A program made the translations under genes and the position numbers. Below are positions 1 through 64,000 of a stretch of 64,000 bases of DNA, piece after piece. Below the pieces are notes generated by a model. It was not told where the DNA came from. It was given only the letters and a program-made list of their open reading frames with translations, and did no database searches. The stretch lies in assembly GCA_965223295.1 (NCBI GenBank), contig CBDCWC010000003.1:224001-288000 (forward strand), read 5' to 3'. Origin of the DNA: Nitrospirales bacterium. Its GTDB lineage: Bacteria > Nitrospirota > Nitrospiria > Nitrospirales > UBA8639. The first letter of the stretch is position 1. Every line of letters starts with the position of its first letter.

Positions 1-2362
1 GGTTGTCACCACAGGCAGCGGCCATTGGAAACGCCGCCGCGAGTAAATCCTCCGCACGCATACGTTGAAGATGAACGGGAACCCGTTTGCCATTTTGAAA
101 CCGCAGCATTGCCAGAGATCGGCTGACATTCCAACGCCATCGTGTGAGAAACAACGGCGTGGCTAATGTGGCTTGAATCAAAACCTCCCGCACGGTTTTG
201 GGCTGAAGGAACTGAAAAATCGTGTCCAGAGGAAAACTATGTTGTTCGCCAAGCGATAACACGACCCCATCATCCGTCGCGGCGGCTTGCAGTTCAAAAT
301 CAAAATTCAGACAAAACCGTTTACGCAACGCCAACCCCCATGCGCGATTGAGCCTCCCGCCATACGGCGCATGCAGCACTAGCTGCATCCCTCCTGCTTC
401 GTCAAAAAAACGTTCGGCAATAATACAATCTTGTGTGGGCACGCTCCCTAAAATCTGCACACCACCGGCCACATAGGCCAACAATTGATCGGCTCCTGCT
501 GCATCAACGCCACATTCCTTGAGTAACTGTTGTCGGGCTGCAGCATCTCCTGTTGTCGCTCCAGACTTGATCATCTGATGAATGGTATTCCGTAAAGACC
601 CAACAGCCTGCGAAAGCTCTCGTGATCGCGATGGCGCTTCGCCGCGCCAAAAAGGAATATTAGGTGGTTGTCCGTGGGCATCTTTGACTCGAACCTTTCC
701 AGTTTCAATCCCTTTGATACGCCACGATGTGGTACCAAGCAACATGATATCACCCACTAAACTCTCAATGGCAAAATCTTCGTCGACCGTGCCTACGACC
801 GTCCCATCGGGTTCGGCGACCACCGAATAGGTAGCGGTGTCAGGGATGGCGCCTCCTGAAGTTAAGGCCGCTAACCGCCCACCCCGTCGAGGCCTCACAC
901 GGCCTTCCCGCCGGTCATAACTCACAAAGGCATATAACTGGCGGCGGCCAGGCACAAAACCATCAGCAATGAGTTGGATCAATGATTCAAAGGCTTCCCA
1001 GGAAAGATCTCGATAGGGATAAGCCGACCGGCATAAATTGTACAACGCTTGGACATCCCATTCCTGCGCAGCCACTTCTGCAATAATATGCTGAATCAAA
1101 ATATCTATCGGAGCGGTCGGGATTTGAATCGTTTCTAATTGCCCCTGGCGAATTGCTCGAACCACCGCCGCACATTCCATCAACTCATCACGGGTGGTAC
1201 AAAACAAACGTCCCTTGGGAACAGCGCCGACCCTGTGACCTGCCCGCCCCACACGCTGCAGACACGTCGCAATGGCGCGTGGCGATCCAATTTGGCACAC
1301 CACATCAATGAACCCAATATCAATTCCCAGCTCTAATGAAGCCGTGGCTACCATGGTTCGAATTTGCCCAGTCTTGAGTCGCTCTTCCGCAGAAAGCCGC
1401 AGTTTTTTAGACAAACTCCCATGATGCGATGCCACCTGATCTTCACCTAATCGCTCACTCAAATGATGGGCAATGCGTTCGGCCAGACGGCGCGTATTCA
1501 CAAACACCAACGTCGAACGATGCTGCTCCGCTATAGCTGCAAGACGGTCATAGACCTCCGACCAAATCGCATTCGTGGCAATGGCCCCTAATTCATCATT
1601 AGGCACTTCAACTTGCAAATCCAACTTCCGACGATGTCCCACATCAACGATGTGACAGTCCGTCGATGCAAACAGCGACGCTTGCTGGTCCTTTTTTCGA
1701 TGTGTCGATTCACCAACCAAAAACTTCGCAACCTGCTCCAATGGCTTTTGGGTGGCAGATAGTCCAATACGGACTAACCGTTTTTTGGTTAAGGCATCCA
1801 ATCGCTCCAAGGACAGTGCTAAATGAGCGCCCCGCTTGTTCGGCGCCAGCGCATGAATCTCATCAACGATCACCGTATGCACACCTGTCAACAATTCACG
1901 GCTTCGTTTGGCCGTCACCATGAGGAACAAGGTTTCTGGAGTTGTAACTAAAATATGTGGAGGATGTTTGAGTAGGCGTTGCCGTTGCGCAGACGGCGTA
2001 TCCCCTGTCCGGACCTCTACCCGGATATTGGGACTCAGCAAACCAGCAGACAGCGCCCGTTGACTAATCTCGTCGAGCGGCTGTTGCAGATTTTTGTGAA
2101 TATCATGACTGAGTGCACGAAGGGGAGAGGCATACACAACTTGAATGCCATCAACCAATTCACCCTGAATCGCCTGATGTAACAGATGATCAATACATGT
2201 CAAAAATGCCGAGAGGGTTTTTCCAGAACCGGTAGGGGCCGAAATCAGGGCATGTCTCCCCGATTGAATCGCTGGCCAACTGGCTTGCTGCACATCCGTC
2301 GGTTCCCCCAAAGTCGAGGAGAACCATTCTTGAATCACTGGATGGAAAGATTGCAGGGGCAT
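1..2362 (-). CDS. lhr: Lhr-family DEAD/DEAH-box ATP-dependent helicase; the 3' part runs off the window start
   Basis: Manual minus-strand translation from ATG at 2362 gives MPLQSFHPVIQEWF. Motifs read: SAPTGSGKT (Walker A), IVDEIHA (motif II), TASLELGIDIG, LQRVGRAG (motif VI). Absent from the ORF track, consistent with no stop inside the window. Confidence 0.9.
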   Translation of the reverse strand, partial: MPLQSFHPVIQEWFSSTLGEPTDVQQASWPAIQSGRHALISAPTGSGKTLSAFLTCIDHLLHQAIQGELVDGIQVVYASPLRALSHDIHKNLQQPLDEISQRALSAGLLSPNIRVEVRTGDTPSAQRQRLLKHPPHILVTTPETLFLMVTAKRSRELLTGVHTVIVDEIHALAPNKRGAHLALSLERLDALTKKRLVRIGLSATQKPLEQVAKFLVGESTHRKKDQQASLFASTDCHIVDVGHRRKLDLQVEVPNDELGAIATNAIWSEVYDRLAAIAEQHRSTLVFVNTRRLAERIAHHLSERLGEDQVASHHGSLSKKLRLSAEERLKTGQIRTMVATASLELGIDIGFIDVVCQIGSPRAIATCLQRVGRAGHRVGAVPKGRLFCTTRDELMECAAVVRAIRQGQLETIQIPTAPIDILIQHIIAEVAAQEWDVQALYNLCRSAYPYRDLSWEAFESLIQLIADGFVPGRRQLYAFVSYDRREGRVRPRRGGRLAALTSGGAIPDTATYSVVAEPDGTVVGTVDEDFAIESLVGDIMLLGTTSWRIKGIETGKVRVKDAHGQPPNIPFWRGEAPSRSRELSQAVGSLRNTIHQMIKSGATTGDAAARQQLLKECGVDAAGADQLLAYVAGGVQILGSVPTQDCIIAERFFDEAGGMQLVLHAPYGGRLNRAWGLALRKRFCLNFDFELQAAATDDGVVLSLGEQHSFPLDTIFQFLQPKTVREVLIQATLATPLFLTRWRWNVSRSLAMLRFQNGKRVPVHLQRMRAEDLLAAAFPMAAACGDN

Positions 2363-2387
2363 AGGTCAATGCCTCATCTCTTAGAAA

Positions 2388-2578
2388 GGGTCTGTTGAAA
2401 AAAGCCGCCAGCGGCGTTCTCACTCTTTTTCCGTGCTCACGTAGTGCCAGTACGCTCCGCGCGCAAAAAGAGCTGCGGCCTTGCTGGTCGGACTTTTTTG
2501 AACCGACCCGAGGCTGTTGATCGCCAAGGGCTTACTGTCGAAATATGGCCTTTAATATCTTCATTATTCAACACTCGC
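2388..2578 (+). repeat. ~190-bp structured dispersed repeat (MITE/REPIN-like), copy 1
   Basis: Ends GGGTCTGTTGAA ... TTCAACACTCGC. Similar to 6726-6916 and to the reverse complement of 11119-11307. Nested internal inverted repeats. Confidence 0.85.
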
Positions 2579-2629
2579 AGAGAAGGGATCTAGAGATTGT
2601 AACAAGTATCTGACCGAAATCCATCATTA

Positions 2630-2665
2630 CCCCCTCCTTTGTAAGGAGGGGACTAAGGGGAGGTA
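2630..2665. repeat. Short REP-like GC-rich palindrome
   Basis: CCCCTCCTT-TGT-AAGGAGGGG followed by ACTAAGGGGAGG, just downstream of the stop of the 2701-3621 gene. Confidence 0.5.
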
Positions 2666-2700
2666 GAATCTCAGGCTAGACGGAAAAATTCATATGTACC

Positions 2701-3621
2701 TCACCGATACACAGATAAATACACCTCGTCAGATTGTTTCTTGATCCACGGAAATCGGAATAACGTCCTGGTCTGGCTGGAATATTGCCCAATATTGACC
2801 TGCTGCCATATCCCTCGTTTGAAATCAGCTCTCCCGGTTCCCTCGCTCAAGAATCCAGCATATCGGACATCGGTAAAAAAACTCACTCCCCAACTATTGG
2901 TCCAGGAAGGTTGACATTTCTTTACATAGTCGTCCACCTGAAAAAGAAGTGCGTGAATTTTTGCAAGATCAACCATGACCGATTCTGACGTTAGGAGAAA
3001 CAACACGGAATGCCCATCAGGTATTTTGATAAGGCCGATGGTCTTTTCTAACTTCTTACAGACAGCCGCATCAATAGAATACGTATCTGGTTTACCCTCA
3101 TCACCTTTGGGAATAGCTAGAGTTTTCGGAGACTTCTTGTGACAGACAAATTTTAAATCAGCTGGTGGACAGTCCCAACGCAATTGCACACCAAATTGCT
3201 CAATGTCATCGAGCAATGACGGCAGCCGAGGATTTAAGATCATCGTATCTTGAATCGATTCACCAGGAACCAGTTTAATCACTTGTGAGCCAAGCTTCCA
3301 ATCTTGAACAGGTTGTTTAACCTTACTCCCTTCCTCATCCATACGAACTACCGAGAACCATTTTGAATCATTCGGAGGATTCCAAGGCAAATCCCGAATA
3401 TTCACCGTCGTCACCTCGTCGCTGATATTCGTTACATGCACATGTAGCGCATACACCTGCACTTGAGGTTTTTTTAAAAACACCTCCATTGCCAACGGCA
3501 AACGTGGCTCTTCTTCATTATCAATAGCAAAGCTGCTTGTTGGATCAAGGCTCGCAAGCAATGCCCAGACACAACAGACGAATCGAAAACCCGCAACTGG
3601 CTTCATGGAATCAACCAACAA
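2701..3621 (-). CDS. Hypothetical exported protein (306 aa)
   Basis: Long ORF with a signal-like N-terminus (RFVCCVWALLASLDPTSSFA). No family recognised. Confidence 0.7.
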   Translation of the reverse strand: MLVDSMKPVAGFRFVCCVWALLASLDPTSSFAIDNEEEPRLPLAMEVFLKKPQVQVYALHVHVTNISDEVTTVNIRDLPWNPPNDSKWFSVVRMDEEGSKVKQPVQDWKLGSQVIKLVPGESIQDTMILNPRLPSLLDDIEQFGVQLRWDCPPADLKFVCHKKSPKTLAIPKGDEGKPDTYSIDAAVCKKLEKTIGLIKIPDGHSVLFLLTSESVMVDLAKIHALLFQVDDYVKKCQPSWTNSWGVSFFTDVRYAGFLSEGTGRADFKRGIWQQVNIGQYSSQTRTLFRFPWIKKQSDEVYLSVYR

Positions 3622-3841
3622 AATAGAGCGGCTAGATCGTTCTTCTCGGTTTTCTCGTTCATCATGGAAAAGAGTAGGAACATAAGCCTAATGTAAGGAA
3701 ATGGTCAAATCCTCATAGGTTTATCAAAGAAGTTAAGGATCTCAATATCTTATGACCTCACTCCTTCGGCAACACCCTAAGTCCATCTCTTACAGCCATT
3801 TTAATAGAGCATATTGAATAGGCTTCATTCCGGTTTTAAAC

Positions 3842-3879
3842 GTATCTTTTTAGATACAAATTTTATCCAAAGAGATACA
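3842..3879. promoter_or_regulatory. Tandem palindromic operator, putative sigma-54 activator (bEBP) binding sites
   Basis: GTATCT-N4-AGATAC (3842-3857) and TTATCC-N4-AGATAC (3863-3878), 21 bp apart. Same arrangement at 60061-60098. Confidence 0.6.
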
Positions 3880-3989
3880 TTTTTCAGAATAAATAATTCA
3901 CTCTGCTAAGCAACGTTATTATGCTGTACACAACATTCTTATAAAAGAAATTAGCGGTCAAGAATCTGTGACCGTAACAAAAAGGCACA

Positions 3990-4005
3990 TGGTATAGCTC
4001 TTGCT
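3990..4005 (+). promoter_or_regulatory. Putative sigma-54 (-24/-12) promoter of the tyrosinase operon
   Basis: TGGTATAGCTCTTGCT has exact GG-N10-GC spacing with TTGC. Confidence 0.6.
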
Positions 4006-4357
4006 TCAATTTTAATCATTCTAGACTCAAGTACACTCATTAACCATTCAAGAAACTTCCGAGATAACAGAGCAGTCTGGAGCCATTCCTTCCTAAGACA
4101 ACAGCCGTGTATTTTTCATTCTAGAGGAAATATTTTAATATCCCAATTCATTAACAAAAACACCCTGAACCTTGTCGGAGTTTTTATTGATCACGTTCTT
4201 TCTCAATTGAATAAAATAGAGAAATGGCGTACCGTGAGCACAGCAAAGTACTTTCATGATTAACATGACAGCTTCGAGAAGTATGCGAAAAGTAAGCTAG
4301 GCCAGCAATACCCGTACACCATTATTCGAATATAAGACGCGACAAAGGAGAGCTTCC

Positions 4358-4834
4358 ATGAAAGTATGCGGTTTCATTCTTATATGTCTTGTCATTCTTG
4401 TAGGCACAGACCTACCTGCTATGTCGTCAAAACCCTCCAGTCTTGCAAATATGACCTGCCATATCTCTACCCCAGATACGAAGGGCTGCACTGGAATCCC
4501 AACACTTCGCTCTGGGACATTGCATATTCAAGAGGATAATGCATTTGAACTCACGGCCCATTACGACGGATGTTTTTTTATGGAAGATGTAAGAAAAACT
4601 GGGAAATTTCAAGTCTCCCATTTCAACAACACAATGAGCCTTGAACTCTTGACCACTCAAACCAAAGGCGTAAAAGACACAACGAGCGATTTCCCAAGAA
4701 CGCTGGGGTTTGCCAATTTGAACAACGACAAGCTGGATGGGTATTTCGTCGACATCTCTGCAGTGATCCGAGGGCGCGGGCGCGAAACCAAAGACGTCAT
4801 TACTTCAACATTACAATGCAAGGCGTATGAATAA
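4358..4834 (+). CDS. Hypothetical secreted protein (158 aa) with four Cys in the mature region
   Basis: AGGAG RBS and signal peptide MKVCGFILICLVILVG. Same strand as the caddie and tyrosinase genes. Confidence 0.65.
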   Translation: MKVCGFILICLVILVGTDLPAMSSKPSSLANMTCHISTPDTKGCTGIPTLRSGTLHIQEDNAFELTAHYDGCFFMEDVRKTGKFQVSHFNNTMSLELLTTQTKGVKDTTSDFPRTLGFANLNNDKLDGYFVDISAVIRGRGRETKDVITSTLQCKAYE

Positions 4835-4911
4835 GTAAACGATCTCAATGCAAATATTTTTCAAAACTACAGTCTTTCTCTTTACCCTCATTTCACAAAA
4901 GGAGTTCCATC

Positions 4912-5127
4912 ATGGCAAATCATAAGGAAACACTTGAAGGTTGCGTGATTGAGATTACAAACGAAAAGACGTTGACCATCAACGGAAAGGAAATCGATTA
5001 CGAACAAGATGTCACCCAAAATAAATGGTCAACAAAGTACTTACCTTATACGAAATTTAATTCATTACTGGAAATGGCCAGAGCAATTGTGAAAGACACG
5101 GTTGAATTTTCTACCGCACATCAATAG
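4912..5127 (+). CDS. melC1: Minimal tyrosinase cofactor/caddie (MelC1-like) protein, 71 aa
   Basis: AAGGAG RBS, directly upstream of the tyrosinase. LTINGKEIDY...KWSTKYLPY...LLEMARAIV parallels the MelC1 core as recalled (VFIDGVELHV...SWISVVSHY...RAAARAAV). Confidence 0.65.
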   Translation: MANHKETLEGCVIEITNEKTLTINGKEIDYEQDVTQNKWSTKYLPYTKFNSLLEMARAIVKDTVEFSTAHQ

Positions 5128-5160
5128 TCAACATGAAGAGAAGCATACAAGGAGGTTCTT

Positions 5161-6633
5161 ATGGCTATTCGAAAAGATGCCAACACTCTCACGACTGCTG
5201 AACGAGAAGAATTCGTGGCAGCCGTCAAGGCTGTAAAAGCAGAAGGTCTCTACGACCAGTTTGTGCTTCGTCATGCCAATGCAATCATGAACGCTATTCA
5301 TCGGTCGCCAGCCTTTCTTCCTTGGCACCGCCGTTTTATTTATGATCTTGAGTTAGAACTTCAACGTGTTTCTGGAAATCCGGATCTGGGGATACCCTAT
5401 TGGAACTGGCCATCTGGAGGAGCAAGTGCCTCGATGTGGAATGACGACTTACTTGGTGGAGATGGAGACGCAGGGGGAGTCGTACGGACTGGTCCCTTCC
5501 GAGCGGGCGAATGGACAATAGTAAACTCTAGCGGCGTATCGGCTGGCCCACTGCTTCGCACACTTGGGCAACAGACACCCAATCTGCCTACCCAAGCAGA
5601 AATTAATCAAGTCCTAGCCGTTACTCCTTACGATGTGGCGCCCTGGAATACAAGCAGCAATCCCAGTTTTCGCAATCAACTCGAAGGCTGGATCGGCCCC
5701 AATCTGCATAATCGCGGACATGTCTGGGTTGGTGGGTCAATGCTGCCCATGACCTCGCCGAACGATCCAGTTTTTTACATGAATCACTGTATGGTGGATA
5801 AGGTCTGGCATGATTGGCAAGTGCAGTTCCCTAATCAAGGATACCTTCCCGAAACCGGTGGCCCATTTGGACAAAACTTAAACGATCCAATGGATAGCAC
5901 TCCGTCTGGTCTTATAGGACCACGTCCCATCGATGTCTTAGATAGTGCTGCCCTAGGTATCGAATATGATGACGGTGGAATCAGCATACCGGAACCAACC
6001 CTCATTGTCGTTGGCGACAATCCGACACCTGCAGAGATTGGCGCCCCAGGAGAAACTGATGTTTACCGGTTTGAGGTCACTGAATTCGGCCAGTATACCA
6101 TGTTTACCACCGGACCATCGGATACCTTTATGTCTCTCTTTGGCCCCAACGATCCAACTGCTCAGGTGGCCTCAAATGATGACGGCGGTGAAAATTTCAA
6201 CTCACAAATAAGCCTCAATCTCTCGGCCGGAACGTATTTTTTACACGTCCGCCTCTTTAGTCCGAGCACAACAGGAGACTATATGGTGAGGGTACGTGCC
6301 GACAGCAATATCCCCAATCCTATTCCTGAACTCATTGTGGATGGGGCGAACGTCAATGCAGCCATCTCTGCCGGAAATGAAAGCGATCTCTACCGATTTC
6401 AAATTACCGCGGAGGCTACGTACAGTATTCTGACGAATGGAACAACAGATACCTTTCTCACTCTGCATGGTCCGAACAGTCAGATTCCAGAAATTGCTAG
6501 CAATGACGATGGAGGTGCTTCGTTCAATGCCCATATCCGCCAGCAGTTGGCACCAGGTGAATATTTTGCACGTGTACGACACTTTTCGCCTTTTGGAACT
6601 GGCCCCTATTCCATCCGCGTAACCCGCGATTGA
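5161..6633 (+). CDS. melC2: Tyrosinase (type-3 copper) with two C-terminal PPC/DVUA0089-like domains
   Basis: CuA His: LRH, AIHRSPAFLPWHR. CuB His: LHNRGHVWVGG, SPNDPVFYMNH. Two repeats of D.YRF...DTF..L.GP...ASNDDGG..FN..I...L..G.Y. Confidence 0.92.
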   Translation: MAIRKDANTLTTAEREEFVAAVKAVKAEGLYDQFVLRHANAIMNAIHRSPAFLPWHRRFIYDLELELQRVSGNPDLGIPYWNWPSGGASASMWNDDLLGGDGDAGGVVRTGPFRAGEWTIVNSSGVSAGPLLRTLGQQTPNLPTQAEINQVLAVTPYDVAPWNTSSNPSFRNQLEGWIGPNLHNRGHVWVGGSMLPMTSPNDPVFYMNHCMVDKVWHDWQVQFPNQGYLPETGGPFGQNLNDPMDSTPSGLIGPRPIDVLDSAALGIEYDDGGISIPEPTLIVVGDNPTPAEIGAPGETDVYRFEVTEFGQYTMFTTGPSDTFMSLFGPNDPTAQVASNDDGGENFNSQISLNLSAGTYFLHVRLFSPSTTGDYMVRVRADSNIPNPIPELIVDGANVNAAISAGNESDLYRFQITAEATYSILTNGTTDTFLTLHGPNSQIPEIASNDDGGASFNAHIRQQLAPGEYFARVRHFSPFGTGPYSIRVTRD

Positions 6634-6639
6634 GGCTAA

Positions 6640-6672
6640 AAACCGGCATGCTGTGTGACAGCATGCCGGTTT
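6640..6672. terminator. Intrinsic terminator hairpin after the tyrosinase, possibly bidirectional
   Basis: 15-bp perfect stem AAACCGGCATGCTGT-gtg-ACAGCATGCCGGTTT, starting 7 bp after the stop codon. Confidence 0.8.
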
Positions 6673-6725
6673 CTACTACTTCTCAGGCTCAAAGGGTCAT
6701 AAGCCAGCTATTCAAATCTAGGTAT

Positions 6726-6916
6726 GGGGCTGTTGAAAAAAGCCATCAGCGGCGTTCTCGCCATTTTTCCGTGCTCACGTAGTACCAGTACGCTCCGCGC
6801 GCAAAAATGGCTGCGGCCTTGCTGGATGTACTTTTTTGAACCGCCCCGAAGCTGTTGGTATCCTACGTGATCATAAGCAAATTTGTCTCTCGTGTTTTGT
6901 ATTATTCAACAATCCC
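6726..6916 (+). repeat. ~190-bp structured dispersed repeat, copy 2
   Basis: GGGGCTGTTGAA ... TTCAACAATCCC. First ~130 bp is close to copy 1; the distal part is divergent but the total length is the same. Confidence 0.85.
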
Positions 6917-7054
6917 GGTATCATCGATGAAATCACTCTTGCGATCTCTTGGTGGAGTTGAGTGCGCTAGCTCAAGAGTAGTAAGCGCTCCCTAGGCCAT
7001 AGGGCTTTTGGCTTAGAGACCAAACTAGGCCTGATTTGATACCTTGCACTTCGC

Positions 7055-8125
7055 ATGGAAATTGGTATCGTCGGCCTGCCCAACGTTGGCAAATCAACTA
7101 TCTTTAATGCTTTGACCTCCGGAGGCGCAGCTGCCTCTAATTATCCCTTTACCACCATTGAACCAAATGTTGGCGTCGTAGCTGTACCTGACCTGCGCCT
7201 AGCTCGCCTCACCGAACTCTTCCAACCCAAAAAGACTATCCCCGCCTCCTGCCGGTTTGTCGATATTGCAGGACTCGTGAAAGGCGCTGCCCAAGGAGAA
7301 GGGCTCGGAAATAAATTTCTAGCCAATATCCGTGAAGTAGATGCCATCCTCCATATGGTCCGCCTGTTTGAAGATGCCGATGTGGTCCATACCATGGGCA
7401 GTGTCAATTCCAAGCGTGATATTGAAATTATTGAAATGGAACTGATGCTGGCAGACTTGGACAGCCTGAGTCGCCAATTTGATAAGGTCTCTGGCAAGGC
7501 CAAATCAGGAGATACAGCTTCGAAAGAGACGCTAGCAATTTTGGAAACACTCAAAGCTGGACTCGAAGAAGGCAAGCCTGCTCGCGCACTTGGAATTGAG
7601 CCAGATATTTTGAAAGGCTATTTTCTCCTCACAGCCAAGCCAATATTCTATGTAGGGAACATCGACGAAAATCCTGACTCAGCTGTGATCTCTGAATTCC
7701 AAACCTTCGCAAAATCCCGTGGCTCTGAATCAGTCGTCATCTGTGGCAAACTGGAAAGCGAAATTGCTGAGCTCTCCGGTGAAGACCGTGAACTATTCAT
7801 GAAAGATCTCGGGATGGAACAAAGTGGCTTAGAGAAAGTGATTGTCGGCGCCTATGCCACACTGGGCCTGTGTTCATACTTTACCTGTGGTCCACAGGAA
7901 GTTCGCGCTTGGACCATTCCTCTGAATGCTAAGGCGCCTCAAGCCGCAGGCGTAATCCATACCGATTTTGAAAAAGGCTTTATCAAAGCTGACATTTATA
8001 GCTTCACGGATATCGATCAACATCGTTCCGAAACCCAATTACGCGAAAAGGGCTTGATCCGCTCCGAAGGCAAGGAATACATCGTCAAAGATGGCGATGT
8101 CTGTCACTTTAAATTTAACGTCTGA
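7055..8125 (+). CDS. ychF: Redox-regulated ATPase YchF (Obg family)
   Basis: GIVGLPNVGKST, NYPFTTIEPN, DIAGLVKGA, GEGLGNKFL, C-terminal EGKEYIVKDGD. Confidence 0.97.
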   Translation: MEIGIVGLPNVGKSTIFNALTSGGAAASNYPFTTIEPNVGVVAVPDLRLARLTELFQPKKTIPASCRFVDIAGLVKGAAQGEGLGNKFLANIREVDAILHMVRLFEDADVVHTMGSVNSKRDIEIIEMELMLADLDSLSRQFDKVSGKAKSGDTASKETLAILETLKAGLEEGKPARALGIEPDILKGYFLLTAKPIFYVGNIDENPDSAVISEFQTFAKSRGSESVVICGKLESEIAELSGEDRELFMKDLGMEQSGLEKVIVGAYATLGLCSYFTCGPQEVRAWTIPLNAKAPQAAGVIHTDFEKGFIKADIYSFTDIDQHRSETQLREKGLIRSEGKEYIVKDGDVCHFKFNV

Positions 8126-8374
8126 TCCATGGATCTGCTATTCTATGAGTTTTTTCATTAGCCTCTAGCGAATTCATAGTTTTGTATTTTTTTGACCCTG
8201 CATGAATGATAAAGTTAGGATACTTAGCCTGCCTTCGGCATTAGACTTAAAAAATCCTCTCAAAATTTTTAGAACAACCCTACTCCTCCTTCTCGGTGAA
8301 CCAATTGACAATAACCCTCTCTATTTATCCTGTATTTTTGGTAAGTTAGTGAACAGATTTCGAGAAGAATATCT

Positions 8375-9628
8375 ATGTCAGCTCGCGTCGTAATTACAGG
8401 CATGGGGGTTGTTTCCCCTATTGGCATCGGGATTTCTCAATTTTGGGAGGCTGCCCTTCGTGGCGAATCCGGCATTACCCCTATTGAATCATTTGGGACT
8501 TTCCCCATCGAGGGCTACCGGTCACAAATAGCTGGGCAGGTCACAACCTTTCAACCACCAGATCCTGATGATGACAAATTTTGCTCCCGCGTTGATCGTT
8601 ACGCTCAAATGGCCTTGATAGCCACTCAAGAAGCCGTTCAGCATAGTGGACTCTGTTTAGAACGTGAACGGGCTGAACGGCTGGGTGTCATTGCTGGTGT
8701 TGGCATGGGCGGCATGATGATGGGTGAACGTGAGTTGACGAACTTATACGAATCTCAGAAGCCTCATCGTGTCCATCCTAACTTTATTCCAACGATTACC
8801 CTGAACTCGGCTTCAGGTATTGTCGCCTTAGCCTTAGGCGCCAGAGGTCCTAATTTAACAGTCTCTACCGCCTGTTCATCCAGCATCCACGCCATTGGAC
8901 AGGCCATGCAGTGCATTCGTCAGGGGCAAGCTGATATGATGATCGCAACTGGAGCAGATGCCAGTATTACACCCCTCGTGTTTGCGGGCTTTTGCTCCTT
9001 ACGGGCCTTGTCTACAAGGTATCATGATCAACCCGGGCAAGCCTCACGCCCATTTGATCGCGGACGAGATGGCTTTGTGATGGGAGAAGGCGCTGGCACA
9101 TTAGTTTTAGAATCACTTCAACATGCCACTCGCCGGAAAGCACGGATTTATGCTGAAGTGGTAGGATATGGTTGCACGAGTGAAGCCTACCATATGGTGA
9201 TACCCAAAGAAGATGGTCTCGATATCGCTCGAACCATGACACTGGCACTCAACGATGCGAAACTTGAGTCCAAACACGTCGACTATGTCAACGCCCATGC
9301 CACCTCCACGGTTGTGGGCGATGAAGTAGAAGTGAAAGGCTTGCGCACGGTCTTTGGAAAACGCATGAATCATATTCTTGTGAATGCCACAAAGTCATTG
9401 ATCGGACATACATTAGGAGCTGCAGGAGCCATCGCCACCATTGCTACCACGCTGTCCATTCACAAAAAGATGGTTCATCCAACCGTAAACTATACCGATC
9501 CAGATCCTCACTGTGCCTTACCTGGGCTTTCCACAGAAGTTCAAAAGAAACCTATACGCGTGGCCCTGGTGAATGCCTTTGGATTCGGGAGCAACAATGC
9601 AGTCCTGGTTCTCAAGAAATATTCATGA
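8375..9628 (+). CDS. fabF: Beta-ketoacyl-ACP synthase II
   Basis: VVITGMG, STACSS (catalytic Cys), NAHATST, KSLIGHTLGAAG, NAFGFG. Confidence 0.93.
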   Translation: MSARVVITGMGVVSPIGIGISQFWEAALRGESGITPIESFGTFPIEGYRSQIAGQVTTFQPPDPDDDKFCSRVDRYAQMALIATQEAVQHSGLCLERERAERLGVIAGVGMGGMMMGERELTNLYESQKPHRVHPNFIPTITLNSASGIVALALGARGPNLTVSTACSSSIHAIGQAMQCIRQGQADMMIATGADASITPLVFAGFCSLRALSTRYHDQPGQASRPFDRGRDGFVMGEGAGTLVLESLQHATRRKARIYAEVVGYGCTSEAYHMVIPKEDGLDIARTMTLALNDAKLESKHVDYVNAHATSTVVGDEVEVKGLRTVFGKRMNHILVNATKSLIGHTLGAAGAIATIATTLSIHKKMVHPTVNYTDPDPHCALPGLSTEVQKKPIRVALVNAFGFGSNNAVLVLKKYS

Positions 9629-9993
9629 CGATGCCACTTTCCTCTTCCAACGGTCTTCATCAACAAGTCTATGATACTTTGGCGGATTACCTTCGCTGCG
9701 ACTCCACAACTCTGCACCCCGAAGATTCGCTTCGAGATGATTTAGGGCTGGATTCCTTACAAACCATCGAACTGGTCTATCAGGTCGAGTCTGTTTTTGA
9801 TATACAAATTCCAGATGAAGATTTCGGACGACTACGCACTATAGGTGAGGTCGTCACCTACCTTGGTGAACGAACCGGTCACCCACAGAATCATATTTCA
9901 CCTCTGACTAACTCCATCCAAAGCACCAGGCCAACAACCAATTCAACATCTCAATCAAAATCTCGCTCGCAATCAAAGACGTCACGTTCATGA
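9625..9993 (+). CDS. acpP: Acyl carrier protein with an S/T-rich C-terminal tail
   Basis: [12 protein letters not shown] phosphopantetheine motif. ATGA overlaps with fabF and with lpxD. Confidence 0.85.
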
Positions 9994-11051
9994 GCCACCA
10001 TCACCCCTCTTCAACCAGTCCTATCCCTCTTCAAGAACTGGCTCAGTGCATTCAGGTGCCCATTCAAGGTTCATCAGACATATTAATTTCTGGTTTATCC
10101 CATTTGGAAGGTGCCAGTTGCGGCGATCTTTCATTTGTCCTAAAACCCAAATTTCATGATACTGCCAGAAACTCGCAGGCGGCAGCATTCTTGACAACTC
10201 AGCCGATTCCCGATGATCCGCGTCCTCAGTTAATTACACCCAACCCTCTGCTCGCAGTCGCAACTCTTGCACACACCTATTTTCTGCCCGCTTCCCCGCA
10301 ACGAGGCATTGATCCTACTGCAGTTAGGGGGATCGACGTACGTATTGGCCCGGAGGTCTCAATCGGACCACTTGTCACAATTGGAAATCGAGCAGAAATC
10401 GGTGCAGGCGTCACGATTCATCCAGGAGTACACATAGGCGAGGATACCCGAATTGGAGACAATTGCATTTTGTACCCTCATGTCTCGTTATTGGCCAATT
10501 GTATTCTTGGTGCTCGTGTCATCCTGCATAGTGGCACAGTGATTGGAAGCGATGGTTTTGGCTACGCACAGCATGAAGGTTGTCACCAGAAAATCCCGCA
10601 GTTGGGGAATGTCATTATCGAAGATGACGTGGAATTAGGCGCGAATGTCACTATTGACAGGGCCACTTTTGGCAGTACCATTATCAAGCAAGGTACGAAG
10701 ATTGACAATCAAGTCCAAATTGCACATAACGTGATAATTGGAGAACATTGTATTATCGTTGCACAGGTGGGCATTGCCGGAAGCACACGCCTTGGGCACC
10801 ATGTGATGATTGGAGGACAAGCAGGATTAGTTGACCATCTCACGATTGGCGATCAGGTAAGAATTGCCTCAGGGGCAGGAGTTACTAATCATGTCGAGTC
10901 ACATCAAACAGTCGGCGGCCGTCCGGCCGTGGCTCATACCACCTGGCGCAAAGCACAAGTCTTACAATACCAACTACCTGATATGCGCAATGAACTGCGG
11001 GCACTGAGAAAAGAAGTTGAAGACCTGAAAAAACGCCTGCAAGAGTCCTGA
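9990..11051 (+). CDS. lpxD: UDP-3-O-acyl-glucosamine N-acyltransferase
   Basis: Hexapeptide repeats; [42 protein letters not shown]. Confidence 0.95.
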
Positions 11052-11118
11052 AACAACTCTCCACGGACTTTCTGAATAGACTTTCGCAGCATAAAGCATC
11101 CCTATAGCAGACGTTCCT

Positions 11119-11307
11119 GGGAGTGTTGAATCATGAAGACAGCAAAGGCCATATTTCGCCAGGAAGCCCTTGGTGATCAGCTGCGTCGGGTCGGCTCAAA
11201 AAGTCCGTCTAGCAAGGCCGCAGCCATTTTTGCGCGCGGAACGTACTAGCACGACGTGAGACGGAAAAAGGGCGAGAACGCCGTTGGTGGCTTTTTTCAA
11301 TAGACCC
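11119..11307 (-). repeat. ~190-bp structured dispersed repeat, copy 3 (inverted)
   Basis: Reverse complement reads GGGTCTATTGAAAAAAGCCACCAACGGCGTTCTCGCC...TTCAACACTCCC and is colinear with copy 1 throughout. Lies between convergent genes. Confidence 0.85.
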
Positions 11308-11312
11308 TTTCT

Positions 11313-11846
11313 TTATTTCTTTGACGGAGGTAGAACTAACCCTTTCCAAAAAAACATCTTTGCCCAAAAATACCCTGCCCATGGCAACGCAAATGCTGCC
11401 ACTGGATCCATAAATCCCGTCCATACACAGATTCCTGACAGAATCACCAAAGCCATCATTCCCAAGAAGTACCACAACGGAACCAATCCTCGCCCTCGAT
11501 GTTCAATCGTTACTTCGGTCGCGGCTTTCTTGGCTTTCCGCACAGACCGTTGCGTGAAGGCTTTCATACGATTGGCAAAATAGCCTGGAAATTCCCGCAG
11601 GAGATATTGTTGATACTTCGTCTGCGCTAATCCAAAAAGCACCCCCGCAACAAGCAAGGCGGAGCTATAGGTAAAGGTCTCCCATCCATATCTTCCCATA
11701 TACAATTGATACCCTAACGCCACGACTCCCACTAAAATACAAATAAGTCCTAGGAGGCTTGCCGGAAATAAAATATAGGTTCGTACAAATTCTTGCGCCT
11801 TTTCCGTTTCATCTCCCTGGCGTCTGTTTGTAATAACTTTAGGCAT
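11313..11846 (-). CDS. Hypothetical membrane protein (about 4 TM)
   Basis: 177-aa ORF with four hydrophobic segments. Confidence 0.7.
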   Translation of the reverse strand: MPKVITNRRQGDETEKAQEFVRTYILFPASLLGLICILVGVVALGYQLYMGRYGWETFTYSSALLVAGVLFGLAQTKYQQYLLREFPGYFANRMKAFTQRSVRKAKKAATEVTIEHRGRGLVPLWYFLGMMALVILSGICVWTGFMDPVAAFALPWAGYFWAKMFFWKGLVLPPSKK

Positions 11847-12102
11847 AGGGGTTTTTTAAAAAAATTTAAAATGAATATTCAATTGAGAGAGGAGTCATGA
11901 TTCGGTTCTATGGCATCCTCTGGATCGGTACTTTCATCAAGGGGAATACGATAGCGTTCTCCAAACTAGCCCTGCAAATCGACGAGTTGGCAACGCTCAG
12001 AGCAAAAAGGCCGAAAGACATTCCCTTCCCAAGAAACGACTTTCCCGCAGATTGAACAGGTGCTTTTCCTCTCACTCATTCCACCAAACCTCAACGCACC
12101 AA

Positions 12103-13827
12103 TCAGACATGAAATTGAGCATCATACAAACCCGCATACAGCCCACCTTTCGCCAGCAACGTAGCATGATCGCCTTCTTCAAGAATATTGCCTTGATCAA
12201 TCACCACAATACGATCCACGGCCTGTAAGGTAGAGAGCCGATGGGCAATAATAAACGTGGTTCGTCCTAGCATCAACTCATCCATTGCAATTCGGATTTC
12301 CACTTCGGTCTCGGTATCAATATTCGAAGTGGCTTCATCCATGACGACTATAGGTGGATCTTTAAGAAGCACCCGCGCAATGGCCATACGTTGTTTCTGT
12401 CCAACTGACAACTTCACGCCCCGCTCGCCAATCCACGTATCGTAACCATCGGGAAGTGCTTGAATAAATTCATGAGCCTGCGCAGCTCTCGCTACGGCTT
12501 TGATCTGCTCAAAAGAAGCTACGAGATCCCCATAGGCCAAATTGTCTCTTACCGTCCCGTTAAATAAGAAAGGTTCCTGCTGAACAAACCCAATGTGTTC
12601 GCGCACAACCGATAACGGGAGCTCTCGAATATCATAGCCATCCAACTCAATCGCTCCAGCGTCAACATCATAAAAGCGAAAGAGCAGTTTCATCATCGTA
12701 CTTTTTCCAACGCCACTAGGACCTACCAGCGCGACATGCTCACCAGGCTCCACACGTAACGAGATCGCTGTAAAAACGGGGGTCTCCTCGCGATACGCAA
12801 AGCTCACATCTTTCCATTCAACTCTTCCCGACAATCGAGGGTTTTCAGGAATGAGGGTTCCTTGATCCGGCACAGCGGGCTTGGCATCCAGCACATCAAA
12901 GACTCGCTCGCTCGCAGCCAAGGCATGCTGGAGCAAATGATTCACCGAATGAATTTGATTCACCGGTGTATAAAACTGAGACAAATACATTAAAAATGCA
13001 ACAAGTTCGCCAGGCTTCAATGTCCCGGAAAATACCTCGCTCGCACCATAACCGATAACGAGGACTGTCCCCAGGTCTCCAATGAAGGTCATGCCTGGAG
13101 AGTACACAGACCATAACGACATCGCTTTCAAATTCGCTTGGCCGTACTTCTTAGACATGTCTTTGAAACGAGATTGTTCGTAGGGTTGACGATTAAAGCC
13201 CATAGTTTCCCGTATGCCTGAAAGGGCATCCTGTAAGTAGCCATTAAGTTCAGCCGCTTGTTGGCGAATCTCATGATAATATCCATGAACTCGATGGGTG
13301 AAAAAGACACCTCCAACGATAAGGATGGGAATGGGAAGAAGAACAAGCAATGCAAGTTTCCAATTTAGGACAAATAAAAGAGTCGTAATGCCAACCAGCG
13401 TCAGAGAAGCTGTCAGCATTCCCTCAAAACCATCAATGAAGATACGCTGAACATGTTCCGTATCATTCACCACACGAGACATAATTTCACCGGTTGACCG
13501 ATTCTCATAATAGTTCAAGGACAATCTCTGTAGAGCTCCAAAGACTTCCCGGCGAAGGCGGTGCACTACCCGTTGTTCAAGCATGTTATTAAATCGTATG
13601 CGAAGCGAATTGCTGAGGTTTTTCAAGCCATACGCGAGAATAAGTCCGCCAAGAATCCAGTACAATAGGCCTTCTTTTTGACTAGGAAGCACTTCATCAA
13701 TCACGATTTTTATGAGCCAAGGCGGGACTAGTCCAAACCCAGTCGTTAATGCCGCAAAGAGAAAGGTTAAACCAACCATGCTCCGATCTGGAGCAAGATA
13801 AACTAAAACTCGGAGAAGTGCTTTCAC
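12103..13827 (-). CDS. ABC exporter, fused permease/ATPase (MsbA/MdlB-like)
   Basis: N-terminal TM domain; [31 protein letters not shown]. Confidence 0.93.
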
Positions 13828-13952
13828 AGCAGAACTACAAATGTATTATTTCTGTAAAAAGACAATCCGGAAAGTCGTAGGAAATTTCCAGATCGTGTAT
13901 GCGGAGGTGACAGTTCAGATGTCATTCGGTAGAGAGTTTTGATCCTACACCC

Positions 13953-14483
13953 TTAAATCACTGAGGAAGATTCTTCTTTCCAATAGGCATCAAACTCTTC
14001 TAGCTGAGTGAGTGTCGACATATCGGTCATACGATCAATAAATAATTTTCCGAGCAAGTGATCCATTTCATGTTGAATACAGACGGCATACAATCCATTG
14101 GCCTCAATATCTTGGAGCACTCCATGTCGATCATAGGCTTGCACACGCACCATGGAAGGCCTGACCACTTTCCCTCGCATATTATCGATACTCAAACACC
14201 CCTCCCACATTTCAGTTTGGGTGGGGCCATAAAACACAATTTTCGGATTAATAAGTACCGTTTTAGGAATACCATCGCTTCCACCACATTCCATCACCAC
14301 TACCTGTTCAGACTGAGCGACTTGCGGAGCAGCCAATCCAATCCCTTCGTAATGCACCATCGTGTCGAACATATCATCAATAAATTTCTGAAACCTCGGA
14401 CTCTCAATCGTCGCCGGATCAACTGCCTTGGCAACTTGACGAAGAATTGGATTGCCGACTTTTGCTATGTGTAACACAGCCAT
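13953..14483 (-). CDS. def: Peptide deformylase
   Basis: GIGLAAPQV, EGCLS, QHEMDHL. Confidence 0.97.
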   Translation of the reverse strand: MAVLHIAKVGNPILRQVAKAVDPATIESPRFQKFIDDMFDTMVHYEGIGLAAPQVAQSEQVVVMECGGSDGIPKTVLINPKIVFYGPTQTEMWEGCLSIDNMRGKVVRPSMVRVQAYDRHGVLQDIEANGLYAVCIQHEMDHLLGKLFIDRMTDMSTLTQLEEFDAYWKEESSSVI

Positions 14484-14582
14484 CTAACCTGACTCCTTAT
14501 GTTAACCTTCACGTGTGAGTTGCGACAAAACCTGTACAATATTCACGACATCTGAACATGTGCCCTAGTCACAAGTCTCCTA

Positions 14583-15410
14583 CTAACTTATATCCAAATT
14601 AGCTGGCGATTCGGGTGAAGGCGCTGGCGAAGACGGTCCATCAAATCGATGCTTGTTGGTCTCCCACCATTCCCACCATTCCTTAGCCCATTCTTTTCGA
14701 TTTTCTTGAGTCGATACTTCCCAATCATGAATGGCTCCGCTAAACCGGGTCAGAGTCCAAAATGAATCCCGCGCGGTGATTGAGACAAATCGTTCAGGAT
14801 CAGGAATCGCGCTAATAATGAGGGGAAGGACTTCTTTTCGATGGACAAACCGGGCTTCAAACACCGCAGTGTTACGGATCGTAGAATTAGGATCTTTCAC
14901 CATCACTTCGATAGCCGGAATGACTTGATTAGGATCCAGCCGAGTGGCAACCCGAAGCGCATGTGATCGTATTTTGGACTCCTCATTGGGTTCCATGGCG
15001 ACTTCGACTAAAGCGGGTGCAGCAGAGGGATCTTTAATGATCGACAAGGTTTCAACGGCATTAAATCGCACTCGAGGCCCAGGCATCTTTAACGCTTTCA
15101 CTAAATGGGGAACCGAATGTTTCCCAAAATGCACAAATTCACCGATCGCCCAGAGCTCCTGCTTCCCATCCAAGAGAGGAAGAAGCGACGCCAAACGCTC
15201 TTGGCCTTGTGCATCTAATGTTTCAGGAGCAGGAGTCGCATCTTCTGCGGGCGTATAATCAGGCTGTGAAGGCGGCTCATAAGGTAACTGTACGAACCAT
15301 GTCTCTGGAATGCGGTCATGGTGACCAGCCCAAACGAAGCTGGATCCCAGAAAAAAAACTAGAGCCAGGCAGCGCAAAAATTTGCCTTTAGGCCTTATTT
15401 GCCGAATCAT
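14583..15410 (-). CDS. Exported HEAT/PBS-lyase repeat protein
   Basis: Signal peptide; HEAT-like repeats VPHLVKAL...VRFNAVETL, APALVEV...IRSHAL, KDPNSTIRNTAV. Confidence 0.75.
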   Translation of the reverse strand: MIRQIRPKGKFLRCLALVFFLGSSFVWAGHHDRIPETWFVQLPYEPPSQPDYTPAEDATPAPETLDAQGQERLASLLPLLDGKQELWAIGEFVHFGKHSVPHLVKALKMPGPRVRFNAVETLSIIKDPSAAPALVEVAMEPNEESKIRSHALRVATRLDPNQVIPAIEVMVKDPNSTIRNTAVFEARFVHRKEVLPLIISAIPDPERFVSITARDSFWTLTRFSGAIHDWEVSTQENRKEWAKEWWEWWETNKHRFDGPSSPAPSPESPANLDIS

Positions 15411-15553
15411 TAGAATCCTTTTCGTCAGTCTTTCATCAAATACATAAAAGCTTATTTAGTCTAGTGGCAGATGGCTAAAACGGTCAAGCCAACATCCCTG
15501 CCCCAATTCTATTCAAGGACATCATCAAGGTGAGACGAGCACCGACAATTCCA

Positions 15554-16615
15554 TCAGTGGACTTTCAGCTCAGTCCAAGCTCGATCATAGTCACGAATGG
15601 CCTCTTGAACATCCTCTATCCACTCCATTCGTGAAAGCACATCATCTGGCGGATAGACAGCCACATTGTTACGTATTTCAGGCGGTAATTGGTTTCGGAC
15701 ATGCCGGTTCGCAGAAGCAAATAACAATCGCTGAGACGTCAACAAGGCAACCTGTTCATCTAATAGATAGTTAATAAAATCCATAGCTAGTTCTTTCTGT
15801 TCCGAACTTGCCAACACCGCTAAACAATCTGTCCAAATGGTGCCCCCTTCTTGAGGAATTGCAAACTGGATTGAGGGTTGTTCTCGCATAGCCCGAGCCA
15901 CAGGGCCGCCCCAGGCATGGGCCACCACCACATCACCGGACACTAGCAGATGATCAAATTGCTCACTCGTATAGGCTTTGACCAACGGTTTTTGAACAAT
16001 CAGATGATTTTTGGCCTCTTGAATCTTTCCTGCATCTCGACTATTGAGAGAATACCCCAGAGATCGCAAGGCCAGTCCAAAGACTTCCCGTTGGTCATTT
16101 AACATACTGATACGCCCAGAATATTGTGGATCCCACAACACATCCCAACTGGTTGGAATATCCGCCACAACATCCGCGTTGTATCCGATTCCGACGGTTC
16201 CCCATAAATATGGGATGGCAAATTTTTGCGTCGGATCAAACGGCAATTGAGTCAAATGCGGTTCCAAGTCTTGGACATGGGGAATTTGAGCAAGATTCAG
16301 TTCCGCCAACAGCCCAAGCCGCCCCATGATGCCGGCCATGAAATCGGAAGGCACCACGACATCATATCCCGTCATCCCCGTTTGAACTTTTGCCAATAAC
16401 TCTTCATTGCTGCTGAACGTGTCAATAACAACACGGGCGCCCCGACTGGCCTCAAATGCCTTCATTAGTTCCGGATCAACATAATCCGACCAGGTGTAAT
16501 AATGGAGCGTCGAAGACCCAGACTTTCCTGATTGCGGGGGCACCGACGGATCAGTACATCCTGCAAACACAAAGAGCAAGCCCGAACAGCAAAGACCTGT
16601 CCACATTATCTTCAT
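15554..16615 (-). CDS. potD: Spermidine/putrescine ABC transporter substrate-binding lipoprotein
   Basis: Lipobox FAGC; YTWSDY, SNEELLAK, YDVVVPS, PYLWGTVGIGYN. Confidence 0.92.
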   Translation of the reverse strand: MKIMWTGLCCSGLLFVFAGCTDPSVPPQSGKSGSSTLHYYTWSDYVDPELMKAFEASRGARVVIDTFSSNEELLAKVQTGMTGYDVVVPSDFMAGIMGRLGLLAELNLAQIPHVQDLEPHLTQLPFDPTQKFAIPYLWGTVGIGYNADVVADIPTSWDVLWDPQYSGRISMLNDQREVFGLALRSLGYSLNSRDAGKIQEAKNHLIVQKPLVKAYTSEQFDHLLVSGDVVVAHAWGGPVARAMREQPSIQFAIPQEGGTIWTDCLAVLASSEQKELAMDFINYLLDEQVALLTSQRLLFASANRHVRNQLPPEIRNNVAVYPPDDVLSRMEWIEDVQEAIRDYDRAWTELKVH

Positions 16616-16619
16616 GGAT

Positions 16620-17423
16620 TTACTTCGAGAGAGTCACAATTGGAGAATAGGTAGGAGCGCGTTGCTGAAACATCCAAGACAAGCCGATGCACACCATCGA
16701 GACGACAACCATGATAGCTGACAAGGCATTTACCTCTGGAGTCAATCCCGTTTTGATCATGGAAAAGACTTTAAGCGGTAAGGTGGTAGTCCCTGGACCT
16801 GCCACGAAAAATGTTACCACAAAATCATCCAGTGACACCGTAAAACTCAGAAGTGCGGCTCCCACTATAGCTGGGCGTAACATGGGAAGAGTAATATGAG
16901 TGAAGATCTTCCACGAGTCTGCTCCAAGATCCCGGGCCGCATCCTCCCATGCCGGATCCAGTTTCTGGAGTCGAGCTCGGAGAATCACCACGGTCAAGGG
17001 AACATTAAACACCATATGCCCAATGATAATAGAACCAAATCCCAGGGGAATCTGAAGCAGCACAAACATCAGCAGTAAGGCCACTCCCAGCAAGATTTCC
17101 GGAATCACCAAAGGCAATACCAGTAGAGTTGGTAACCATTTCATACGACGATGGTATCCCTTCTCCAGTCCAACAGCCGTACCGATACCCAATAACAATG
17201 AGAAGACCGTGGACATACAGGCGATAATCAAGCTATTGACCGTGGCATCGATCATTGATGGATCTGCAAACAATCTCTCATACCAATGTAAAGAAAATCC
17301 TTTCCATTCCACACCCATTGATGAAGCATTGAAAGAAAGGCTGATCAGAATGATGACTGGCAGGTACAAAAAAATGATGACCATCACACCTGCAATACGA
17401 ACTGATATCGGCACTTGATTCAT
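16620..17423 (-). CDS. potC: Polyamine ABC permease
   Basis: FLYLP..SFN, EDAARDLGA, FTVSLDDF, TTLPL. Likely start is ATG 17423 (MNQVP), overlapping the potB stop. Confidence 0.9.
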   Translation of the reverse strand: MNQVPISVRIAGVMVIIFLYLPVIILISLSFNASSMGVEWKGFSLHWYERLFADPSMIDATVNSLIIACMSTVFSLLLGIGTAVGLEKGYHRRMKWLPTLLVLPLVIPEILLGVALLLMFVLLQIPLGFGSIIIGHMVFNVPLTVVILRARLQKLDPAWEDAARDLGADSWKIFTHITLPMLRPAIVGAALLSFTVSLDDFVVTFFVAGPGTTTLPLKVFSMIKTGLTPEVNALSAIMVVVSMVCIGLSWMFQQRAPTYSPIVTLSK

Positions 17424-18280
17424 GGAATATTGCTCCCAATGGTCTTTCGACTTAACACAAACCATAGCATCAGTGCCGTCCCCACTAATCCAAACGACAG
17501 CGCTGAGCCAAATGGCCAATCACGTGCGACAAGAAACTCTTGCTGTATAAGGGTCCCGATCATCATATTTTTCCCTCCACCCAACAGATAGGGCGTGATA
17601 AATGCCCCAAGGGAAGGAATGAAGACAAGAACACCACCCGCGATAAACCCTGGTTTGCTGAGAGGGATGATGACATAACGAATCATAGAACCGAATGAAG
17701 CATACAAGTCATACGCTGCTTCTTCTAACTCTGGAGCAATGCGTTCAATGGCCACAATCAAGGGCAGAACCATAAATGGAAGGTAACCATAAACCAAACC
17801 CAGGACGATTGCTAAATCAGTAAAAAGTAAGGAAAGAGGCTCTGCTTGGAACCCTAGTTGAAGGAGTAAGGAATTGAAGACACCATCGGCTCGTAAGATT
17901 AAGACCCAGGCATATGTGCGAACTAAAAAATTCGTCCAGAATGGAACCATGACTACGATAAGCCATATAACTTGCCAGCGAGGAGAGGCTCGAGCAACGC
18001 AGTAGGCCAAGGGAAAACCCACGACTGCACACACTAGAGTCGTTACACTTGCAAACAGCATTGATCGAAGAAAGATCATACCAATTAGCGGATCGGCTAA
18101 CCGTCGATAATTCTCTAACGTGCCGATCCATTCCACTCCACCATACATGCCCCTACTCGCCAAACTCACGCCAAGCACGATGGCCAACGGAACAAGAAAG
18201 AAAAGGACGAAAAACAGCCCGGCTGCCCAGAGTGAACCGATAATCGGCCACGAGAATGCATGAATAGGTGCTTTTGTCAC
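17420..18280 (-). CDS. potB: Polyamine ABC permease
   Basis: PFWTNFLVRTYAW, YGYLPFMVLP, EEAAYDL, RDWPFGSALS. Confidence 0.92.
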   Translation of the reverse strand: MTKAPIHAFSWPIIGSLWAAGLFFVLFFLVPLAIVLGVSLASRGMYGGVEWIGTLENYRRLADPLIGMIFLRSMLFASVTTLVCAVVGFPLAYCVARASPRWQVIWLIVVMVPFWTNFLVRTYAWVLILRADGVFNSLLLQLGFQAEPLSLLFTDLAIVLGLVYGYLPFMVLPLIVAIERIAPELEEAAYDLYASFGSMIRYVIIPLSKPGFIAGGVLVFIPSLGAFITPYLLGGGKNMMIGTLIQQEFLVARDWPFGSALSFGLVGTALMLWFVLSRKTIGSNIP

Positions 18281-18303
18281 AAGAAGAATATAGAGAACGA
18301 GGA

Positions 18304-19389
18304 TTAGGACATCAAAGCCAACCCTTCATCAACTGCCCATTGAAGATACACAGTTTGTCCAACATCCAAAGAACCTTTGTGAGTCTCATGTATCGGCACT
18401 CGAGCGGTCCAGAGATGATCATTTTGAAGCTGAAATTGATAGACAAATTCATTACCCTGAAACACAACTGATTTCACACAAGCAGAGAGAGCATTGTCGT
18501 ATTTCTTGAGCCGGAGATCTGTCGCAATATGTAGCCGTTCGGGCCGAACCATTATTGTCACGGATTCTTGTTCAAGACCTTCTCCAAGGCATGCTGCCAT
18601 CAAAACCGGACACCCTTCAGGCTCAACCCAACATATCCCCTTCTCAACGCGCAGAATCCTTCCAGACAAGGAATTCGACAGGCCAACAAATTTGGCTACG
18701 GTCAACGATGTGGGCCGTCCATAGACCTCTTGAGGGGTCCCGACTTGCAGAAGTTTTCCACGATGCATGACCCCGATTCGATCAGAAAGCATCAAGGCTT
18801 CATCCTGTTGATGCGTCACACAAACAAAGGTTCCGGCGACCTCTCGCTGTACTCGTTTCAGTTCTTCTTGCATTTCCTGTCGTAACTGCTGATCTAACGC
18901 CGCTAAAGGTTCATCCAACAACAAGACAGCAGGGCTATTGACAAGCGCACGAGCTAACGCCACGCGCTGTTGTTCCCCGCCAGATAGTTGCGCTGGCAGC
19001 CGGTGGGTTTTCCCCTCCAAACGCACCAAAGCTGTCATGCGTTCGACAGCCGTTCGAATATCATTTTTTGTTTGTCCCCGCATGGTTAAGCCAAAGGCAA
19101 TATTGTCAAAAACGGTCATATGGGGGAAAAGCGCATACTGCTGAAATACCATATTCACAGGACGGGCATGAGGAGGATCAGCGTTAACCACCCGCTGTTC
19201 TAGAGTAATCGTTCCAGAATCAGGAACATCCAATCCGGCGATCAATCGAAGGATCGAGGTCTTTCCAGACCCACTAGGACCGAGTACTGAAAAGAATTCC
19301 CCCCGTTTGATATTCAGCGACACATGATCCACGGCGACCACCGAACCATGGATTTTCACCACCTTTTCAAACTTAACGATGGGGATCAC
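18304..19389 (-). CDS. potA: Polyamine ABC ATP-binding subunit
   Basis: GPSGSGKT, VFQQYALFPHMTV, LSGGEQQRVALARA, TOBE-like C-terminus. Confidence 0.92.
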   Translation of the reverse strand: MIPIVKFEKVVKIHGSVVAVDHVSLNIKRGEFFSVLGPSGSGKTSILRLIAGLDVPDSGTITLEQRVVNADPPHARPVNMVFQQYALFPHMTVFDNIAFGLTMRGQTKNDIRTAVERMTALVRLEGKTHRLPAQLSGGEQQRVALARALVNSPAVLLLDEPLAALDQQLRQEMQEELKRVQREVAGTFVCVTHQQDEALMLSDRIGVMHRGKLLQVGTPQEVYGRPTSLTVAKFVGLSNSLSGRILRVEKGICWVEPEGCPVLMAACLGEGLEQESVTIMVRPERLHIATDLRLKKYDNALSACVKSVVFQGNEFVYQFQLQNDHLWTARVPIHETHKGSLDVGQTVYLQWAVDEGLALMS

Positions 19390-19580
19390 AAAGGAATGCC
19401 GTTCTTATGGGGTTTGGACCATCAGAATGGATGGCACTGGATTTTATGGAGGGAGGAAAAAGGAAGTCAATGCAAGACCAGACAACAACTAGGTGCCTGA
19501 CGTCTCCAGCAAACTTCCTTTCTTAGGGACAAAAAATTTTCTCAGTAAGGAAATCAGGGAAGAATCGCCTCAGAAGCCCT

Positions 19581-19814
19581 TTACTCGTTCTTGACACTCA
19601 TCCGCATCAACGATTGCAGCACGGCTTCTTGCACAGTCGAACAGGGGTCTTCAAGGGCAGTCGTCAATGCTTCAAGTGCTAATCGCTGATCAGAGACTCC
19701 AGCCGTCTCCCCACCCAGCTGAATGGCAGCATCAAACCGTGTATCTGGATCTTGATGGAACAACAAGGCGTGGGACGACCCGTCAACGTTTTTAGGGCCA
19801 GTTTTTATATACAT
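19581..19814 (-). CDS. Small HEAT-repeat protein
   Basis: AAGGAG RBS; DPDTRFDAAIQLG...LEALTTALEDPCSTVQEAVLQSL. Confidence 0.65.
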   Translation of the reverse strand: MYIKTGPKNVDGSSHALLFHQDPDTRFDAAIQLGGETAGVSDQRLALEALTTALEDPCSTVQEAVLQSLMRMSVKNE

Positions 19815-19947
19815 TACGTGTCTCCTTGTCTCACATGCTCAAGGCTTTATATGCCAATCGGGGATTTTTATGGAATTCTTGAGGATCTTTTTGTGGTCTG
19901 TTGAAGAATGTTGTCGTGTATTTGTGGCAGTTCTGTACAATTACTCC

Positions 19948-20346
19948 CTAGAGGATAGCTTCTTCTAGTGAATCATAGATTGGCACGAGCTTGGAAAAAT
20001 TGACAAATTCCAGCATTTCCCGAACTCTGGGTCGAGGGTTCGCCATACTAAGACGAATATTCTGACGGTTAAGATGATGGTAGGTCAAAAATAATTTCCC
20101 CAACCCTCGGCTATCAATAGTTTTCAAGCTTTGAAGATTCAGAAGAATATGCTGCCTTCGAGCCTCTTGAGCCTGACACACCGCAGACTCTAAAGCATGC
20201 TCAGCTTGAGTATCTAAACAGGCTCCAAGGGTAATGATATGCATCGCTGAATGAAGGGCAGGTTTCGTAGAATGCTCACTCATCACTGGCCAATCTTTTC
20301 GGTTTGTCTTTTTCCCAACTTGAGGAATGAACGAATGCCTCTCCAA
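19948..20346 (-). CDS. STAS-domain anti-sigma-factor antagonist (start may be ~20283)
   Basis: ILLNLQSLKTIDSRGLG...L, SpoIIAA/RsbV-like with the conserved Ser. Confidence 0.8.
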   Translation of the reverse strand: MERHSFIPQVGKKTNRKDWPVMSEHSTKPALHSAMHIITLGACLDTQAEHALESAVCQAQEARRQHILLNLQSLKTIDSRGLGKLFLTYHHLNRQNIRLSMANPRPRVREMLEFVNFSKLVPIYDSLEEAIL

Positions 20347-20352
20347 GCACAG

Positions 20353-20712
20353 CTAGGCCACGGAACGGACTGGCGGTTTTTGCTGCACAATCGGAATAAC
20401 GGTCGAAAAATTCACGAGTTGAAGCAGGGCTTCGACGGAGGGCTTAGGGTTCTTAACCGTTAAAGCTATCCCTTTTTTTCGCAGAGAATAATAGAGGAGC
20501 AACATTTTACCAATCCCGGCACTATCTATTGACGACACTTTTGAAAAATCAAGAATCACCTGTGTACATGGACGCCCCTCTCCCGCAGCTAACGCCGTTT
20601 CAACAGGGACACGGGCAGCTTTATCAAACCGCCCTGACAACAACAATATCCGAGTCTTTTTGTCCCATCGTGCCATCACTAACATCTGCTGTTCCCTCCC
20701 GCCATGTGCCAA
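20353..20712 (-). CDS. STAS-domain anti-sigma-factor antagonist
   Basis: LSGRFD...VILDFSKVSSIDSAGIG. Tandem paralog of the adjacent gene. Confidence 0.85.
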   Translation of the reverse strand: MAHGGREQQMLVMARWDKKTRILLLSGRFDKAARVPVETALAAGEGRPCTQVILDFSKVSSIDSAGIGKMLLLYYSLRKKGIALTVKNPKPSVEALLQLVNFSTVIPIVQQKPPVRSVA

Positions 20713-20762
20713 TATCTAACGTGTTCTTCGGAACCACCTGCATCTTTCTCATTAATATCCTC

Positions 20763-20778
20763 AGCAACCCATGTGCCA
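20763..20778 (-). promoter_or_regulatory. Putative sigma-54 promoter for the STAS pair
   Basis: Minus strand TGGCACATGGGTTGCT, a near-perfect TGGCAC-N5-TTGC match, about 50 bp upstream of the start. Confidence 0.75.
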
Positions 20779-21362
20779 TTTTTACGATTCGAGCAAAACC
20801 CTATTGAACCCTGAAAATGCTCCTGAAAAAGACGCAATTTCTGAGAGGCAGTAGAAACAATGACTAGATGAAAATGCTGGCGAACGATGCACGACGATGC
20901 AGACCTTACCCCATAGGAAAAAATGTTCTATGGCTCACAGACTTCTGACCTTCCCGCATAGGAACTTGGGCAATTTCTAAGAAACCATAGCTCTTTTGAC
21001 TAGAAGGGCTGGCGTACCTTAAGTAAATCTGAAACTGCGCCATCGAAATATTCGTTATTGCACGTTTTTTGAAACCCTTTTAACCTTTAGCGACTGACTC
21101 AATGCTGACACCAGCCCCATTAAGGACACTTTAGTATTTGGTCTATTTCCACAATACTCCTTCTCAAGGTACCTGTCGTTGTTCTTGGGGCCCAGACTTT
21201 GTTTAAAAGAGCTGGTAAAGTCGCTGTTTGAATGGTTGAAAGTTTTTTCAAGCCCAAGTATAAGATAAGAAGATCATTTCTCGGGTAGGCCGGGGACTGA
21301 ATGCAAATCAATCGGAATACATCGCGAAAAGGCCCGATCCAACGAACTATGGAGGGATACAC

Positions 21363-22418
21363 ATGAGAATTCTTGTCACAGGTCATAAAGGGTACATTGG
21401 CACCGTCATGGTGCCCATGCTCATTCAGGAAGGGCATGATGTGGTTGGATTAGACAGCGATCTGTTTGCAGCTTGCGCTTTTGGGGAGCCGATGCAAACA
21501 ATTCCTGATATTCAAAAAGATATCCGTGATATTAAACCCTCAGATGTAGAGGGCTTTGATGCAATCATTCATCTTGCTGGCCTCTCCAATGATCCACTAG
21601 GGAATTTAGATCCACAATTGACCTACGAAATCAATCATGAGGCATCAGTCCGACTAGCAAAACTAGCGAAAGAAGTGGGGGTACCGCGGTTTCTTTTTTC
21701 GTCTTCCTGCAGCAATTATGGGGCCGGAGGAGAAGACTTGCTCAATGAAGAGTCGGCTTTCAATCCTGTCACTCCCTATGGGGAATCCAAGGTCCGTGTA
21801 GAACAGGACGTCTCCAAGTTGGCAGATTCATCCTTTACGCCAACCTTTCTGCGTAACGCCACCGTGTATGGGGTTTCACCCAGGCTTCGCTTTGATCTAG
21901 TCTTGAACAACCTCGTCGCATGGGCCTACACCAGCGGACGAGTGTATATGAAGAGTGACGGAACACCGTGGCGACCTATCGCACACATCGATGACATCTC
22001 ACGGGCCTTCGTTGCCGTCCTCCATGCCCCACTTGAGCTTGTCCATAATGAGGCTTTCAACGTTGGAGTGTCAGAAGAAAACTACCGGATTAGAGAATTA
22101 GCAGACATCGTGAAAGATACGGTACCAGGCTGTGAGATTGAATATGCAAAAGACGGAGGTCCAGATACACGTTGCTATCGTGTGGATTTCAGTAAGATTA
22201 AGCGCGTGCTACCCGATTTTCGCCCACAATGGAATGCCCGGGATGCTGCGAAACAATTGTACGAGACATACAAAAGAGTAGGACTTCGCCTTGAAGATTT
22301 TGAAGGTATCCGCTACAAGCGAATCGATCACATTAAGCATCTCTTAGAAACAAAAAAGCTGAATAATTCATTGCGATGGGAAACAACCACTGCTGACAAT
22401 GAGAAAAGCAAGGCGTAA
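21363..22418 (+). CDS. NAD-dependent epimerase/dehydratase (extended SDR)
   Basis: LVTGHKGYIG, SSCSNYG, YGESK (YxxxK). Confidence 0.92.
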   Translation: MRILVTGHKGYIGTVMVPMLIQEGHDVVGLDSDLFAACAFGEPMQTIPDIQKDIRDIKPSDVEGFDAIIHLAGLSNDPLGNLDPQLTYEINHEASVRLAKLAKEVGVPRFLFSSSCSNYGAGGEDLLNEESAFNPVTPYGESKVRVEQDVSKLADSSFTPTFLRNATVYGVSPRLRFDLVLNNLVAWAYTSGRVYMKSDGTPWRPIAHIDDISRAFVAVLHAPLELVHNEAFNVGVSEENYRIRELADIVKDTVPGCEIEYAKDGGPDTRCYRVDFSKIKRVLPDFRPQWNARDAAKQLYETYKRVGLRLEDFEGIRYKRIDHIKHLLETKKLNNSLRWETTTADNEKSKA

Positions 22419-22479
22419 TTCACTTCTAGGCGGGAATGTTTTGCGTCATTTCCAATAACGGTAACGAGCGAAAAGCTTA

Positions 22480-23688
22480 GTGAGAATTCAAGAATCATCG
22501 AAAAGGTTGGAGATCGCGAAAACCTGCTTTAACTGTGGGTCAGACAGCTTGTCTCCCTTTTATGATATCCAAAATGTTCCAGGGCACAGTTGTCTGCTTA
22601 TCGACAATCGTGATGAAGCATTGGCCTATCCTAAAGGAGATTTACAGTTAGCCTACTGTCAACACTGCGGGTTTATTGAAAATACCCTTTTCGATCCCGC
22701 TATGCATGAATATTCATCTCGCTATGAAGAAACACAAGGCTTTTCGTCTAAGTTTCAGGAATTCGCTACAAATCTTGCCAACCGACTTATTAAAAAGTAC
22801 AACATTCGAGAGAAACATATTCTGGAAATTGGCTGTGGAAAAGGAGAATTTTTGGTCCTGCTCTGCGAATTGGGCATGAACCACGGGACAGGAATTGATC
22901 CAGGATACATTCCTGAGCGAACGCAAAGTGACGCAGCCTCACGAATTACTTTTACCAGCGATTTCTATTCTGAAAAATATTCACACCTCGCCGCCGATTT
23001 CGTTGTCTGCCGCCATACACTGGAACACATACAAACGACATCCGACTTTCTTCACATGGTTCGAGGCTGTATCGGAGACCGACATGAAACGATTGTCTAC
23101 TTTGAAGTTCCCGACATGTCTCGAATACTCAAAGAACAAGCGTTTTGGGATATCTACTATGAACATTGTTCGTATTTCACTTTAGGTTCCTTAGAATATC
23201 TCTTTCGCTCATGTGGCTTTGACATTCTTAACTCTCAAAAAGACTTCAATGACCAGTATTTACTGATTGAAGCCCGCCCAAACAGTTGTTCTGAGAAAGC
23301 CATCTCTATGGACAATCATGATTTAGAGGAACTAGTTCACGACGTCGAGGCATTCAAAAAGACCGTGCCTCTAAAAATGGAAAGATGGAAGGAAACTCTT
23401 CAGTCTGCCATAGCCCAAGGAAAGCGAATTGTCATCTGGGGATCCGGATCGAAAGCTGTAGCCTATCTCACAACGTTGGGAATCGACCAAGAACTCGATT
23501 ATATCGTGGACATTAACCCACATAAACATGGGAAGTTTTCTGCAGGTACCGGACATGAGATTGTCCCGCCAGCCTTTCTTAAAGACTACAAGCCCGACCT
23601 TGTAGTTGCCATGAACCCCGTGTATTGTGATGAAATCTGTTCAGATTTGAAACAGATGGGGGTTGACGCTGACCTCATTGCAGTCTGA
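22480..23688 (+). CDS. NDP-sugar C-methyltransferase family protein 1 (TcaB9/NovU-like)
   Basis: Zn ligands CFNC and CQHC; EIGCGKG SAM motif; HTLEH; YYEHCSYF; C-terminal VDINPHKHG domain. Confidence 0.85.
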   Translation: MRIQESSKRLEIAKTCFNCGSDSLSPFYDIQNVPGHSCLLIDNRDEALAYPKGDLQLAYCQHCGFIENTLFDPAMHEYSSRYEETQGFSSKFQEFATNLANRLIKKYNIREKHILEIGCGKGEFLVLLCELGMNHGTGIDPGYIPERTQSDAASRITFTSDFYSEKYSHLAADFVVCRHTLEHIQTTSDFLHMVRGCIGDRHETIVYFEVPDMSRILKEQAFWDIYYEHCSYFTLGSLEYLFRSCGFDILNSQKDFNDQYLLIEARPNSCSEKAISMDNHDLEELVHDVEAFKKTVPLKMERWKETLQSAIAQGKRIVIWGSGSKAVAYLTTLGIDQELDYIVDINPHKHGKFSAGTGHEIVPPAFLKDYKPDLVVAMNPVYCDEICSDLKQMGVDADLIAV

Positions 23689-23719
23689 CACAGAGACACT
23701 GACAAGGAGCACAACGAGT

Positions 23720-24925
23720 ATGCAGAAAGATGACACTGAGGGAAATGGCCAACAGATACGTTGTCCTGTCTGTCAACAGGAGCATGTATCAGTATTTTTT
23801 GAGACCGAAGGACTTCCCGTTCATAGCACAGCCATCTGGCCAAGCAGAGAACAAGCCTTGAGGGCCCCTAAGGGAGATATGCGACTAGGCTTCTGTCGTA
23901 CCTGTGGAATGATGTACAACGTGGCATTTGACCCCTCCCTGATGCGATACACACAGCAGTACGAGAACTGTCTGCATTTCTCGCCACACTTTCAAGGATA
24001 CGCGAGAGACTTGGCAAACCAGCTCATCAAAAAGCACCATCTCCAGGGGAAAACCATTATCGAGATTGGGTGCGGGAGTGGTGAATTCTTGGCGATGTTG
24101 TGTGACGGCGGACAAAATCGTGGCATCGGCTTTGATCCTAGTTATGATGGGAAAAGACCAGACAGCTTACTGTTGGATCACCTCACCTTTATCAAGGGAT
24201 ATTATTCTGAGGCCTATGAAGAATATCAAGCAGACTTTATCTGTTCCAGGCATGTCTTAGAGCATGTCGAGTCTCCATCAGAATTTTTGTCACGGCTACG
24301 AAAGGCGATTGGTGATCGCCAGGATTGCATGGTGTTCTTTGAAGTGCCTACCGCCCTCTATTTGCTTCGTGATCTCAGCATTTGGGACATCATGTACGAG
24401 CATTGTTCCTACTTCTGCGAAAATTCTCTCGCATGGGTATTTGCTGAAAATGGGTTTCATGTTCAACATATATCTGAGGCCTTTTCTGGGCAAGTCTTGT
24501 GTCTTGAGGCAACACCGGCAAACGGCTCATCTCCTTCACCTGCTGAACAAGACAGTCGCCCAACAGAGATTCAGTATTTGGTAGAGGTATTTACAGATAA
24601 TTATCAAGAAAAGCTCAACACATGGAAAAAGAATTTTCAGGAATTCACCCGCAATGGTCAAAAAGCCGTCTTATGGGGTGCAGGAGCCAGAGGCTCTAGC
24701 TTTCTAAACATGCTCGACACCATCGATCATATTGAATATGCCGTGGATATCAGTCCTCGAAAACACGGGCAATACATGGGAGGAACTGGCCAACAAATCG
24801 TGGCGCCAAAAGATCTAGCACAAATTAAACCTGATGTGATTGTCCTAACGAATCCCATTTATGAAACGGAAATTAAGGACTTTGTCAACAGTATCGGCTT
24901 AGAGAGCAAGTTTCTTATAGCGTAA
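23720..24925 (+). CDS. NDP-sugar C-methyltransferase family protein 2
   Basis: CPVC and CRTC; EIGCGSG; HVLEH; MYEHCSYF. Likely start ATG 23720 after AAGGAG. Confidence 0.85.
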   Translation: MQKDDTEGNGQQIRCPVCQQEHVSVFFETEGLPVHSTAIWPSREQALRAPKGDMRLGFCRTCGMMYNVAFDPSLMRYTQQYENCLHFSPHFQGYARDLANQLIKKHHLQGKTIIEIGCGSGEFLAMLCDGGQNRGIGFDPSYDGKRPDSLLLDHLTFIKGYYSEAYEEYQADFICSRHVLEHVESPSEFLSRLRKAIGDRQDCMVFFEVPTALYLLRDLSIWDIMYEHCSYFCENSLAWVFAENGFHVQHISEAFSGQVLCLEATPANGSSPSPAEQDSRPTEIQYLVEVFTDNYQEKLNTWKKNFQEFTRNGQKAVLWGAGARGSSFLNMLDTIDHIEYAVDISPRKHGQYMGGTGQQIVAPKDLAQIKPDVIVLTNPIYETEIKDFVNSIGLESKFLIA

Positions 24926-24969
24926 CTTTTCATCGATAAGATCACCAGACGAGGACAGAAGGACACCAC

Positions 24970-26247
24970 ATGACTCAGAACTCCGAAACATTGCATCGAA
25001 CACAGGACATGCTCTCAAAAAAAGGGAGCTGCCGTTTTTGTGGCACCCCTTTGAAGCGAACGTTTGTCGACTTAGGGATGTCGCCGCCTTGTGAGAGCTA
25101 CCTAGACGAAACGCAGCTCAACCAAATGGAGCCATTTTATCCCCTTCATGCCTATGTCTGCCAAAAATGTTTGCTCGTCCAGCTTGAAGAGTATGTAAAA
25201 CCGGAACATATCTTTACGGAATACGCCTATTTTTCATCCTACTCAGATTCCTGGCTGACCCATGCGAAAGCCTATACGGAGATGGCTATCGAGCGCTTTA
25301 AGTTAGATGCCAAAAGCCTCGTGGTTGAACTCGCAAGCAACGATGGCTATTTGCTGCAGTACTTCGTTGAAAAAGACATACCTGTTCTTGGTATCGAACC
25401 AGCCGCCAACATTGCGAAAGTCGCCAACGAAAAAGGCATCAAGACCGTTGTTCAGTTTTTCGGCGAGGAAAGCGCACAGGAGATGGCACAAAAAGGCCAG
25501 CAAGCCGATCTCGTCATAGGCAACAACGTGTTAGCGCAAGTGCCGGATCTCAATGGGTTTGTAAAAGGTATGAAGATCATCCTTAAGCCACAAGGGGTGA
25601 TCACCATGGAGTTCCCACATCTCTCGCGGTTAATGGAAGAGTCTCAGTTCGACACCATTTACCATGAGCATTTTTCATATTTTTCTTTTCTGACAGTTGA
25701 GAAAATTTTTCAGGAACACGGTCTGGCCATCTTCGATGTTGAAGAACTCTGGACCCATGGAGGCTCATTACGAATCTTTGCCTGTCACAGTGACAACACG
25801 TCGAAGGAAATGAGTCAGCGAACGGCAGATCTCAGGGCCACTGAAACGGCCGCCGGCTTCGGTGAGCTTGACGCTCACCTGACCTTTGAACCGAAGGTTC
25901 GATCCATTAAGTGGAGAATACTGGATTTTCTCATTTCTGCTAAACGGGAAGGGAAATCTGTTGCTGGCTACGGTGCACCTGGGAAAGGCAATACATTGCT
26001 CAACTATTGTGGGATACGCACAGACTTTCTCGACTATACCGTCGACAGGAATCCCTACAAACAAGGCAAGTTTCTTCCCGGCACGCACATTCCCATTTTA
26101 CACCCGGACAAAATCAAAGAGACAAAGCCGGATTACCTTTTTGTCTTACCGTGGAATTTCAAGGACGAAATCATTGAACAGATGTCCCCTATACGCGAAT
26201 GGGGAGGAAAATTTCTGGTTCCCATCCCTGATGTCAAGATCTATTAA
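24970..26247 (+). CDS. NDP-sugar C-methyltransferase family protein 3 (most canonical)
   Basis: CRFC and CQKC; ELASNDG; NNVLAQ; FDTIYHEHFSY; THGGSLR; YGAPGKGNTLLN; LPWNF. Confidence 0.9.
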   Translation: MTQNSETLHRTQDMLSKKGSCRFCGTPLKRTFVDLGMSPPCESYLDETQLNQMEPFYPLHAYVCQKCLLVQLEEYVKPEHIFTEYAYFSSYSDSWLTHAKAYTEMAIERFKLDAKSLVVELASNDGYLLQYFVEKDIPVLGIEPAANIAKVANEKGIKTVVQFFGEESAQEMAQKGQQADLVIGNNVLAQVPDLNGFVKGMKIILKPQGVITMEFPHLSRLMEESQFDTIYHEHFSYFSFLTVEKIFQEHGLAIFDVEELWTHGGSLRIFACHSDNTSKEMSQRTADLRATETAAGFGELDAHLTFEPKVRSIKWRILDFLISAKREGKSVAGYGAPGKGNTLLNYCGIRTDFLDYTVDRNPYKQGKFLPGTHIPILHPDKIKETKPDYLFVLPWNFKDEIIEQMSPIREWGGKFLVPIPDVKIY

Positions 26248-26301
26248 GAGCCGAACGTTGCCAACTGGTTGGACTCCATTGGTTGAGAGTAGGAGGTCCT
26301 C

Positions 26302-27102
26302 ATGAAAGTGGTTCTGTTTTGTGGCGGATTAGGAATGCGGTTACGGGAGTACTCCGAATCGATTCCCAAACCGATGGTGAATATTGGCTATAGACCGATA
26401 CTTTGGCATGTCATGAAATACTACGCGCATTATGGACATAAAGACTTCATTCTCTGTCTTGGCTACCGAGCCGATGTGATTAAAGAATATTTTTTGCAAT
26501 ATAACGAATGCCTCTCAAATAATTTCACCATAAAAAATGGCGGAAAATCCCTGGAACTCCTGAATACCGACACCCAAGACTGGAACATCACATTCGTGGA
26601 CACCGGTCTAAAATCTAATATCGGGCAGCGCTTGAAAGCCGTCGAATCCTACATCGGGGAGGATGAGGTGTTTTTAGCAAACTATAGTGACAGCCTGACA
26701 GATTGTCCCCTACCCGACATTCTTGACCATTTCTCACAAAGCCAGAAAACAGCAAGCTTTCTCTGTGTGCGACCACCGCATAGCTTTCATGTTGTCCACA
26801 TGAAAGGCGACGGGCAAGTCACAGACGTCCGTCATGTTGGTGATTCTGGCCTATGGATTAACGGTGGGTTTTTTGTGCTTCGAAGAGAAATTTTTCAATA
26901 TATGAACGAGGGTGAAGAGTTGGTCTGTGAACCTTTTGGGCGACTTGTCGAACAAGATAAGCTCGCAGCATATCGATATAACGGATTTTGGGCAACCATG
27001 GATACGTTTAAAGAAAAGCAACATCTAGACGAACTAGATGCAAGCGGAGAGGCTCCGTGGGAACTCTGGAGGGCCTCTGGTCCAAAGCACAATCATGCTT
27101 AG
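26302..27102 (+). CDS. rfbF: Glucose-1-phosphate cytidylyltransferase
   Basis: GGLGMRLRE...PKPMV, ILWHVMKYY, VDTG, WINGGFFV, GFWATMDT. Confidence 0.88.
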   Translation: MKVVLFCGGLGMRLREYSESIPKPMVNIGYRPILWHVMKYYAHYGHKDFILCLGYRADVIKEYFLQYNECLSNNFTIKNGGKSLELLNTDTQDWNITFVDTGLKSNIGQRLKAVESYIGEDEVFLANYSDSLTDCPLPDILDHFSQSQKTASFLCVRPPHSFHVVHMKGDGQVTDVRHVGDSGLWINGGFFVLRREIFQYMNEGEELVCEPFGRLVEQDKLAAYRYNGFWATMDTFKEKQHLDELDASGEAPWELWRASGPKHNHA

Positions 27103-27748
27103 TTTGCATTTCAATACGAAACAGGACTCGCCGTTTAACGTGTTGTGTCTTGGTGCCCATGCTGACGACATAGAAATAGGATGCGGAGCAACCATCCTTA
27201 AATTGATCCAAGACTACGAGAATGTCAATTTTTACTGGGTCGTCTTCAGCGCGGATCACATAAGAGCTGAAGAAGCACGAGCAAGCGCTGACCTGTTTCT
27301 CAAAGATGCCCAGAGCCACCATGTTGTCGTGAAAACATTTCGAGAATCGTTTTTTAATTTCATCGGTGCCGAAATTAAAGAATATTTCGAGCGACTCCGT
27401 AAAGAATTTGAGCCCGATCTGATTTTGACTCATTATCGCAACGACCTCCATCAGGATCATCGAACAATTTCTGAACTGACATGGAATACCTATCGAGACC
27501 ACACAATTTTAGAGTACGAAATTCCTAAATACGATGGAGATTTAGGGAAACCAAATGTGTTTATGTCTCTGAATGAGAAGCAGTGCAAAAAAAAAGTAAG
27601 CTATATTATGAACACCTTCAAGTCCCAACAGGATAAAGGATGGTTTACAGAGGACACATTTCTCTCAATCATGAGACTTCGCGGTATTGAATCCAACGCA
27701 TCAAGTCACCACGCCGAATCATTCTATAGCCGCAAGCTTGTTCTTTAA
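27095..27748 (+). CDS. PIG-L/LmbE family deacetylase
   Basis: GAHADDIEIGCG and DLHQDH metal motifs. Likely start ATG 27095. Confidence 0.88.
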   Translation: MLSLHFNTKQDSPFNVLCLGAHADDIEIGCGATILKLIQDYENVNFYWVVFSADHIRAEEARASADLFLKDAQSHHVVVKTFRESFFNFIGAEIKEYFERLRKEFEPDLILTHYRNDLHQDHRTISELTWNTYRDHTILEYEIPKYDGDLGKPNVFMSLNEKQCKKKVSYIMNTFKSQQDKGWFTEDTFLSIMRLRGIESNASSHHAESFYSRKLVL

Positions 27749-27827
27749 AAGGCGTAGAGAGGATTGCCCTAATGAAACACTTCGAAATGAAATGGATTAT
27801 CAGCATTAGGCACGGCTCCTCACAATT

Positions 27828-29330
27828 ATGCGTCTAAAGACATTCCGGTCTGGACTCGCAGTCACGGCGTCCAACACCATTCTTAGTCTTTTCCAAGCAC
27901 TCACAGCAATTTTTTTAGCAAGACTTCTGGACCCTCAGGACTTCGGTCTGATGAGTTTAGGCGGTGCATTGGTTGGAATCTGCGGGTTACTGTCTGGGAT
28001 GGGTATGAAGGCCGCTGTCATCGCTTCAGCAGAGGAAACCAACAAAGTTGCCTTTCATGCTCTTCTCATCACCACAACGATCGGATGCCTTCTGACAGGA
28101 CTGATTATTAGTTTCGCTCCCCAATATGCCTGGTTTTTTGGCGGGAGCGACCTAATAGGAATCTGCCAGTGGATGGCCGTCATCGTCCTATTCAATGCTA
28201 TGGGCCTCATACCAGATGCTATCCTATCGAAGGGTATGATGTTCGGTCGGCGGATTATTCCAGCGACAGTGAGCTCTCTTAGCTATATGATCACCTCTGT
28301 AGGGCTAGCGTACGCTGGCTTTGGAGTATGGAGCCTCGTCTATGGCCGTCTGGTCAAATCATTTACGGCTCTAAGCGTGAACCTCCTTGTCTGTCCGACG
28401 TTGCGGTGGCTGGTACCACACAAATGGGACCCCATTGTCGCCACAACTCTAACTAAATTTGGCACAGCGACTCTAGGGACTGGCCTCGTACAGTATGGCT
28501 ATGAATATGGCGACAAACTTATTGTGGGTAAACTTTTGGGAACTACCCAGCTCGGCTTCTATAGTCAAGCCTATACGATCTCAGCGCTCACCGTCGGTCA
28601 AATTTCCATGGTTACAAACTCTGTCTTGTTTCCCGCTTACGCAACCATAAGGGAAGATAAGGCACGCCTAGCAAAGGCATTCCTTGACAGCCTTCAAATG
28701 CTATCGACTATTACCATCCCCCTTTCGATGGGACTGTTTACCTTAGCACCTGAATTGGTGATTTTTCTTATTGGAGAAAAATGGCGTGACTCAATACCGC
28801 TTCTTCAAATCTTTGCCTTTCTTGGCCTTATCCGCCCACTCTCTGGAGCGGCCTCTCCATTGTTTTTAGCTATCAACCGACCCCAATATAATTTTGGAGG
28901 CGCGATAATTCAAAGCACCGCTATGGTCATTCTTGTTATTCTACTCGTACCCTGGAAGGTTGAGGGCATTGCTCTTGCTCTTGTCAGCGCTTTTGCTATT
29001 GGTCTAATTTACAATTCGTTCATGGTATGTCGGAAAACAGCACTCCCAATCACATTGCAAGACTATCTTGTTCAAATTTCACCTGCGATTGTTGGGACAA
29101 GTATAATGATGGGAGTAGTGTGGACCTTAAAAGAGCCACTACTGAATGTGGTTGATGGCACACACAATTTCCTCTCTCTCGCAATCCTGATTATAGCCGG
29201 AGTGTTGAGTTATAGCCTGACTCTCTATGCCATCAAACCAAGCATAATTTTTGAAATGATAAATCTGGCCTTATCAGGAATTGGATTACGCGGCGAAAGT
29301 CATAACGGGAAGAGGGCAGAAAAGTCATAA
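27828..29330 (+). CDS. wzx: Polysaccharide flippase (Wzx/WzxC-like)
   Basis: LARLLDPQDFG, LGTTQLGFYSQAY, LFPAY, GEKW; many TM segments. Confidence 0.9.
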   Translation: MRLKTFRSGLAVTASNTILSLFQALTAIFLARLLDPQDFGLMSLGGALVGICGLLSGMGMKAAVIASAEETNKVAFHALLITTTIGCLLTGLIISFAPQYAWFFGGSDLIGICQWMAVIVLFNAMGLIPDAILSKGMMFGRRIIPATVSSLSYMITSVGLAYAGFGVWSLVYGRLVKSFTALSVNLLVCPTLRWLVPHKWDPIVATTLTKFGTATLGTGLVQYGYEYGDKLIVGKLLGTTQLGFYSQAYTISALTVGQISMVTNSVLFPAYATIREDKARLAKAFLDSLQMLSTITIPLSMGLFTLAPELVIFLIGEKWRDSIPLLQIFAFLGLIRPLSGAASPLFLAINRPQYNFGGAIIQSTAMVILVILLVPWKVEGIALALVSAFAIGLIYNSFMVCRKTALPITLQDYLVQISPAIVGTSIMMGVVWTLKEPLLNVVDGTHNFLSLAILIIAGVLSYSLTLYAIKPSIIFEMINLALSGIGLRGESHNGKRAEKS

Positions 29331-29410
29331 TCCCTCGAACCGTCACAACCAAAGGAAAAAACTGTAAGACCTAAGAGTTTGTTCTCCTTCCCAAAAGTTA
29401 GACCAAGTCC

Positions 29411-30641
29411 TGACCTCTCCCCCAAAATCGACGACAGCTTAAAACTGGAGTACGATGGCCGTTTCGGCAGTCCGAACGGAAAGGAGGGGGGCCATGAAGC
29501 GGTCCAAATTCTCGGAGGAGCAAGTCATCTATGCCCTTCGGCAAAGCGAAGGGGGCACACCTGTAGGCGACGTCTGTCGCCAACTGGGCGTCAGTGAGGC
29601 CACATTGTATGCCTGGAAAAAGAAGTATGCGCATCTCGGAGTGACGGAACTCCGCCGGTTGCGGCAGTTGGAGGAAGAAAACACGCGATTGAAGCGCTTG
29701 GTGGCCGATCTCTCATTGGATAAACATATGCTGTCGGAGGCCTTACGAAAAAAAGCCTGAGGCCCGCCCGCCGCCGAGAATTGGCCCAGTGGTTTCAGCA
29801 GACATTCTCGGTGAGTGGTGTGCGGGCCTGTCGCTTAGCGCAGCTTACTCGATCGGCCTGGTATCGACGAAGCCAGGCGAAAGACCAATCCGCCTTACGT
29901 CTCCGTATTCGTGATCTCGCACATGCCCGTCCACGGTTTGGGTACCTGCGGATTTGGGTCCTCTTGCGGCGGGAAGGGTGGGTCGTGAATCGGAAGCGCG
30001 TGCGGCGCCTCTATCGTCTGGAAGGGTTACAACTTCGGATGCGGGTCCGCCGACGCAAACACATGGCGTTGCACCGCGGGCCGGCACCCACTCCGGTACA
30101 ACCGAATGAGCGCTGGAGTATGGATTTTGTGCATGATACGCTGGGCGATGGCCGCCCATTTCGGATGCTCACGGTCGTCGACAACTGGAGTCGGCACGCA
30201 CCCGTACTTGAGGCGGGTTTTCGAATGTCAGGCGAGAGCGTTGGGCAGGCGCTTGATCGAGTCGTCGGCGCTAGTGCTCGACCGCGTTCATCACGGTAGA
30301 TCATGGCACCGAATTCCAATCGCGAGCGTTGGAAGAGTGGGCGTATCGGCAAGGGGTTCAGCTCGACTTCATTCGCCCCGGCAAACCAGTCGAAAACGCC
30401 TTCATTGAATCGTTTAACGGGCGATTGCGAGACGAGTGTCTCAACGTCCACCAGTTCCGGTCACTCGATGACGCGCGAGCGATCATTGAAGTCTGGCGGC
30501 TGGACTATAATCAACACCGTCCCCATAGCTCACTCGGGCATCTGACACCGAATGAGTTTTTGAACCAACATCAGGAGAGCCAGGCAGCTGAAGTCACCAT
30601 CTATTCTGGTTAAGATCTGTCTCAAAACGGGGGCAACGTCG
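29411..30641 (+). mobile_element. IS3-family element (IS407-like), copy A, with orfB frameshifted
   Basis: IRL TGACCTCTCCCCCAAAATCGACGACAG; IRR CTGTCTCAAAACGGGGGCAACGTCG. orfA 29494-29760 ends in an A7G slippery site. orfB has WSMDF and [17 protein letters not shown] but is broken by a 1-nt deletion at ~30289 ([10 protein letters not shown] motif out of frame). No TSD seen. Confidence 0.93.
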
Positions 30642-30692
30642 GACAGCCGAAAACTCTACTTTACAACTGTCCGCTTGACGGGGAAGCGTACA

Positions 30693-32966
30693 ATGTCACA
30701 ACTATTCATACTAAGACTACTTTGCTATTTACTGCCCGTAGCCGCATTTTTAACCCTATGGTTCCCTTTCTTTGCACATTACTATGTATCCGACGTTACG
30801 TTAAGTTACAAAACAGTGAACGAGGCTCGAAAGTTAGCTCCAGATTCAATTCTGAAAGAATTAAAGACAATGTCGCTTTTCCTCGCTGAACAAAAAACCA
30901 GTAAAGACGTGGCTCAGTCTGCCGCCAAATTATTAAAAGGGGAGACGCAAATCGTAGGAAAGCCTCCAATGAAAGTTGGCTCTCCTCTTTTTGAGCCAAG
31001 TGATTTAACAGACGGACCTCTTGCCCAAAAACTTGGAATTGCCGTATTGATGATACCCGACCTACTCATCGATGCATATGAGTTGACTAATCATGACGAA
31101 TTTCTTGTTGCAGCTAGAAATTATATTGTGAAATTTGCGTTATACGAGAAGAGCAATTGGCTCCCGAAAGGATTACTCTGGAATGATCATGCCATTGCTG
31201 AACGTATTTTTGTGCTGACTAAATTTTGGTATCACTACCGAAAGCATACACTTTACAACCAAGAAATTGCTCATCATATATTACAATTAGTCTCTCGTAG
31301 TGGTCAGTTTCTGGCGAAGGATTCTCATTTCACGTTTGAAACAAACCATGGAATTTTGCAAAACTTGGCCCTCTGGCATCTTTCCATTGCCTTTCCCACC
31401 ATTCCTAATACTGAAGGCTATAAGAAAACAGCTCGAAAGAGAATGACTGAACAGATGGCATACTATATTAACGAAAACGGAGTCATCCTTGAACACTCGG
31501 CAGGATATCACAAAGTTGGGCTTCGCCTTATCGGTATGGCGATGAGATATTTGACTTTGTTAAACGAAAACTTGCCTACTGAATGGATCCTAAAATATGA
31601 GAAGGCAAAGAATGTGTACAAACAATTGAGACGTTTTGATGGAACATTGCCCATCTTCGGAGATAGTGCCACCGGCCTTCCAGACGAGCTTGGACCACTC
31701 GTATCCAACATCGACCAACAAAAACGTATGGGCTCGCTACGCCACAAAAAAGTTTGGGGAGCTCCACAACCCTATAACCTTTTTCCAGTCGCAGGATATG
31801 CTGTATGGTGGGATGGATTAAGACACTGGCCAAAAGTGAAAAAGACAAATCAGACTGTATTGATCTGGTCCCATTTTCCTGGTCATGCCCACAAACATGC
31901 AGATGAAATGAGTATCATCATGTGGGCCGGTGGGCAAAGGTGGTGGACAAACATAGGATATTGGCCATTTGGAGATCCAGGGCGCCTTAAGGCCTTATCA
32001 TGGGATGGATCTAATGCACCACATTCTCTGAATGAAACTGCCAGCAGTCGGCGGACCACCAAAATTCTCAATCATGCACGGTCAGACTCTATAACATTTA
32101 TCGACCTTGAACGCACCAATTCAGATGGATATTCGGCCCGTCGGCAAGTAGTATATGTCGTCCCAAGCCTTTGGTTCATTCTTGACAATGTTTCCGGTAA
32201 TACAGGAAGTCGAACAGTTTGGAATACAGCTAGCAACATCCATCTGATTGAAAATAGAGGCTCGGGTGCCGTGAAATCATACACCCTTCACTCAAGGAAA
32301 ACTGATGCAAATCTAGAAACGTTTTTTTGGGGATCAGCAGGGAGTAAAATTACTACTGTTCAAGGGGGCATGGAACCCTTTGCTGGGTGGGAAGTTCTTG
32401 CATTCAGACCAACACCTACTTCTGCCGTTGTTGTCGAGCAACCGCCCAAAGAGGCATGGTCAGCTGCGGCCTGGGCTTGGCATAGCAATGAAACCGAGGG
32501 TTCTATCCAATTTCACACCGCCCCTTCGATGAAGGATTGGAATGGTGCTGAAAAATGGGAAGTCGACCTCCCAATTAAATCTGGAGGGATGACTATCGCA
32601 CGAAAGGGCAAGCAAATAGTTCTTCAAGATTTTCATGACAAAACCAAGATTCACACCTTAAAGCTCAGCCCACCGCCAAACATTCGTGAAAACGTCGCCA
32701 ACATACACAGAAGCTTTTCAAAAACCGCAAGCAAGCACCAAAAATTCAAGGATTTTTATGGCTATCGGCTAAGATTTTCTTGGATATTATGCGCTCTTTT
32801 GATACTACAAGAAGTATTGTTTTTCGCCGTTAAAAAATCCCAAAAGACACAGCGCGCTAACATCCTAGCCCTCATAGCTCTAACTTGGACGGTTACTGTT
32901 GCACTAACCACATTCTTTAATCAGATTTTAGAATTCTCCAAAAATGTAGCTGAAGGGCTAAACTAG
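30693..32966 (+). CDS. Heparinase II/III-family polysaccharide lyase-like protein, membrane anchored
   Basis: WNDHAIAER, TNHGILQNLAL, EHSAGYH, FGDS, HAHKHADEMS. One N-terminal and two C-terminal hydrophobic segments. Confidence 0.8.
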   Translation: MSQLFILRLLCYLLPVAAFLTLWFPFFAHYYVSDVTLSYKTVNEARKLAPDSILKELKTMSLFLAEQKTSKDVAQSAAKLLKGETQIVGKPPMKVGSPLFEPSDLTDGPLAQKLGIAVLMIPDLLIDAYELTNHDEFLVAARNYIVKFALYEKSNWLPKGLLWNDHAIAERIFVLTKFWYHYRKHTLYNQEIAHHILQLVSRSGQFLAKDSHFTFETNHGILQNLALWHLSIAFPTIPNTEGYKKTARKRMTEQMAYYINENGVILEHSAGYHKVGLRLIGMAMRYLTLLNENLPTEWILKYEKAKNVYKQLRRFDGTLPIFGDSATGLPDELGPLVSNIDQQKRMGSLRHKKVWGAPQPYNLFPVAGYAVWWDGLRHWPKVKKTNQTVLIWSHFPGHAHKHADEMSIIMWAGGQRWWTNIGYWPFGDPGRLKALSWDGSNAPHSLNETASSRRTTKILNHARSDSITFIDLERTNSDGYSARRQVVYVVPSLWFILDNVSGNTGSRTVWNTASNIHLIENRGSGAVKSYTLHSRKTDANLETFFWGSAGSKITTVQGGMEPFAGWEVLAFRPTPTSAVVVEQPPKEAWSAAAWAWHSNETEGSIQFHTAPSMKDWNGAEKWEVDLPIKSGGMTIARKGKQIVLQDFHDKTKIHTLKLSPPPNIRENVANIHRSFSKTASKHQKFKDFYGYRLRFSWILCALLILQEVLFFAVKKSQKTQRANILALIALTWTVTVALTTFFNQILEFSKNVAEGLN

Positions 32967-33179
32967 CAATTCTCCTACTATTCATATGGGCCATATTAGG
33001 CATTCAGGCGGTATACCTGCTTATATCTTTCAAGAGATTGCCCTTGTTCTTTGTTGGTTTTATATGAGTATACTAAAGACTATATTTCTCGAAAATCATG
33101 GCGAGTCCAATCACATTCTTGACAATCATGTAGCACGAATTCCTTCAGTCATTCACACTATTGGCCTCATAATCTGAAA

Positions 33180-33195
33180 TGGTAACACGCTTGCA
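33180..33195 (+). promoter_or_regulatory. Putative internal sigma-54 promoter upstream of the GT2 gene
   Basis: TGGTAACACGCTTGCA (GG-N10-GC, TTGC) in a 440-bp intergenic gap. Confidence 0.5.
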
Positions 33196-33408
33196 AAATT
33201 GACAACATACTCATCTATTTAAACTTCGTATCTGGTGGAAAATTCCTGCATATGTCCTTTTCAAATATGATTCGACACACGGAAAGGTTAAGCCTTCTTC
33301 AACTTACCCATTTGTCAACGCTAATAAAAGTAAAAGCACTCGTAAACTTATAGATATGGCCACCTCTCCAAATGATTAAAACAATTCATATACTAAAGAT
33401 TTAGCACC

Positions 33409-34317
33409 ATGCCCAAAAATTCATGTGTCTCTATAGGCATTCCCGTATACAATGGAGAGAGATTTCTTAAAGAAACATTAGACTCTCTTCTCGCCCAAAC
33501 ATTTGAGGATTTGGAAATCATTATTTCAGACAATGCATCTACCGACCAAACAGAATCTATTTGCCGTTTCTATACAGAAAAGGATTCCAGAATTCGATAT
33601 GTGAAAAATCAGAGAAATATGGGGGCAGCATACAACTACAACCATACATTCGAACTCTCTTCTGGAAAATATTTTAAGTGGGCAGCAGCCGATGACCTCT
33701 GTGCTCCGAACTATATAGAGAAATGCGTCGCCTCACTCGAGAGACGCTCAGAAGTTGTTCTGTGTTATTCGAGAGCCACGCTGATCGATGAATACGGACA
33801 ATGCATTCGACAAGCCAATATCGATCCTAATCTCGACTTACCATCAGTGACATCTCGTTTTCATCGCGGAGTATGCAATATTAGCCATTGCAATGCCGTA
33901 CTAGGAGTCATTCGCACAGATATTCTAAAGAAGACGCGATTAATTCAAAATTTTACTCCTTCTGATAAAGTACTACTGCTCGAGCTTCTCCTCTATGGGC
34001 CTTTCATTGAACTCTCTGAATATCTCTTCTTTCGAAGACTACATCCAGCAGCTTCTGGTCATATTAAAACAATCGAAGCTCAGCAGGAATTCTATGACCC
34101 TGAAACCAAAGGCAAAATATTTTTATTTGCTTGGAACTTTCTTTTTCAAAAACTCATGATTGTGAAGGATGCTCCCTTCGGTCCAAGCCAAAAAATGCGA
34201 ATGTTTTTAAGTATCGCAAGAAGAATGCTAACGGATCGAAAACGATTACTGACAGAACCTCTAATTGGGTTGATGCTGCTTTTCGGCATGAAAGCTACAT
34301 CAAAAACAGAGATCTGA
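33409..34317 (+). CDS. Glycosyltransferase family 2
   Basis: VSIGIPVYNGE, ISDNASTD, NMGAAYNYN, WAAADD. Confidence 0.92.
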   Translation: MPKNSCVSIGIPVYNGERFLKETLDSLLAQTFEDLEIIISDNASTDQTESICRFYTEKDSRIRYVKNQRNMGAAYNYNHTFELSSGKYFKWAAADDLCAPNYIEKCVASLERRSEVVLCYSRATLIDEYGQCIRQANIDPNLDLPSVTSRFHRGVCNISHCNAVLGVIRTDILKKTRLIQNFTPSDKVLLLELLLYGPFIELSEYLFFRRLHPAASGHIKTIEAQQEFYDPETKGKIFLFAWNFLFQKLMIVKDAPFGPSQKMRMFLSIARRMLTDRKRLLTEPLIGLMLLFGMKATSKTEI

Positions 34318-34368
34318 AAACTCTGAAACTGAGTGAGCTTCAATTTTCTTAGATGATCTCATAGTCTT

Positions 34369-35397
34369 ATGCGAGTTCTTGCCGTTACAAATATGTACCC
34401 CACGCCCGAAAATCCGACATTAGGAACGTTTGTGCAACAACAGCTTCAAGGGCTTGAAGCCTTTGGACTTGAGGTGGATGTGCTATGCGTGAAACGCGTC
34501 GAGCAAGGGAGAAAAACCTATCGAGAGCTTGGGAAAGCTCTTTCTACAAAAATAGCAGAATTCAACCCTGATATCGTACATGCATTATATGGAGGACTCC
34601 TCGCAGAAACTGTAACGAGAATCGTCAAAGATCGTCCAGTACTTGTTTCATTCTGTGGAACAGATCTCCTTGGAGGTTCGTTTTTTAACTTTTTTAAACG
34701 AATCACTGTCCGCCTAGGAGTATTTGCATCCTATTTAGCTGCCAAAAGAGCAGATGGCATCATAGTAAAGTCCCAAAACCTGAGAGCGGCTCTCCCTAAA
34801 AACATTGACGGACAAAAGGTGTGGATCATCCCCAATGGTGTGGATTTAGATCGTTTTCAACCACAGGATCGCGTAACAGCTTGCTCTCAGCTAGGTTGGG
34901 ACGCTAGTCGCTTCAACGTTTTGTTTGCAGATAAAGCCCACCGTCCACACAAAAGATTTGGACTCGCTAAACTAGCTGGAGAAAAATTAATCGCCAATGG
35001 AGTCCCTTTAAAACTAAAAATTCTTACAGGGGTCCCACATCACGAAGTTTCTACTTGGTTAAATGCAAGCAATGTGCTCTTACTAACTTCTTATCAAGAG
35101 GGGTCGCCAAATATCGTAAAAGAGGCCCTTGCCTGTAACCGTCCTGTCGTCTCTCTTGATGTTGGAGATGTCAAGGAGCGCATTCACGATCTCGAGGGGT
35201 GTTATATCGCTGAACCAACTCCTTCTGATTTAGCTGAAAAACTGATGCATGTATATAATGGGCCCGGCGTTACACCAGGACGTTCAAAGATGATGAACTT
35301 ATCCTTAGATCGAGTTGCGCAACAACTGCTTGACATTTACCAAACCATCCGCGAGGGGAAAGATACATCCGGGTGCACACGACAGGCTACACGTTGA
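34369..35397 (+). CDS. Glycosyltransferase family 4
   Basis: IPNGVDL, EGSPNIVKEALAC..PVV..DVG. Confidence 0.92.
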   Translation: MRVLAVTNMYPTPENPTLGTFVQQQLQGLEAFGLEVDVLCVKRVEQGRKTYRELGKALSTKIAEFNPDIVHALYGGLLAETVTRIVKDRPVLVSFCGTDLLGGSFFNFFKRITVRLGVFASYLAAKRADGIIVKSQNLRAALPKNIDGQKVWIIPNGVDLDRFQPQDRVTACSQLGWDASRFNVLFADKAHRPHKRFGLAKLAGEKLIANGVPLKLKILTGVPHHEVSTWLNASNVLLLTSYQEGSPNIVKEALACNRPVVSLDVGDVKERIHDLEGCYIAEPTPSDLAEKLMHVYNGPGVTPGRSKMMNLSLDRVAQQLLDIYQTIREGKDTSGCTRQATR

Positions 35398-35464
35398 CCT
35401 TCTAGTTTGTTAGCTGTCAGAGATCGTATACATCGGATGACTCATTAGTTTCTCAGGACTGTAT

Positions 35465-36361
35465 ATGTTACCCACTTTTATTGGAATTGGCCCAGGCCGC
35501 ACGGGAACGTCCATGCTCTATGAGCTTTTACTTGAGCATCCTGAAGTATCACTAGCTAATGGAACAAAAGAAACTAGTTTTTTTACTTTCGAGTATCATA
35601 AAGGAATTAATTGGTACCAAAATTTTTTCAGATCTTCGACAAACGCAAAAGCTATTGGTGAAATCTCCACCTCATACTTCTATGATGAAAGAGCTCCTGA
35701 GCGAATTTGTGAAATTCTGCCAAAAGCACGATTATTCACCTGTCTTCGAGATCCTTATGAGAGACTACATTCCGTATATATCTATAGAAAACGATCCAAG
35801 CAAATTCCTCATGACATGCCTTTAGAGAAAGCTCTGTCTATTTACCCAGATCTCATATACGACAATTGTTATTACACTCATTTAAACCGATATTTCTCAC
35901 TCTTCCCAAAAGAGCAAATCTGTGTTTTGCTATATGATGATTTGGTAGCTACACCACAACACTTTGTTCAAAAACTCCTGTCGTTCATTGGTGCCAATCC
36001 AGACTTCACGTCCACTGTCATCAACCAACGAATTAATGCTAGCTCAGTGCCACGATCACAGTTAATAGGCTACCTCGCTGCATTTACAGCAAACTCCTTG
36101 CGGAAAACCGGTTTCTTGAGAGTTTTAGACATCTTAAAGCGATCAAGCTATGTCAGGAAAACTGTCCTAAAACCAACCGACGAAGTCACCCGTGATCCAT
36201 CAGTATGCTTACAATATAGTACCCTGCAAAAACTGAGGGAAGTATGGGAGCCACAGATAAGGGCGATTGAACAGGTGGTTGGTCGTTCACTTCAACACTG
36301 GCTCAATAAGCCGTACGAAAACATTTTAGCTAGCAAGAAATCTACAGCAGATTCTTGTTGA
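35465..36361 (+). CDS. PAPS-dependent sulfotransferase
   Basis: 5'-PSB loop FIGIGPGRTGTSML, HPEV...KETSFF, GEISTSY, 3'-PB motif LRDPYERLHS. Confidence 0.9.
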   Translation: MLPTFIGIGPGRTGTSMLYELLLEHPEVSLANGTKETSFFTFEYHKGINWYQNFFRSSTNAKAIGEISTSYFYDERAPERICEILPKARLFTCLRDPYERLHSVYIYRKRSKQIPHDMPLEKALSIYPDLIYDNCYYTHLNRYFSLFPKEQICVLLYDDLVATPQHFVQKLLSFIGANPDFTSTVINQRINASSVPRSQLIGYLAAFTANSLRKTGFLRVLDILKRSSYVRKTVLKPTDEVTRDPSVCLQYSTLQKLREVWEPQIRAIEQVVGRSLQHWLNKPYENILASKKSTADSC

Positions 36362-36662
36362 TGACGTGAGGGCACGTGAGGCAACCAAATAATGCGAAAA
36401 ATGGCACACCTGCTTTTTTGTATTTCACCAACAAATACCCACACCCACGACAATCCCTTTACTTCGAAGACGTGCAACATATTAACTAAAAACGACCTTG
36501 TCAGGGTCATTGAGATAACACGTTCCACGACAGCAAAGAGAAATCATGAAAGACGATGACCACAAACATCAAACACACTTTCGTATTGCATGATCTCCGA
36601 CTCTAAGCATCACCTTTGACAAACCATCGATTGCATTCACCAACAAAATATGGGTCAAGCAA

Positions 36663-37937
36663 GTGCACAACGAATGTCATACAATAAGGCCTCAGAAGCT
36701 AACGCAACATCGAACGACAAGATTTGAACAGTTTCTACTAATCGTTACCGTCTCGATACTACCGTTACAGGCACATCTTCCTACAATTGGAGGAGCAAGC
36801 ATATTATTTATCCTCTTTGGTATTTTAGGGGTCTTTCTTTTATTGCTTAGACAACAATTTCTGTTTCGAACACTAATTCACCCTGTATTTTTGAGCACAT
36901 ATGCACTGGTAGGCATTGGCTTCTTCATGGAGCTTGTTAATAATAGCACTGGCTTTTTTGAATTGGTACGCATTGGCTTCATGATCATCGGAGGCATTGT
37001 CATCGCATCATTTTGTAGAGACGGGAAAGCCCTACTGTATGGAATGTATGGTTTCCTCATTGCCAGCATTTGGCTATCAATCCTACTTTTCATGTCAACC
37101 TATGGTTCACTAAGTTCTGCAAAAGTAGAAAACTTTGAGGAAGCATCTAAGCTTCGCTCTCGTGTCTTTGCCGAAAGCCCGATTTACCAGAGTCCCAACA
37201 CAATGGCAGCCTTCACTGCCCAGGGTTCAGTGGTCGCTCTTGCCCTAGCGCTTACAGCAAGAGGGTATTACCGCCGATATGTGTTTCTGGGCACAACTAT
37301 TTTTTGTTCCATCGCCACTTTGTTACCAATGTCCAGAGGTGGCGTAGGAATCCTTCTCATCTCGTGTGCTGCTATTCTACACACCTATGGATTTAGGCAC
37401 TTAAGAGTGCTGTTAACTATTGTGGTCTTGGCCATCGGGATGCTGCTCTGGGTACCGGACGTCATATATAAACGCATGACGTTCTCGATGGATAACCCGC
37501 GTGGCGAAAAAGTTGAAGGACGATCTCGCGTATATTCCGCAGCCATTGACCATTTGCCGGAATATCTATTGACTGGTGTGGGAATAAGTAATTTTTATGG
37601 AAAATGGGGTAAACAGAGCGGCTTCGCTAACAGCCGGGGCATGGTTGCAGGAAGTCACAATTGCTTTACGCAGGTGACTCTCTACTGGGGACTCCCGGGA
37701 CTTTTAGGATTACTAACCATCATGTGGCAAGCGTACACTTGCGTGCCAAAAACCAATAAAAGCGATCCCTTAGTCTTGTGTTTGATTGGGATTTCCGTAT
37801 CCGTATTGGTTCTCTCACTCGTGATGCACCACCTCTTTGCAAAAGAATTTTCACTAGTACTAGGGATGTTAGTCGGAACAAATCTTTGGATCTCACGCCG
37901 TCGGACCAACAATCCCCAACTAGACAAAGTTTCGTAG
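36663..37937 (+). CDS. O-antigen ligase/Wzy polymerase family membrane protein
   Basis: About 10-11 TM; SPN, MSRGG, GRSRVY, GVG, SHNCF motifs. Confidence 0.82.
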   Translation: MHNECHTIRPQKLTQHRTTRFEQFLLIVTVSILPLQAHLPTIGGASILFILFGILGVFLLLLRQQFLFRTLIHPVFLSTYALVGIGFFMELVNNSTGFFELVRIGFMIIGGIVIASFCRDGKALLYGMYGFLIASIWLSILLFMSTYGSLSSAKVENFEEASKLRSRVFAESPIYQSPNTMAAFTAQGSVVALALALTARGYYRRYVFLGTTIFCSIATLLPMSRGGVGILLISCAAILHTYGFRHLRVLLTIVVLAIGMLLWVPDVIYKRMTFSMDNPRGEKVEGRSRVYSAAIDHLPEYLLTGVGISNFYGKWGKQSGFANSRGMVAGSHNCFTQVTLYWGLPGLLGLLTIMWQAYTCVPKTNKSDPLVLCLIGISVSVLVLSLVMHHLFAKEFSLVLGMLVGTNLWISRRRTNNPQLDKVS

Positions 37938-38078
37938 AATAATCAGCTACAATTTACAGGCCTTTATCATAGTTCAATAGATCTGTTCTCAGTAAGGAAT
38001 GGAGATTCTCAAACATTACTTACCTACACACTTGAGGACTCTTTTACAAGTTCCTTTGTTCTTCATGAAAAAAACAAT

Positions 38079-39170
38079 ATGAAATGCTGTCTACTCTACC
38101 TTATTGGTCAACTGCGTCCAGGAGGACAAGAGCAACAACTCTGTCATTTGTTACATGCATTAGATCGTAAGCGTTATAGACCAGTTGTCGCTGTTTGGAA
38201 CTATTCCGAACACGATATCAATCTGGCAAAAATTCGCTCACTCGATGTTCCCGTATATCCCCTCTCAAGCTCACCATCGCCCACCACGAAGTTTTTGCAA
38301 TTTCGCAAGCTTGTGAAAAAATTGCAACCAGAAGTTGTGCATTCTTATAGCTTTTGGACAAATAGTATTGCGTATATGGGAGCAAAAGGGTTAAGAGCTC
38401 TTTCCATAGGTTCCGTGCGAAGTGACTTAGTTCGACTAAAAAAGAAAACCGGTCCTTTGATAGGACACTTGAACGCACGCTGGCCAAGACAGCAAATCTA
38501 CAATAGTTTTTCCGCTGCGCGGACTGCTTCATCTATAAACAGTTTCTTTGTTCCACGTTGTATATATGTCGTTCCGAATGGCCTTGATCTTGACCATTAT
38601 CAACCGACTCCTATTCAAGACACTCCGCAAGGCGTAGCGCTTGGAGTCGGCTCACTGATTTCAGTGAAGCGATGGGACCGGTTACTCAAAGCCACCTTCG
38701 AGTTAAAACGAAAAGGGCATAACTGCTTTGTACAGATAGCTGGAGATGGTCCATTGCGCCAATCCTTAGATCAGGAAGCTCACAATCTTGATCTTGATGG
38801 TAATATCGAATTTCTTGGACATCGAGATGACATTCCTGGATTACTTGCTAGCTCCTTATTCCTTGTTCACACTTCTGACGTCGAGGGTCGCTCGAATGTG
38901 GTTATGGAAGCCATGGCATGCGGGCGGGCCGTTATTGCCACCGATTCCGGAGATATCTCTAAAATGATCGAAGACGGGAAGACCGGATACATTGTCCAAC
39001 GTCAGGACGATGAAGCATTGGTCAAGTGCATGGAAGAGCTTTTTTACAATAGGAATCTATGCCGTATCATGGGTGAAGCTGGACGCGCTAAAGCTGAGAA
39101 AGAGTTTCCGTTGAGTCGCCTTGCACAAGAAACACTAAAAGCGTATAGATCCGCAGGTTGGAAGAATTGA
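38079..39170 (+). CDS. Glycosyltransferase family 4
   Basis: GGQEQQ, VPNGLD, EGRSNVVMEAMACG. Confidence 0.92.
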   Translation: MKCCLLYLIGQLRPGGQEQQLCHLLHALDRKRYRPVVAVWNYSEHDINLAKIRSLDVPVYPLSSSPSPTTKFLQFRKLVKKLQPEVVHSYSFWTNSIAYMGAKGLRALSIGSVRSDLVRLKKKTGPLIGHLNARWPRQQIYNSFSAARTASSINSFFVPRCIYVVPNGLDLDHYQPTPIQDTPQGVALGVGSLISVKRWDRLLKATFELKRKGHNCFVQIAGDGPLRQSLDQEAHNLDLDGNIEFLGHRDDIPGLLASSLFLVHTSDVEGRSNVVMEAMACGRAVIATDSGDISKMIEDGKTGYIVQRQDDEALVKCMEELFYNRNLCRIMGEAGRAKAEKEFPLSRLAQETLKAYRSAGWKN

Positions 39171-39171
39171 T

Positions 39172-41091
39172 ATGTGTGGAATTGCTGGGTGGTTAGGAGT
39201 CCTACCCAATAGTGACAACATAGGACAACGGCTGGCTACTGCGCTAAAACATCGAGGACCAGATTTATTTGGTGTACGTTCTTGGGCTGAGGCCACGCTT
39301 GTTCATACTCGTCTAAGTATCATTGATCTTTCTCCATCTGGGTCTCAACCAATGTCTGACAAGACTCACACTGTCTGGACTGTTTTTAACGGCGAAATCT
39401 ATAACCATCGCCAATTACGAACAGAGTTAGAAAATCAAGGACACAGTTTTCGAGGCCATTCTGACACGGAAATTCTGCCATATCTATACAAAACTGAGGG
39501 ACAAAGCTTCCTTTCCAAATTACGTGGTATGTTTGCTTTCGCAATCTTCGACACTCGAACGAACACCCTTCTATTAGCCCGGGACCGATTTGGGATTAAA
39601 CCTCTTTTTTATTCTCTGGGGAAGAACTACCTTGCGTTTGGAAGTGAAATCAATGCACTGGCTGAAATCCCCGACATTGACTTCCAGATCAATCGCCAAT
39701 CACTCTATGATCTCGCAGGCCTTTCCTTTATTCCCGCCCCAGAAACAGTTTACACCAACATACAAGCGCTTCAGCCTGGTGAACTTATTGTCGCTCAGTT
39801 TGTAAACAATAGTATTGAATGGAAACGGTTCGTATTTCATCGTTGGTCCATGCAACTAGATTATAGCCTGACTCTTGACAAAGCCATCGACATTACTGAG
39901 TCCCTTCTCTCGACTGGTGTCCAACGCCAACTAGAAAGTGATGTTCCTCTTGGCACTCTCCTCAGCGGTGGAATTGATTCTTCTTTAATCAGCGTAGAAG
40001 CTCAAGCCATGACGAATAGTCCGTTACGCACCTTTAATGCACGTTTTTCAGAAGAAACATATGACGAAACATGGGCTGCGGTAGCAGTGGCTAATCACGT
40101 AGGAAGCAATCATCACACATTGCACTTGGATCACTTTACTGGAACCTGGGAAGAAATTACGAACCTCCTTTTGCATGCCGGCCAGCCCTTTGCTGACACT
40201 TCGATTTTTGGGGTACATAAGATATGTCGTGCTATGCGTGAATATGTGACAGTCGCCTTATCGGGAGACGGTGGCGATGAAGGATTTGGAGGATACAATC
40301 TTTACTGGCGACTTGCTCAACTCGTTCACCTGCAAAAAATACCTGCACAGTTTTGGAAGATTGTTACCGCTCTCATACCTCAAACTGAGTTTTGTGGCAT
40401 TAAGCCTGAAGCATATACTCGTCGGCTTCAATCACTCATTAGACCTGACAATACCACTACCGTTCAAAGTTTGTTTTCTTGGATGTCAGAGGACAATCTT
40501 AAGCATCTTTGCTGGGATCAAGATTACCTCCCCATTCGAAGATTCTTTGAGCCACAATGGATCAATGACACTGAGGGAAGTCATTCTCGCCTTGAACGTT
40601 TATCTGGGCACCTGACTGAAATTAACACGCGACTTATCCTCGCCAACGACTTTCTTTTCAAGGTGGACACGGCAAGTATGAAAGAAAGCCTGGAAATCCG
40701 TGTCCCAATGCTAGACGAAGACCTATTCACTTTTGGGCTTTCTCTTCCTCACAAACTCAAGGTAGAAGGCAAAACCTGCAAACGCGTCCTACGAGGTCTT
40801 GCTCAACAGAAACTACCCCCTGCCGTCGCTAATAAAGCCAAACGCGGCTTTGCTGTTCCAGTGGATAAGTGGGTTAACGAAAATTTTAAAAGTTTCCTGA
40901 GCGATACCCTGTTAAATTCGTCCTCTAGGTTATCGACATATTATCGCCCCGAAATCTACCAACCAATCGTTAGAGCCTTCTGCAAAGGAGAATCGTATAA
41001 AGGTCTATCAAGAAAATCTCTATACCGTTGGGTCATACTCTTTTTATCGGTTCACCTAGTAGCCAGTAAACGCCCACCTACTATGAGTTAA
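39172..41091 (+). CDS. asnB: Asparagine synthase-like glutamine amidotransferase, likely sugar amidation
   Basis: MCGIAG, HRGPD, RLSIIDL, NGEIYN, RDRFGIKPL, LSGGIDS, SGDGGDE. Confidence 0.93.
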   Translation: MCGIAGWLGVLPNSDNIGQRLATALKHRGPDLFGVRSWAEATLVHTRLSIIDLSPSGSQPMSDKTHTVWTVFNGEIYNHRQLRTELENQGHSFRGHSDTEILPYLYKTEGQSFLSKLRGMFAFAIFDTRTNTLLLARDRFGIKPLFYSLGKNYLAFGSEINALAEIPDIDFQINRQSLYDLAGLSFIPAPETVYTNIQALQPGELIVAQFVNNSIEWKRFVFHRWSMQLDYSLTLDKAIDITESLLSTGVQRQLESDVPLGTLLSGGIDSSLISVEAQAMTNSPLRTFNARFSEETYDETWAAVAVANHVGSNHHTLHLDHFTGTWEEITNLLLHAGQPFADTSIFGVHKICRAMREYVTVALSGDGGDEGFGGYNLYWRLAQLVHLQKIPAQFWKIVTALIPQTEFCGIKPEAYTRRLQSLIRPDNTTTVQSLFSWMSEDNLKHLCWDQDYLPIRRFFEPQWINDTEGSHSRLERLSGHLTEINTRLILANDFLFKVDTASMKESLEIRVPMLDEDLFTFGLSLPHKLKVEGKTCKRVLRGLAQQKLPPAVANKAKRGFAVPVDKWVNENFKSFLSDTLLNSSSRLSTYYRPEIYQPIVRAFCKGESYKGLSRKSLYRWVILFLSVHLVASKRPPTMS

Positions 41092-41143
41092 GAGAAGTGG
41101 TCCCCGATTTTTGGACAGCCGGATAAGTGAAGATTCTACCTGC

Positions 41144-42374
41144 CGACGTTGCCCCCGTTTTGAGACAGATCTTAACCAGAATAGATGGTGACTTCAGCTG
41201 CCTGGCTCTCCTGACGTTGGTTCAAAAACTCATTCGGTGTCAGATGCCCGAGTGAGCTATGGGGACGGTGTTGATTATAGTCCAGCCGCCAGACTTCAAT
41301 GATCGCTCGCGCGTCATCGAGTGACCGGAACTGGTGGACGTTGAGACACTCGTCTCGCAATCGCCCGTTAAACGATTCAATGAAGGCGTTTTCGACTGGT
41401 TTGCCGGGGCGAATGAAGTCGAGCTGAACCCCTTGCCGATACGCCCACTCTTCCAACGCTCGCGATTGGAATTCGGTGCCATGATCTACCGTGATGAACG
41501 CGGTCGAGCACTAGCGCCGACGACTCGATCAAGCGCCTGCCCAACGCTCTCGCCTGACATTCGAAAACCCGCCTCAAGTACGGGTGCGTGCCGACTCCAG
41601 TTGTCGACGACCGTGAGCATCCGAAATGGGCGGCCATCGCCCAGCGTATCATGCACAAAATCCATACTCCAGCGCTCATTCGGTTGTACCGGAGTGGGTG
41701 CCGGCCCGCGGTGCAACGCCATGTGTTTGCGTCGGCGGACCCGCATCCGAAGTTGTAACCCTTCCAGACGATAGAGGCGCCGCACGCGCTTCCGATTCAC
41801 GACCCACCCTTCCCGCCGCAAGAGGACCCAAATCCGCAGGTACCCAAACCGTGGACGGGCATGTGCGAGATCACGAATACGGAGACGTAAGGCGGATTGG
41901 TCTTTCGCCTGGCTTCGTCGATACCAGGCCGATCGAGTAAGCTGCGCTAAGCGACAGGCCCGCACACCACTCACCGAGAATGTCTGCTGAAACCACTGGG
42001 CCAATTCTCGGCGGCGGGCGGGCCTCAGGCTTTTTTTCGTAAGGCCTCCGACAGCATATGTTTATCCAATGAGAGATCGGCCACCAAGCGCTTCAATCGC
42101 GTGTTTTCTTCCTCCAACTGCCGCAACCGGCGGAGTTCCGTCACTCCGAGATGCGCATACTTCTTTTTCCAGGCATACAATGTGGCCTCACTGACGCCCA
42201 GTTGGCGACAGACGTCGCCTACAGGTGTGCCCCCTTCGCTTTGCCGAAGGGCATAGATGACTTGCTCCTCCGAGAATTTGGACCGCTTCATGGCCCCCCT
42301 CCTTTCCGTTCGGACTGCCGAAACGGCCATCGTACTCCAGTTTTAAGCTGTCGTCGATTTTGGGGGAGAGGTCA
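41144..42374 (-). mobile_element. IS3-family element, copy B; inverted near-identical copy of 29411-30641
   Basis: Same 1231-bp length, IRs, ORFs and orfB frameshift. One visible substitution (NQHQ vs NQRQ). Confidence 0.93.
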
Positions 42375-42474
42375 ATAGTGGACCCCATTGTCAAGACCAT
42401 ATAATACGTAAAAACCATGAATAAAAGCTTACTTATTTTGCAACATCTGTAGTCTTGACAATGGGGTCCACTAT
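42375..42474. mobile_element. 100-bp MITE with perfect 23-bp terminal inverted repeats
   Basis: ATAGTGGACCCCATTGTCAAGAC (42375-42397) ... GTCTTGACAATGGGGTCCACTAT (42452-42474), with a non-coding AT-rich interior. Confidence 0.75.
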
Positions 42475-42730
42475 AGCAGACATTCTTCTAGTCCCCATAC
42501 GAACATTCATTCCAGACGCTGTTCCTTCAAAGTTATACGAGGCAATGGCAAGCGGAAGACCAATTGTATTAATTGCGACTGGTGAACCTGCAGAAATAGT
42601 CCAAAATCATCAAGCAGGAATCGTCGTAGAGTCCGGAGACGAGGAAGGATTTATCGAGGCGCTGAAAACACTGCATGCTAAACCTGAGCTTCGTCGGATC
42701 TTCTGCTCCTTTCATCGAGAGGCAATATAG
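42475..42730 (+). pseudogene. C-terminal fragment of a GT4 (WbuB-like) gene
   Basis: AVPSKLYEAMASGRPIV...AEIV..HQAGIVV matches the C-terminus of the 52140-53351 GT. The 5' part is missing at the MITE/IS junction. Confidence 0.8.
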
Positions 42731-42913
42731 CGCAGAAGAGTTCACTTACCGATGATTAGGGTCCATTACTCCATTAGGTCTTCAAGACCAATATGGTTCC
42801 GATAAATGTTGTCACAAAGGACCTTACGCACAATAAATTGAAAAGTGAGAGTGTTCCTATCCACGTAATCTGAAGATGCAAAGGGAACCCCGATCCTTCA
42901 AAATCCTTCAACA

Positions 42914-44047
42914 ATGATTCTGAGAACGATGGCTTGGCAAAAACAGTTAACATTTTGGAGTTGTTTAGTTTTGATTGGACTAACCATACCCCTCATTCTT
43001 TTTGAGTTTTTACTGCGTGTGCTACCGGTCTGCGACGCTACACACAGGTTGCCTGTTAATGAAGGAAATCCTATTTTACGCTTTGAACCTAACAGACAAC
43101 TAGTTTGGTCAAAAGGATGGAATTTCTCCATAGTGAATGAATTAAGAACCAATAACTTCGGTTTTCTGAGCCAGATTGACTACGATAAAGATGCCACGAC
43201 TCCCTTACTTGCCATAGTAGGTGATAGCTATGTAGAAGCTGTTATGGTGCCTTTTAAGGAGACGGCAGCGGGAAGATTAGCAGATCAATTAGGCGATCAG
43301 GCTCGGGCTTATTCTTTTGGTGTATCCGGTGCTCCGTTGAGCCAGTATCTTGCCTATTCTGAGTTTGTGAGAAACACATTCCAGCCTGCAGCCATGATAA
43401 TAGTAATTGTAGGGAATGATTTTGATGAAAGCTTGAAGAAATATAAGTCTAAGCCTGGATACCACTATTTTTTCGAAAACAGCAATGGAGAGCTAAGGCT
43501 AGAAAGGATGGATTATTCTCCTCCTTTCTGGAAAAGATTTTTCAGGGAATCTACACTATTTAGGTATTTAGCAATTAATCTTGGATTACAAGCTCGTTTA
43601 CAGCGCTTTAACACTCTCCTCTCACCCAAAGAGGAGTATGTACAATTTGTTGGCAATACTTCTTCCAGTTCAAGTCCAACTCGCATTGCGGACTCAAAAC
43701 TCGCAATTCACGCTTTTCTAAATATGCTGCCTGCTACATCTGGGCTTAGTCCGAACCAAATCGTTTTTGTTATCGACGGAAGACGTCCTCACCTTTATGA
43801 GGATAGCCACCTAAAGCTTACTGAAAGCAGTTATTTTTCTGTTATGCGTCGTTATTTCATCGAAAATGCGACTGCGATCGGTTATGAGACTATTGATATG
43901 GAACCGATTTTTCGAGATCATTACAAGCAGCATGGTAGGCGGTTTGAGTACCCAGACGATGGACATTGGAACTCATTAGGGCATGCCTTGTGCTTTGAAG
44001 CTATTACCGATTCCAGAGTATTTATTAGATTCACAAATACTATGTAA
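42914..44047 (+). CDS. SGNH/GDSL-fold protein with N-terminal anchor (polysaccharide O-acyltransferase/esterase-like)
   Basis: GDSYVEA, FGVSG, GNDFDES, DGHWN. Confidence 0.8.
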   Translation: MILRTMAWQKQLTFWSCLVLIGLTIPLILFEFLLRVLPVCDATHRLPVNEGNPILRFEPNRQLVWSKGWNFSIVNELRTNNFGFLSQIDYDKDATTPLLAIVGDSYVEAVMVPFKETAAGRLADQLGDQARAYSFGVSGAPLSQYLAYSEFVRNTFQPAAMIIVIVGNDFDESLKKYKSKPGYHYFFENSNGELRLERMDYSPPFWKRFFRESTLFRYLAINLGLQARLQRFNTLLSPKEEYVQFVGNTSSSSSPTRIADSKLAIHAFLNMLPATSGLSPNQIVFVIDGRRPHLYEDSHLKLTESSYFSVMRRYFIENATAIGYETIDMEPIFRDHYKQHGRRFEYPDDGHWNSLGHALCFEAITDSRVFIRFTNTM

Positions 44048-44678
44048 GCTTCCCGTAATCTTGGACTTCCCTCGTTTCTGTGGACACTCAACCTAGTTGT
44101 GCCCGCTGCTGCTCATACGCTATTGGGCTGATATTTCCGAGGTGTTGATGGCTTCTTGCTCGATTATAAAACACCTCAATATAATCGAATAGTTCAGCTC
44201 TCGCAGCTTCACGAGTTTTGAAGATGTGCCGGCGTATTTTCTCCTTCTTGAGACTGCTGAAGCAGGACTCGACTGCCGCGTTATCATAACAGTTGCCTCG
44301 GCGACTCATGCTCGGGAGCAGGCCATGTGTTTGACAGAACCGAGTCCATTCATCGCTACTGTATTGCGACCCCTGATCCGAGTGAATTATGACATCATGC
44401 CTGGGCTTGCGTCGCCAAATAGCCATCAGTAAGGCGTCCAACACAATCTCCTTGGCCAAGGTGGGCTTCATCGACCAGCCGATGATTCGTCGGGAGTAAA
44501 GATCCATCACCACGGCCAAGTAGAGCCACCCCTCATACGTCCGAATATACGTGATGTCGGTCACCCAAGCATGATCCGGCCGGTCTTTCGAAAACTGTCG
44601 CTACAAACGATTCGGTGCTGCCATTGCCGGCTTGTTGTAGCGCACGCCTGGCTTTTTATATCCACGCTGGGCGCGTAT

Positions 44679-45898
44679 TGACGTGCCCCCAGTGATTGTT
44701 CCAGTGTGCATGCAGCTTTAAGCGCATTTTGGAATTAATGCCTCAGGGGTTGGTGGTTTGTATCCTAAAGCGCTATGGGGACGCACCTGCTTATAGTGTT
44801 GCCGCCACCATTCGATGAGCACTTGCGCTTCCCGGAGCGTATAGAAGATTTCCCCGTTCAAGAGCTCATCCCGCAGTTTGCCATTCAAACTCTCATTATA
44901 GCCATTCTCCCAGGGGCTGCCTGGTTCGATAAACAAGGTGCCGACCCCTAGCTGGGCGAGCCATTGTCGAACAGCCTTCGCGGTAAATTCTGGGCCGTTA
45001 TCCGAACGAATATATCCCGGACAACCGTGCTGCAGAAACAGCTCAGCCAGCCGATGTAGCACATCATCGGCTCGAAGATGCCGAGCGACCTCAATAGCCA
45101 AACATTCTCGGGTATATTCATCGACAATGGTCAGCAAGCGTACCGGGCGACCATCATGGGTCCGCGTGGCCACAAAATCGTAGGCCCAGACATGATTTGG
45201 ATGTTGAGGCTGGAGCCGCACACAGGAGTCCTTGTTGATCCAGAGTCGCCCCCGTTTGGGTTGCTTCTTCGGCACTTTTAAGCCTTCCCGCCGCCAAATC
45301 CGTTCCACGCGTTTATGATTCACGTGCCAGCCCTCGACTCGAACCAACGCGGTGATGCGTCGGTAGCCATAGCGCCCATACTTTCGAGCCAGCCGCACAA
45401 TCGTTTTAGTTAACGCTTCTTCGTCCCCTCGGACCTGAGCCTGATACCGCTGTGTCGATCGAGGTTGCCCCAGCACCTGGCACGTCCGCCGTTCCGCCAC
45501 CCTCAGTCGTTGCCCAATGGTGTGAACGGCTCGGCGGCGTCGGGTGGGGCTTAGAAGTTTCCCTCAGCTGCTTCCTTCAGAATCAATTTATCCAGGGTGA
45601 GATCTGCCACGGCTCGCTTCAAGCGGGCATTCTCGCGCTCCAAGTCTTTGAGTCGTTTCGCCTGATCAAGTTTCAGTCCACCATATTCCTGCCGCCACCG
45701 ATAGTAGGTGGGATCGGTGATATTCCACTTCCGACAAATGTCTTTGACGGTCTGCCCTTGCCCCAACAGGACCTCCGCTTCCCGCAGTTTGTGAATGATT
45801 TGTTCAACCGAGTACTTCACACGTGCCATGATACCCTCCTTTTTTATATGCCCTAGCCTGTAACATAGGCCTCGGAGCCGTTTAAAGGGGGCACGCCA
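44679..45898 (-). mobile_element. Apparently intact IS3-family element (IS407-like) with 4-bp TSD GTAT
   Basis: TGACGTGCCCCC ... GGGGGCACGCCA, with GTAT on both sides. orfA 45551-45829 ends at a GGGAAAC slip site. orfB (to 44718) has [21 protein letters not shown]. Confidence 0.93.
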
Positions 45899-46194
45899 GT
45901 ATCTTGTGACGCTGCATGATCTTGGCAATCCGGTTCTTGCCCACGCACTCACCCACCTCGCGTAGATCGCAAAGAATGCGGGGGGACCCATACGTGCGGC
46001 CACTCGCTTCATACGACTCCCGAATGAGTCCCAGCAAACGATCATCGTCTTGAGACCGTTGTGAGGGAGGGCGCTCCAACCATGCATCATAGCCACTGCG
46101 CGAGACCCCAAATAGGCGACACATCGGCTGGATCGCGTACCGGTTGTGATGTTGCAAGATGAACGCGTACCTCACGCCGGGTTTTTCGCGAAGT

Positions 46195-47520
46195 GGGCCT
46201 GTAAGATTAAGTGTGTAACTGGTTATCATAACGGATTTTTCAGAAGGAGAACATGATGACCAAGCCAAACACAAAAACCGATGCGTTATTGGATGACTTA
46301 TTAAAAGACTGTGAGTCGCCCGAAGATATTCTGGGGGAACATGGCCTTTTGAAGGATTTAACCAAACGGCTCGTGGAACGGGCGTTGACAGCTGAATTGA
46401 CGAATCATCTGGGCTATCCCCCTTATGCCCGAGGCCTTTCTCAGGGTGGGAACACTCGGAATGGGACGAGCTCGAAAATCATTCAAACGGACCAAGGGCC
46501 GGTCGAACTGGCCGTCCCCCGAGATCGTGCGGGCACGTTTGAACCCACGGTTGTCCCAAAACGGCAACGGCGCTTGGAGGGGTTTGACGACAAAGTGCTG
46601 GCCCTCTATGCCCATGGGTTGACCACGCGGGAAATTCAAAGTCATCTGGAAGACTTGTATGGAACTGAAGTCTCGCCCACACTGATTTCGACGATCGCCG
46701 ATGCCGTCTTAGAAGATGTGCGGCTCTGGCAGAGTCGGCCTTTGGAGATGGTGTATCCCATCCTGTATTTCGATTGCCTATTTGTGAAATCGCGGCATGA
46801 GGGGGCCGTCAAAACCAAAGCCGTGTATGTCGCCCTCGGCGTGACACTCACGGGAGAGAAGGAACTGCTCGGGCTCTGGGTCAGTGAAACCGAAGGAGCC
46901 AAGTTTTGGTTAGCGGTGTTCACGGAATTGCAACAGCGAGGCGTACAGGATTGCTTTGTCGCTTGTGTCGATGGGCTGATCGGGTTACCCGAAGCCTTAG
47001 AAACCATCTTTCCCCAGACACAGGTGCAACTCTGCATTGTCCATAAAGTGCGCCACGCTTTACGGTACGTGGTCTGGAAAGAACGTCGCCCTGTTGCCCG
47101 CGATTTACGAGCGATCTATGGAGCGCCCACTCTTTCAGAAGCCGAAGACGCCTTGGAGAACTTTGCTCAACTGTGGGATCAAAAATATCCCACCATTAGT
47201 GCCAGTTGGCGACGAGACTGGAAGCGACTGACGGTGTTCTTCGACTATCCGTCCGAGATTCGGAAAGTGATCTATACCACGAACGCGATTGAATCGCTCA
47301 ATTATTCATTGCGGAAGGTGCTAAAAAAAACGGGGGGCGTTTCCGACGGATGAAGCCATTCTCAAAGTCCTCTATCTCGGAATGCAGCGGATTGCCAAAA
47401 AATGGACCGTACCCATTCCCGAGTGGAAACGCGCCCTCAATCAATTTGCCATGATTGTTGGAGACCGCGTGCCCATAATTGATTAACCACGATCAGTTAC
47501 ACAGATAACTTGACAGGCCC
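46195..47520 (+). mobile_element. IS256-family element with 8-bp TSD CGCGAAGT; transposase frameshifted near the 3' end
   Basis: TIRs GGGCCTGTAAGATTAAGTGTGTAACTG / CAGTTACACAGATAACTTGACAGGCCC. VPRDRAGTFEP, QLCIVH, IYTTNAIES. An extra A in the A8 run at ~47323-47330 shifts RGAFPTDEA...; the repaired stop is at 47486. Confidence 0.95.
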
Positions 47521-47993
47521 CGCGAAGTACGCGGCTGCTTTTTTAGGATGTCTCGCTCGTCCTGGGCCCGGCGAAGTTCAGCCTTCAGCGTCAGATTCTC
47601 GCGTCGAACTTCTTTGAGCTCTGCCTCATAGCGATCCGTGGCGTTGGGGCTATACACCTTGACCCACTTGTATAGGCTTTGCACTGAAATCCCTAATCGC
47701 TTGGCGACATCGCCAACGGTGTAGCCGCGTTCGATGACTTGCTTCACCGCCTCTTCTTTGAACTCATCGGCAAATCGACTCTTGCTCATCCCCTGCCCTC
47801 CCATGCTTTATTGTTAAGTATAAGAGTGTCTACCGATTCGAAGGAAGTCCAATTGAGCAATACAACATCATTAAATCGTTTCATTTAATGTGCAAAAACT
47901 GTATGCCTCAGCCTTCACATACGACTGTCTAGAACTGGAGTATTTTGCTCTAAAAACTAGTAATTATTTGAATTCTCTATAATTTCTATTTTA

Positions 47994-48009
47994 CGGCGTA
48001 GAATTTGCA
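47994..48009 (+). promoter_or_regulatory. Possible sigma-54 promoter upstream of the lyase gene
   Basis: CGGCGTAGAATTTGCA (GG-N10-GC, TTGC). Confidence 0.4.
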
Positions 48010-48216
48010 AGATGAACAAGCGATTTAACTCAAAACCAAAAGGCCGCGTTTAATTTGAGCTTTTGAAACAAGTACAAAATATAAGTACCCTATAGAAGTG
48101 TAACAAGAGAGATATTATGAAAACTGAGAGCCTTCAGAGTTCTTCATTAAACTTTTAATCAATTTTTCCGACAAGCCTCCATCAGACGATATAAAACATT
48201 TCCTACAATTGGAATT

Positions 48217-49650
48217 ATGGATACACAAACATTTTTCAGGAGGTTTTTGATGCCCTACGCTTTTAGCTCACTTTTAGCAATATTGTTTTTGACTTCAATT
48301 GTGTCATATGCGAATGCTCAAACACTTGCATTTCCTGGCGCTGAAGGATTTGGCCGATTTGCGAAGGGAGGTCGTGGAGGGAGGGTTATCGAGGTAACCA
48401 ATTGGAATAATTCCGGAGCCGGCAGCTTGCGTGCTGCCCTTGAGGCATCTGGACCGCGTACGATCGTGTTTCGGGTAGGTGGAACTATCAATCTCTCTGA
48501 CAGAATCACGATTGTTAACCCATTCGTCACGATCGCTGGTCAAACTGCTCCCGGTGGGGGAATTCAGTTGAAAGGAGGCGGACTTAGAGTAAGAACAAAC
48601 GACGTAATTATTCGCCACATTCGAGTTCGCCCTGGCCCAACAGCGCCAAACCCTGAATCACATAATGCCCTTAACATAGTAAGCTCGGCAAGCCATGACG
48701 TGATCATAGACCATGTCTCAATGAGTTGGGCTACAGATCAGGTGAATGGCGTGGGTGGGTTAGGAGGGCCGTCGAATGTCTCAATCCAATGGAGTTTCAT
48801 TACAGAATCGCTAAACTGTGCAAACCCTCCGCATCCGGATGGCTGCCACGGCAAAGGTTCCTTGATCGGAGGTAGCGGGGACAACCTGTCTTTCCATCAC
48901 AATCTTCTTGCACATCATCCTGATCGGAACCCTTTGGTTACAACTGGAGACATTGATTTCGTCAATAATGTTGTATATTACAATAGCCTAAATGGCACTA
49001 CGTTGTGGCCAGTGGATTCGGTTATAAGAGCCAACCTTTTGCATAATAAGTATATACTCGCCTCAAATCCCATAAAGCCTGACAAGGCACCTGTAAGGCT
49101 TATAGGTGGTGCAACTTTTAACTCAGGGTCAGGTATTTATCTTAAAGGGAACATTCATACGAATGTTCGGCCAGATAACTCAGGTCCCGAAGATAACGTT
49201 ATTAGACGTTCTTCTGGGCCTCCAGATTTCCCAGTGGTTACATCCAGATATACCCATCCTCAAGTAACGACCACGAACGCGTTCCAAGCGGAAATCGATG
49301 TTTTGGCCCAAGCGGGTGCCACCCTTCCAGTTCGAGATTCTGTTGATACACGTATCGTTAATGAAGTTAAGAACAAAACAGGAAAAATCATAAATGACCC
49401 TTCCCAGGTAGGTGGTTATCCAACCTTAGCGTCTGGGTCTCCTCCCACCGATAGTGACCATGATGGAATGCCAAATAGTTGGGAAGTCGCTCAGGGCTTC
49501 AATCCCAACAATGCCTCCGATGGCCCACAAGATGCGGATGGAGATGGCTACACAAATCTAGAAGAGTTTCTCAACAACACTTCTTCAGGCTCTGGAGATA
49601 ATAGTGCACCCAATGCACCGACGAATCTCAGAACAATAACTCAGAATTGA
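48217..49650 (+). CDS. Secreted pectate-lyase-like (PL1) beta-helix protein
   Basis: Signal peptide; AFPGAEGFG...GGRGG, GSLRAAL, TIAGQTAPGGG, IIDHVSMSW, HHNLLAH..DRNP; C-terminal DSDHDGMP and DADGDGYTNLEE. Confidence 0.9.
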   Translation: MDTQTFFRRFLMPYAFSSLLAILFLTSIVSYANAQTLAFPGAEGFGRFAKGGRGGRVIEVTNWNNSGAGSLRAALEASGPRTIVFRVGGTINLSDRITIVNPFVTIAGQTAPGGGIQLKGGGLRVRTNDVIIRHIRVRPGPTAPNPESHNALNIVSSASHDVIIDHVSMSWATDQVNGVGGLGGPSNVSIQWSFITESLNCANPPHPDGCHGKGSLIGGSGDNLSFHHNLLAHHPDRNPLVTTGDIDFVNNVVYYNSLNGTTLWPVDSVIRANLLHNKYILASNPIKPDKAPVRLIGGATFNSGSGIYLKGNIHTNVRPDNSGPEDNVIRRSSGPPDFPVVTSRYTHPQVTTTNAFQAEIDVLAQAGATLPVRDSVDTRIVNEVKNKTGKIINDPSQVGGYPTLASGSPPTDSDHDGMPNSWEVAQGFNPNNASDGPQDADGDGYTNLEEFLNNTSSGSGDNSAPNAPTNLRTITQN

Positions 49651-49693
49651 GAATTGCACAACCATACGGCTCATCTCATAACAGGCAAAAACA

Positions 49694-50695
49694 TTAGAAA
49701 TTATATGGTGAGAAAGCTTTATCGCAAGTTTTCTTGATCTGTATGAATACAGTCTCTGGAGGATTTCTAACTTTTTGAATCCCTTTACATACACAGGCCC
49801 GAGCAAAACAAAAGGATGAGTTTTTTTGTCGCTCGAATTGCTTTCGAATCACCTGGAATTGTGCTGAGTAGTGGGGAAACGTTTTTTCGAGTGCAGCAAG
49901 TTGGGTAATATGAACAGAATGATAGTAAGGACTAGCAATGGAACCAGAAAGGTCGTAACACGACCAATACCCAGCATTGTACTTAGGCAAATATTTGACA
50001 AGAGTGCCTAAGGTAACATCCAAAACTTTTGTATCATCAGGTCCCTCAGCGAGAATTAACCAGTCATATAACCCATATAGAGCACTTATCCAGCCATTAA
50101 GCACACTATTGGGTACATGTCGTGGGTATTCCTCGAGTATCAATCCCTCGGTAACAGCCCTGCAAGTGCCTCCTTCCTGTAGTGATTGAAGCATAAATTG
50201 GACGCCACGACGAGCTGCTTCTTTATATGCAGTATCCAATGTTTCCACGAATGCCCGCACAAGGACCGAGATAGCCTGTCCCTGTGCCAATGCAGAGTAC
50301 GGAACCGTATACACTGGTTTCTGCATGGACAACAGCTTCCATGCACCTTGGGGTTCTTGAGATGCAACAAACCAACGAGCAAGTTGTAAAAATTTTTCTC
50401 TATGTTTTTCTTCATTTTTCGAACTTTGCAACCAACAACTCCAATGACCAAGAGCTTTTTGTGCTAGAAGAATTGGGTGGTGGAACGGCTTCCCATTTGG
50501 CTCTTGAACAAGGGGAAGACCTTGATGATCAACAGTCCCATTCCACTCTGCCTTTGACGAATAGTCTCGATAATAGTCCTGCAACTCTCCAGGTTTAAAC
50601 AGAGGAGATAGGCCGTAGGCAGCATGCCAGTAACTGCGCCCGCCAAACATCCGAAACCAATGCCCAAATAAAGCTTTATAGTAAAGAAATCGCAC
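49694..50695 (-). CDS. D-glucuronyl C5-epimerase family protein
   Basis: HPI..AQ.ALG, YSALAQGQAISVLVRA, LEEYP, VLNGWISAL.GLYD, WSCYDL, YYH.VHI.QL, matching the C5-epimerase C-terminal domain. Confidence 0.88.
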   Translation of the reverse strand: MRFLYYKALFGHWFRMFGGRSYWHAAYGLSPLFKPGELQDYYRDYSSKAEWNGTVDHQGLPLVQEPNGKPFHHPILLAQKALGHWSCWLQSSKNEEKHREKFLQLARWFVASQEPQGAWKLLSMQKPVYTVPYSALAQGQAISVLVRAFVETLDTAYKEAARRGVQFMLQSLQEGGTCRAVTEGLILEEYPRHVPNSVLNGWISALYGLYDWLILAEGPDDTKVLDVTLGTLVKYLPKYNAGYWSCYDLSGSIASPYYHSVHITQLAALEKTFPHYSAQFQVIRKQFERQKNSSFCFARACVCKGIQKVRNPPETVFIQIKKTCDKAFSPYNF

Positions 50696-50844
50696 TAAAT
50701 TGCTCTTGTTCGTTGTTAAAACATTTTTTCCTGTTACGAATTCCTACAATGAGGTTTTTCACGTCATGTCACTTGCTACCTCAAGAATGGCCACGTAGGC
50801 TTATACCTCGTATTAGGTTCAACATTGTTATTGACTTAACATGC

Positions 50845-52113
50845 TTACAACACTCCTTGTAAAATAGCATTCAGTTGTTTTGATATCTGGGGCCATTGGT
50901 ACAGTTCAGTCTCTTGAGGGCGGTCAAATACCCGCACCATAGCTTCTCGAATAAAGGATGTAATGCCACAAATATCATCCCCCGTAAAACTTTGACCCAT
51001 TTCATCGTTCTTAAGAATTACTTCGATATCACTTCCTGAAGGTGCGATCGACAGAATTCGTGTTCCCAAGCCCAGTGCTTCAAAAACCTTGCTCGTCACA
51101 ATGCCTTTGTCTTCCATAGTGGCATTTTCCGCGACTGACGTCACAACAACAGCAAGATTTGCGCCGCAGATGGCAGAAAGAGCATCGACTCTGGGGACAT
51201 TTCCGTGAAATACCACACGATCTAGTATTCCAAAACGTTGAGCTTCTGTCCGGACATGGTCTACCGATGGACCAAAGTAATGAAAAGCCCAAGGATGTGC
51301 TGTTTCATCATAAGCATCCTTCAGTCGACTAAGCGCAGCCATCACAGGTGAAATCAAACGCTTCGTTCGATAAAAAACTCCGGTATAAACAATGGAAAAG
51401 TGTTTAAACCTATATGGTTCTATCGTTTCTAATTCTTCAGGATCGTAGCCATTTGTGATGACATGTAGCTTCGGCCCAACACCGAAACGTTTTTCGAGAA
51501 TAGCCCTCCAAGATGGAGACACGATGGTTGCCGCAGAACACCCCTTAAGCAACCGCGCCTCTTCCCGAAAGGTAGCTGCACGAGCCGGGTAGGCGGCATG
51601 AGGGTTACTAGTCCAAGGATCTCGATAATCCAAAACAAAAGGCCGGTTAAGCCTGCTTGCTAAACGCTCAGCAAGCCTAAAAGCTGTAAAGGGTTTTCCT
51701 GTTGCGAGAATCACATCCACGTCTTTTGCGGTCAACGAAGAACACGATTTTTCCGCTGCTTTGTTCCAACCTATAGCGGGATCTATGGCAAATCGGCGCG
51801 CAACCTTTCTGAAGATTCCGCCGATCAGCCAGCCAAGCTTTTGGTTACGGCACTTCAAATCATTCGTCGCTAGATAACGAAATTGATGCCCCGTATCTAT
51901 ACGTTGGATATTTTCTTGCTTCAACTTGTCATCAATCGTGTCGAGAATATCAACGCGCTTCCAAATAGAGGCATGGGGAGTCACGACTGTAACATTCCAC
52001 CCATGTCGAGAAAGATACTTGGCAAAAGCCCAGGTACGAATACATCCTGGGGCATTCAATGGTGGGAATGGCCAAGCCAGGAATAGTAATTTAGGGCCTC
52101 GGGATAAACTCAT
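50845..52113 (-). CDS. Glycosyltransferase family 4-like
   Basis: FPP...G..R, LDYRDPW, ITNGYD, YTG.FY, SKVFEAL. Confidence 0.85.
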   Translation of the reverse strand: MSLSRGPKLLFLAWPFPPLNAPGCIRTWAFAKYLSRHGWNVTVVTPHASIWKRVDILDTIDDKLKQENIQRIDTGHQFRYLATNDLKCRNQKLGWLIGGIFRKVARRFAIDPAIGWNKAAEKSCSSLTAKDVDVILATGKPFTAFRLAERLASRLNRPFVLDYRDPWTSNPHAAYPARAATFREEARLLKGCSAATIVSPSWRAILEKRFGVGPKLHVITNGYDPEELETIEPYRFKHFSIVYTGVFYRTKRLISPVMAALSRLKDAYDETAHPWAFHYFGPSVDHVRTEAQRFGILDRVVFHGNVPRVDALSAICGANLAVVVTSVAENATMEDKGIVTSKVFEALGLGTRILSIAPSGSDIEVILKNDEMGQSFTGDDICGITSFIREAMVRVFDRPQETELYQWPQISKQLNAILQGVL

Positions 52114-52139
52114 TATTTTCTAGATATAGCTTAAGAGAC

Positions 52140-53351
52140 TCATTTCTGAGCAGTTAAATATTCTATGAATCGATTAGCAATTGTCGAGCGATCAAAATGT
52201 TGCACCGCAGCTTGACGCCCCTTCTCTCCAAGTTTTTCACGAAGATCTTTATTTGCGTATAATGTTAGAATTGCTTTGACTAATCCATCTGTATCTCCCG
52301 GAGGCACTACAATTCCAACTTGATGCTCTCGCACGATATCCGCAGCTTCCCCCTTTGCGACTAAGATCACGGGCCGTCCACATGCCATAGCCTCATACAA
52401 TTTTGAAGGAACTGCCCCAGAAATGTCTTTTTTCAAGGGAACGATTATCACAGCACTAGAAGAAAGCGCCCGGGGGATTTGATCAGATGATAGAGCAGCA
52501 AAGAAACGGACATTCGCAAGATTTTGCTGCCTAGCCAGAGCCACAAGCTTTTGCTTCTCCGGGCCGTCCCCAATAAGATGAAAGACAATATTGTCATCTG
52601 GCCTCAACACATTTGCACTTTCTAAGATCTGCTCTAAGCCCTGAGCCAGGCCATGAAGACCAGCATAGGTGACGAGAAACTTTTCTTGTTGATTTGCAGC
52701 ATTTGATACATCCTGATTACTCAACGCTTGAGGAAATCGTTGAGTATCTACACCATTGGAAAGATGGTACACTCGTCGATCTGGAAAGCGGCGCTTTATC
52801 GAATCAATGATACCTTTGGATTGGCCTGTAATAAGCCAGGCATTCCGATAGCACAATGACTCGAGCCAGACACTGACTCTATAAGCCATCCCGCTATTCC
52901 GTAGGACTCCCAGCTGTACAGCACTTTCCGGCCACAAATCAGAAACATTAAAAATCATTTTTGCCCGCTTTATTCGGCTTAACCAAATTCCGGTGAGACC
53001 CAAGAAAAGTGGTGGGCTCTCAACAAGCAAATAGTCGGTGCAACGAAGCTTGAAACTACCTAACACTGCTGATGAAAGTGCAAACGAAAAGTAATTTGTC
53101 AGTCTTGGTAGGAAAGCAGCTTTCTGTGTAGGATAAATGAACGTACGAAAAACATCCGCTCCTTCAAGAAGTTCTCGGCGAAATATACCCCCATATCCAG
53201 GGTGAATTTTTCCGGTTGGGTAGTTAGGCATTGCCGTAATAACGGCTACCGAGTGCCCGCTACGAATAATATGCGCAACAATTTCAGAAAGTCTCTTTTG
53301 AGGAGCACCTATTTCAGGAGGGTAATACTGTGTTAAGACGGTAATGTGCAC
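52140..53351 (-). CDS. Glycosyltransferase family 4 (WbuB-like)
   Basis: QYYPPEIGA, PNYPTG, SPPLF, VSDLWPES, YAGLHG.AQGL, PSKLYEAMACG. Confidence 0.92.
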   Translation of the reverse strand: MHITVLTQYYPPEIGAPQKRLSEIVAHIIRSGHSVAVITAMPNYPTGKIHPGYGGIFRRELLEGADVFRTFIYPTQKAAFLPRLTNYFSFALSSAVLGSFKLRCTDYLLVESPPLFLGLTGIWLSRIKRAKMIFNVSDLWPESAVQLGVLRNSGMAYRVSVWLESLCYRNAWLITGQSKGIIDSIKRRFPDRRVYHLSNGVDTQRFPQALSNQDVSNAANQQEKFLVTYAGLHGLAQGLEQILESANVLRPDDNIVFHLIGDGPEKQKLVALARQQNLANVRFFAALSSDQIPRALSSSAVIIVPLKKDISGAVPSKLYEAMACGRPVILVAKGEAADIVREHQVGIVVPPGDTDGLVKAILTLYANKDLREKLGEKGRQAAVQHFDRSTIANRFIEYLTAQK

Positions 53352-53472
53352 GCCGAACTAAACTTGCCTATAGTCTTGGCCCATTGTCCAAACATCAAAA
53401 CCGGCAGGAGATCTTGGGGGCTAATAATGTTCTCTAACTGTGCTCAGCATATTCTCCAAATTGGCGTTGAAA

Positions 53473-54144
53473 TTATTCCGAACCCTGTCTTGAAGAGTCT
53501 TCTGTCGCCCCCTCACCGATCAAACACCAAACAAGGAATTTATTTTCCTCACTTATGATGCTTCCATTGATACCAACGTTTTGGAATACGTCCCAGGCAC
53601 CGTCGGGTCCATCGGCATTTGCTTTTGCCAACCAATAGAAGGCCAATTCAACATTTCTGGACGAGCGATAGGACTTAACATTCTTAAACGGAGAACCAAC
53701 TGTAAAAGGGGCCTGACCTCCTTGGTTGCTCGGTTCCAAGATACTGGATAACTCAGCAAATACTGGTATCCGCCAACCTTTCCTTCCACCAACAACTTTT
53801 GAGGCACAGTACGACATTGCCGAAGACCAATCTCTCCTCTCACCATCAGGAGAACGTTCCCACACAAGACCAGTTTTCTTGTCTAACACGGCTTTTCCAC
53901 CAAGTACGACAGTGAAGCGGCTCCTATGTCTTCGTGCTTGAGAAAAAGAATTTCTGAACGATCTTAGCTCAAAACCGTCGACTTGCGGCCCTAACGGATA
54001 CCTATCAGTGTTGACAATAGGCACCAGCTCTTGAACCGTATTCTGGGCCAATGCATCCACGGACAACATGACTCCCAACACCAATGCAGTGATCGTCCAT
54101 AGATACCGCCGCTCCGTCATTTGCTGGACTACCATGTGAAACAT
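53473..54144 (-). CDS. Exported DUF1566/Lcl-domain protein
   Basis: Signal peptide; VLDKKTGLVWE, W..A..YC, GWRIP...EL, YW, VWC. Confidence 0.85.
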   Translation of the reverse strand: MFHMVVQQMTERRYLWTITALVLGVMLSVDALAQNTVQELVPIVNTDRYPLGPQVDGFELRSFRNSFSQARRHRSRFTVVLGGKAVLDKKTGLVWERSPDGERRDWSSAMSYCASKVVGGRKGWRIPVFAELSSILEPSNQGGQAPFTVGSPFKNVKSYRSSRNVELAFYWLAKANADGPDGAWDVFQNVGINGSIISEENKFLVWCLIGEGATEDSSRQGSE

Positions 54145-54233
54145 CGCTACACGCGTCCCTTATATTTTTAATTTGTATTGTAACAATTTTCTTCTTGTAT
54201 ATTCGAAGAATATTTAGAATTTTACCTTATTCT

Positions 54234-57200
54234 TCAAGGCACAGGATTATTCCTAAAGTAATCAACAGAAGCCGTAAAAGCTGGGGACTGAGTTGGATGG
54301 TTCCCCACATGTAGTCCTACTTCCGTTACAGCTAAATTATATATAAAGGAAGTTGCGGCAACCCAACTTTGCCCGTCGTCTGAATAGTCTAACGTCCACA
54401 GATCACCATTTCGATTCACCCTCAAGTAAAGTGGTGCGGTCAATGCCACGGACGTACTAGTTTTTACTGAAGCACTACTTCCACTCGCAATCGTAGCGGC
54501 AAAAATCTTCACATTCGTTCCATCATGATGAACCTCATATCGAAGCAACCTTTCATCAGTCTCTTGCACCACCAGCCCTTGAATTTCATAGCGAGTTGTC
54601 ACAGGCGAGTCAAACTTCGCCTCGATTTCAAAATCCGTGTTGCTGGCCCCTTGCAGAAGCCGGGGAGCATACATTTGTCCGGGCCAGAGATTGTGGGAAC
54701 TTCCTCCAGGAACTGCGACTTCCAGATGGGTACCTGTGAGCGCAAACGATGAATCATCAGACAATGGAGCACCTTCTAAGGGGTCAAAAAACCGCCAAAA
54801 GGAATTCAATGTCGTCGACGTAAACTCGTCCGAAAGAATAGTTGGTGTGTCCACAGCAATCATCACTTCATCAAAGGTACTTAACGCCGTATCGTCGGCT
54901 GTTAACCGCAGCACATACACCCCTGCCTGCGTAAAGCTCGCCGTCGTATCCACGGCCGTCGCATCCCCAAACGTCACCACGCCCGGCCCGCTCGTCATAC
55001 TCCACACCGTGGTCAAGGTCGGAGGCGTCGGGAGCCCATCATCTGCCACCGTCCCATCCAACGTCGCCACGTTCGGCAACGTCACCGCCTGGTCCGCCCC
55101 CGCAGCCACCGTCGGCGCTTGGTTCGTCGCGGCCACCGTCACTGTCAGCTCATCAAAGGTACTTAACGCCGTATCGTCGGCTGTTAACCGCAGCACATAC
55201 ACCCCTGCCTGCGTAAAGCTCGCCGTCGTATCCACGGCCGTCGCATCCCCAAACGTCACCACGCCCGGCCCGCTCGTCATACTCCACACCGTGGTCAAGG
55301 TCGGAGGCGTCGGGAGCCCATCATCTGCCACCGTCCCATCCAACGTCGCCACGTTCGGCAACGTCACCGCCTGGTCCGCCCCCGCAGCCACCGTCGGCGC
55401 TTGGTTCGTCGCGGCCACCGTCACTGTCAGCTCATCAAAGGTACTTAACGCCGTATCGTCGGCTGTTAACCGCAGCACATACACCCCTGCCTGCGTAAAG
55501 CTCGCCGTCGTATCCACGGCCGTCGCATCCCCAAACGTCACCACGCCCGGCCCGCTCGTCATACTCCACACCGTGGTCAAGGTCGGAGGCGTCGGGAGCC
55601 CATCATCTGCCACCGTCCCATCCAACGTCGCCACGTTCGGCAACGTCACCGCCTGGTCCGCCCCCGCAGCCACCGTCGGCGCTTGGTTCGTCGCGGCCAC
55701 CGTCACTGTCAGCTCATCAAAGGTACTTAACGCCGTATCGTCGGCTGTTAACCGCAGCACATACACCCCTGCCTGCGTAAAGCTCGCCGTCGTATCCACG
55801 GCCGTCGCATCCCCAAACGTCACCACGCCCGGCCCGCTCGTCATACTCCACACCGTGGTCAAGGTCGGAGGCGTCGGGAGCCCATCATCTGCCACCGTCC
55901 CATCCAACGTCGCCACGTTCGGCAACGTCACCGCCTGGTCCGCCCCCGCAGCCACCGTCGGCGCTTGGTTCGTGCTAGAGGCAGTATTTCTGAAATAATC
56001 GACCGAAGCCGTAAAAGCTGGGGACTGCGAAGGGTCAGCATGATGGTTCCCAGAAAAAATACCTACTCGGTTCACAACCATTGTGTGACTAAAGGAAGTG
56101 GCTGTTGTCCAACTCTGCCCATCATCTGAATAGTCGAGCGTCCACAGATCTCCAGACCGATTTACCCGTAGATAGTACGGTGCAGTCAACGCCACAGAAG
56201 CATTAGTTTTAATAGATGCATTCCCTCCATTGGTGATCGTAGTGGCAAAAATTCGGGCAGTTGATCCATTATGGTAGACATCGTAACGAATAAGCGTCTG
56301 ATTGGTTTCTTGTACCACTAACCCTTGAATTTGAAACCGTTCATTTACACTTGAGTCAAATTTTGCTTCGATTTCAAAATTCATATTGCTGGCATTTTGC
56401 AAAAGCCGAGGAGCAAAAAGATTAGGCGGGTATAGATCATGCGAAGATCCTCCCGGAACTGCAATCTCTAAGTGATCGCCTGTGAGGTTGAACGACGAAT
56501 CATCTGCAGACGACCCTCCAGCCAAGGGATCATAGAAACTCCAAAACGAATTCAGCGTAGGAGATGAGAATTCATCAGATTGAATTGCCGAACCGACGAT
56601 GATGTTCATTGTTGCTTCGTTAGACGTATCACCCTCCGTGTCAGCTATCGTATACGTAAAACTGTCAGATCCGATAAATCCAGTATTCGGGGTATAAGTA
56701 ATTTCTCCAGTTGTTGGATTTATGATCGTCGCCCCATTCTTTGTTCCACGAATCACTGTCACGGTAGCAGGATCTAAAGTCTGTCCATTAGCATCATCAT
56801 TGCTTAATACGTTCAACACTACTGGAGTATCACTGACTGTGGCGCCTGAATCATCGAAGGCTGCAGGAGTATCCCCGATAGCAATGAAATTTGTGGCTCC
56901 AAAGGTTACATTAGCCCTATAGGCAACGAAAAGAAGAGAGCCTATAGGTTGAGGAGGGTTATTCAATGCCTGAATAAGAGAACCAGAACTTTCTGGTTGC
57001 CCATCTTCCCACACTTTTAATGTATACAACACTCCCCCTGTGACAGCCTGTGTACGTGATCGGAAGTTATAGGTTACACCTGGAACTAAGGTGAACCCGC
57101 TATCATCGACCGCTAGACGAATCTCGCTAGTTCCTATCCAATTCGAAATTTCAAGCCGCTCTGGGCCGACGGCAGGACGCACACGATACCATGCCAACGC

Positions 57201-59432
57201 TCCCATCGGAGCACCAGTAAGTGGTTGGTTTGTAACTGAAGATTCGGTGGAGTGCCCTCTCCATCCATGCGCTAACCCAACCGCCGCGCTATTGGTGTGG
57301 GTAAAGTTTGTGATCGTGATCTGTGTCTCAACTTCATAGTTTTCCCAACTCGACATATCACCAATAGCAAGAAGACGATCGTAGCCAGGTTCGATAATGC
57401 GCACCGAATCTGCCTGGGCTGAATCTATACGCCATTTTCCATCCACGACTTGTGCTAAATTGAGTATCTCACTCGTGGTCGTTGCCTGTGTCCAATCGAT
57501 TGAATAGGGTAATGGCCACGTCACTCCAGGACTATAATTGACAGAAACATTCTTGGTGGTCACTTCCGAGTCCTGATCTATAGCCGTAAGTTTTACTGTG
57601 TTGTTACCCACTACAAAATCATCGGCATCAATGTCCGCGTTAAAATCCCCAGTTTCTTGAAGTCGAAAACCATCACTCCCAATAGAAAGGGGAACGGAGG
57701 GTCCACCATTTAGAGAATAGGTTAGTGCCAGCGAGGAGGTGGGACCATTTGGATCCGAAACATTACCCACAATATTTATCCATTCCTGAGCCCGTCCAAC
57801 GTGACCAAAATTCTGATTCGTAGAATGCCAAACATCTATAATAGGAGCTGTGCTACTCGTTGCTGTGACCATAACCGTCACAGTGGCCACATTTGACGTA
57901 TCTCCGTCTGTATCATCCACCGTATACGTAAAAACATCCATCCCGACAAAGCCCAGGTTAGGTGTATAAGAAACGGCTCCAGTCGTTTGATTAACAACTG
58001 TCGATCCATTCGGCGGATCACTTGCCACTACTGTGGTTACATCAATCGTCTGACCGTTAGCTTGATCATTAGCGAGCACCACAAAATTTCCCACTGGCGT
58101 GTCTTGTGAAGTACTTATTCCATCATCGACCGCAATAGGAGCCGCCATATTACTTGAAACCGTTGCAGTCACTGTCGCCGCATTCGAAGTATCCCCGTCG
58201 GTATCGTCCACCGTATATGTAAAGACATCTGTTCCAACAAAGCCTACATCAGGAGTATAGGTTATGGTGCCCGTAGAGACATTCACGACTGCCGTACCAT
58301 TGACTGGATCGCTTGCCGCCACCGTCGTCACATTAATGGTCTGCCCATTAAGTTGATCATTATTTAACACCGCCACCTCAACCCCTAGTGTGTCTTGCTG
58401 GGTGTTGACCGTATCATCTACGGCGATGGGAGCGGCCGAACTATTAGTTACTGTGACCGTAACCGTTGCAGCATTCGATGTGTCTCCCTCAGTATCATCT
58501 ACAATGTAAGTAAAAGAATCGACTCCTACAAAACCCACATCAGGGGTGTAAGTAAGATTTCCCGTAGTGGCATTTACGTCAACCGTTCCATTAGGCGGAT
58601 CATTTGCCACCACGGTCGTCACATCAATGGTCTGCCCATTAGCATTATCATTAGCTAGAACATCTATCTCCTCCGGAGTATCCTGTTGAGTAGCGACCGA
58701 GTCATCAACGGCAATGGGAGAGACCAAGCCCGTATTCCGAAAATAATCGACTGAAGCCGTGAAGGCTGGGGATTGCGTGGGATGATTGCCTGTATGTATC
58801 CCAACCTCAGTAACGATAAGATTATGTGTGAAGGAAGTTGCCGTCACCCAGCTTTGCCCATCGCCTGAGTAATCAAGAGTCCAGACACTGCCACTTCGAT
58901 TTACCCGAAGATAGTACGGCGCAGGCAAGGATATGGGAGCGTTGGTTTTTATAGAGGCACTGCTGCCATTTGTGATCGTCGCGGCAAAGATTTTGACGTT
59001 TGCCCCATCGTGGTGAATCTCATACCGAAGCAAGGTTTCATCGGTTTCTTGTACGACCACTCCCTGAATTTCGTATCTGGTTGTCACTGGAGAATCAAAT
59101 TTGGCTTCGATCTCTAAATCAGTATCACTCGCCGCTTGGAGGACCCGTGGAGCCCACATCTGCCCGGGCCAGAGATTATGCGAACTTCCCCCTGGCACCG
59201 CGATTTCCAGATGAGTACCTGAGAGTGCAAACGACGAATCATCAGACGACGGAGCATTAGCTAGAGGATCGTAAAACCGCCAAAAGGAGTTTAGCGTTGG
59301 CGATGTAAATTCATCGGAGAGTATAATATTGCCAGCTGCTCCGCTGAATGACAGCTGTACAATAATAGAAACGAAACAAAGTAACAGCAGACCTGACCAT
59401 AAGAAAAAACTGTGTCCTGCATGTTTAGACAT
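54234..59432 (-). CDS. Large secreted multidomain protein (1732 aa): three ConA/DUF1349-like beta-sandwich domains, four Ig/cadherin-like repeats, four PKD-like repeats
   Basis: Signal peptide; SDEF.S.TLNSFW...AFTASVDYFRN three times; PIAVDD...VLAND...TYTP..GFVG.D.FTY four times; NQAPTV.AGADQ four times. Confidence 0.9.
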   Translation of the reverse strand: MSKHAGHSFFLWSGLLLLCFVSIIVQLSFSGAAGNIILSDEFTSPTLNSFWRFYDPLANAPSSDDSSFALSGTHLEIAVPGGSSHNLWPGQMWAPRVLQAASDTDLEIEAKFDSPVTTRYEIQGVVVQETDETLLRYEIHHDGANVKIFAATITNGSSASIKTNAPISLPAPYYLRVNRSGSVWTLDYSGDGQSWVTATSFTHNLIVTEVGIHTGNHPTQSPAFTASVDYFRNTGLVSPIAVDDSVATQQDTPEEIDVLANDNANGQTIDVTTVVANDPPNGTVDVNATTGNLTYTPDVGFVGVDSFTYIVDDTEGDTSNAATVTVTVTNSSAAPIAVDDTVNTQQDTLGVEVAVLNNDQLNGQTINVTTVAASDPVNGTAVVNVSTGTITYTPDVGFVGTDVFTYTVDDTDGDTSNAATVTATVSSNMAAPIAVDDGISTSQDTPVGNFVVLANDQANGQTIDVTTVVASDPPNGSTVVNQTTGAVSYTPNLGFVGMDVFTYTVDDTDGDTSNVATVTVMVTATSSTAPIIDVWHSTNQNFGHVGRAQEWINIVGNVSDPNGPTSSLALTYSLNGGPSVPLSIGSDGFRLQETGDFNADIDADDFVVGNNTVKLTAIDQDSEVTTKNVSVNYSPGVTWPLPYSIDWTQATTTSEILNLAQVVDGKWRIDSAQADSVRIIEPGYDRLLAIGDMSSWENYEVETQITITNFTHTNSAAVGLAHGWRGHSTESSVTNQPLTGAPMGALAWYRVRPAVGPERLEISNWIGTSEIRLAVDDSGFTLVPGVTYNFRSRTQAVTGGVLYTLKVWEDGQPESSGSLIQALNNPPQPIGSLLFVAYRANVTFGATNFIAIGDTPAAFDDSGATVSDTPVVLNVLSNDDANGQTLDPATVTVIRGTKNGATIINPTTGEITYTPNTGFIGSDSFTYTIADTEGDTSNEATMNIIVGSAIQSDEFSSPTLNSFWSFYDPLAGGSSADDSSFNLTGDHLEIAVPGGSSHDLYPPNLFAPRLLQNASNMNFEIEAKFDSSVNERFQIQGLVVQETNQTLIRYDVYHNGSTARIFATTITNGGNASIKTNASVALTAPYYLRVNRSGDLWTLDYSDDGQSWTTATSFSHTMVVNRVGIFSGNHHADPSQSPAFTASVDYFRNTASSTNQAPTVAAGADQAVTLPNVATLDGTVADDGLPTPPTLTTVWSMTSGPGVVTFGDATAVDTTASFTQAGVYVLRLTADDTALSTFDELTVTVAATNQAPTVAAGADQAVTLPNVATLDGTVADDGLPTPPTLTTVWSMTSGPGVVTFGDATAVDTTASFTQAGVYVLRLTADDTALSTFDELTVTVAATNQAPTVAAGADQAVTLPNVATLDGTVADDGLPTPPTLTTVWSMTSGPGVVTFGDATAVDTTASFTQAGVYVLRLTADDTALSTFDELTVTVAATNQAPTVAAGADQAVTLPNVATLDGTVADDGLPTPPTLTTVWSMTSGPGVVTFGDATAVDTTASFTQAGVYVLRLTADDTALSTFDEVMIAVDTPTILSDEFTSTTLNSFWRFFDPLEGAPLSDDSSFALTGTHLEVAVPGGSSHNLWPGQMYAPRLLQGASNTDFEIEAKFDSPVTTRYEIQGLVVQETDERLLRYEVHHDGTNVKIFAATIASGSSASVKTSTSVALTAPLYLRVNRNGDLWTLDYSDDGQSWVAATSFIYNLAVTEVGLHVGNHPTQSPAFTASVDYFRNNPVP
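54868..55973. repeat. Intragenic tandem repeat, about 3.9 copies of a 282-bp (94-aa) unit
   Basis: Marker CATCAAAGGTACTTAACG recurs at 54869, 55151, 55433 and 55715. No differences between copies seen by eye. Confidence 0.95.
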
Positions 59433-59678
59433 CAGACAGCTGCTCCTACTCTGGAAAAAGCTATCTCATTTAAGAGATAAACTGTATCACCTGACACACT
59501 ATATACAACAAAATTGCTAAAAAACAACGTTCCGAAAAACCGCAAAAAAGAGTTCACTGTTGTTTGTCTTATTGATTCTCTGACTTTTCTGCACTTATCC
59601 ATAGATGCTCTTACATAATCTTACATAAATGGTCTTTCTATAGAACTAAATCACCATGATAATGCTCATTCAGATACC

Positions 59679-59694
59679 AGCAAAATACGCGCCA
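59679..59694 (-). promoter_or_regulatory. Putative sigma-54 promoter for the minus-strand block (large protein to C5-epimerase)
   Basis: Minus strand TGGCGCGTATTTTGCT (GG-N10-GC, TTGC). Confidence 0.65.
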
Positions 59695-59753
59695 TATTCC
59701 CATTCTTCATTATATGAAGGGAACAACAAGAATAGAGCTTTTAATTTCAGCAC

Positions 59754-59838
59754 ACTTCACACCTGCCACGATGCCCTCCTTGAAAATATGCCCCAGCCTG
59801 TAACATAGGTGTCGGAGCGGTTTAAAGGGGGCAGGTCA
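59754..59838 (-). mobile_element. Solo left-end relic of the IS3 element found at 44679-45898
   Basis: ACTTCACAC.TGCCA.GAT.CCCTCCTT....ATATGCCC.AGCCTGTAACATAGG..TCGGAGC.GTTTAAAGGGGGCA.G.CA aligns to 45814-45898. Confidence 0.8.
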
Positions 59839-60060
59839 GAACTTCAAATAATCTATTCAAAATATTGTCATTTTTTTTTACACCTTCTCACACTCTCACA
59901 CATTCATTTTTTCTGGTTTTTTTATATATTTAATGTTTCGTTACCCCCTATGAACCGTAGGTATACTTTACAATTCGATGAATGTTTTAATAATTTTATG
60001 TTCTTCGAAATCAGAAGACCAGAAGACGAAACGCAGCACACCCATAAAATATGAAACTTG

Positions 60061-60098
60061 TTCTACATTTAGATACAACTTATATCCTTTTAGATACA
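60061..60098. promoter_or_regulatory. Tandem operator matching 3842-3879
   Basis: TTCTAC-N4-AGATAC and ATATCC-N4-AGATAC, 21 bp apart. Confidence 0.6.
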
Positions 60099-60203
60099 TT
60101 TTTAGTTGTTCTAATGTGCATATCTCACGACTGTTAATAATCTTTTTTGAAACGATGACGAAAATTGTTGATATGAGTCATTCTTTGATACCCTTGACAG
60201 TCA

Positions 60204-60219
60204 TGGTCTTAAAATTGCT
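60204..60219 (+). promoter_or_regulatory. Putative sigma-54 promoter of the degT-PGT/capD operon
   Basis: TGGTCTTAAAATTGCT (GG-N10-GC, TTGC). Confidence 0.55.
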
Positions 60220-60285
60220 TACTCAAACTCAAAGATAACAGATTCTATAGATCCCAGCGGGTTGCTTTCGTAATTTCTAGGTTAG

Positions 60286-61452
60286 GTGCGAACTTTGAAT
60301 ATGTTTTTGCCATTTCACGTCCCTGATATTGGGGACGAAGAAATCTGTTCGGTTGTTGAAACCCTCCGTTCTGGTTGGTTAACCACAGGATCAAAGGTCA
60401 AGCAGTTTGAGAGAGAATTTGCTGAACAGCTAGGAGTGAGCAATGCCGTGGCAGTCAATTCTTGCACAGCTGCTTTACATCTTGCCTTAGAAGCTATAGG
60501 CCTCAGCGAAGGAGACGAAGTCATCATTCCAACAATGACGTTCGCTGCAACGGCAGAGGTCGTACACTATTTTAAAGCCAAACCCGTGTTGGTGGATTGT
60601 CGAAAAGACACGCTTAATCTGAATGTTGAGCTAATTGAACGCGCAATAACCCCTAAGACCAAAGCGATTATCCCAGTTCATTTTGCTGGGCAACCCTGTG
60701 CCATGGATCAAATCCTGGCCATAGCTCATTCTCACCACCTTAAAGTCATTGAAGATGCTGCCCATGCCCTTCCCGCCAGGTATCAAGGAAAAAGGGTTGG
60801 AACCTTAGGAGATATCACCTGCTTTTCTTTTTATGCCACAAAAACGATGACCACAGGAGAAGGTGGCATGGCTACCACTGAGAATCCGGAATGGGCTCAA
60901 CGGATGCGCATGTTGAGTCTTCACGGCATTTCACAGGATGCATGGAAACGCTACACCCCAGGAGGTTCTTGGTATTACGAAATCCGCCACCCTGGGTACA
61001 AATATAATCTAACCGATATTGCCGCAGCCTTGGGTATTCCACAACTCCGGAAATGCAACGAATTTAAGAGCACTCGGCAGCATATCGCCTCCCTCTACAA
61101 TGAGGGATTCAGTCGGGTACCTGAAATCACAACGCCGCATGTGGACAAAAACATCGACCATGCCTGGCACCTGTATGTCATTCAGTTGAATCTCGAACAA
61201 TTGAGAATCGGGCGAAATGAATTTATGGATCAATTAAAGAAACATGGAATAGGGACCAGCGTTCACTTCATTCCCTTACATCTTCATCCTTATTATCGAG
61301 ATACCTTTGGCTATTTGCCAGAAAACTTTCCCGAAGCCAGCGCAGTGTTCGAACGTATTCTTTCTCTCCCGATCTACCCTAAAATGAGTGACGAAGATGT
61401 TCGCCATGTCATTCAAACAGTTTCTACCCTCATTAAAGAGTATCGCCGATGA
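60286..61452 (+). CDS. DegT/DnrJ/EryC1/StrS PLP-dependent sugar aminotransferase (start may be 60301)
   Basis: SGWLTTG, NSCTAALHLAL, PVHFAG, EDAAHA, SFYATKTMTTGEGG. Confidence 0.95.
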   Translation: MRTLNMFLPFHVPDIGDEEICSVVETLRSGWLTTGSKVKQFEREFAEQLGVSNAVAVNSCTAALHLALEAIGLSEGDEVIIPTMTFAATAEVVHYFKAKPVLVDCRKDTLNLNVELIERAITPKTKAIIPVHFAGQPCAMDQILAIAHSHHLKVIEDAAHALPARYQGKRVGTLGDITCFSFYATKTMTTGEGGMATTENPEWAQRMRMLSLHGISQDAWKRYTPGGSWYYEIRHPGYKYNLTDIAAALGIPQLRKCNEFKSTRQHIASLYNEGFSRVPEITTPHVDKNIDHAWHLYVIQLNLEQLRIGRNEFMDQLKKHGIGTSVHFIPLHLHPYYRDTFGYLPENFPEASAVFERILSLPIYPKMSDEDVRHVIQTVSTLIKEYRR

Positions 61453-64000
61453 TGAAACGTGCTTTTGATATACTTGCAGCAGGTTTAGGACTTATCCTAG
61501 GTGCACCTATATTTCTTCTCCTCGCTTTCCTCGTCAAAATTGATTCACCGGGGCCTGTGTTCTTCAAACAAATTCGGGTTGGACAAGGTTTTCGGCATTT
61601 TTCTATTTTAAAATTTCGCACCATGCACGCGAATGTCTCAAAGGAAGGTGGAGAACTCACAATCGGACAAGATCCACGGATCACAGGGCTCGGAAAAGTC
61701 TTACGTCAGCTTAAGCTTGACGAACTTCCACAACTTTTGAATGTCATAAGGGGCGAGATGAGTCTCGTGGGGCCGAGACCCGAAGTTCCCCAATACGTTG
61801 ACCAGTTTCGTGAAGACTATGCGGAAATTTTAGAGGTTCGCCCAGGCTTAGTGGACCTTGCTTCCCTTAAGTATATTGATGAACAGATGATACTCGGAAA
61901 TGCCATAAATCCTGAAGAGGAATATCTCAAGACGATTCTCCCGGACAAAATCCGATTGGCTAAGTTATACGTTGCGCATTCCTCCTTTCTCATCGACGTA
62001 ACAATTATTCTGCAGACCTTACTTAAAATCGTTGGGATTCAAACCAACCTCTTAGTTGACAGTACGCAAAAAGACCGGGAAGAAATCTTCGTTCTACCGA
62101 ACTCTTCCATTCGTACTCATATTTTAAAGCATCGACATAAACTTGTCGTGACATTGGATTTAGGGCTTATCATATTAGCTAACTATATGGCTTTCTGGTT
62201 GAGATTTGATGGGCATATTCCATCAGAGATAAGCCACATGTTTTTCCAACTCTTCCCTATTCTCCTTCTGGTTAGAGGAGTTTCTTTTTCCTTATTTCGA
62301 TTGAACGAAGGACTTTGGCGGTATATCGGACTTTGGGATGTCAAAAACATCATTTGGGGAGTCCTTTCCGGAACCATTGTATATTTTCTTATTGTTCATT
62401 TCGGACTCGGATTTACTGAGTACCCTCGATCAGTGTTTGTCATTGACAGTATGTTATTGATCAGCCTTCTTGTTGGCATTCGACTCGTGGTCCGTCTATT
62501 TCGGATAGACAGAACCTCTAAACGCTCAAAACGTGTCTTGATTATCGGAGCAGGAAATACCGGAGAAAAAATTGTTCGAGAAATGCAAGAACATCCATCA
62601 TGTGCCTATTCACCAATTGGATTTCTTGACGATGATCCGTTGAAATTAGGACAGAGAATTCATGGAGTGAAAGTCCTTAGCACGTTAAAAGACCTTCCCA
62701 GAATTCTGGAGCTAGAAAATCCTGCAGAAATCTTAGTAGCGTTATCCCAATCAAATACCAATACTATCCGAAGCATCGTGAGTACCTTGGAGCCTTATAA
62801 GATTCCAATCAAAACCCTGCCAAAATTAGAAGACATTCTCAATGGAAAAGTCACAATTGGCCAAATCAGAGACTTAAAAATCGAAGACTTGCTCCAACGT
62901 CCCCCCGTGGGTATTGCGCGACAGATCCTTCCCCATTTTATCAAGGGCCGGCGAATCATGGTTACTGGTGCGGGAGGCTCTATTGGTTCGGAACTGTGCC
63001 GTCAGATTGTGTCATATAGCCCCGAAGCACTCATTCTGTATGAACGACATGAGAATAGTCTCTATCAGATTGCAAGTGAGCTGACCGACAGTGGACATTC
63101 TACCATCACACATGAGGTTTTAGGCGACATCACTGATTCTCTTCATCTCAAGGAAACGATGCAGAAGCATAAACCTCATGTCGTTTTCCATGCAGCAGCA
63201 CATAAGCACGTCCCGTTAATGGAATCGAATCCCTGCGAAGCCTTTAAAAATAATATCCTTGGAACCCACCGCGTCGCAAAAGCCGCCCAACAAGCTGGAG
63301 TAGAACGATTTGTCTTGATTTCGACAGACAAGGCTGTGAATCCCACCAGCGTGATGGGAGCCACAAAGCGAGGAGCCGAATTGGTCGTGAGAAGCTTGGC
63401 TCAAACAAGCCAAACGTGCTTTTTGACTGTCCGATTTGGAAATGTACTAGGGAGCAACGGAAGCGTGGTGCCAAGATTTCAGAAACAAATTCGTGCAGGC
63501 GGACCGGTAACCGTGACACACCCCGACGTTCGTCGGTACTTCATGTCAATTCCCGAAGCCGTTGAATTGGTACTACAAACCTCAACACTCAGTGAGCAAG
63601 GAGCTCTTTACGTATTAGATATGGGTCAACAAATAAAGCTGTTAGATTTGGCACGCCACCTCATTCGTCTCTCTGGATTTCTCCCTGAAAAGGAAATTCC
63701 TATCCAGTTTGTGGGTCTTCGACAAGGAGAAAAGCTAGAAGAAGAGCTAGTAGGAACTGGCGAAAAAACAGACCGTTCCCCAATAGAGAAAATTTTCCAA
63801 ATAAAATCTGAAACTTCTCAAGACTTCACATTACTCAATCAGGTACTCGAAACCTTTAAAAATGTAAGCTTTTTGAACTCTCCATCGTTCGTGATACATC
63901 AATTGCAACAACTTGTTCCAACATTTTTACACTCTGAGAATGACAGGGTAGTTGAAAACTGGGAACCCTGCATAGAAAATGTTCACAACGATTCGAAAAC
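61449..64000 (+). CDS. Fusion of a monotopic phosphoglycosyltransferase (PglC-like) and a CapD/PglF-type UDP-HexNAc 4,6-dehydratase; 3' partial
   Basis: Manual translation: MMKRAFD...KFRTM...DPRIT...KLDELPQLLNV..GEMSLVGPRP continues in frame into LDLGLIILANYMAFWLRFD...LIIGAG...VTGAGGSIGSELCRQ...HAAAHKHVP...ISTDKAVNPTSVMGATK...RFGNVLGSNGSV. No stop seen up to 64000. Confidence 0.9.
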   Translation, partial: MMKRAFDILAAGLGLILGAPIFLLLAFLVKIDSPGPVFFKQIRVGQGFRHFSILKFRTMHANVSKEGGELTIGQDPRITGLGKVLRQLKLDELPQLLNVIRGEMSLVGPRPEVPQYVDQFREDYAEILEVRPGLVDLASLKYIDEQMILGNAINPEEEYLKTILPDKIRLAKLYVAHSSFLIDVTIILQTLLKIVGIQTNLLVDSTQKDREEIFVLPNSSIRTHILKHRHKLVVTLDLGLIILANYMAFWLRFDGHIPSEISHMFFQLFPILLLVRGVSFSLFRLNEGLWRYIGLWDVKNIIWGVLSGTIVYFLIVHFGLGFTEYPRSVFVIDSMLLISLLVGIRLVVRLFRIDRTSKRSKRVLIIGAGNTGEKIVREMQEHPSCAYSPIGFLDDDPLKLGQRIHGVKVLSTLKDLPRILELENPAEILVALSQSNTNTIRSIVSTLEPYKIPIKTLPKLEDILNGKVTIGQIRDLKIEDLLQRPPVGIARQILPHFIKGRRIMVTGAGGSIGSELCRQIVSYSPEALILYERHENSLYQIASELTDSGHSTITHEVLGDITDSLHLKETMQKHKPHVVFHAAAHKHVPLMESNPCEAFKNNILGTHRVAKAAQQAGVERFVLISTDKAVNPTSVMGATKRGAELVVRSLAQTSQTCFLTVRFGNVLGSNGSVVPRFQKQIRAGGPVTVTHPDVRRYFMSIPEAVELVLQTSTLSEQGALYVLDMGQQIKLLDLARHLIRLSGFLPEKEIPIQFVGLRQGEKLEEELVGTGEKTDRSPIEKIFQIKSETSQDFTLLNQVLETFKNVSFLNSPSFVIHQLQQLVPTFLHSENDRVVENWEPCIENVHNDSK

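Follow-up and report, generated by a model that had tools for sequence, protein, structure and literature searches.

Does a bacterial exopolysaccharide locus that carries relatives of several heparan-sulfate enzymes make something like heparan sulfate? The question is raised by a stretch of 64,000 nucleotides (the window), for which the original prediction had proposed a sulfated glycosaminoglycan (GAG)-like polymer after finding, in one Wzx/Wzy-type locus, a PIG-L deacetylase, a sulfotransferase, a D-glucuronyl C5-epimerase, a heparinase II/III-like protein, AsnB-like and SGNH proteins, and five glycosyltransferases. Pfam places every one of these families where it had been put, all above the curated cut-offs (Table 1), and the biosynthetic open reading frames (ORFs) are uninterrupted and agree in length with their homologues. 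The reading we favor, with a probability of roughly 0.55, is a strain-specific, Wzx/Wzy-dependent exopolysaccharide locus invaded by insertion sequences (IS) in a Nitrospirales-type genome, the product of which would be a sulfated acidic heteropolysaccharide containing L-uronate, built by the full stepwise scheme described below. Two animal heparan-sulfate enzymes have relatives in this slime-polymer cluster of a nitrite-oxidizer-type bacterium, and the polymer probably contains uronic acid; the locus would not be a copy of the heparan-sulfate pathway, nor its product a heparan-sulfate-like disaccharide polymer.

Table 1. Features of the locus (window coordinates) and the matches on which they were called
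Feature	Position	Strand	Evidence
NAD-dependent sugar epimerase/dehydratase, first gene of CDP-sugar cassette	21363..22418	+	Pfam Epimerase 146.6 bits; top NCBIfam match GalE 106 bits, below its cut-off
Two C-methyltransferase-like genes	22480-23688, 23663-24925	+	Methyltransf_23 and Methyltransf_14 in each
Third C-methyltransferase-like gene	24970-26247	+	Methyltransf_23, Methyltransf_14 (221 bits), extra Methyltransf_13 zinc domain
Glucose-1-phosphate cytidylyltransferase-like gene	26302..27102	+	NCBIfam TIGR02623 232.5 bits (cut-off 300); Pfam NTP_transferase
PIG-L/LmbE-family deacetylase, CDP-sugar cassette	ORF 27038..27748	+	Pfam PIG-L 51.2 bits
Wzx flippase	27828..29330	+	Polysacc_synt_3 219 bits; many hydrophobic segments
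IS3-family element, copy A	29411..30642	+	HTH_Tnp_1 and rve ORFs
Membrane-anchored heparinase III-like protein, lyase or epimerase fold	30675..32966 (database form from 30693)	+	Hepar_II_III_N, Hepar_II_III_C
GT2 glycosyltransferase	33409..34317	+	Glycos_transf_2 110 bits
GT4 glycosyltransferase	34369..35397	+	Pfam GT4 domains
PAPS-type sulfotransferase, predicted cytoplasmic	35465..36361	+	Sulfotransfer_1 57.4 bits, Sulfotransfer_3 49 bits
Wzy polymerase	36663..37937	+	Wzy_C 39.2 bits
GT4 glycosyltransferase	38079..39170	+	Glycos_transf_1 110 bits
AsnB-like glutamine amidotransferase	39172..41091	+	Asn_synthase 223.8 bits, GATase_7 152 bits; TIGR01536 402 bits, above cut-off
IS3-family element, copy B, inverted	41143..42374	-	Inverted repeat of copy A
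SGNH/GDSL-like protein, N-terminal hydrophobic segment	42914..44047	+	Lipase_GDSL 24.9 bits
IS block	44088..47353	.	Pfam rve, HTH_Tnp_1, Transposase_mut
Secreted PelZ-like pectate-lyase-fold protein, C-terminal TSP3 repeats	48217..49650	+	NCBIfam PelZ 176 bits, E 9.4e-52 (equivalog cut-off 840)
Glce-like D-glucuronyl C5-epimerase catalytic domain, predicted cytoplasmic	49694..50695	-	C5-epim_C 114.7 bits
GT4 glycosyltransferase	50845-52113	-	Pfam
GT4 glycosyltransferase (WcaI-like)	52140-53351	-	Pfam; NCBIfam WcaI family 202.6 bits, below cut-off 276
Lcl_C-domain protein and 1732-aa repeat adhesin	53473..59432	-	Pfam Lcl_C; Big_9, cadherin-like, PKD, DUF1349
DegT/PseC-type sugar aminotransferase	60286..61452	+	DegT_DnrJ_EryC1 457 bits
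PglC-like phosphoglycosyltransferase/PglF-like UDP-HexNAc 4,6-dehydratase fusion	61449..64000, on to C3:288400	+	Bac_transf 186.9, Polysacc_synt_2 385 bits

The C5-epimerase gene is present in a single copy in the genome. Its product aligns with animal Glce (PDB 4pw2) at an E value of 1.7e-16, including the tyrosines of EEYP, YDL, and YH, which we take from the Glce structure papers to be the catalytic ones. The best eight PDB matches found by Foldseek for its AF2 model (pLDDT 92.4) are all Glce chains (E values of 1.7e-10 to 1.0e-09). The protein shares with Glce (4pw2, 6hzz) the Pfam family, the alpha/alpha-barrel catalytic domain, and the active-site tyrosines, but at 333 aa it is without the N-terminal beta domains and is predicted to be cytoplasmic rather than luminal, with a lipid-linked repeat unit rather than the finished polymer as predicted substrate. 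Such a substrate is also suggested by the eight long C5-epim_C proteins that we examined, of which five are fused to a GT4 domain and one to Wzx. By our own crude hydropathy script, neither the epimerase nor the sulfotransferase has a signal peptide or a hydrophobic segment, so that both would have to work in the cytoplasm and not on finished polymer.

The closest solved relatives of the sulfotransferase are NDST1 (1nst, 6.1e-19) and 3-OST-1 (1vkj, about 2e-16 to 2.5e-16). Against NDST1, the alignment takes in the loop that binds PAPS, the GEIS Glu, and the R...S motif; with both enzymes, the Glu standing in for the His of cytosolic SULTs lines up, as do the PAPS-binding motifs. Only about 175 residues align, however, an Arg takes the place of the NDST1 Lys in the 5'-phosphosulfate loop, and there is no deacetylase domain; N- and O-sulfation cannot be told apart by sequence. 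In a survey of 80 C5-epimerase loci, Pfam-verified sulfotransferases lie within 10 kb in five (directly adjoining the epimerase in three); PIG-L and the heparinase-like gene occur in none. In two genomes with such a pair, 2 of 3 and 3 of 5 Sulfotransfer_3 matches fall inside that locus. Conversely, no C5-epimerase occurs in any of 80 loci centered on relatives of the window's sulfotransferase, only 39 of which are at least 5 kb long.

Judged from gene order, the C5-epimerase and the sulfotransferase appear to belong to the same Wzy-dependent unit despite the IS elements. A locus of a relative (L049, genome G092) holds, within 7 kb and on one strand, homologues of the C5-epimerase (56% identity), Wzy (49% over 400 aa; L049 11047-12243), the GT4 that precedes the sulfotransferase (56% over 333 aa, L049 13515-14513; a likely orthologue), and the PelZ-like gene (50%), with a nucleotide-sugar dehydrogenase adjoining the set. 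The window's sulfotransferase gene, flanked by this GT4 at 67 nt and by Wzy at 301 nt, has no match in L049 or G092, which puts sulfation outside the shared core. The closest homologues of the epimerase (72%) and the sulfotransferase (74%) are on one contig of Nitrospira sp. M1 (WP_447968816 and WP_447968811, respectively), where their adjacency is read from accession numbers five apart rather than from coordinates. Finally, run X5, from a near-identical strain, has a contig in which 41092 is linked to 48712, and with them AsnB to the lyase/C5-epimerase region, without the IS block, at a joint flagged "between: not known." The product is probably a sulfated, C5-epimerized heteropolysaccharide.

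PIG-L, by contrast, appears from synteny to travel with the CDP-sugar/C-methyltransferase cassette, as the original prediction had allowed that it might. The order cytidylyltransferase, PIG-L, epimerase is conserved in a genome of the same genus (G114, locus L195), in which neither a C5-epimerase nor a sulfotransferase of the window's type was found. The cassette's first gene is 61% identical to its G114 counterpart, and its third methyltransferase-like gene is 56% and 61% identical to homologues in G114 and L127. PIG-L keeps the GAHADD and HQDH metal-binding motifs, and its probable start, at 27095 as originally given, is an internal Met of the longer ORF.

Initiation also departs from the animal pathway. 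The putative initiation module is PglC/PglF/DegT and its predicted primer sugar bacillosamine-like; the fusion protein is 983 aa in full and ends outside the window. Beyond the window, the locus extends for about 7.7 kb through an XrtA/PEP-CTERM-type export set with Wza-like, chain-length, ATPase, tyrosine-kinase, and EpsL-like genes. Searched by hmmscan against all of Pfam-A, the submitted ORFs yielded only GT2- and GT4-type transferases and no Exostosin, GT64, or heparosan-synthase-type domain, and one initiating transferase with five glycosyltransferases and Wzy implies a repeat of several sugars rather than a GAG disaccharide. Relatives of the WcaI-like GT4 are present in 38 of the 80 C5-epimerase loci. 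The Lcl_C protein and the adhesin, encoded upstream of the two GT4 genes and the epimerase on the same strand (gaps of 89-149 nt), are by position only candidate members of the pathway.

The AF2 model of the heparinase III-like protein (pLDDT 89) matches heparinase III first (4fnv, E value of 1.8e-20) and also resembles PL15/PL17 alginate lyases and dermatan-sulfate (DS) epimerase 1 (6hzn, 6.8e-14). It has the two-domain toroid and beta-sandwich fold of heparinase III (PL12; 4fnv, 4mmh) and DS-epimerase 1, and its invariant N-H, Tyr, and His line up with those of heparinase III. Unlike these two enzymes, it comes from a biosynthetic locus and has three predicted membrane helices (residues 7-34, 699-722, and 728-749 by our script), with the large domain predicted to be periplasmic; lyase and epimerase activities are both candidates. 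It is one of a large family whose members are about 740 aa long (723 matches), and for this family a literature search gave no functional study. Since the gene is absent from all others of the 114 family genomes and is never near a C5-epimerase elsewhere, its link to the polymer is positional only. The Atlas neighbors of the PelZ-like protein are all "pectate lyase family," and its N terminus resembles a signal peptide by the same script. The two lyase-fold proteins and AsnB are also consistent with a uronate polymer. The SGNH call is weak, its score lying close to the cut-off of 23.6.

In the scheme that we propose, with each step assigned from family membership, the PglF-like dehydratase and the DegT aminotransferase would make a 4-amino-4,6-dideoxy-HexNAc sugar, which the fused PglC-like transferase would load onto undecaprenyl phosphate. 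One GT2 and four GT4 enzymes would extend it to a multi-sugar repeat unit with at least one uronic acid and probably also a CDP-derived, C-methylated sugar supplied by the 21363-27748 cassette that includes PIG-L. With the unit still lipid-linked and facing the cytoplasm, a uronate would be inverted at C5 by the Glce-like enzyme (GlcA to IdoA or an analogous pair), sulfate from PAPS would be added by the NDST/3-OST-like sulfotransferase, and AsnB may amidate a carboxyl group. Wzx would then flip the unit and Wzy polymerize it, and the periplasmic heparinase III-like and secreted PelZ-like enzymes could cut or further epimerize the uronate polymer. As originally noted, no ugd or PAPS-synthesis gene lies in the window, and the locus itself has no uronate-forming gene, but both ugd and cysC were found elsewhere in the genome: a TuaD-like UDP-glucose dehydrogenase (573 bits) would supply UDP-GlcA, and a CysN/CysC fusion (1013 bits, above cut-off) would supply PAPS.

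The locus contains five IS elements or fragments. IS3 copies A and B (1232 nt, one mismatch) bracket 30643-41142, and the genome has no others, whereas the 1220-nt IS3-family element of the IS block, which lies there with a truncated IS3 fragment and an IS256-family transposase, has seven more full copies. No target-site duplications were found at the insertions, which may have polar effects or silence the locus. The strain sequenced in run X5, a relative, has copy A at the same site, and the X5 joint implies that copy B is apparently missing from it; an IS-free form of one insertion among the organism's own runs suggests that the elements are active. Runs X5 and X6 have no depth over the SGNH gene (42706-44039) and next to none over the IS block. 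The inverted IS3 pair, the IS block, the PelZ-like gene, and the export genes did not figure in the original prediction.

How much of the heparan-sulfate parallel survives? A GAG mimic would have a HexNAc-GlcA backbone that is N-deacetylated by PIG-L, N-/O-sulfated, epimerized at C5 on the polymer, and trimmed by its own heparinase. The NDST1 N-sulfotransferase domain and Glce as nearest solved relatives fit this, as do the metal-binding motifs of PIG-L and the fold and catalytic residues of the heparinase III-like protein, and N-sulfated GAG-like exopolymers have been reported on chemical grounds from Pontiella (PMC7356697) and granular sludge (PMC10483923), their genes being unknown in the available text of those papers. 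Yet PIG-L keeps company with CDP-sugar genes, neither it nor the heparinase-like gene accompanies C5-epimerases elsewhere, the transferases and primer module are of the wrong kind, six transferases and Wzy point to a complex repeat, and the two modifying enzymes are predicted to be cytoplasmic. What stands is a C5-epimerase and a PAPS-type sulfotransferase in one Wzx/Wzy unit; as a set of pathway enzymes the parallel is not supported, and we think such a mimic very unlikely.

It is unlikely, too, that IS elements joined unrelated cassettes whose epimerase, sulfotransferase, lyase-like proteins, and PIG-L serve different glycans, or that the locus is decaying and product-less. The number and apparent activity of the elements, the heparinase-like gene unique within the family (0/114 genomes), the related strain without the SGNH gene, and the separate PIG-L cassette in G114 would suit such a mosaic, but the biosynthetic ORFs are all intact, and L049 synteny, the position of the sulfotransferase, the M1 accessions, and the X5 contig tie the epimerase to the Wzy/GT4/PelZ-like unit. 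The C5-epim_C protein might instead have another alpha/alpha-barrel activity (2-epimerase/isomerase or hydrolase), leaving a sulfated polymer free of L-uronate. After Glce, its structural neighbors are cellobiose 2-epimerases and GlcNAc 2-epimerases (E values of 8.7e-4 and weaker), only 16 of the 80 loci have a nucleotide-sugar dehydrogenase within 10 kb, and to our knowledge only one bacterial member of the family has been assayed, reportedly by Raedts in 2013. The Glce matches are nevertheless better by about six orders of magnitude, the three tyrosines align, and the locus has two uronate-type lyase folds besides AsnB, all of which makes this distinctly improbable. The sulfated, L-uronate-containing heteropolysaccharide remains our preferred product.

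Parts of this arrangement have precedents. Putative prokaryotic Glce homologues were described, as here, among glycosyltransferases of an O-antigen-/capsule-type cluster by Raedts et al. 2011 (PMC3068255), in the available text of which the word "sulfotransferase" does not occur. For Pontiella sulfatireligans F21, a cluster put forward as the source of a sulfated GAG-like exopolymer likewise combines GT2/GT4 enzymes with a sugar aminotransferase and a PF13469-type sulfotransferase, but it comes from a different phylum, and "epimerase" appears 0 times in the available text (PMC7356697). The synechan (xss) cluster of Synechocystis PCC 6803, which has the regulators XssQ/R/S, is also a Wzx/Wzy cluster with its own sulfotransferase(s), many glycosyltransferases, and export genes partly elsewhere; unlike ours, it lies on a plasmid of a cyanobacterium, its product consists of neutral sugars (rhamnose, mannose, galactose, glucose) and sulfate, and the available text describes no C5-epimerase, lyase-fold, or AsnB gene (PMC8205485). 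The N-glycan pathway of Halobacterium salinarum, with the epimerase Agl32 and two sulfotransferases (PMC12624080, PMC13308652, PMC11980604), yields, according to the available text, an archaeal protein glycan rather than a bacterial polymer, and Agl32 resembles cellobiose 2-epimerase and is missed by BLAST with Glce or the bacterial enzyme; the pathway nonetheless sets a precedent among prokaryotes for short, lipid-linked oligosaccharides with both IdoA and sulfate (PMC12624080, PMC13308652).

The polysaccharide locus at 21363-64000 most plausibly directs the synthesis of a heteropolysaccharide that carries sulfate as well as a uronate that is C5-epimerized before export, a reading to which we assign a probability of about 0.55. 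The window is part of a 3.78-Mb genome in three contigs, and the genes 5' of position 21363 (ABC transporters, a deformylase, and STAS proteins) are unrelated to the locus. The gene families named in the original prediction are all present, each above its Pfam cutoff. The Wzx/Wzy pathway set is complete, with the initiating phosphoglycosyltransferase, Wzx, and Wzy in the window and Wza and a co-polymerase/kinase just past its end, beyond a PglC-PglF ORF of 983 amino acids. This continuation of the locus had been overlooked, as had a PelZ-like gene. The PelZ-like protein, whose N terminus resembles a signal peptide, scores 176 bits (E = 9.4e-52) on the NCBIfam PelZ profile, which is below the equivalog cutoff, and its Atlas neighbors are all labeled "pectate lyase family." The best NCBIfam matches of the export genes are XrtA/PEP-CTERM families, all below cutoff (ATPase, 245.9 versus 324.5), and none of the four proteins examined for it (adhesin, Lcl, PelZ-like, and SGNH) showed a PEP-CTERM tail. 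The PglC-like transferase, the PglF-like 4,6-dehydratase, and the DegT aminotransferase together point to a 4-amino-4,6-dideoxy-HexNAc as the putative primer sugar. A promoter/terminator scan of 47300-60400 returned fewer sites than shuffled sequences did and was left unused. The adhesin gene contains four tandem 282-nt repeats (54863-56008; 92 to 100% identical) coding for Big_9/cadherin-like modules.

Features of the polysaccharide locus and its continuation, with coordinates and arrangement
Feature	Coordinates	Arrangement
NAD-dependent epimerase/dehydratase	from 21363	First gene; CDP-sugar cassette, 21363-27748
Three C-methyltransferase-like genes		After epimerase/dehydratase
Glucose-1-phosphate cytidylyltransferase, PIG-L, Wzx		In that order after C-methyltransferases
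IS3-family copy A	29411-30642	
Heparinase II/III-like gene		Directly after IS copy A
GT2, GT4, sulfotransferase, Wzy, GT4, AsnB	first GT4, 34369-35397; sulfotransferase, 35465-36361	In that order between heparinase-like gene and IS copy B
IS3-family copy B	41143-42374	Inverted
SGNH-like gene		Between IS copy B and IS block
IS block: IS3 fragment, further IS3-family element, IS256-family element	44088-47353	
Secreted pectate-lyase-fold (PelZ-like) protein	48217-49650	
C5-epim_C, two GT4, Lcl_C protein, 1732-aa adhesin	C5-epim_C, 49694-50695	Minus strand
DegT aminotransferase, PglC-PglF fusion		Plus strand; fusion leaves the window
Two Wza-like genes, chain-length determinant, ATPase, tyrosine kinase, EpsL-like porin		After PglC-PglF, outside the window

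The 333-residue C5-epimerase scores 114.7 bits on C5-epim_C (curated cutoff, 23.3) and matches Glce of zebrafish (E = 1.7e-16) and human (E = 5.1e-16). The eight best PDB matches of its AF2 model (pLDDT 92.4) are all Glce chains (E = 1.7e-10 to 1.0e-09; rmsd 2.4 to 3.7 over 210 to 211 columns), which places it with the alpha/alpha-barrel catalytic domain; the sequence match to 4pw2 covers only residues 368-557 of the 585-aa chain, and the protein lacks the beta-hairpin and beta-barrel domains that the animal enzyme has at its N terminus. The tyrosines of its EEYP, YDL, and YH motifs line up with those of 4pw2, which we take to be zebrafish Y468, Y528, and Y546 and, going by the Glce structures, presumably catalytic. 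Two of the three, Y247 and Y258, are invariant in 16 homologs, as are E188 and E189 of EEYP; the EEYP tyrosine is not among the invariant or near-invariant columns listed for these homologs. Among solved structures, the sulfotransferase (Sulfotransfer_1, 57.4 bits) is most closely related to the sulfotransferase domain of NDST1 (6.1e-19) and to 3-OST-1 (about 2e-16). Its GPGRTGTS, GEIS, and RDPYERLHS segments align with NDST1 motifs, with Arg in the loop in place of the NDST1 Lys; we assume that they represent the 5'-PSB loop, the catalytic base (the Glu of GEIS), and the 3'-PB motif (R...S), respectively. PIG-L keeps GAHADD and HQDH. Judged by such sequence features, these three proteins and the heparinase-like protein look functional.

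The precursor genes that the window lacks turned up elsewhere in the genome, where PAPS supply is represented by a CysN/CysC fusion (1013.5 bits; cutoff, 715) and the ugd function by a TuaD-like UDP-glucose dehydrogenase, accompanied by two further nucleotide-sugar dehydrogenases. A 435-aa UDP-ManNAc/GlcNAc-dehydrogenase-like gene occurs in two copies with near-equal profile scores (L004 and L005, at G000:C3:1651370 and G000:C1:45056), and the 64.8-kb contig C1 that carries one of them may be a plasmid or a repeat left unmerged in the assembly.

As to where the epimerase acts, our own hydropathy script found neither a signal peptide nor a hydrophobic segment in the epimerase or the sulfotransferase. 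The C5-epim_C family comprises 3083 representative clusters at E values up to 0.001, of which 150 were listed and 8 long proteins examined. Five of these 8 are GT4 fusions (P0244, P0301, P0306, P0327, and P0363), one is a fusion to a Wzx flippase (P0338), one is a tandem double epimerase of 1150 amino acids (P0351), and one has no other domain; none is a heparinase-epimerase fusion. The absence of export signals combined with the GT4 and Wzx fusions in relatives fits action at the cytoplasmic face, on a repeat unit linked to undecaprenyl-PP, in contrast to the polymer-level action seen in the Golgi, and modification of the finished polymer outside the cytoplasm is thus not supported. The archaeal Agl32 system provides an earlier example of a short lipid-linked glycan that carries IdoA and sulfate, although, according to the papers cited, Agl32 itself was missed by BLAST searches that started from Glce or from the bacterial enzyme (PMC12624080, PMC13308652).

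Whether these genes form one locus or are unrelated modules joined by insertion sequences had to be considered, given the IS elements that interrupt them. The epimerase is rare: it was absent from two draws of other same-genus genomes (0/24, then 0/48) and found in 1 of 114 other family genomes. In that genome (G092), the match has the same coordinates as L049, the locus of a named Nitrospirales record. Within 7 kb and on one strand, L049 carries counterparts of the window's epimerase (56% identical), Wzy (49%), PelZ-like gene (50%), and first GT4 gene (34369-35397; 56%), together with two more GT4 genes, a GNAT gene, and a nucleotide-sugar dehydrogenase; it lacks a sulfotransferase and has the GNAT and a carbamoyltransferase gene instead. 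Because L049 thus has counterparts from both flanks of the IS block, the genes on either side are best read as one ancestral unit. Contigs from public runs back up a single unit. Two runs (X5 and X6) represent a metagenome strain 95 to 99% alike, in which IS copy A is present and one contig connects 41092, where AsnB ends, with 48712, which falls within the PelZ-like gene (the joint being marked "between: not known"), with zero depth on the SGNH gene and next to none on the IS block. An apparent opposite-strand joint in these runs (30700/41143) was rejected as an artefact of a comparison stretch without IS copy A, the loose end being the reverse complement of the wzx-side flank. Nitrospira sp. 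M1 has, on a single 4.48-Mb contig, the nearest homologs of both the epimerase (72%) and the sulfotransferase (74%); a difference of five between their accessions (WP_447968816 and WP_447968811) suggests, from accession numbers rather than coordinates, that the two genes are adjacent there.

IS copies A and B occur nowhere else in the genome and differ at 1 of 1232 bases, and no target-site duplications were recognizable at them for simple insertion, composite transposition, or inversion. In contigs of the organism's own runs (X1 and X3), 44675 is joined to 45904 with four other letters between, skipping a 1220-nt IS3-family element of which the genome holds seven further full copies; the same cultures therefore contain this site in an IS-free form, which points to recent or ongoing transposition of the element.

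The original prediction read the locus as encoding a sulfated uronate GAG mimic paralleling heparan sulfate, and the part of it that stands as most likely is the sulfated, C5-epimerized uronate polymer. The stricter reading, a true heparan-sulfate mimic, draws on the kinship of two enzymes to Glce and NDST1 and on the presence of PIG-L and heparinase-like genes, and we consider it unlikely. An hmmscan against all of Pfam-A of 29 ORFs within 21363-64000 (picked from the 59 ORFs of at least 100 amino acids overlapping 18000-64000) found only GT2- and GT4-type glycosyltransferase domains and no heparosan/EXT-type backbone synthase. PIG-L had been proposed as an N-deacetylase coupled to the sulfotransferase, with the caveat that it might belong to the CDP-sugar cassette, and it is the caveat that was borne out. 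A same-genus genome, G114, keeps on one strand the cytidylyltransferase (56%), PIG-L (52%), epimerase/dehydratase (61%), and third C-methyltransferase (56%), with neither a C5-epimerase nor a relative of the window's sulfotransferase in the neighborhood, so PIG-L belongs to the cassette. In that genome's locus L195 (G114:C48:103000-122900), the CDP-sugar/PIG-L/C-methyltransferase cassette adjoins a GT2 gene (40%) and a PelZ-like gene (33%); its occurrence there without the C5-epimerase or the window's sulfotransferase indicates that cassettes are shuffled between EPS loci in the genus.

The heparinase-like protein does not resemble a soluble secreted degradative enzyme, having one N-terminal and two C-terminal hydrophobic helices and a biosynthetic gene context. 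A phmmer search against the PDB gave nothing significant, so profile and fold searches were needed. The AF2 model (pLDDT 89) best matches heparinase III (E = 1.8e-20), followed by PL15/PL17 alginate lyases and human dermatan-sulfate epimerase 1 (6.8e-14). N218, H219, Y272, and H400 are invariant in 41 homologs and correspond in the alignment to the N-H, Tyr, and His residues of heparinase III. The protein could be either a lyase or an epimerase. Its family is large (723 matches; proteins of about 740 aa), its best relative is only 46% identical, and the gene was found in none of the 114 other family genomes.

A co-occurrence survey of the kind originally proposed, anchored on the C5-epimerase (483 relatives from many phyla, best 80 kept, neighbors within 10 kb), found sulfotransferases at 5 of these 80 loci and neither heparinase-like genes nor PIG-L at any (0/80 each). 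PelZ-like genes were found at 2, AsnB at 8, nucleotide-sugar dehydrogenases at 16, DegT at 29, and PglC/PglF-like genes at 41 of the same 80. The five loci with sulfotransferases come from Rubrobacter (L018), Anaerolineaceae (L021 and L027), Phototrophicaceae (L039), and a Thermoplasmatota archaeon (L067), and all eight of their ORFs were verified by Pfam; the epimerase-sulfotransferase pair thus recurs in other phyla. The two genes are directly adjacent in L021, L039, and L067. The epimerase locus holds 2 of the 3 Sulfotransfer_3 matches in the L021 genome and 3 of the 5 in the L039 genome; the L018, L027, and L067 genomes have 13 to 15 such matches each, so that proximity there is less telling. 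At 8062-10970 of L039, the epimerase gene has sulfotransferase genes on both flanks, and the contig has a third, weaker match nearby. Among 80 metagenome loci anchored on sulfotransferase relatives, of which only 39 were at least 5 kb long, none carried a C5-epimerase.

Putative prokaryotic C5-epimerases in O-antigen and capsule clusters were surveyed by Raedts et al. in 2011, who stated that no bacterial GAG with sulfation or epimerization was then known and do not mention sulfotransferases (PMC3068255). Synechan is made by a characterized Wzx/Wzy cluster with its own sulfotransferases (PMC8205485), and sulfated capsule clusters have been described in marine Vibrio (PMC11641403) and in Cobetia. 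A putative sulfated GAG cluster is reported for Pontiella, with no epimerase mentioned (PMC7356697). Measurements have shown sulfated, GAG-like polymers in the matrices of sludge and of marine isolates; these papers call the bacterial genes unknown (PMC10483923, PMC7356697), as they do the genetic origin of the polymers in sludge EPS (PMC10483923). In main texts outside subscription journals and supplements, we found no description of an epimerase-sulfotransferase combination in a bacterial locus or of heparinase-like genes in biosynthetic loci.

The locus offers a concrete case of an epimerase and a sulfotransferase, both intact, within one Wzy unit and makes testable both the occurrence of sulfated L-uronates in bacteria and Glce-type action on a short lipid-linked substrate; the source organism apparently has public sequencing runs under a single organism name. 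For chemo-enzymatic work on heparin, a bacterial epimerase that is soluble and only 333 aa long would be of interest too. Should the polymer contain neither sulfate nor L-uronate, the locus would be just another variable EPS cluster. A wider proposal, tentative and with the odds against it, is that in several bacterial and archaeal phyla (Nitrospirales-type here, Chloroflexota, Rubrobacter, and a Thermoplasmatota archaeon) a Glce-type C5-epimerase works together with an NDST/3-OST-type sulfotransferase to place sulfated L-iduronate-like residues on lipid-linked repeat units, that this locus is one genetic origin of the "sulfated GAG-like" matrix polymers that chemical analysis has revealed in nitrifying and granular biofilms, and that the two animal enzymes that modify heparan sulfate descend from such a prokaryotic pair.

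Elsewhere in the window, 5161-6633 encodes a tyrosinase with two PPC (pre-peptidase C-terminal) domains that is unrelated to the polysaccharide locus. A small operon at 8375-11051, comprising a beta-ketoacyl synthase, an acyl carrier protein, and an LpxD-like hexapeptide acyltransferase, may belong to a side pathway for lipid A or an N-acyl sugar. A 165-nt direct repeat (2355-2519 and 6693-6857; 83% identical) occupies two intergenic regions 4.3 kb apart.
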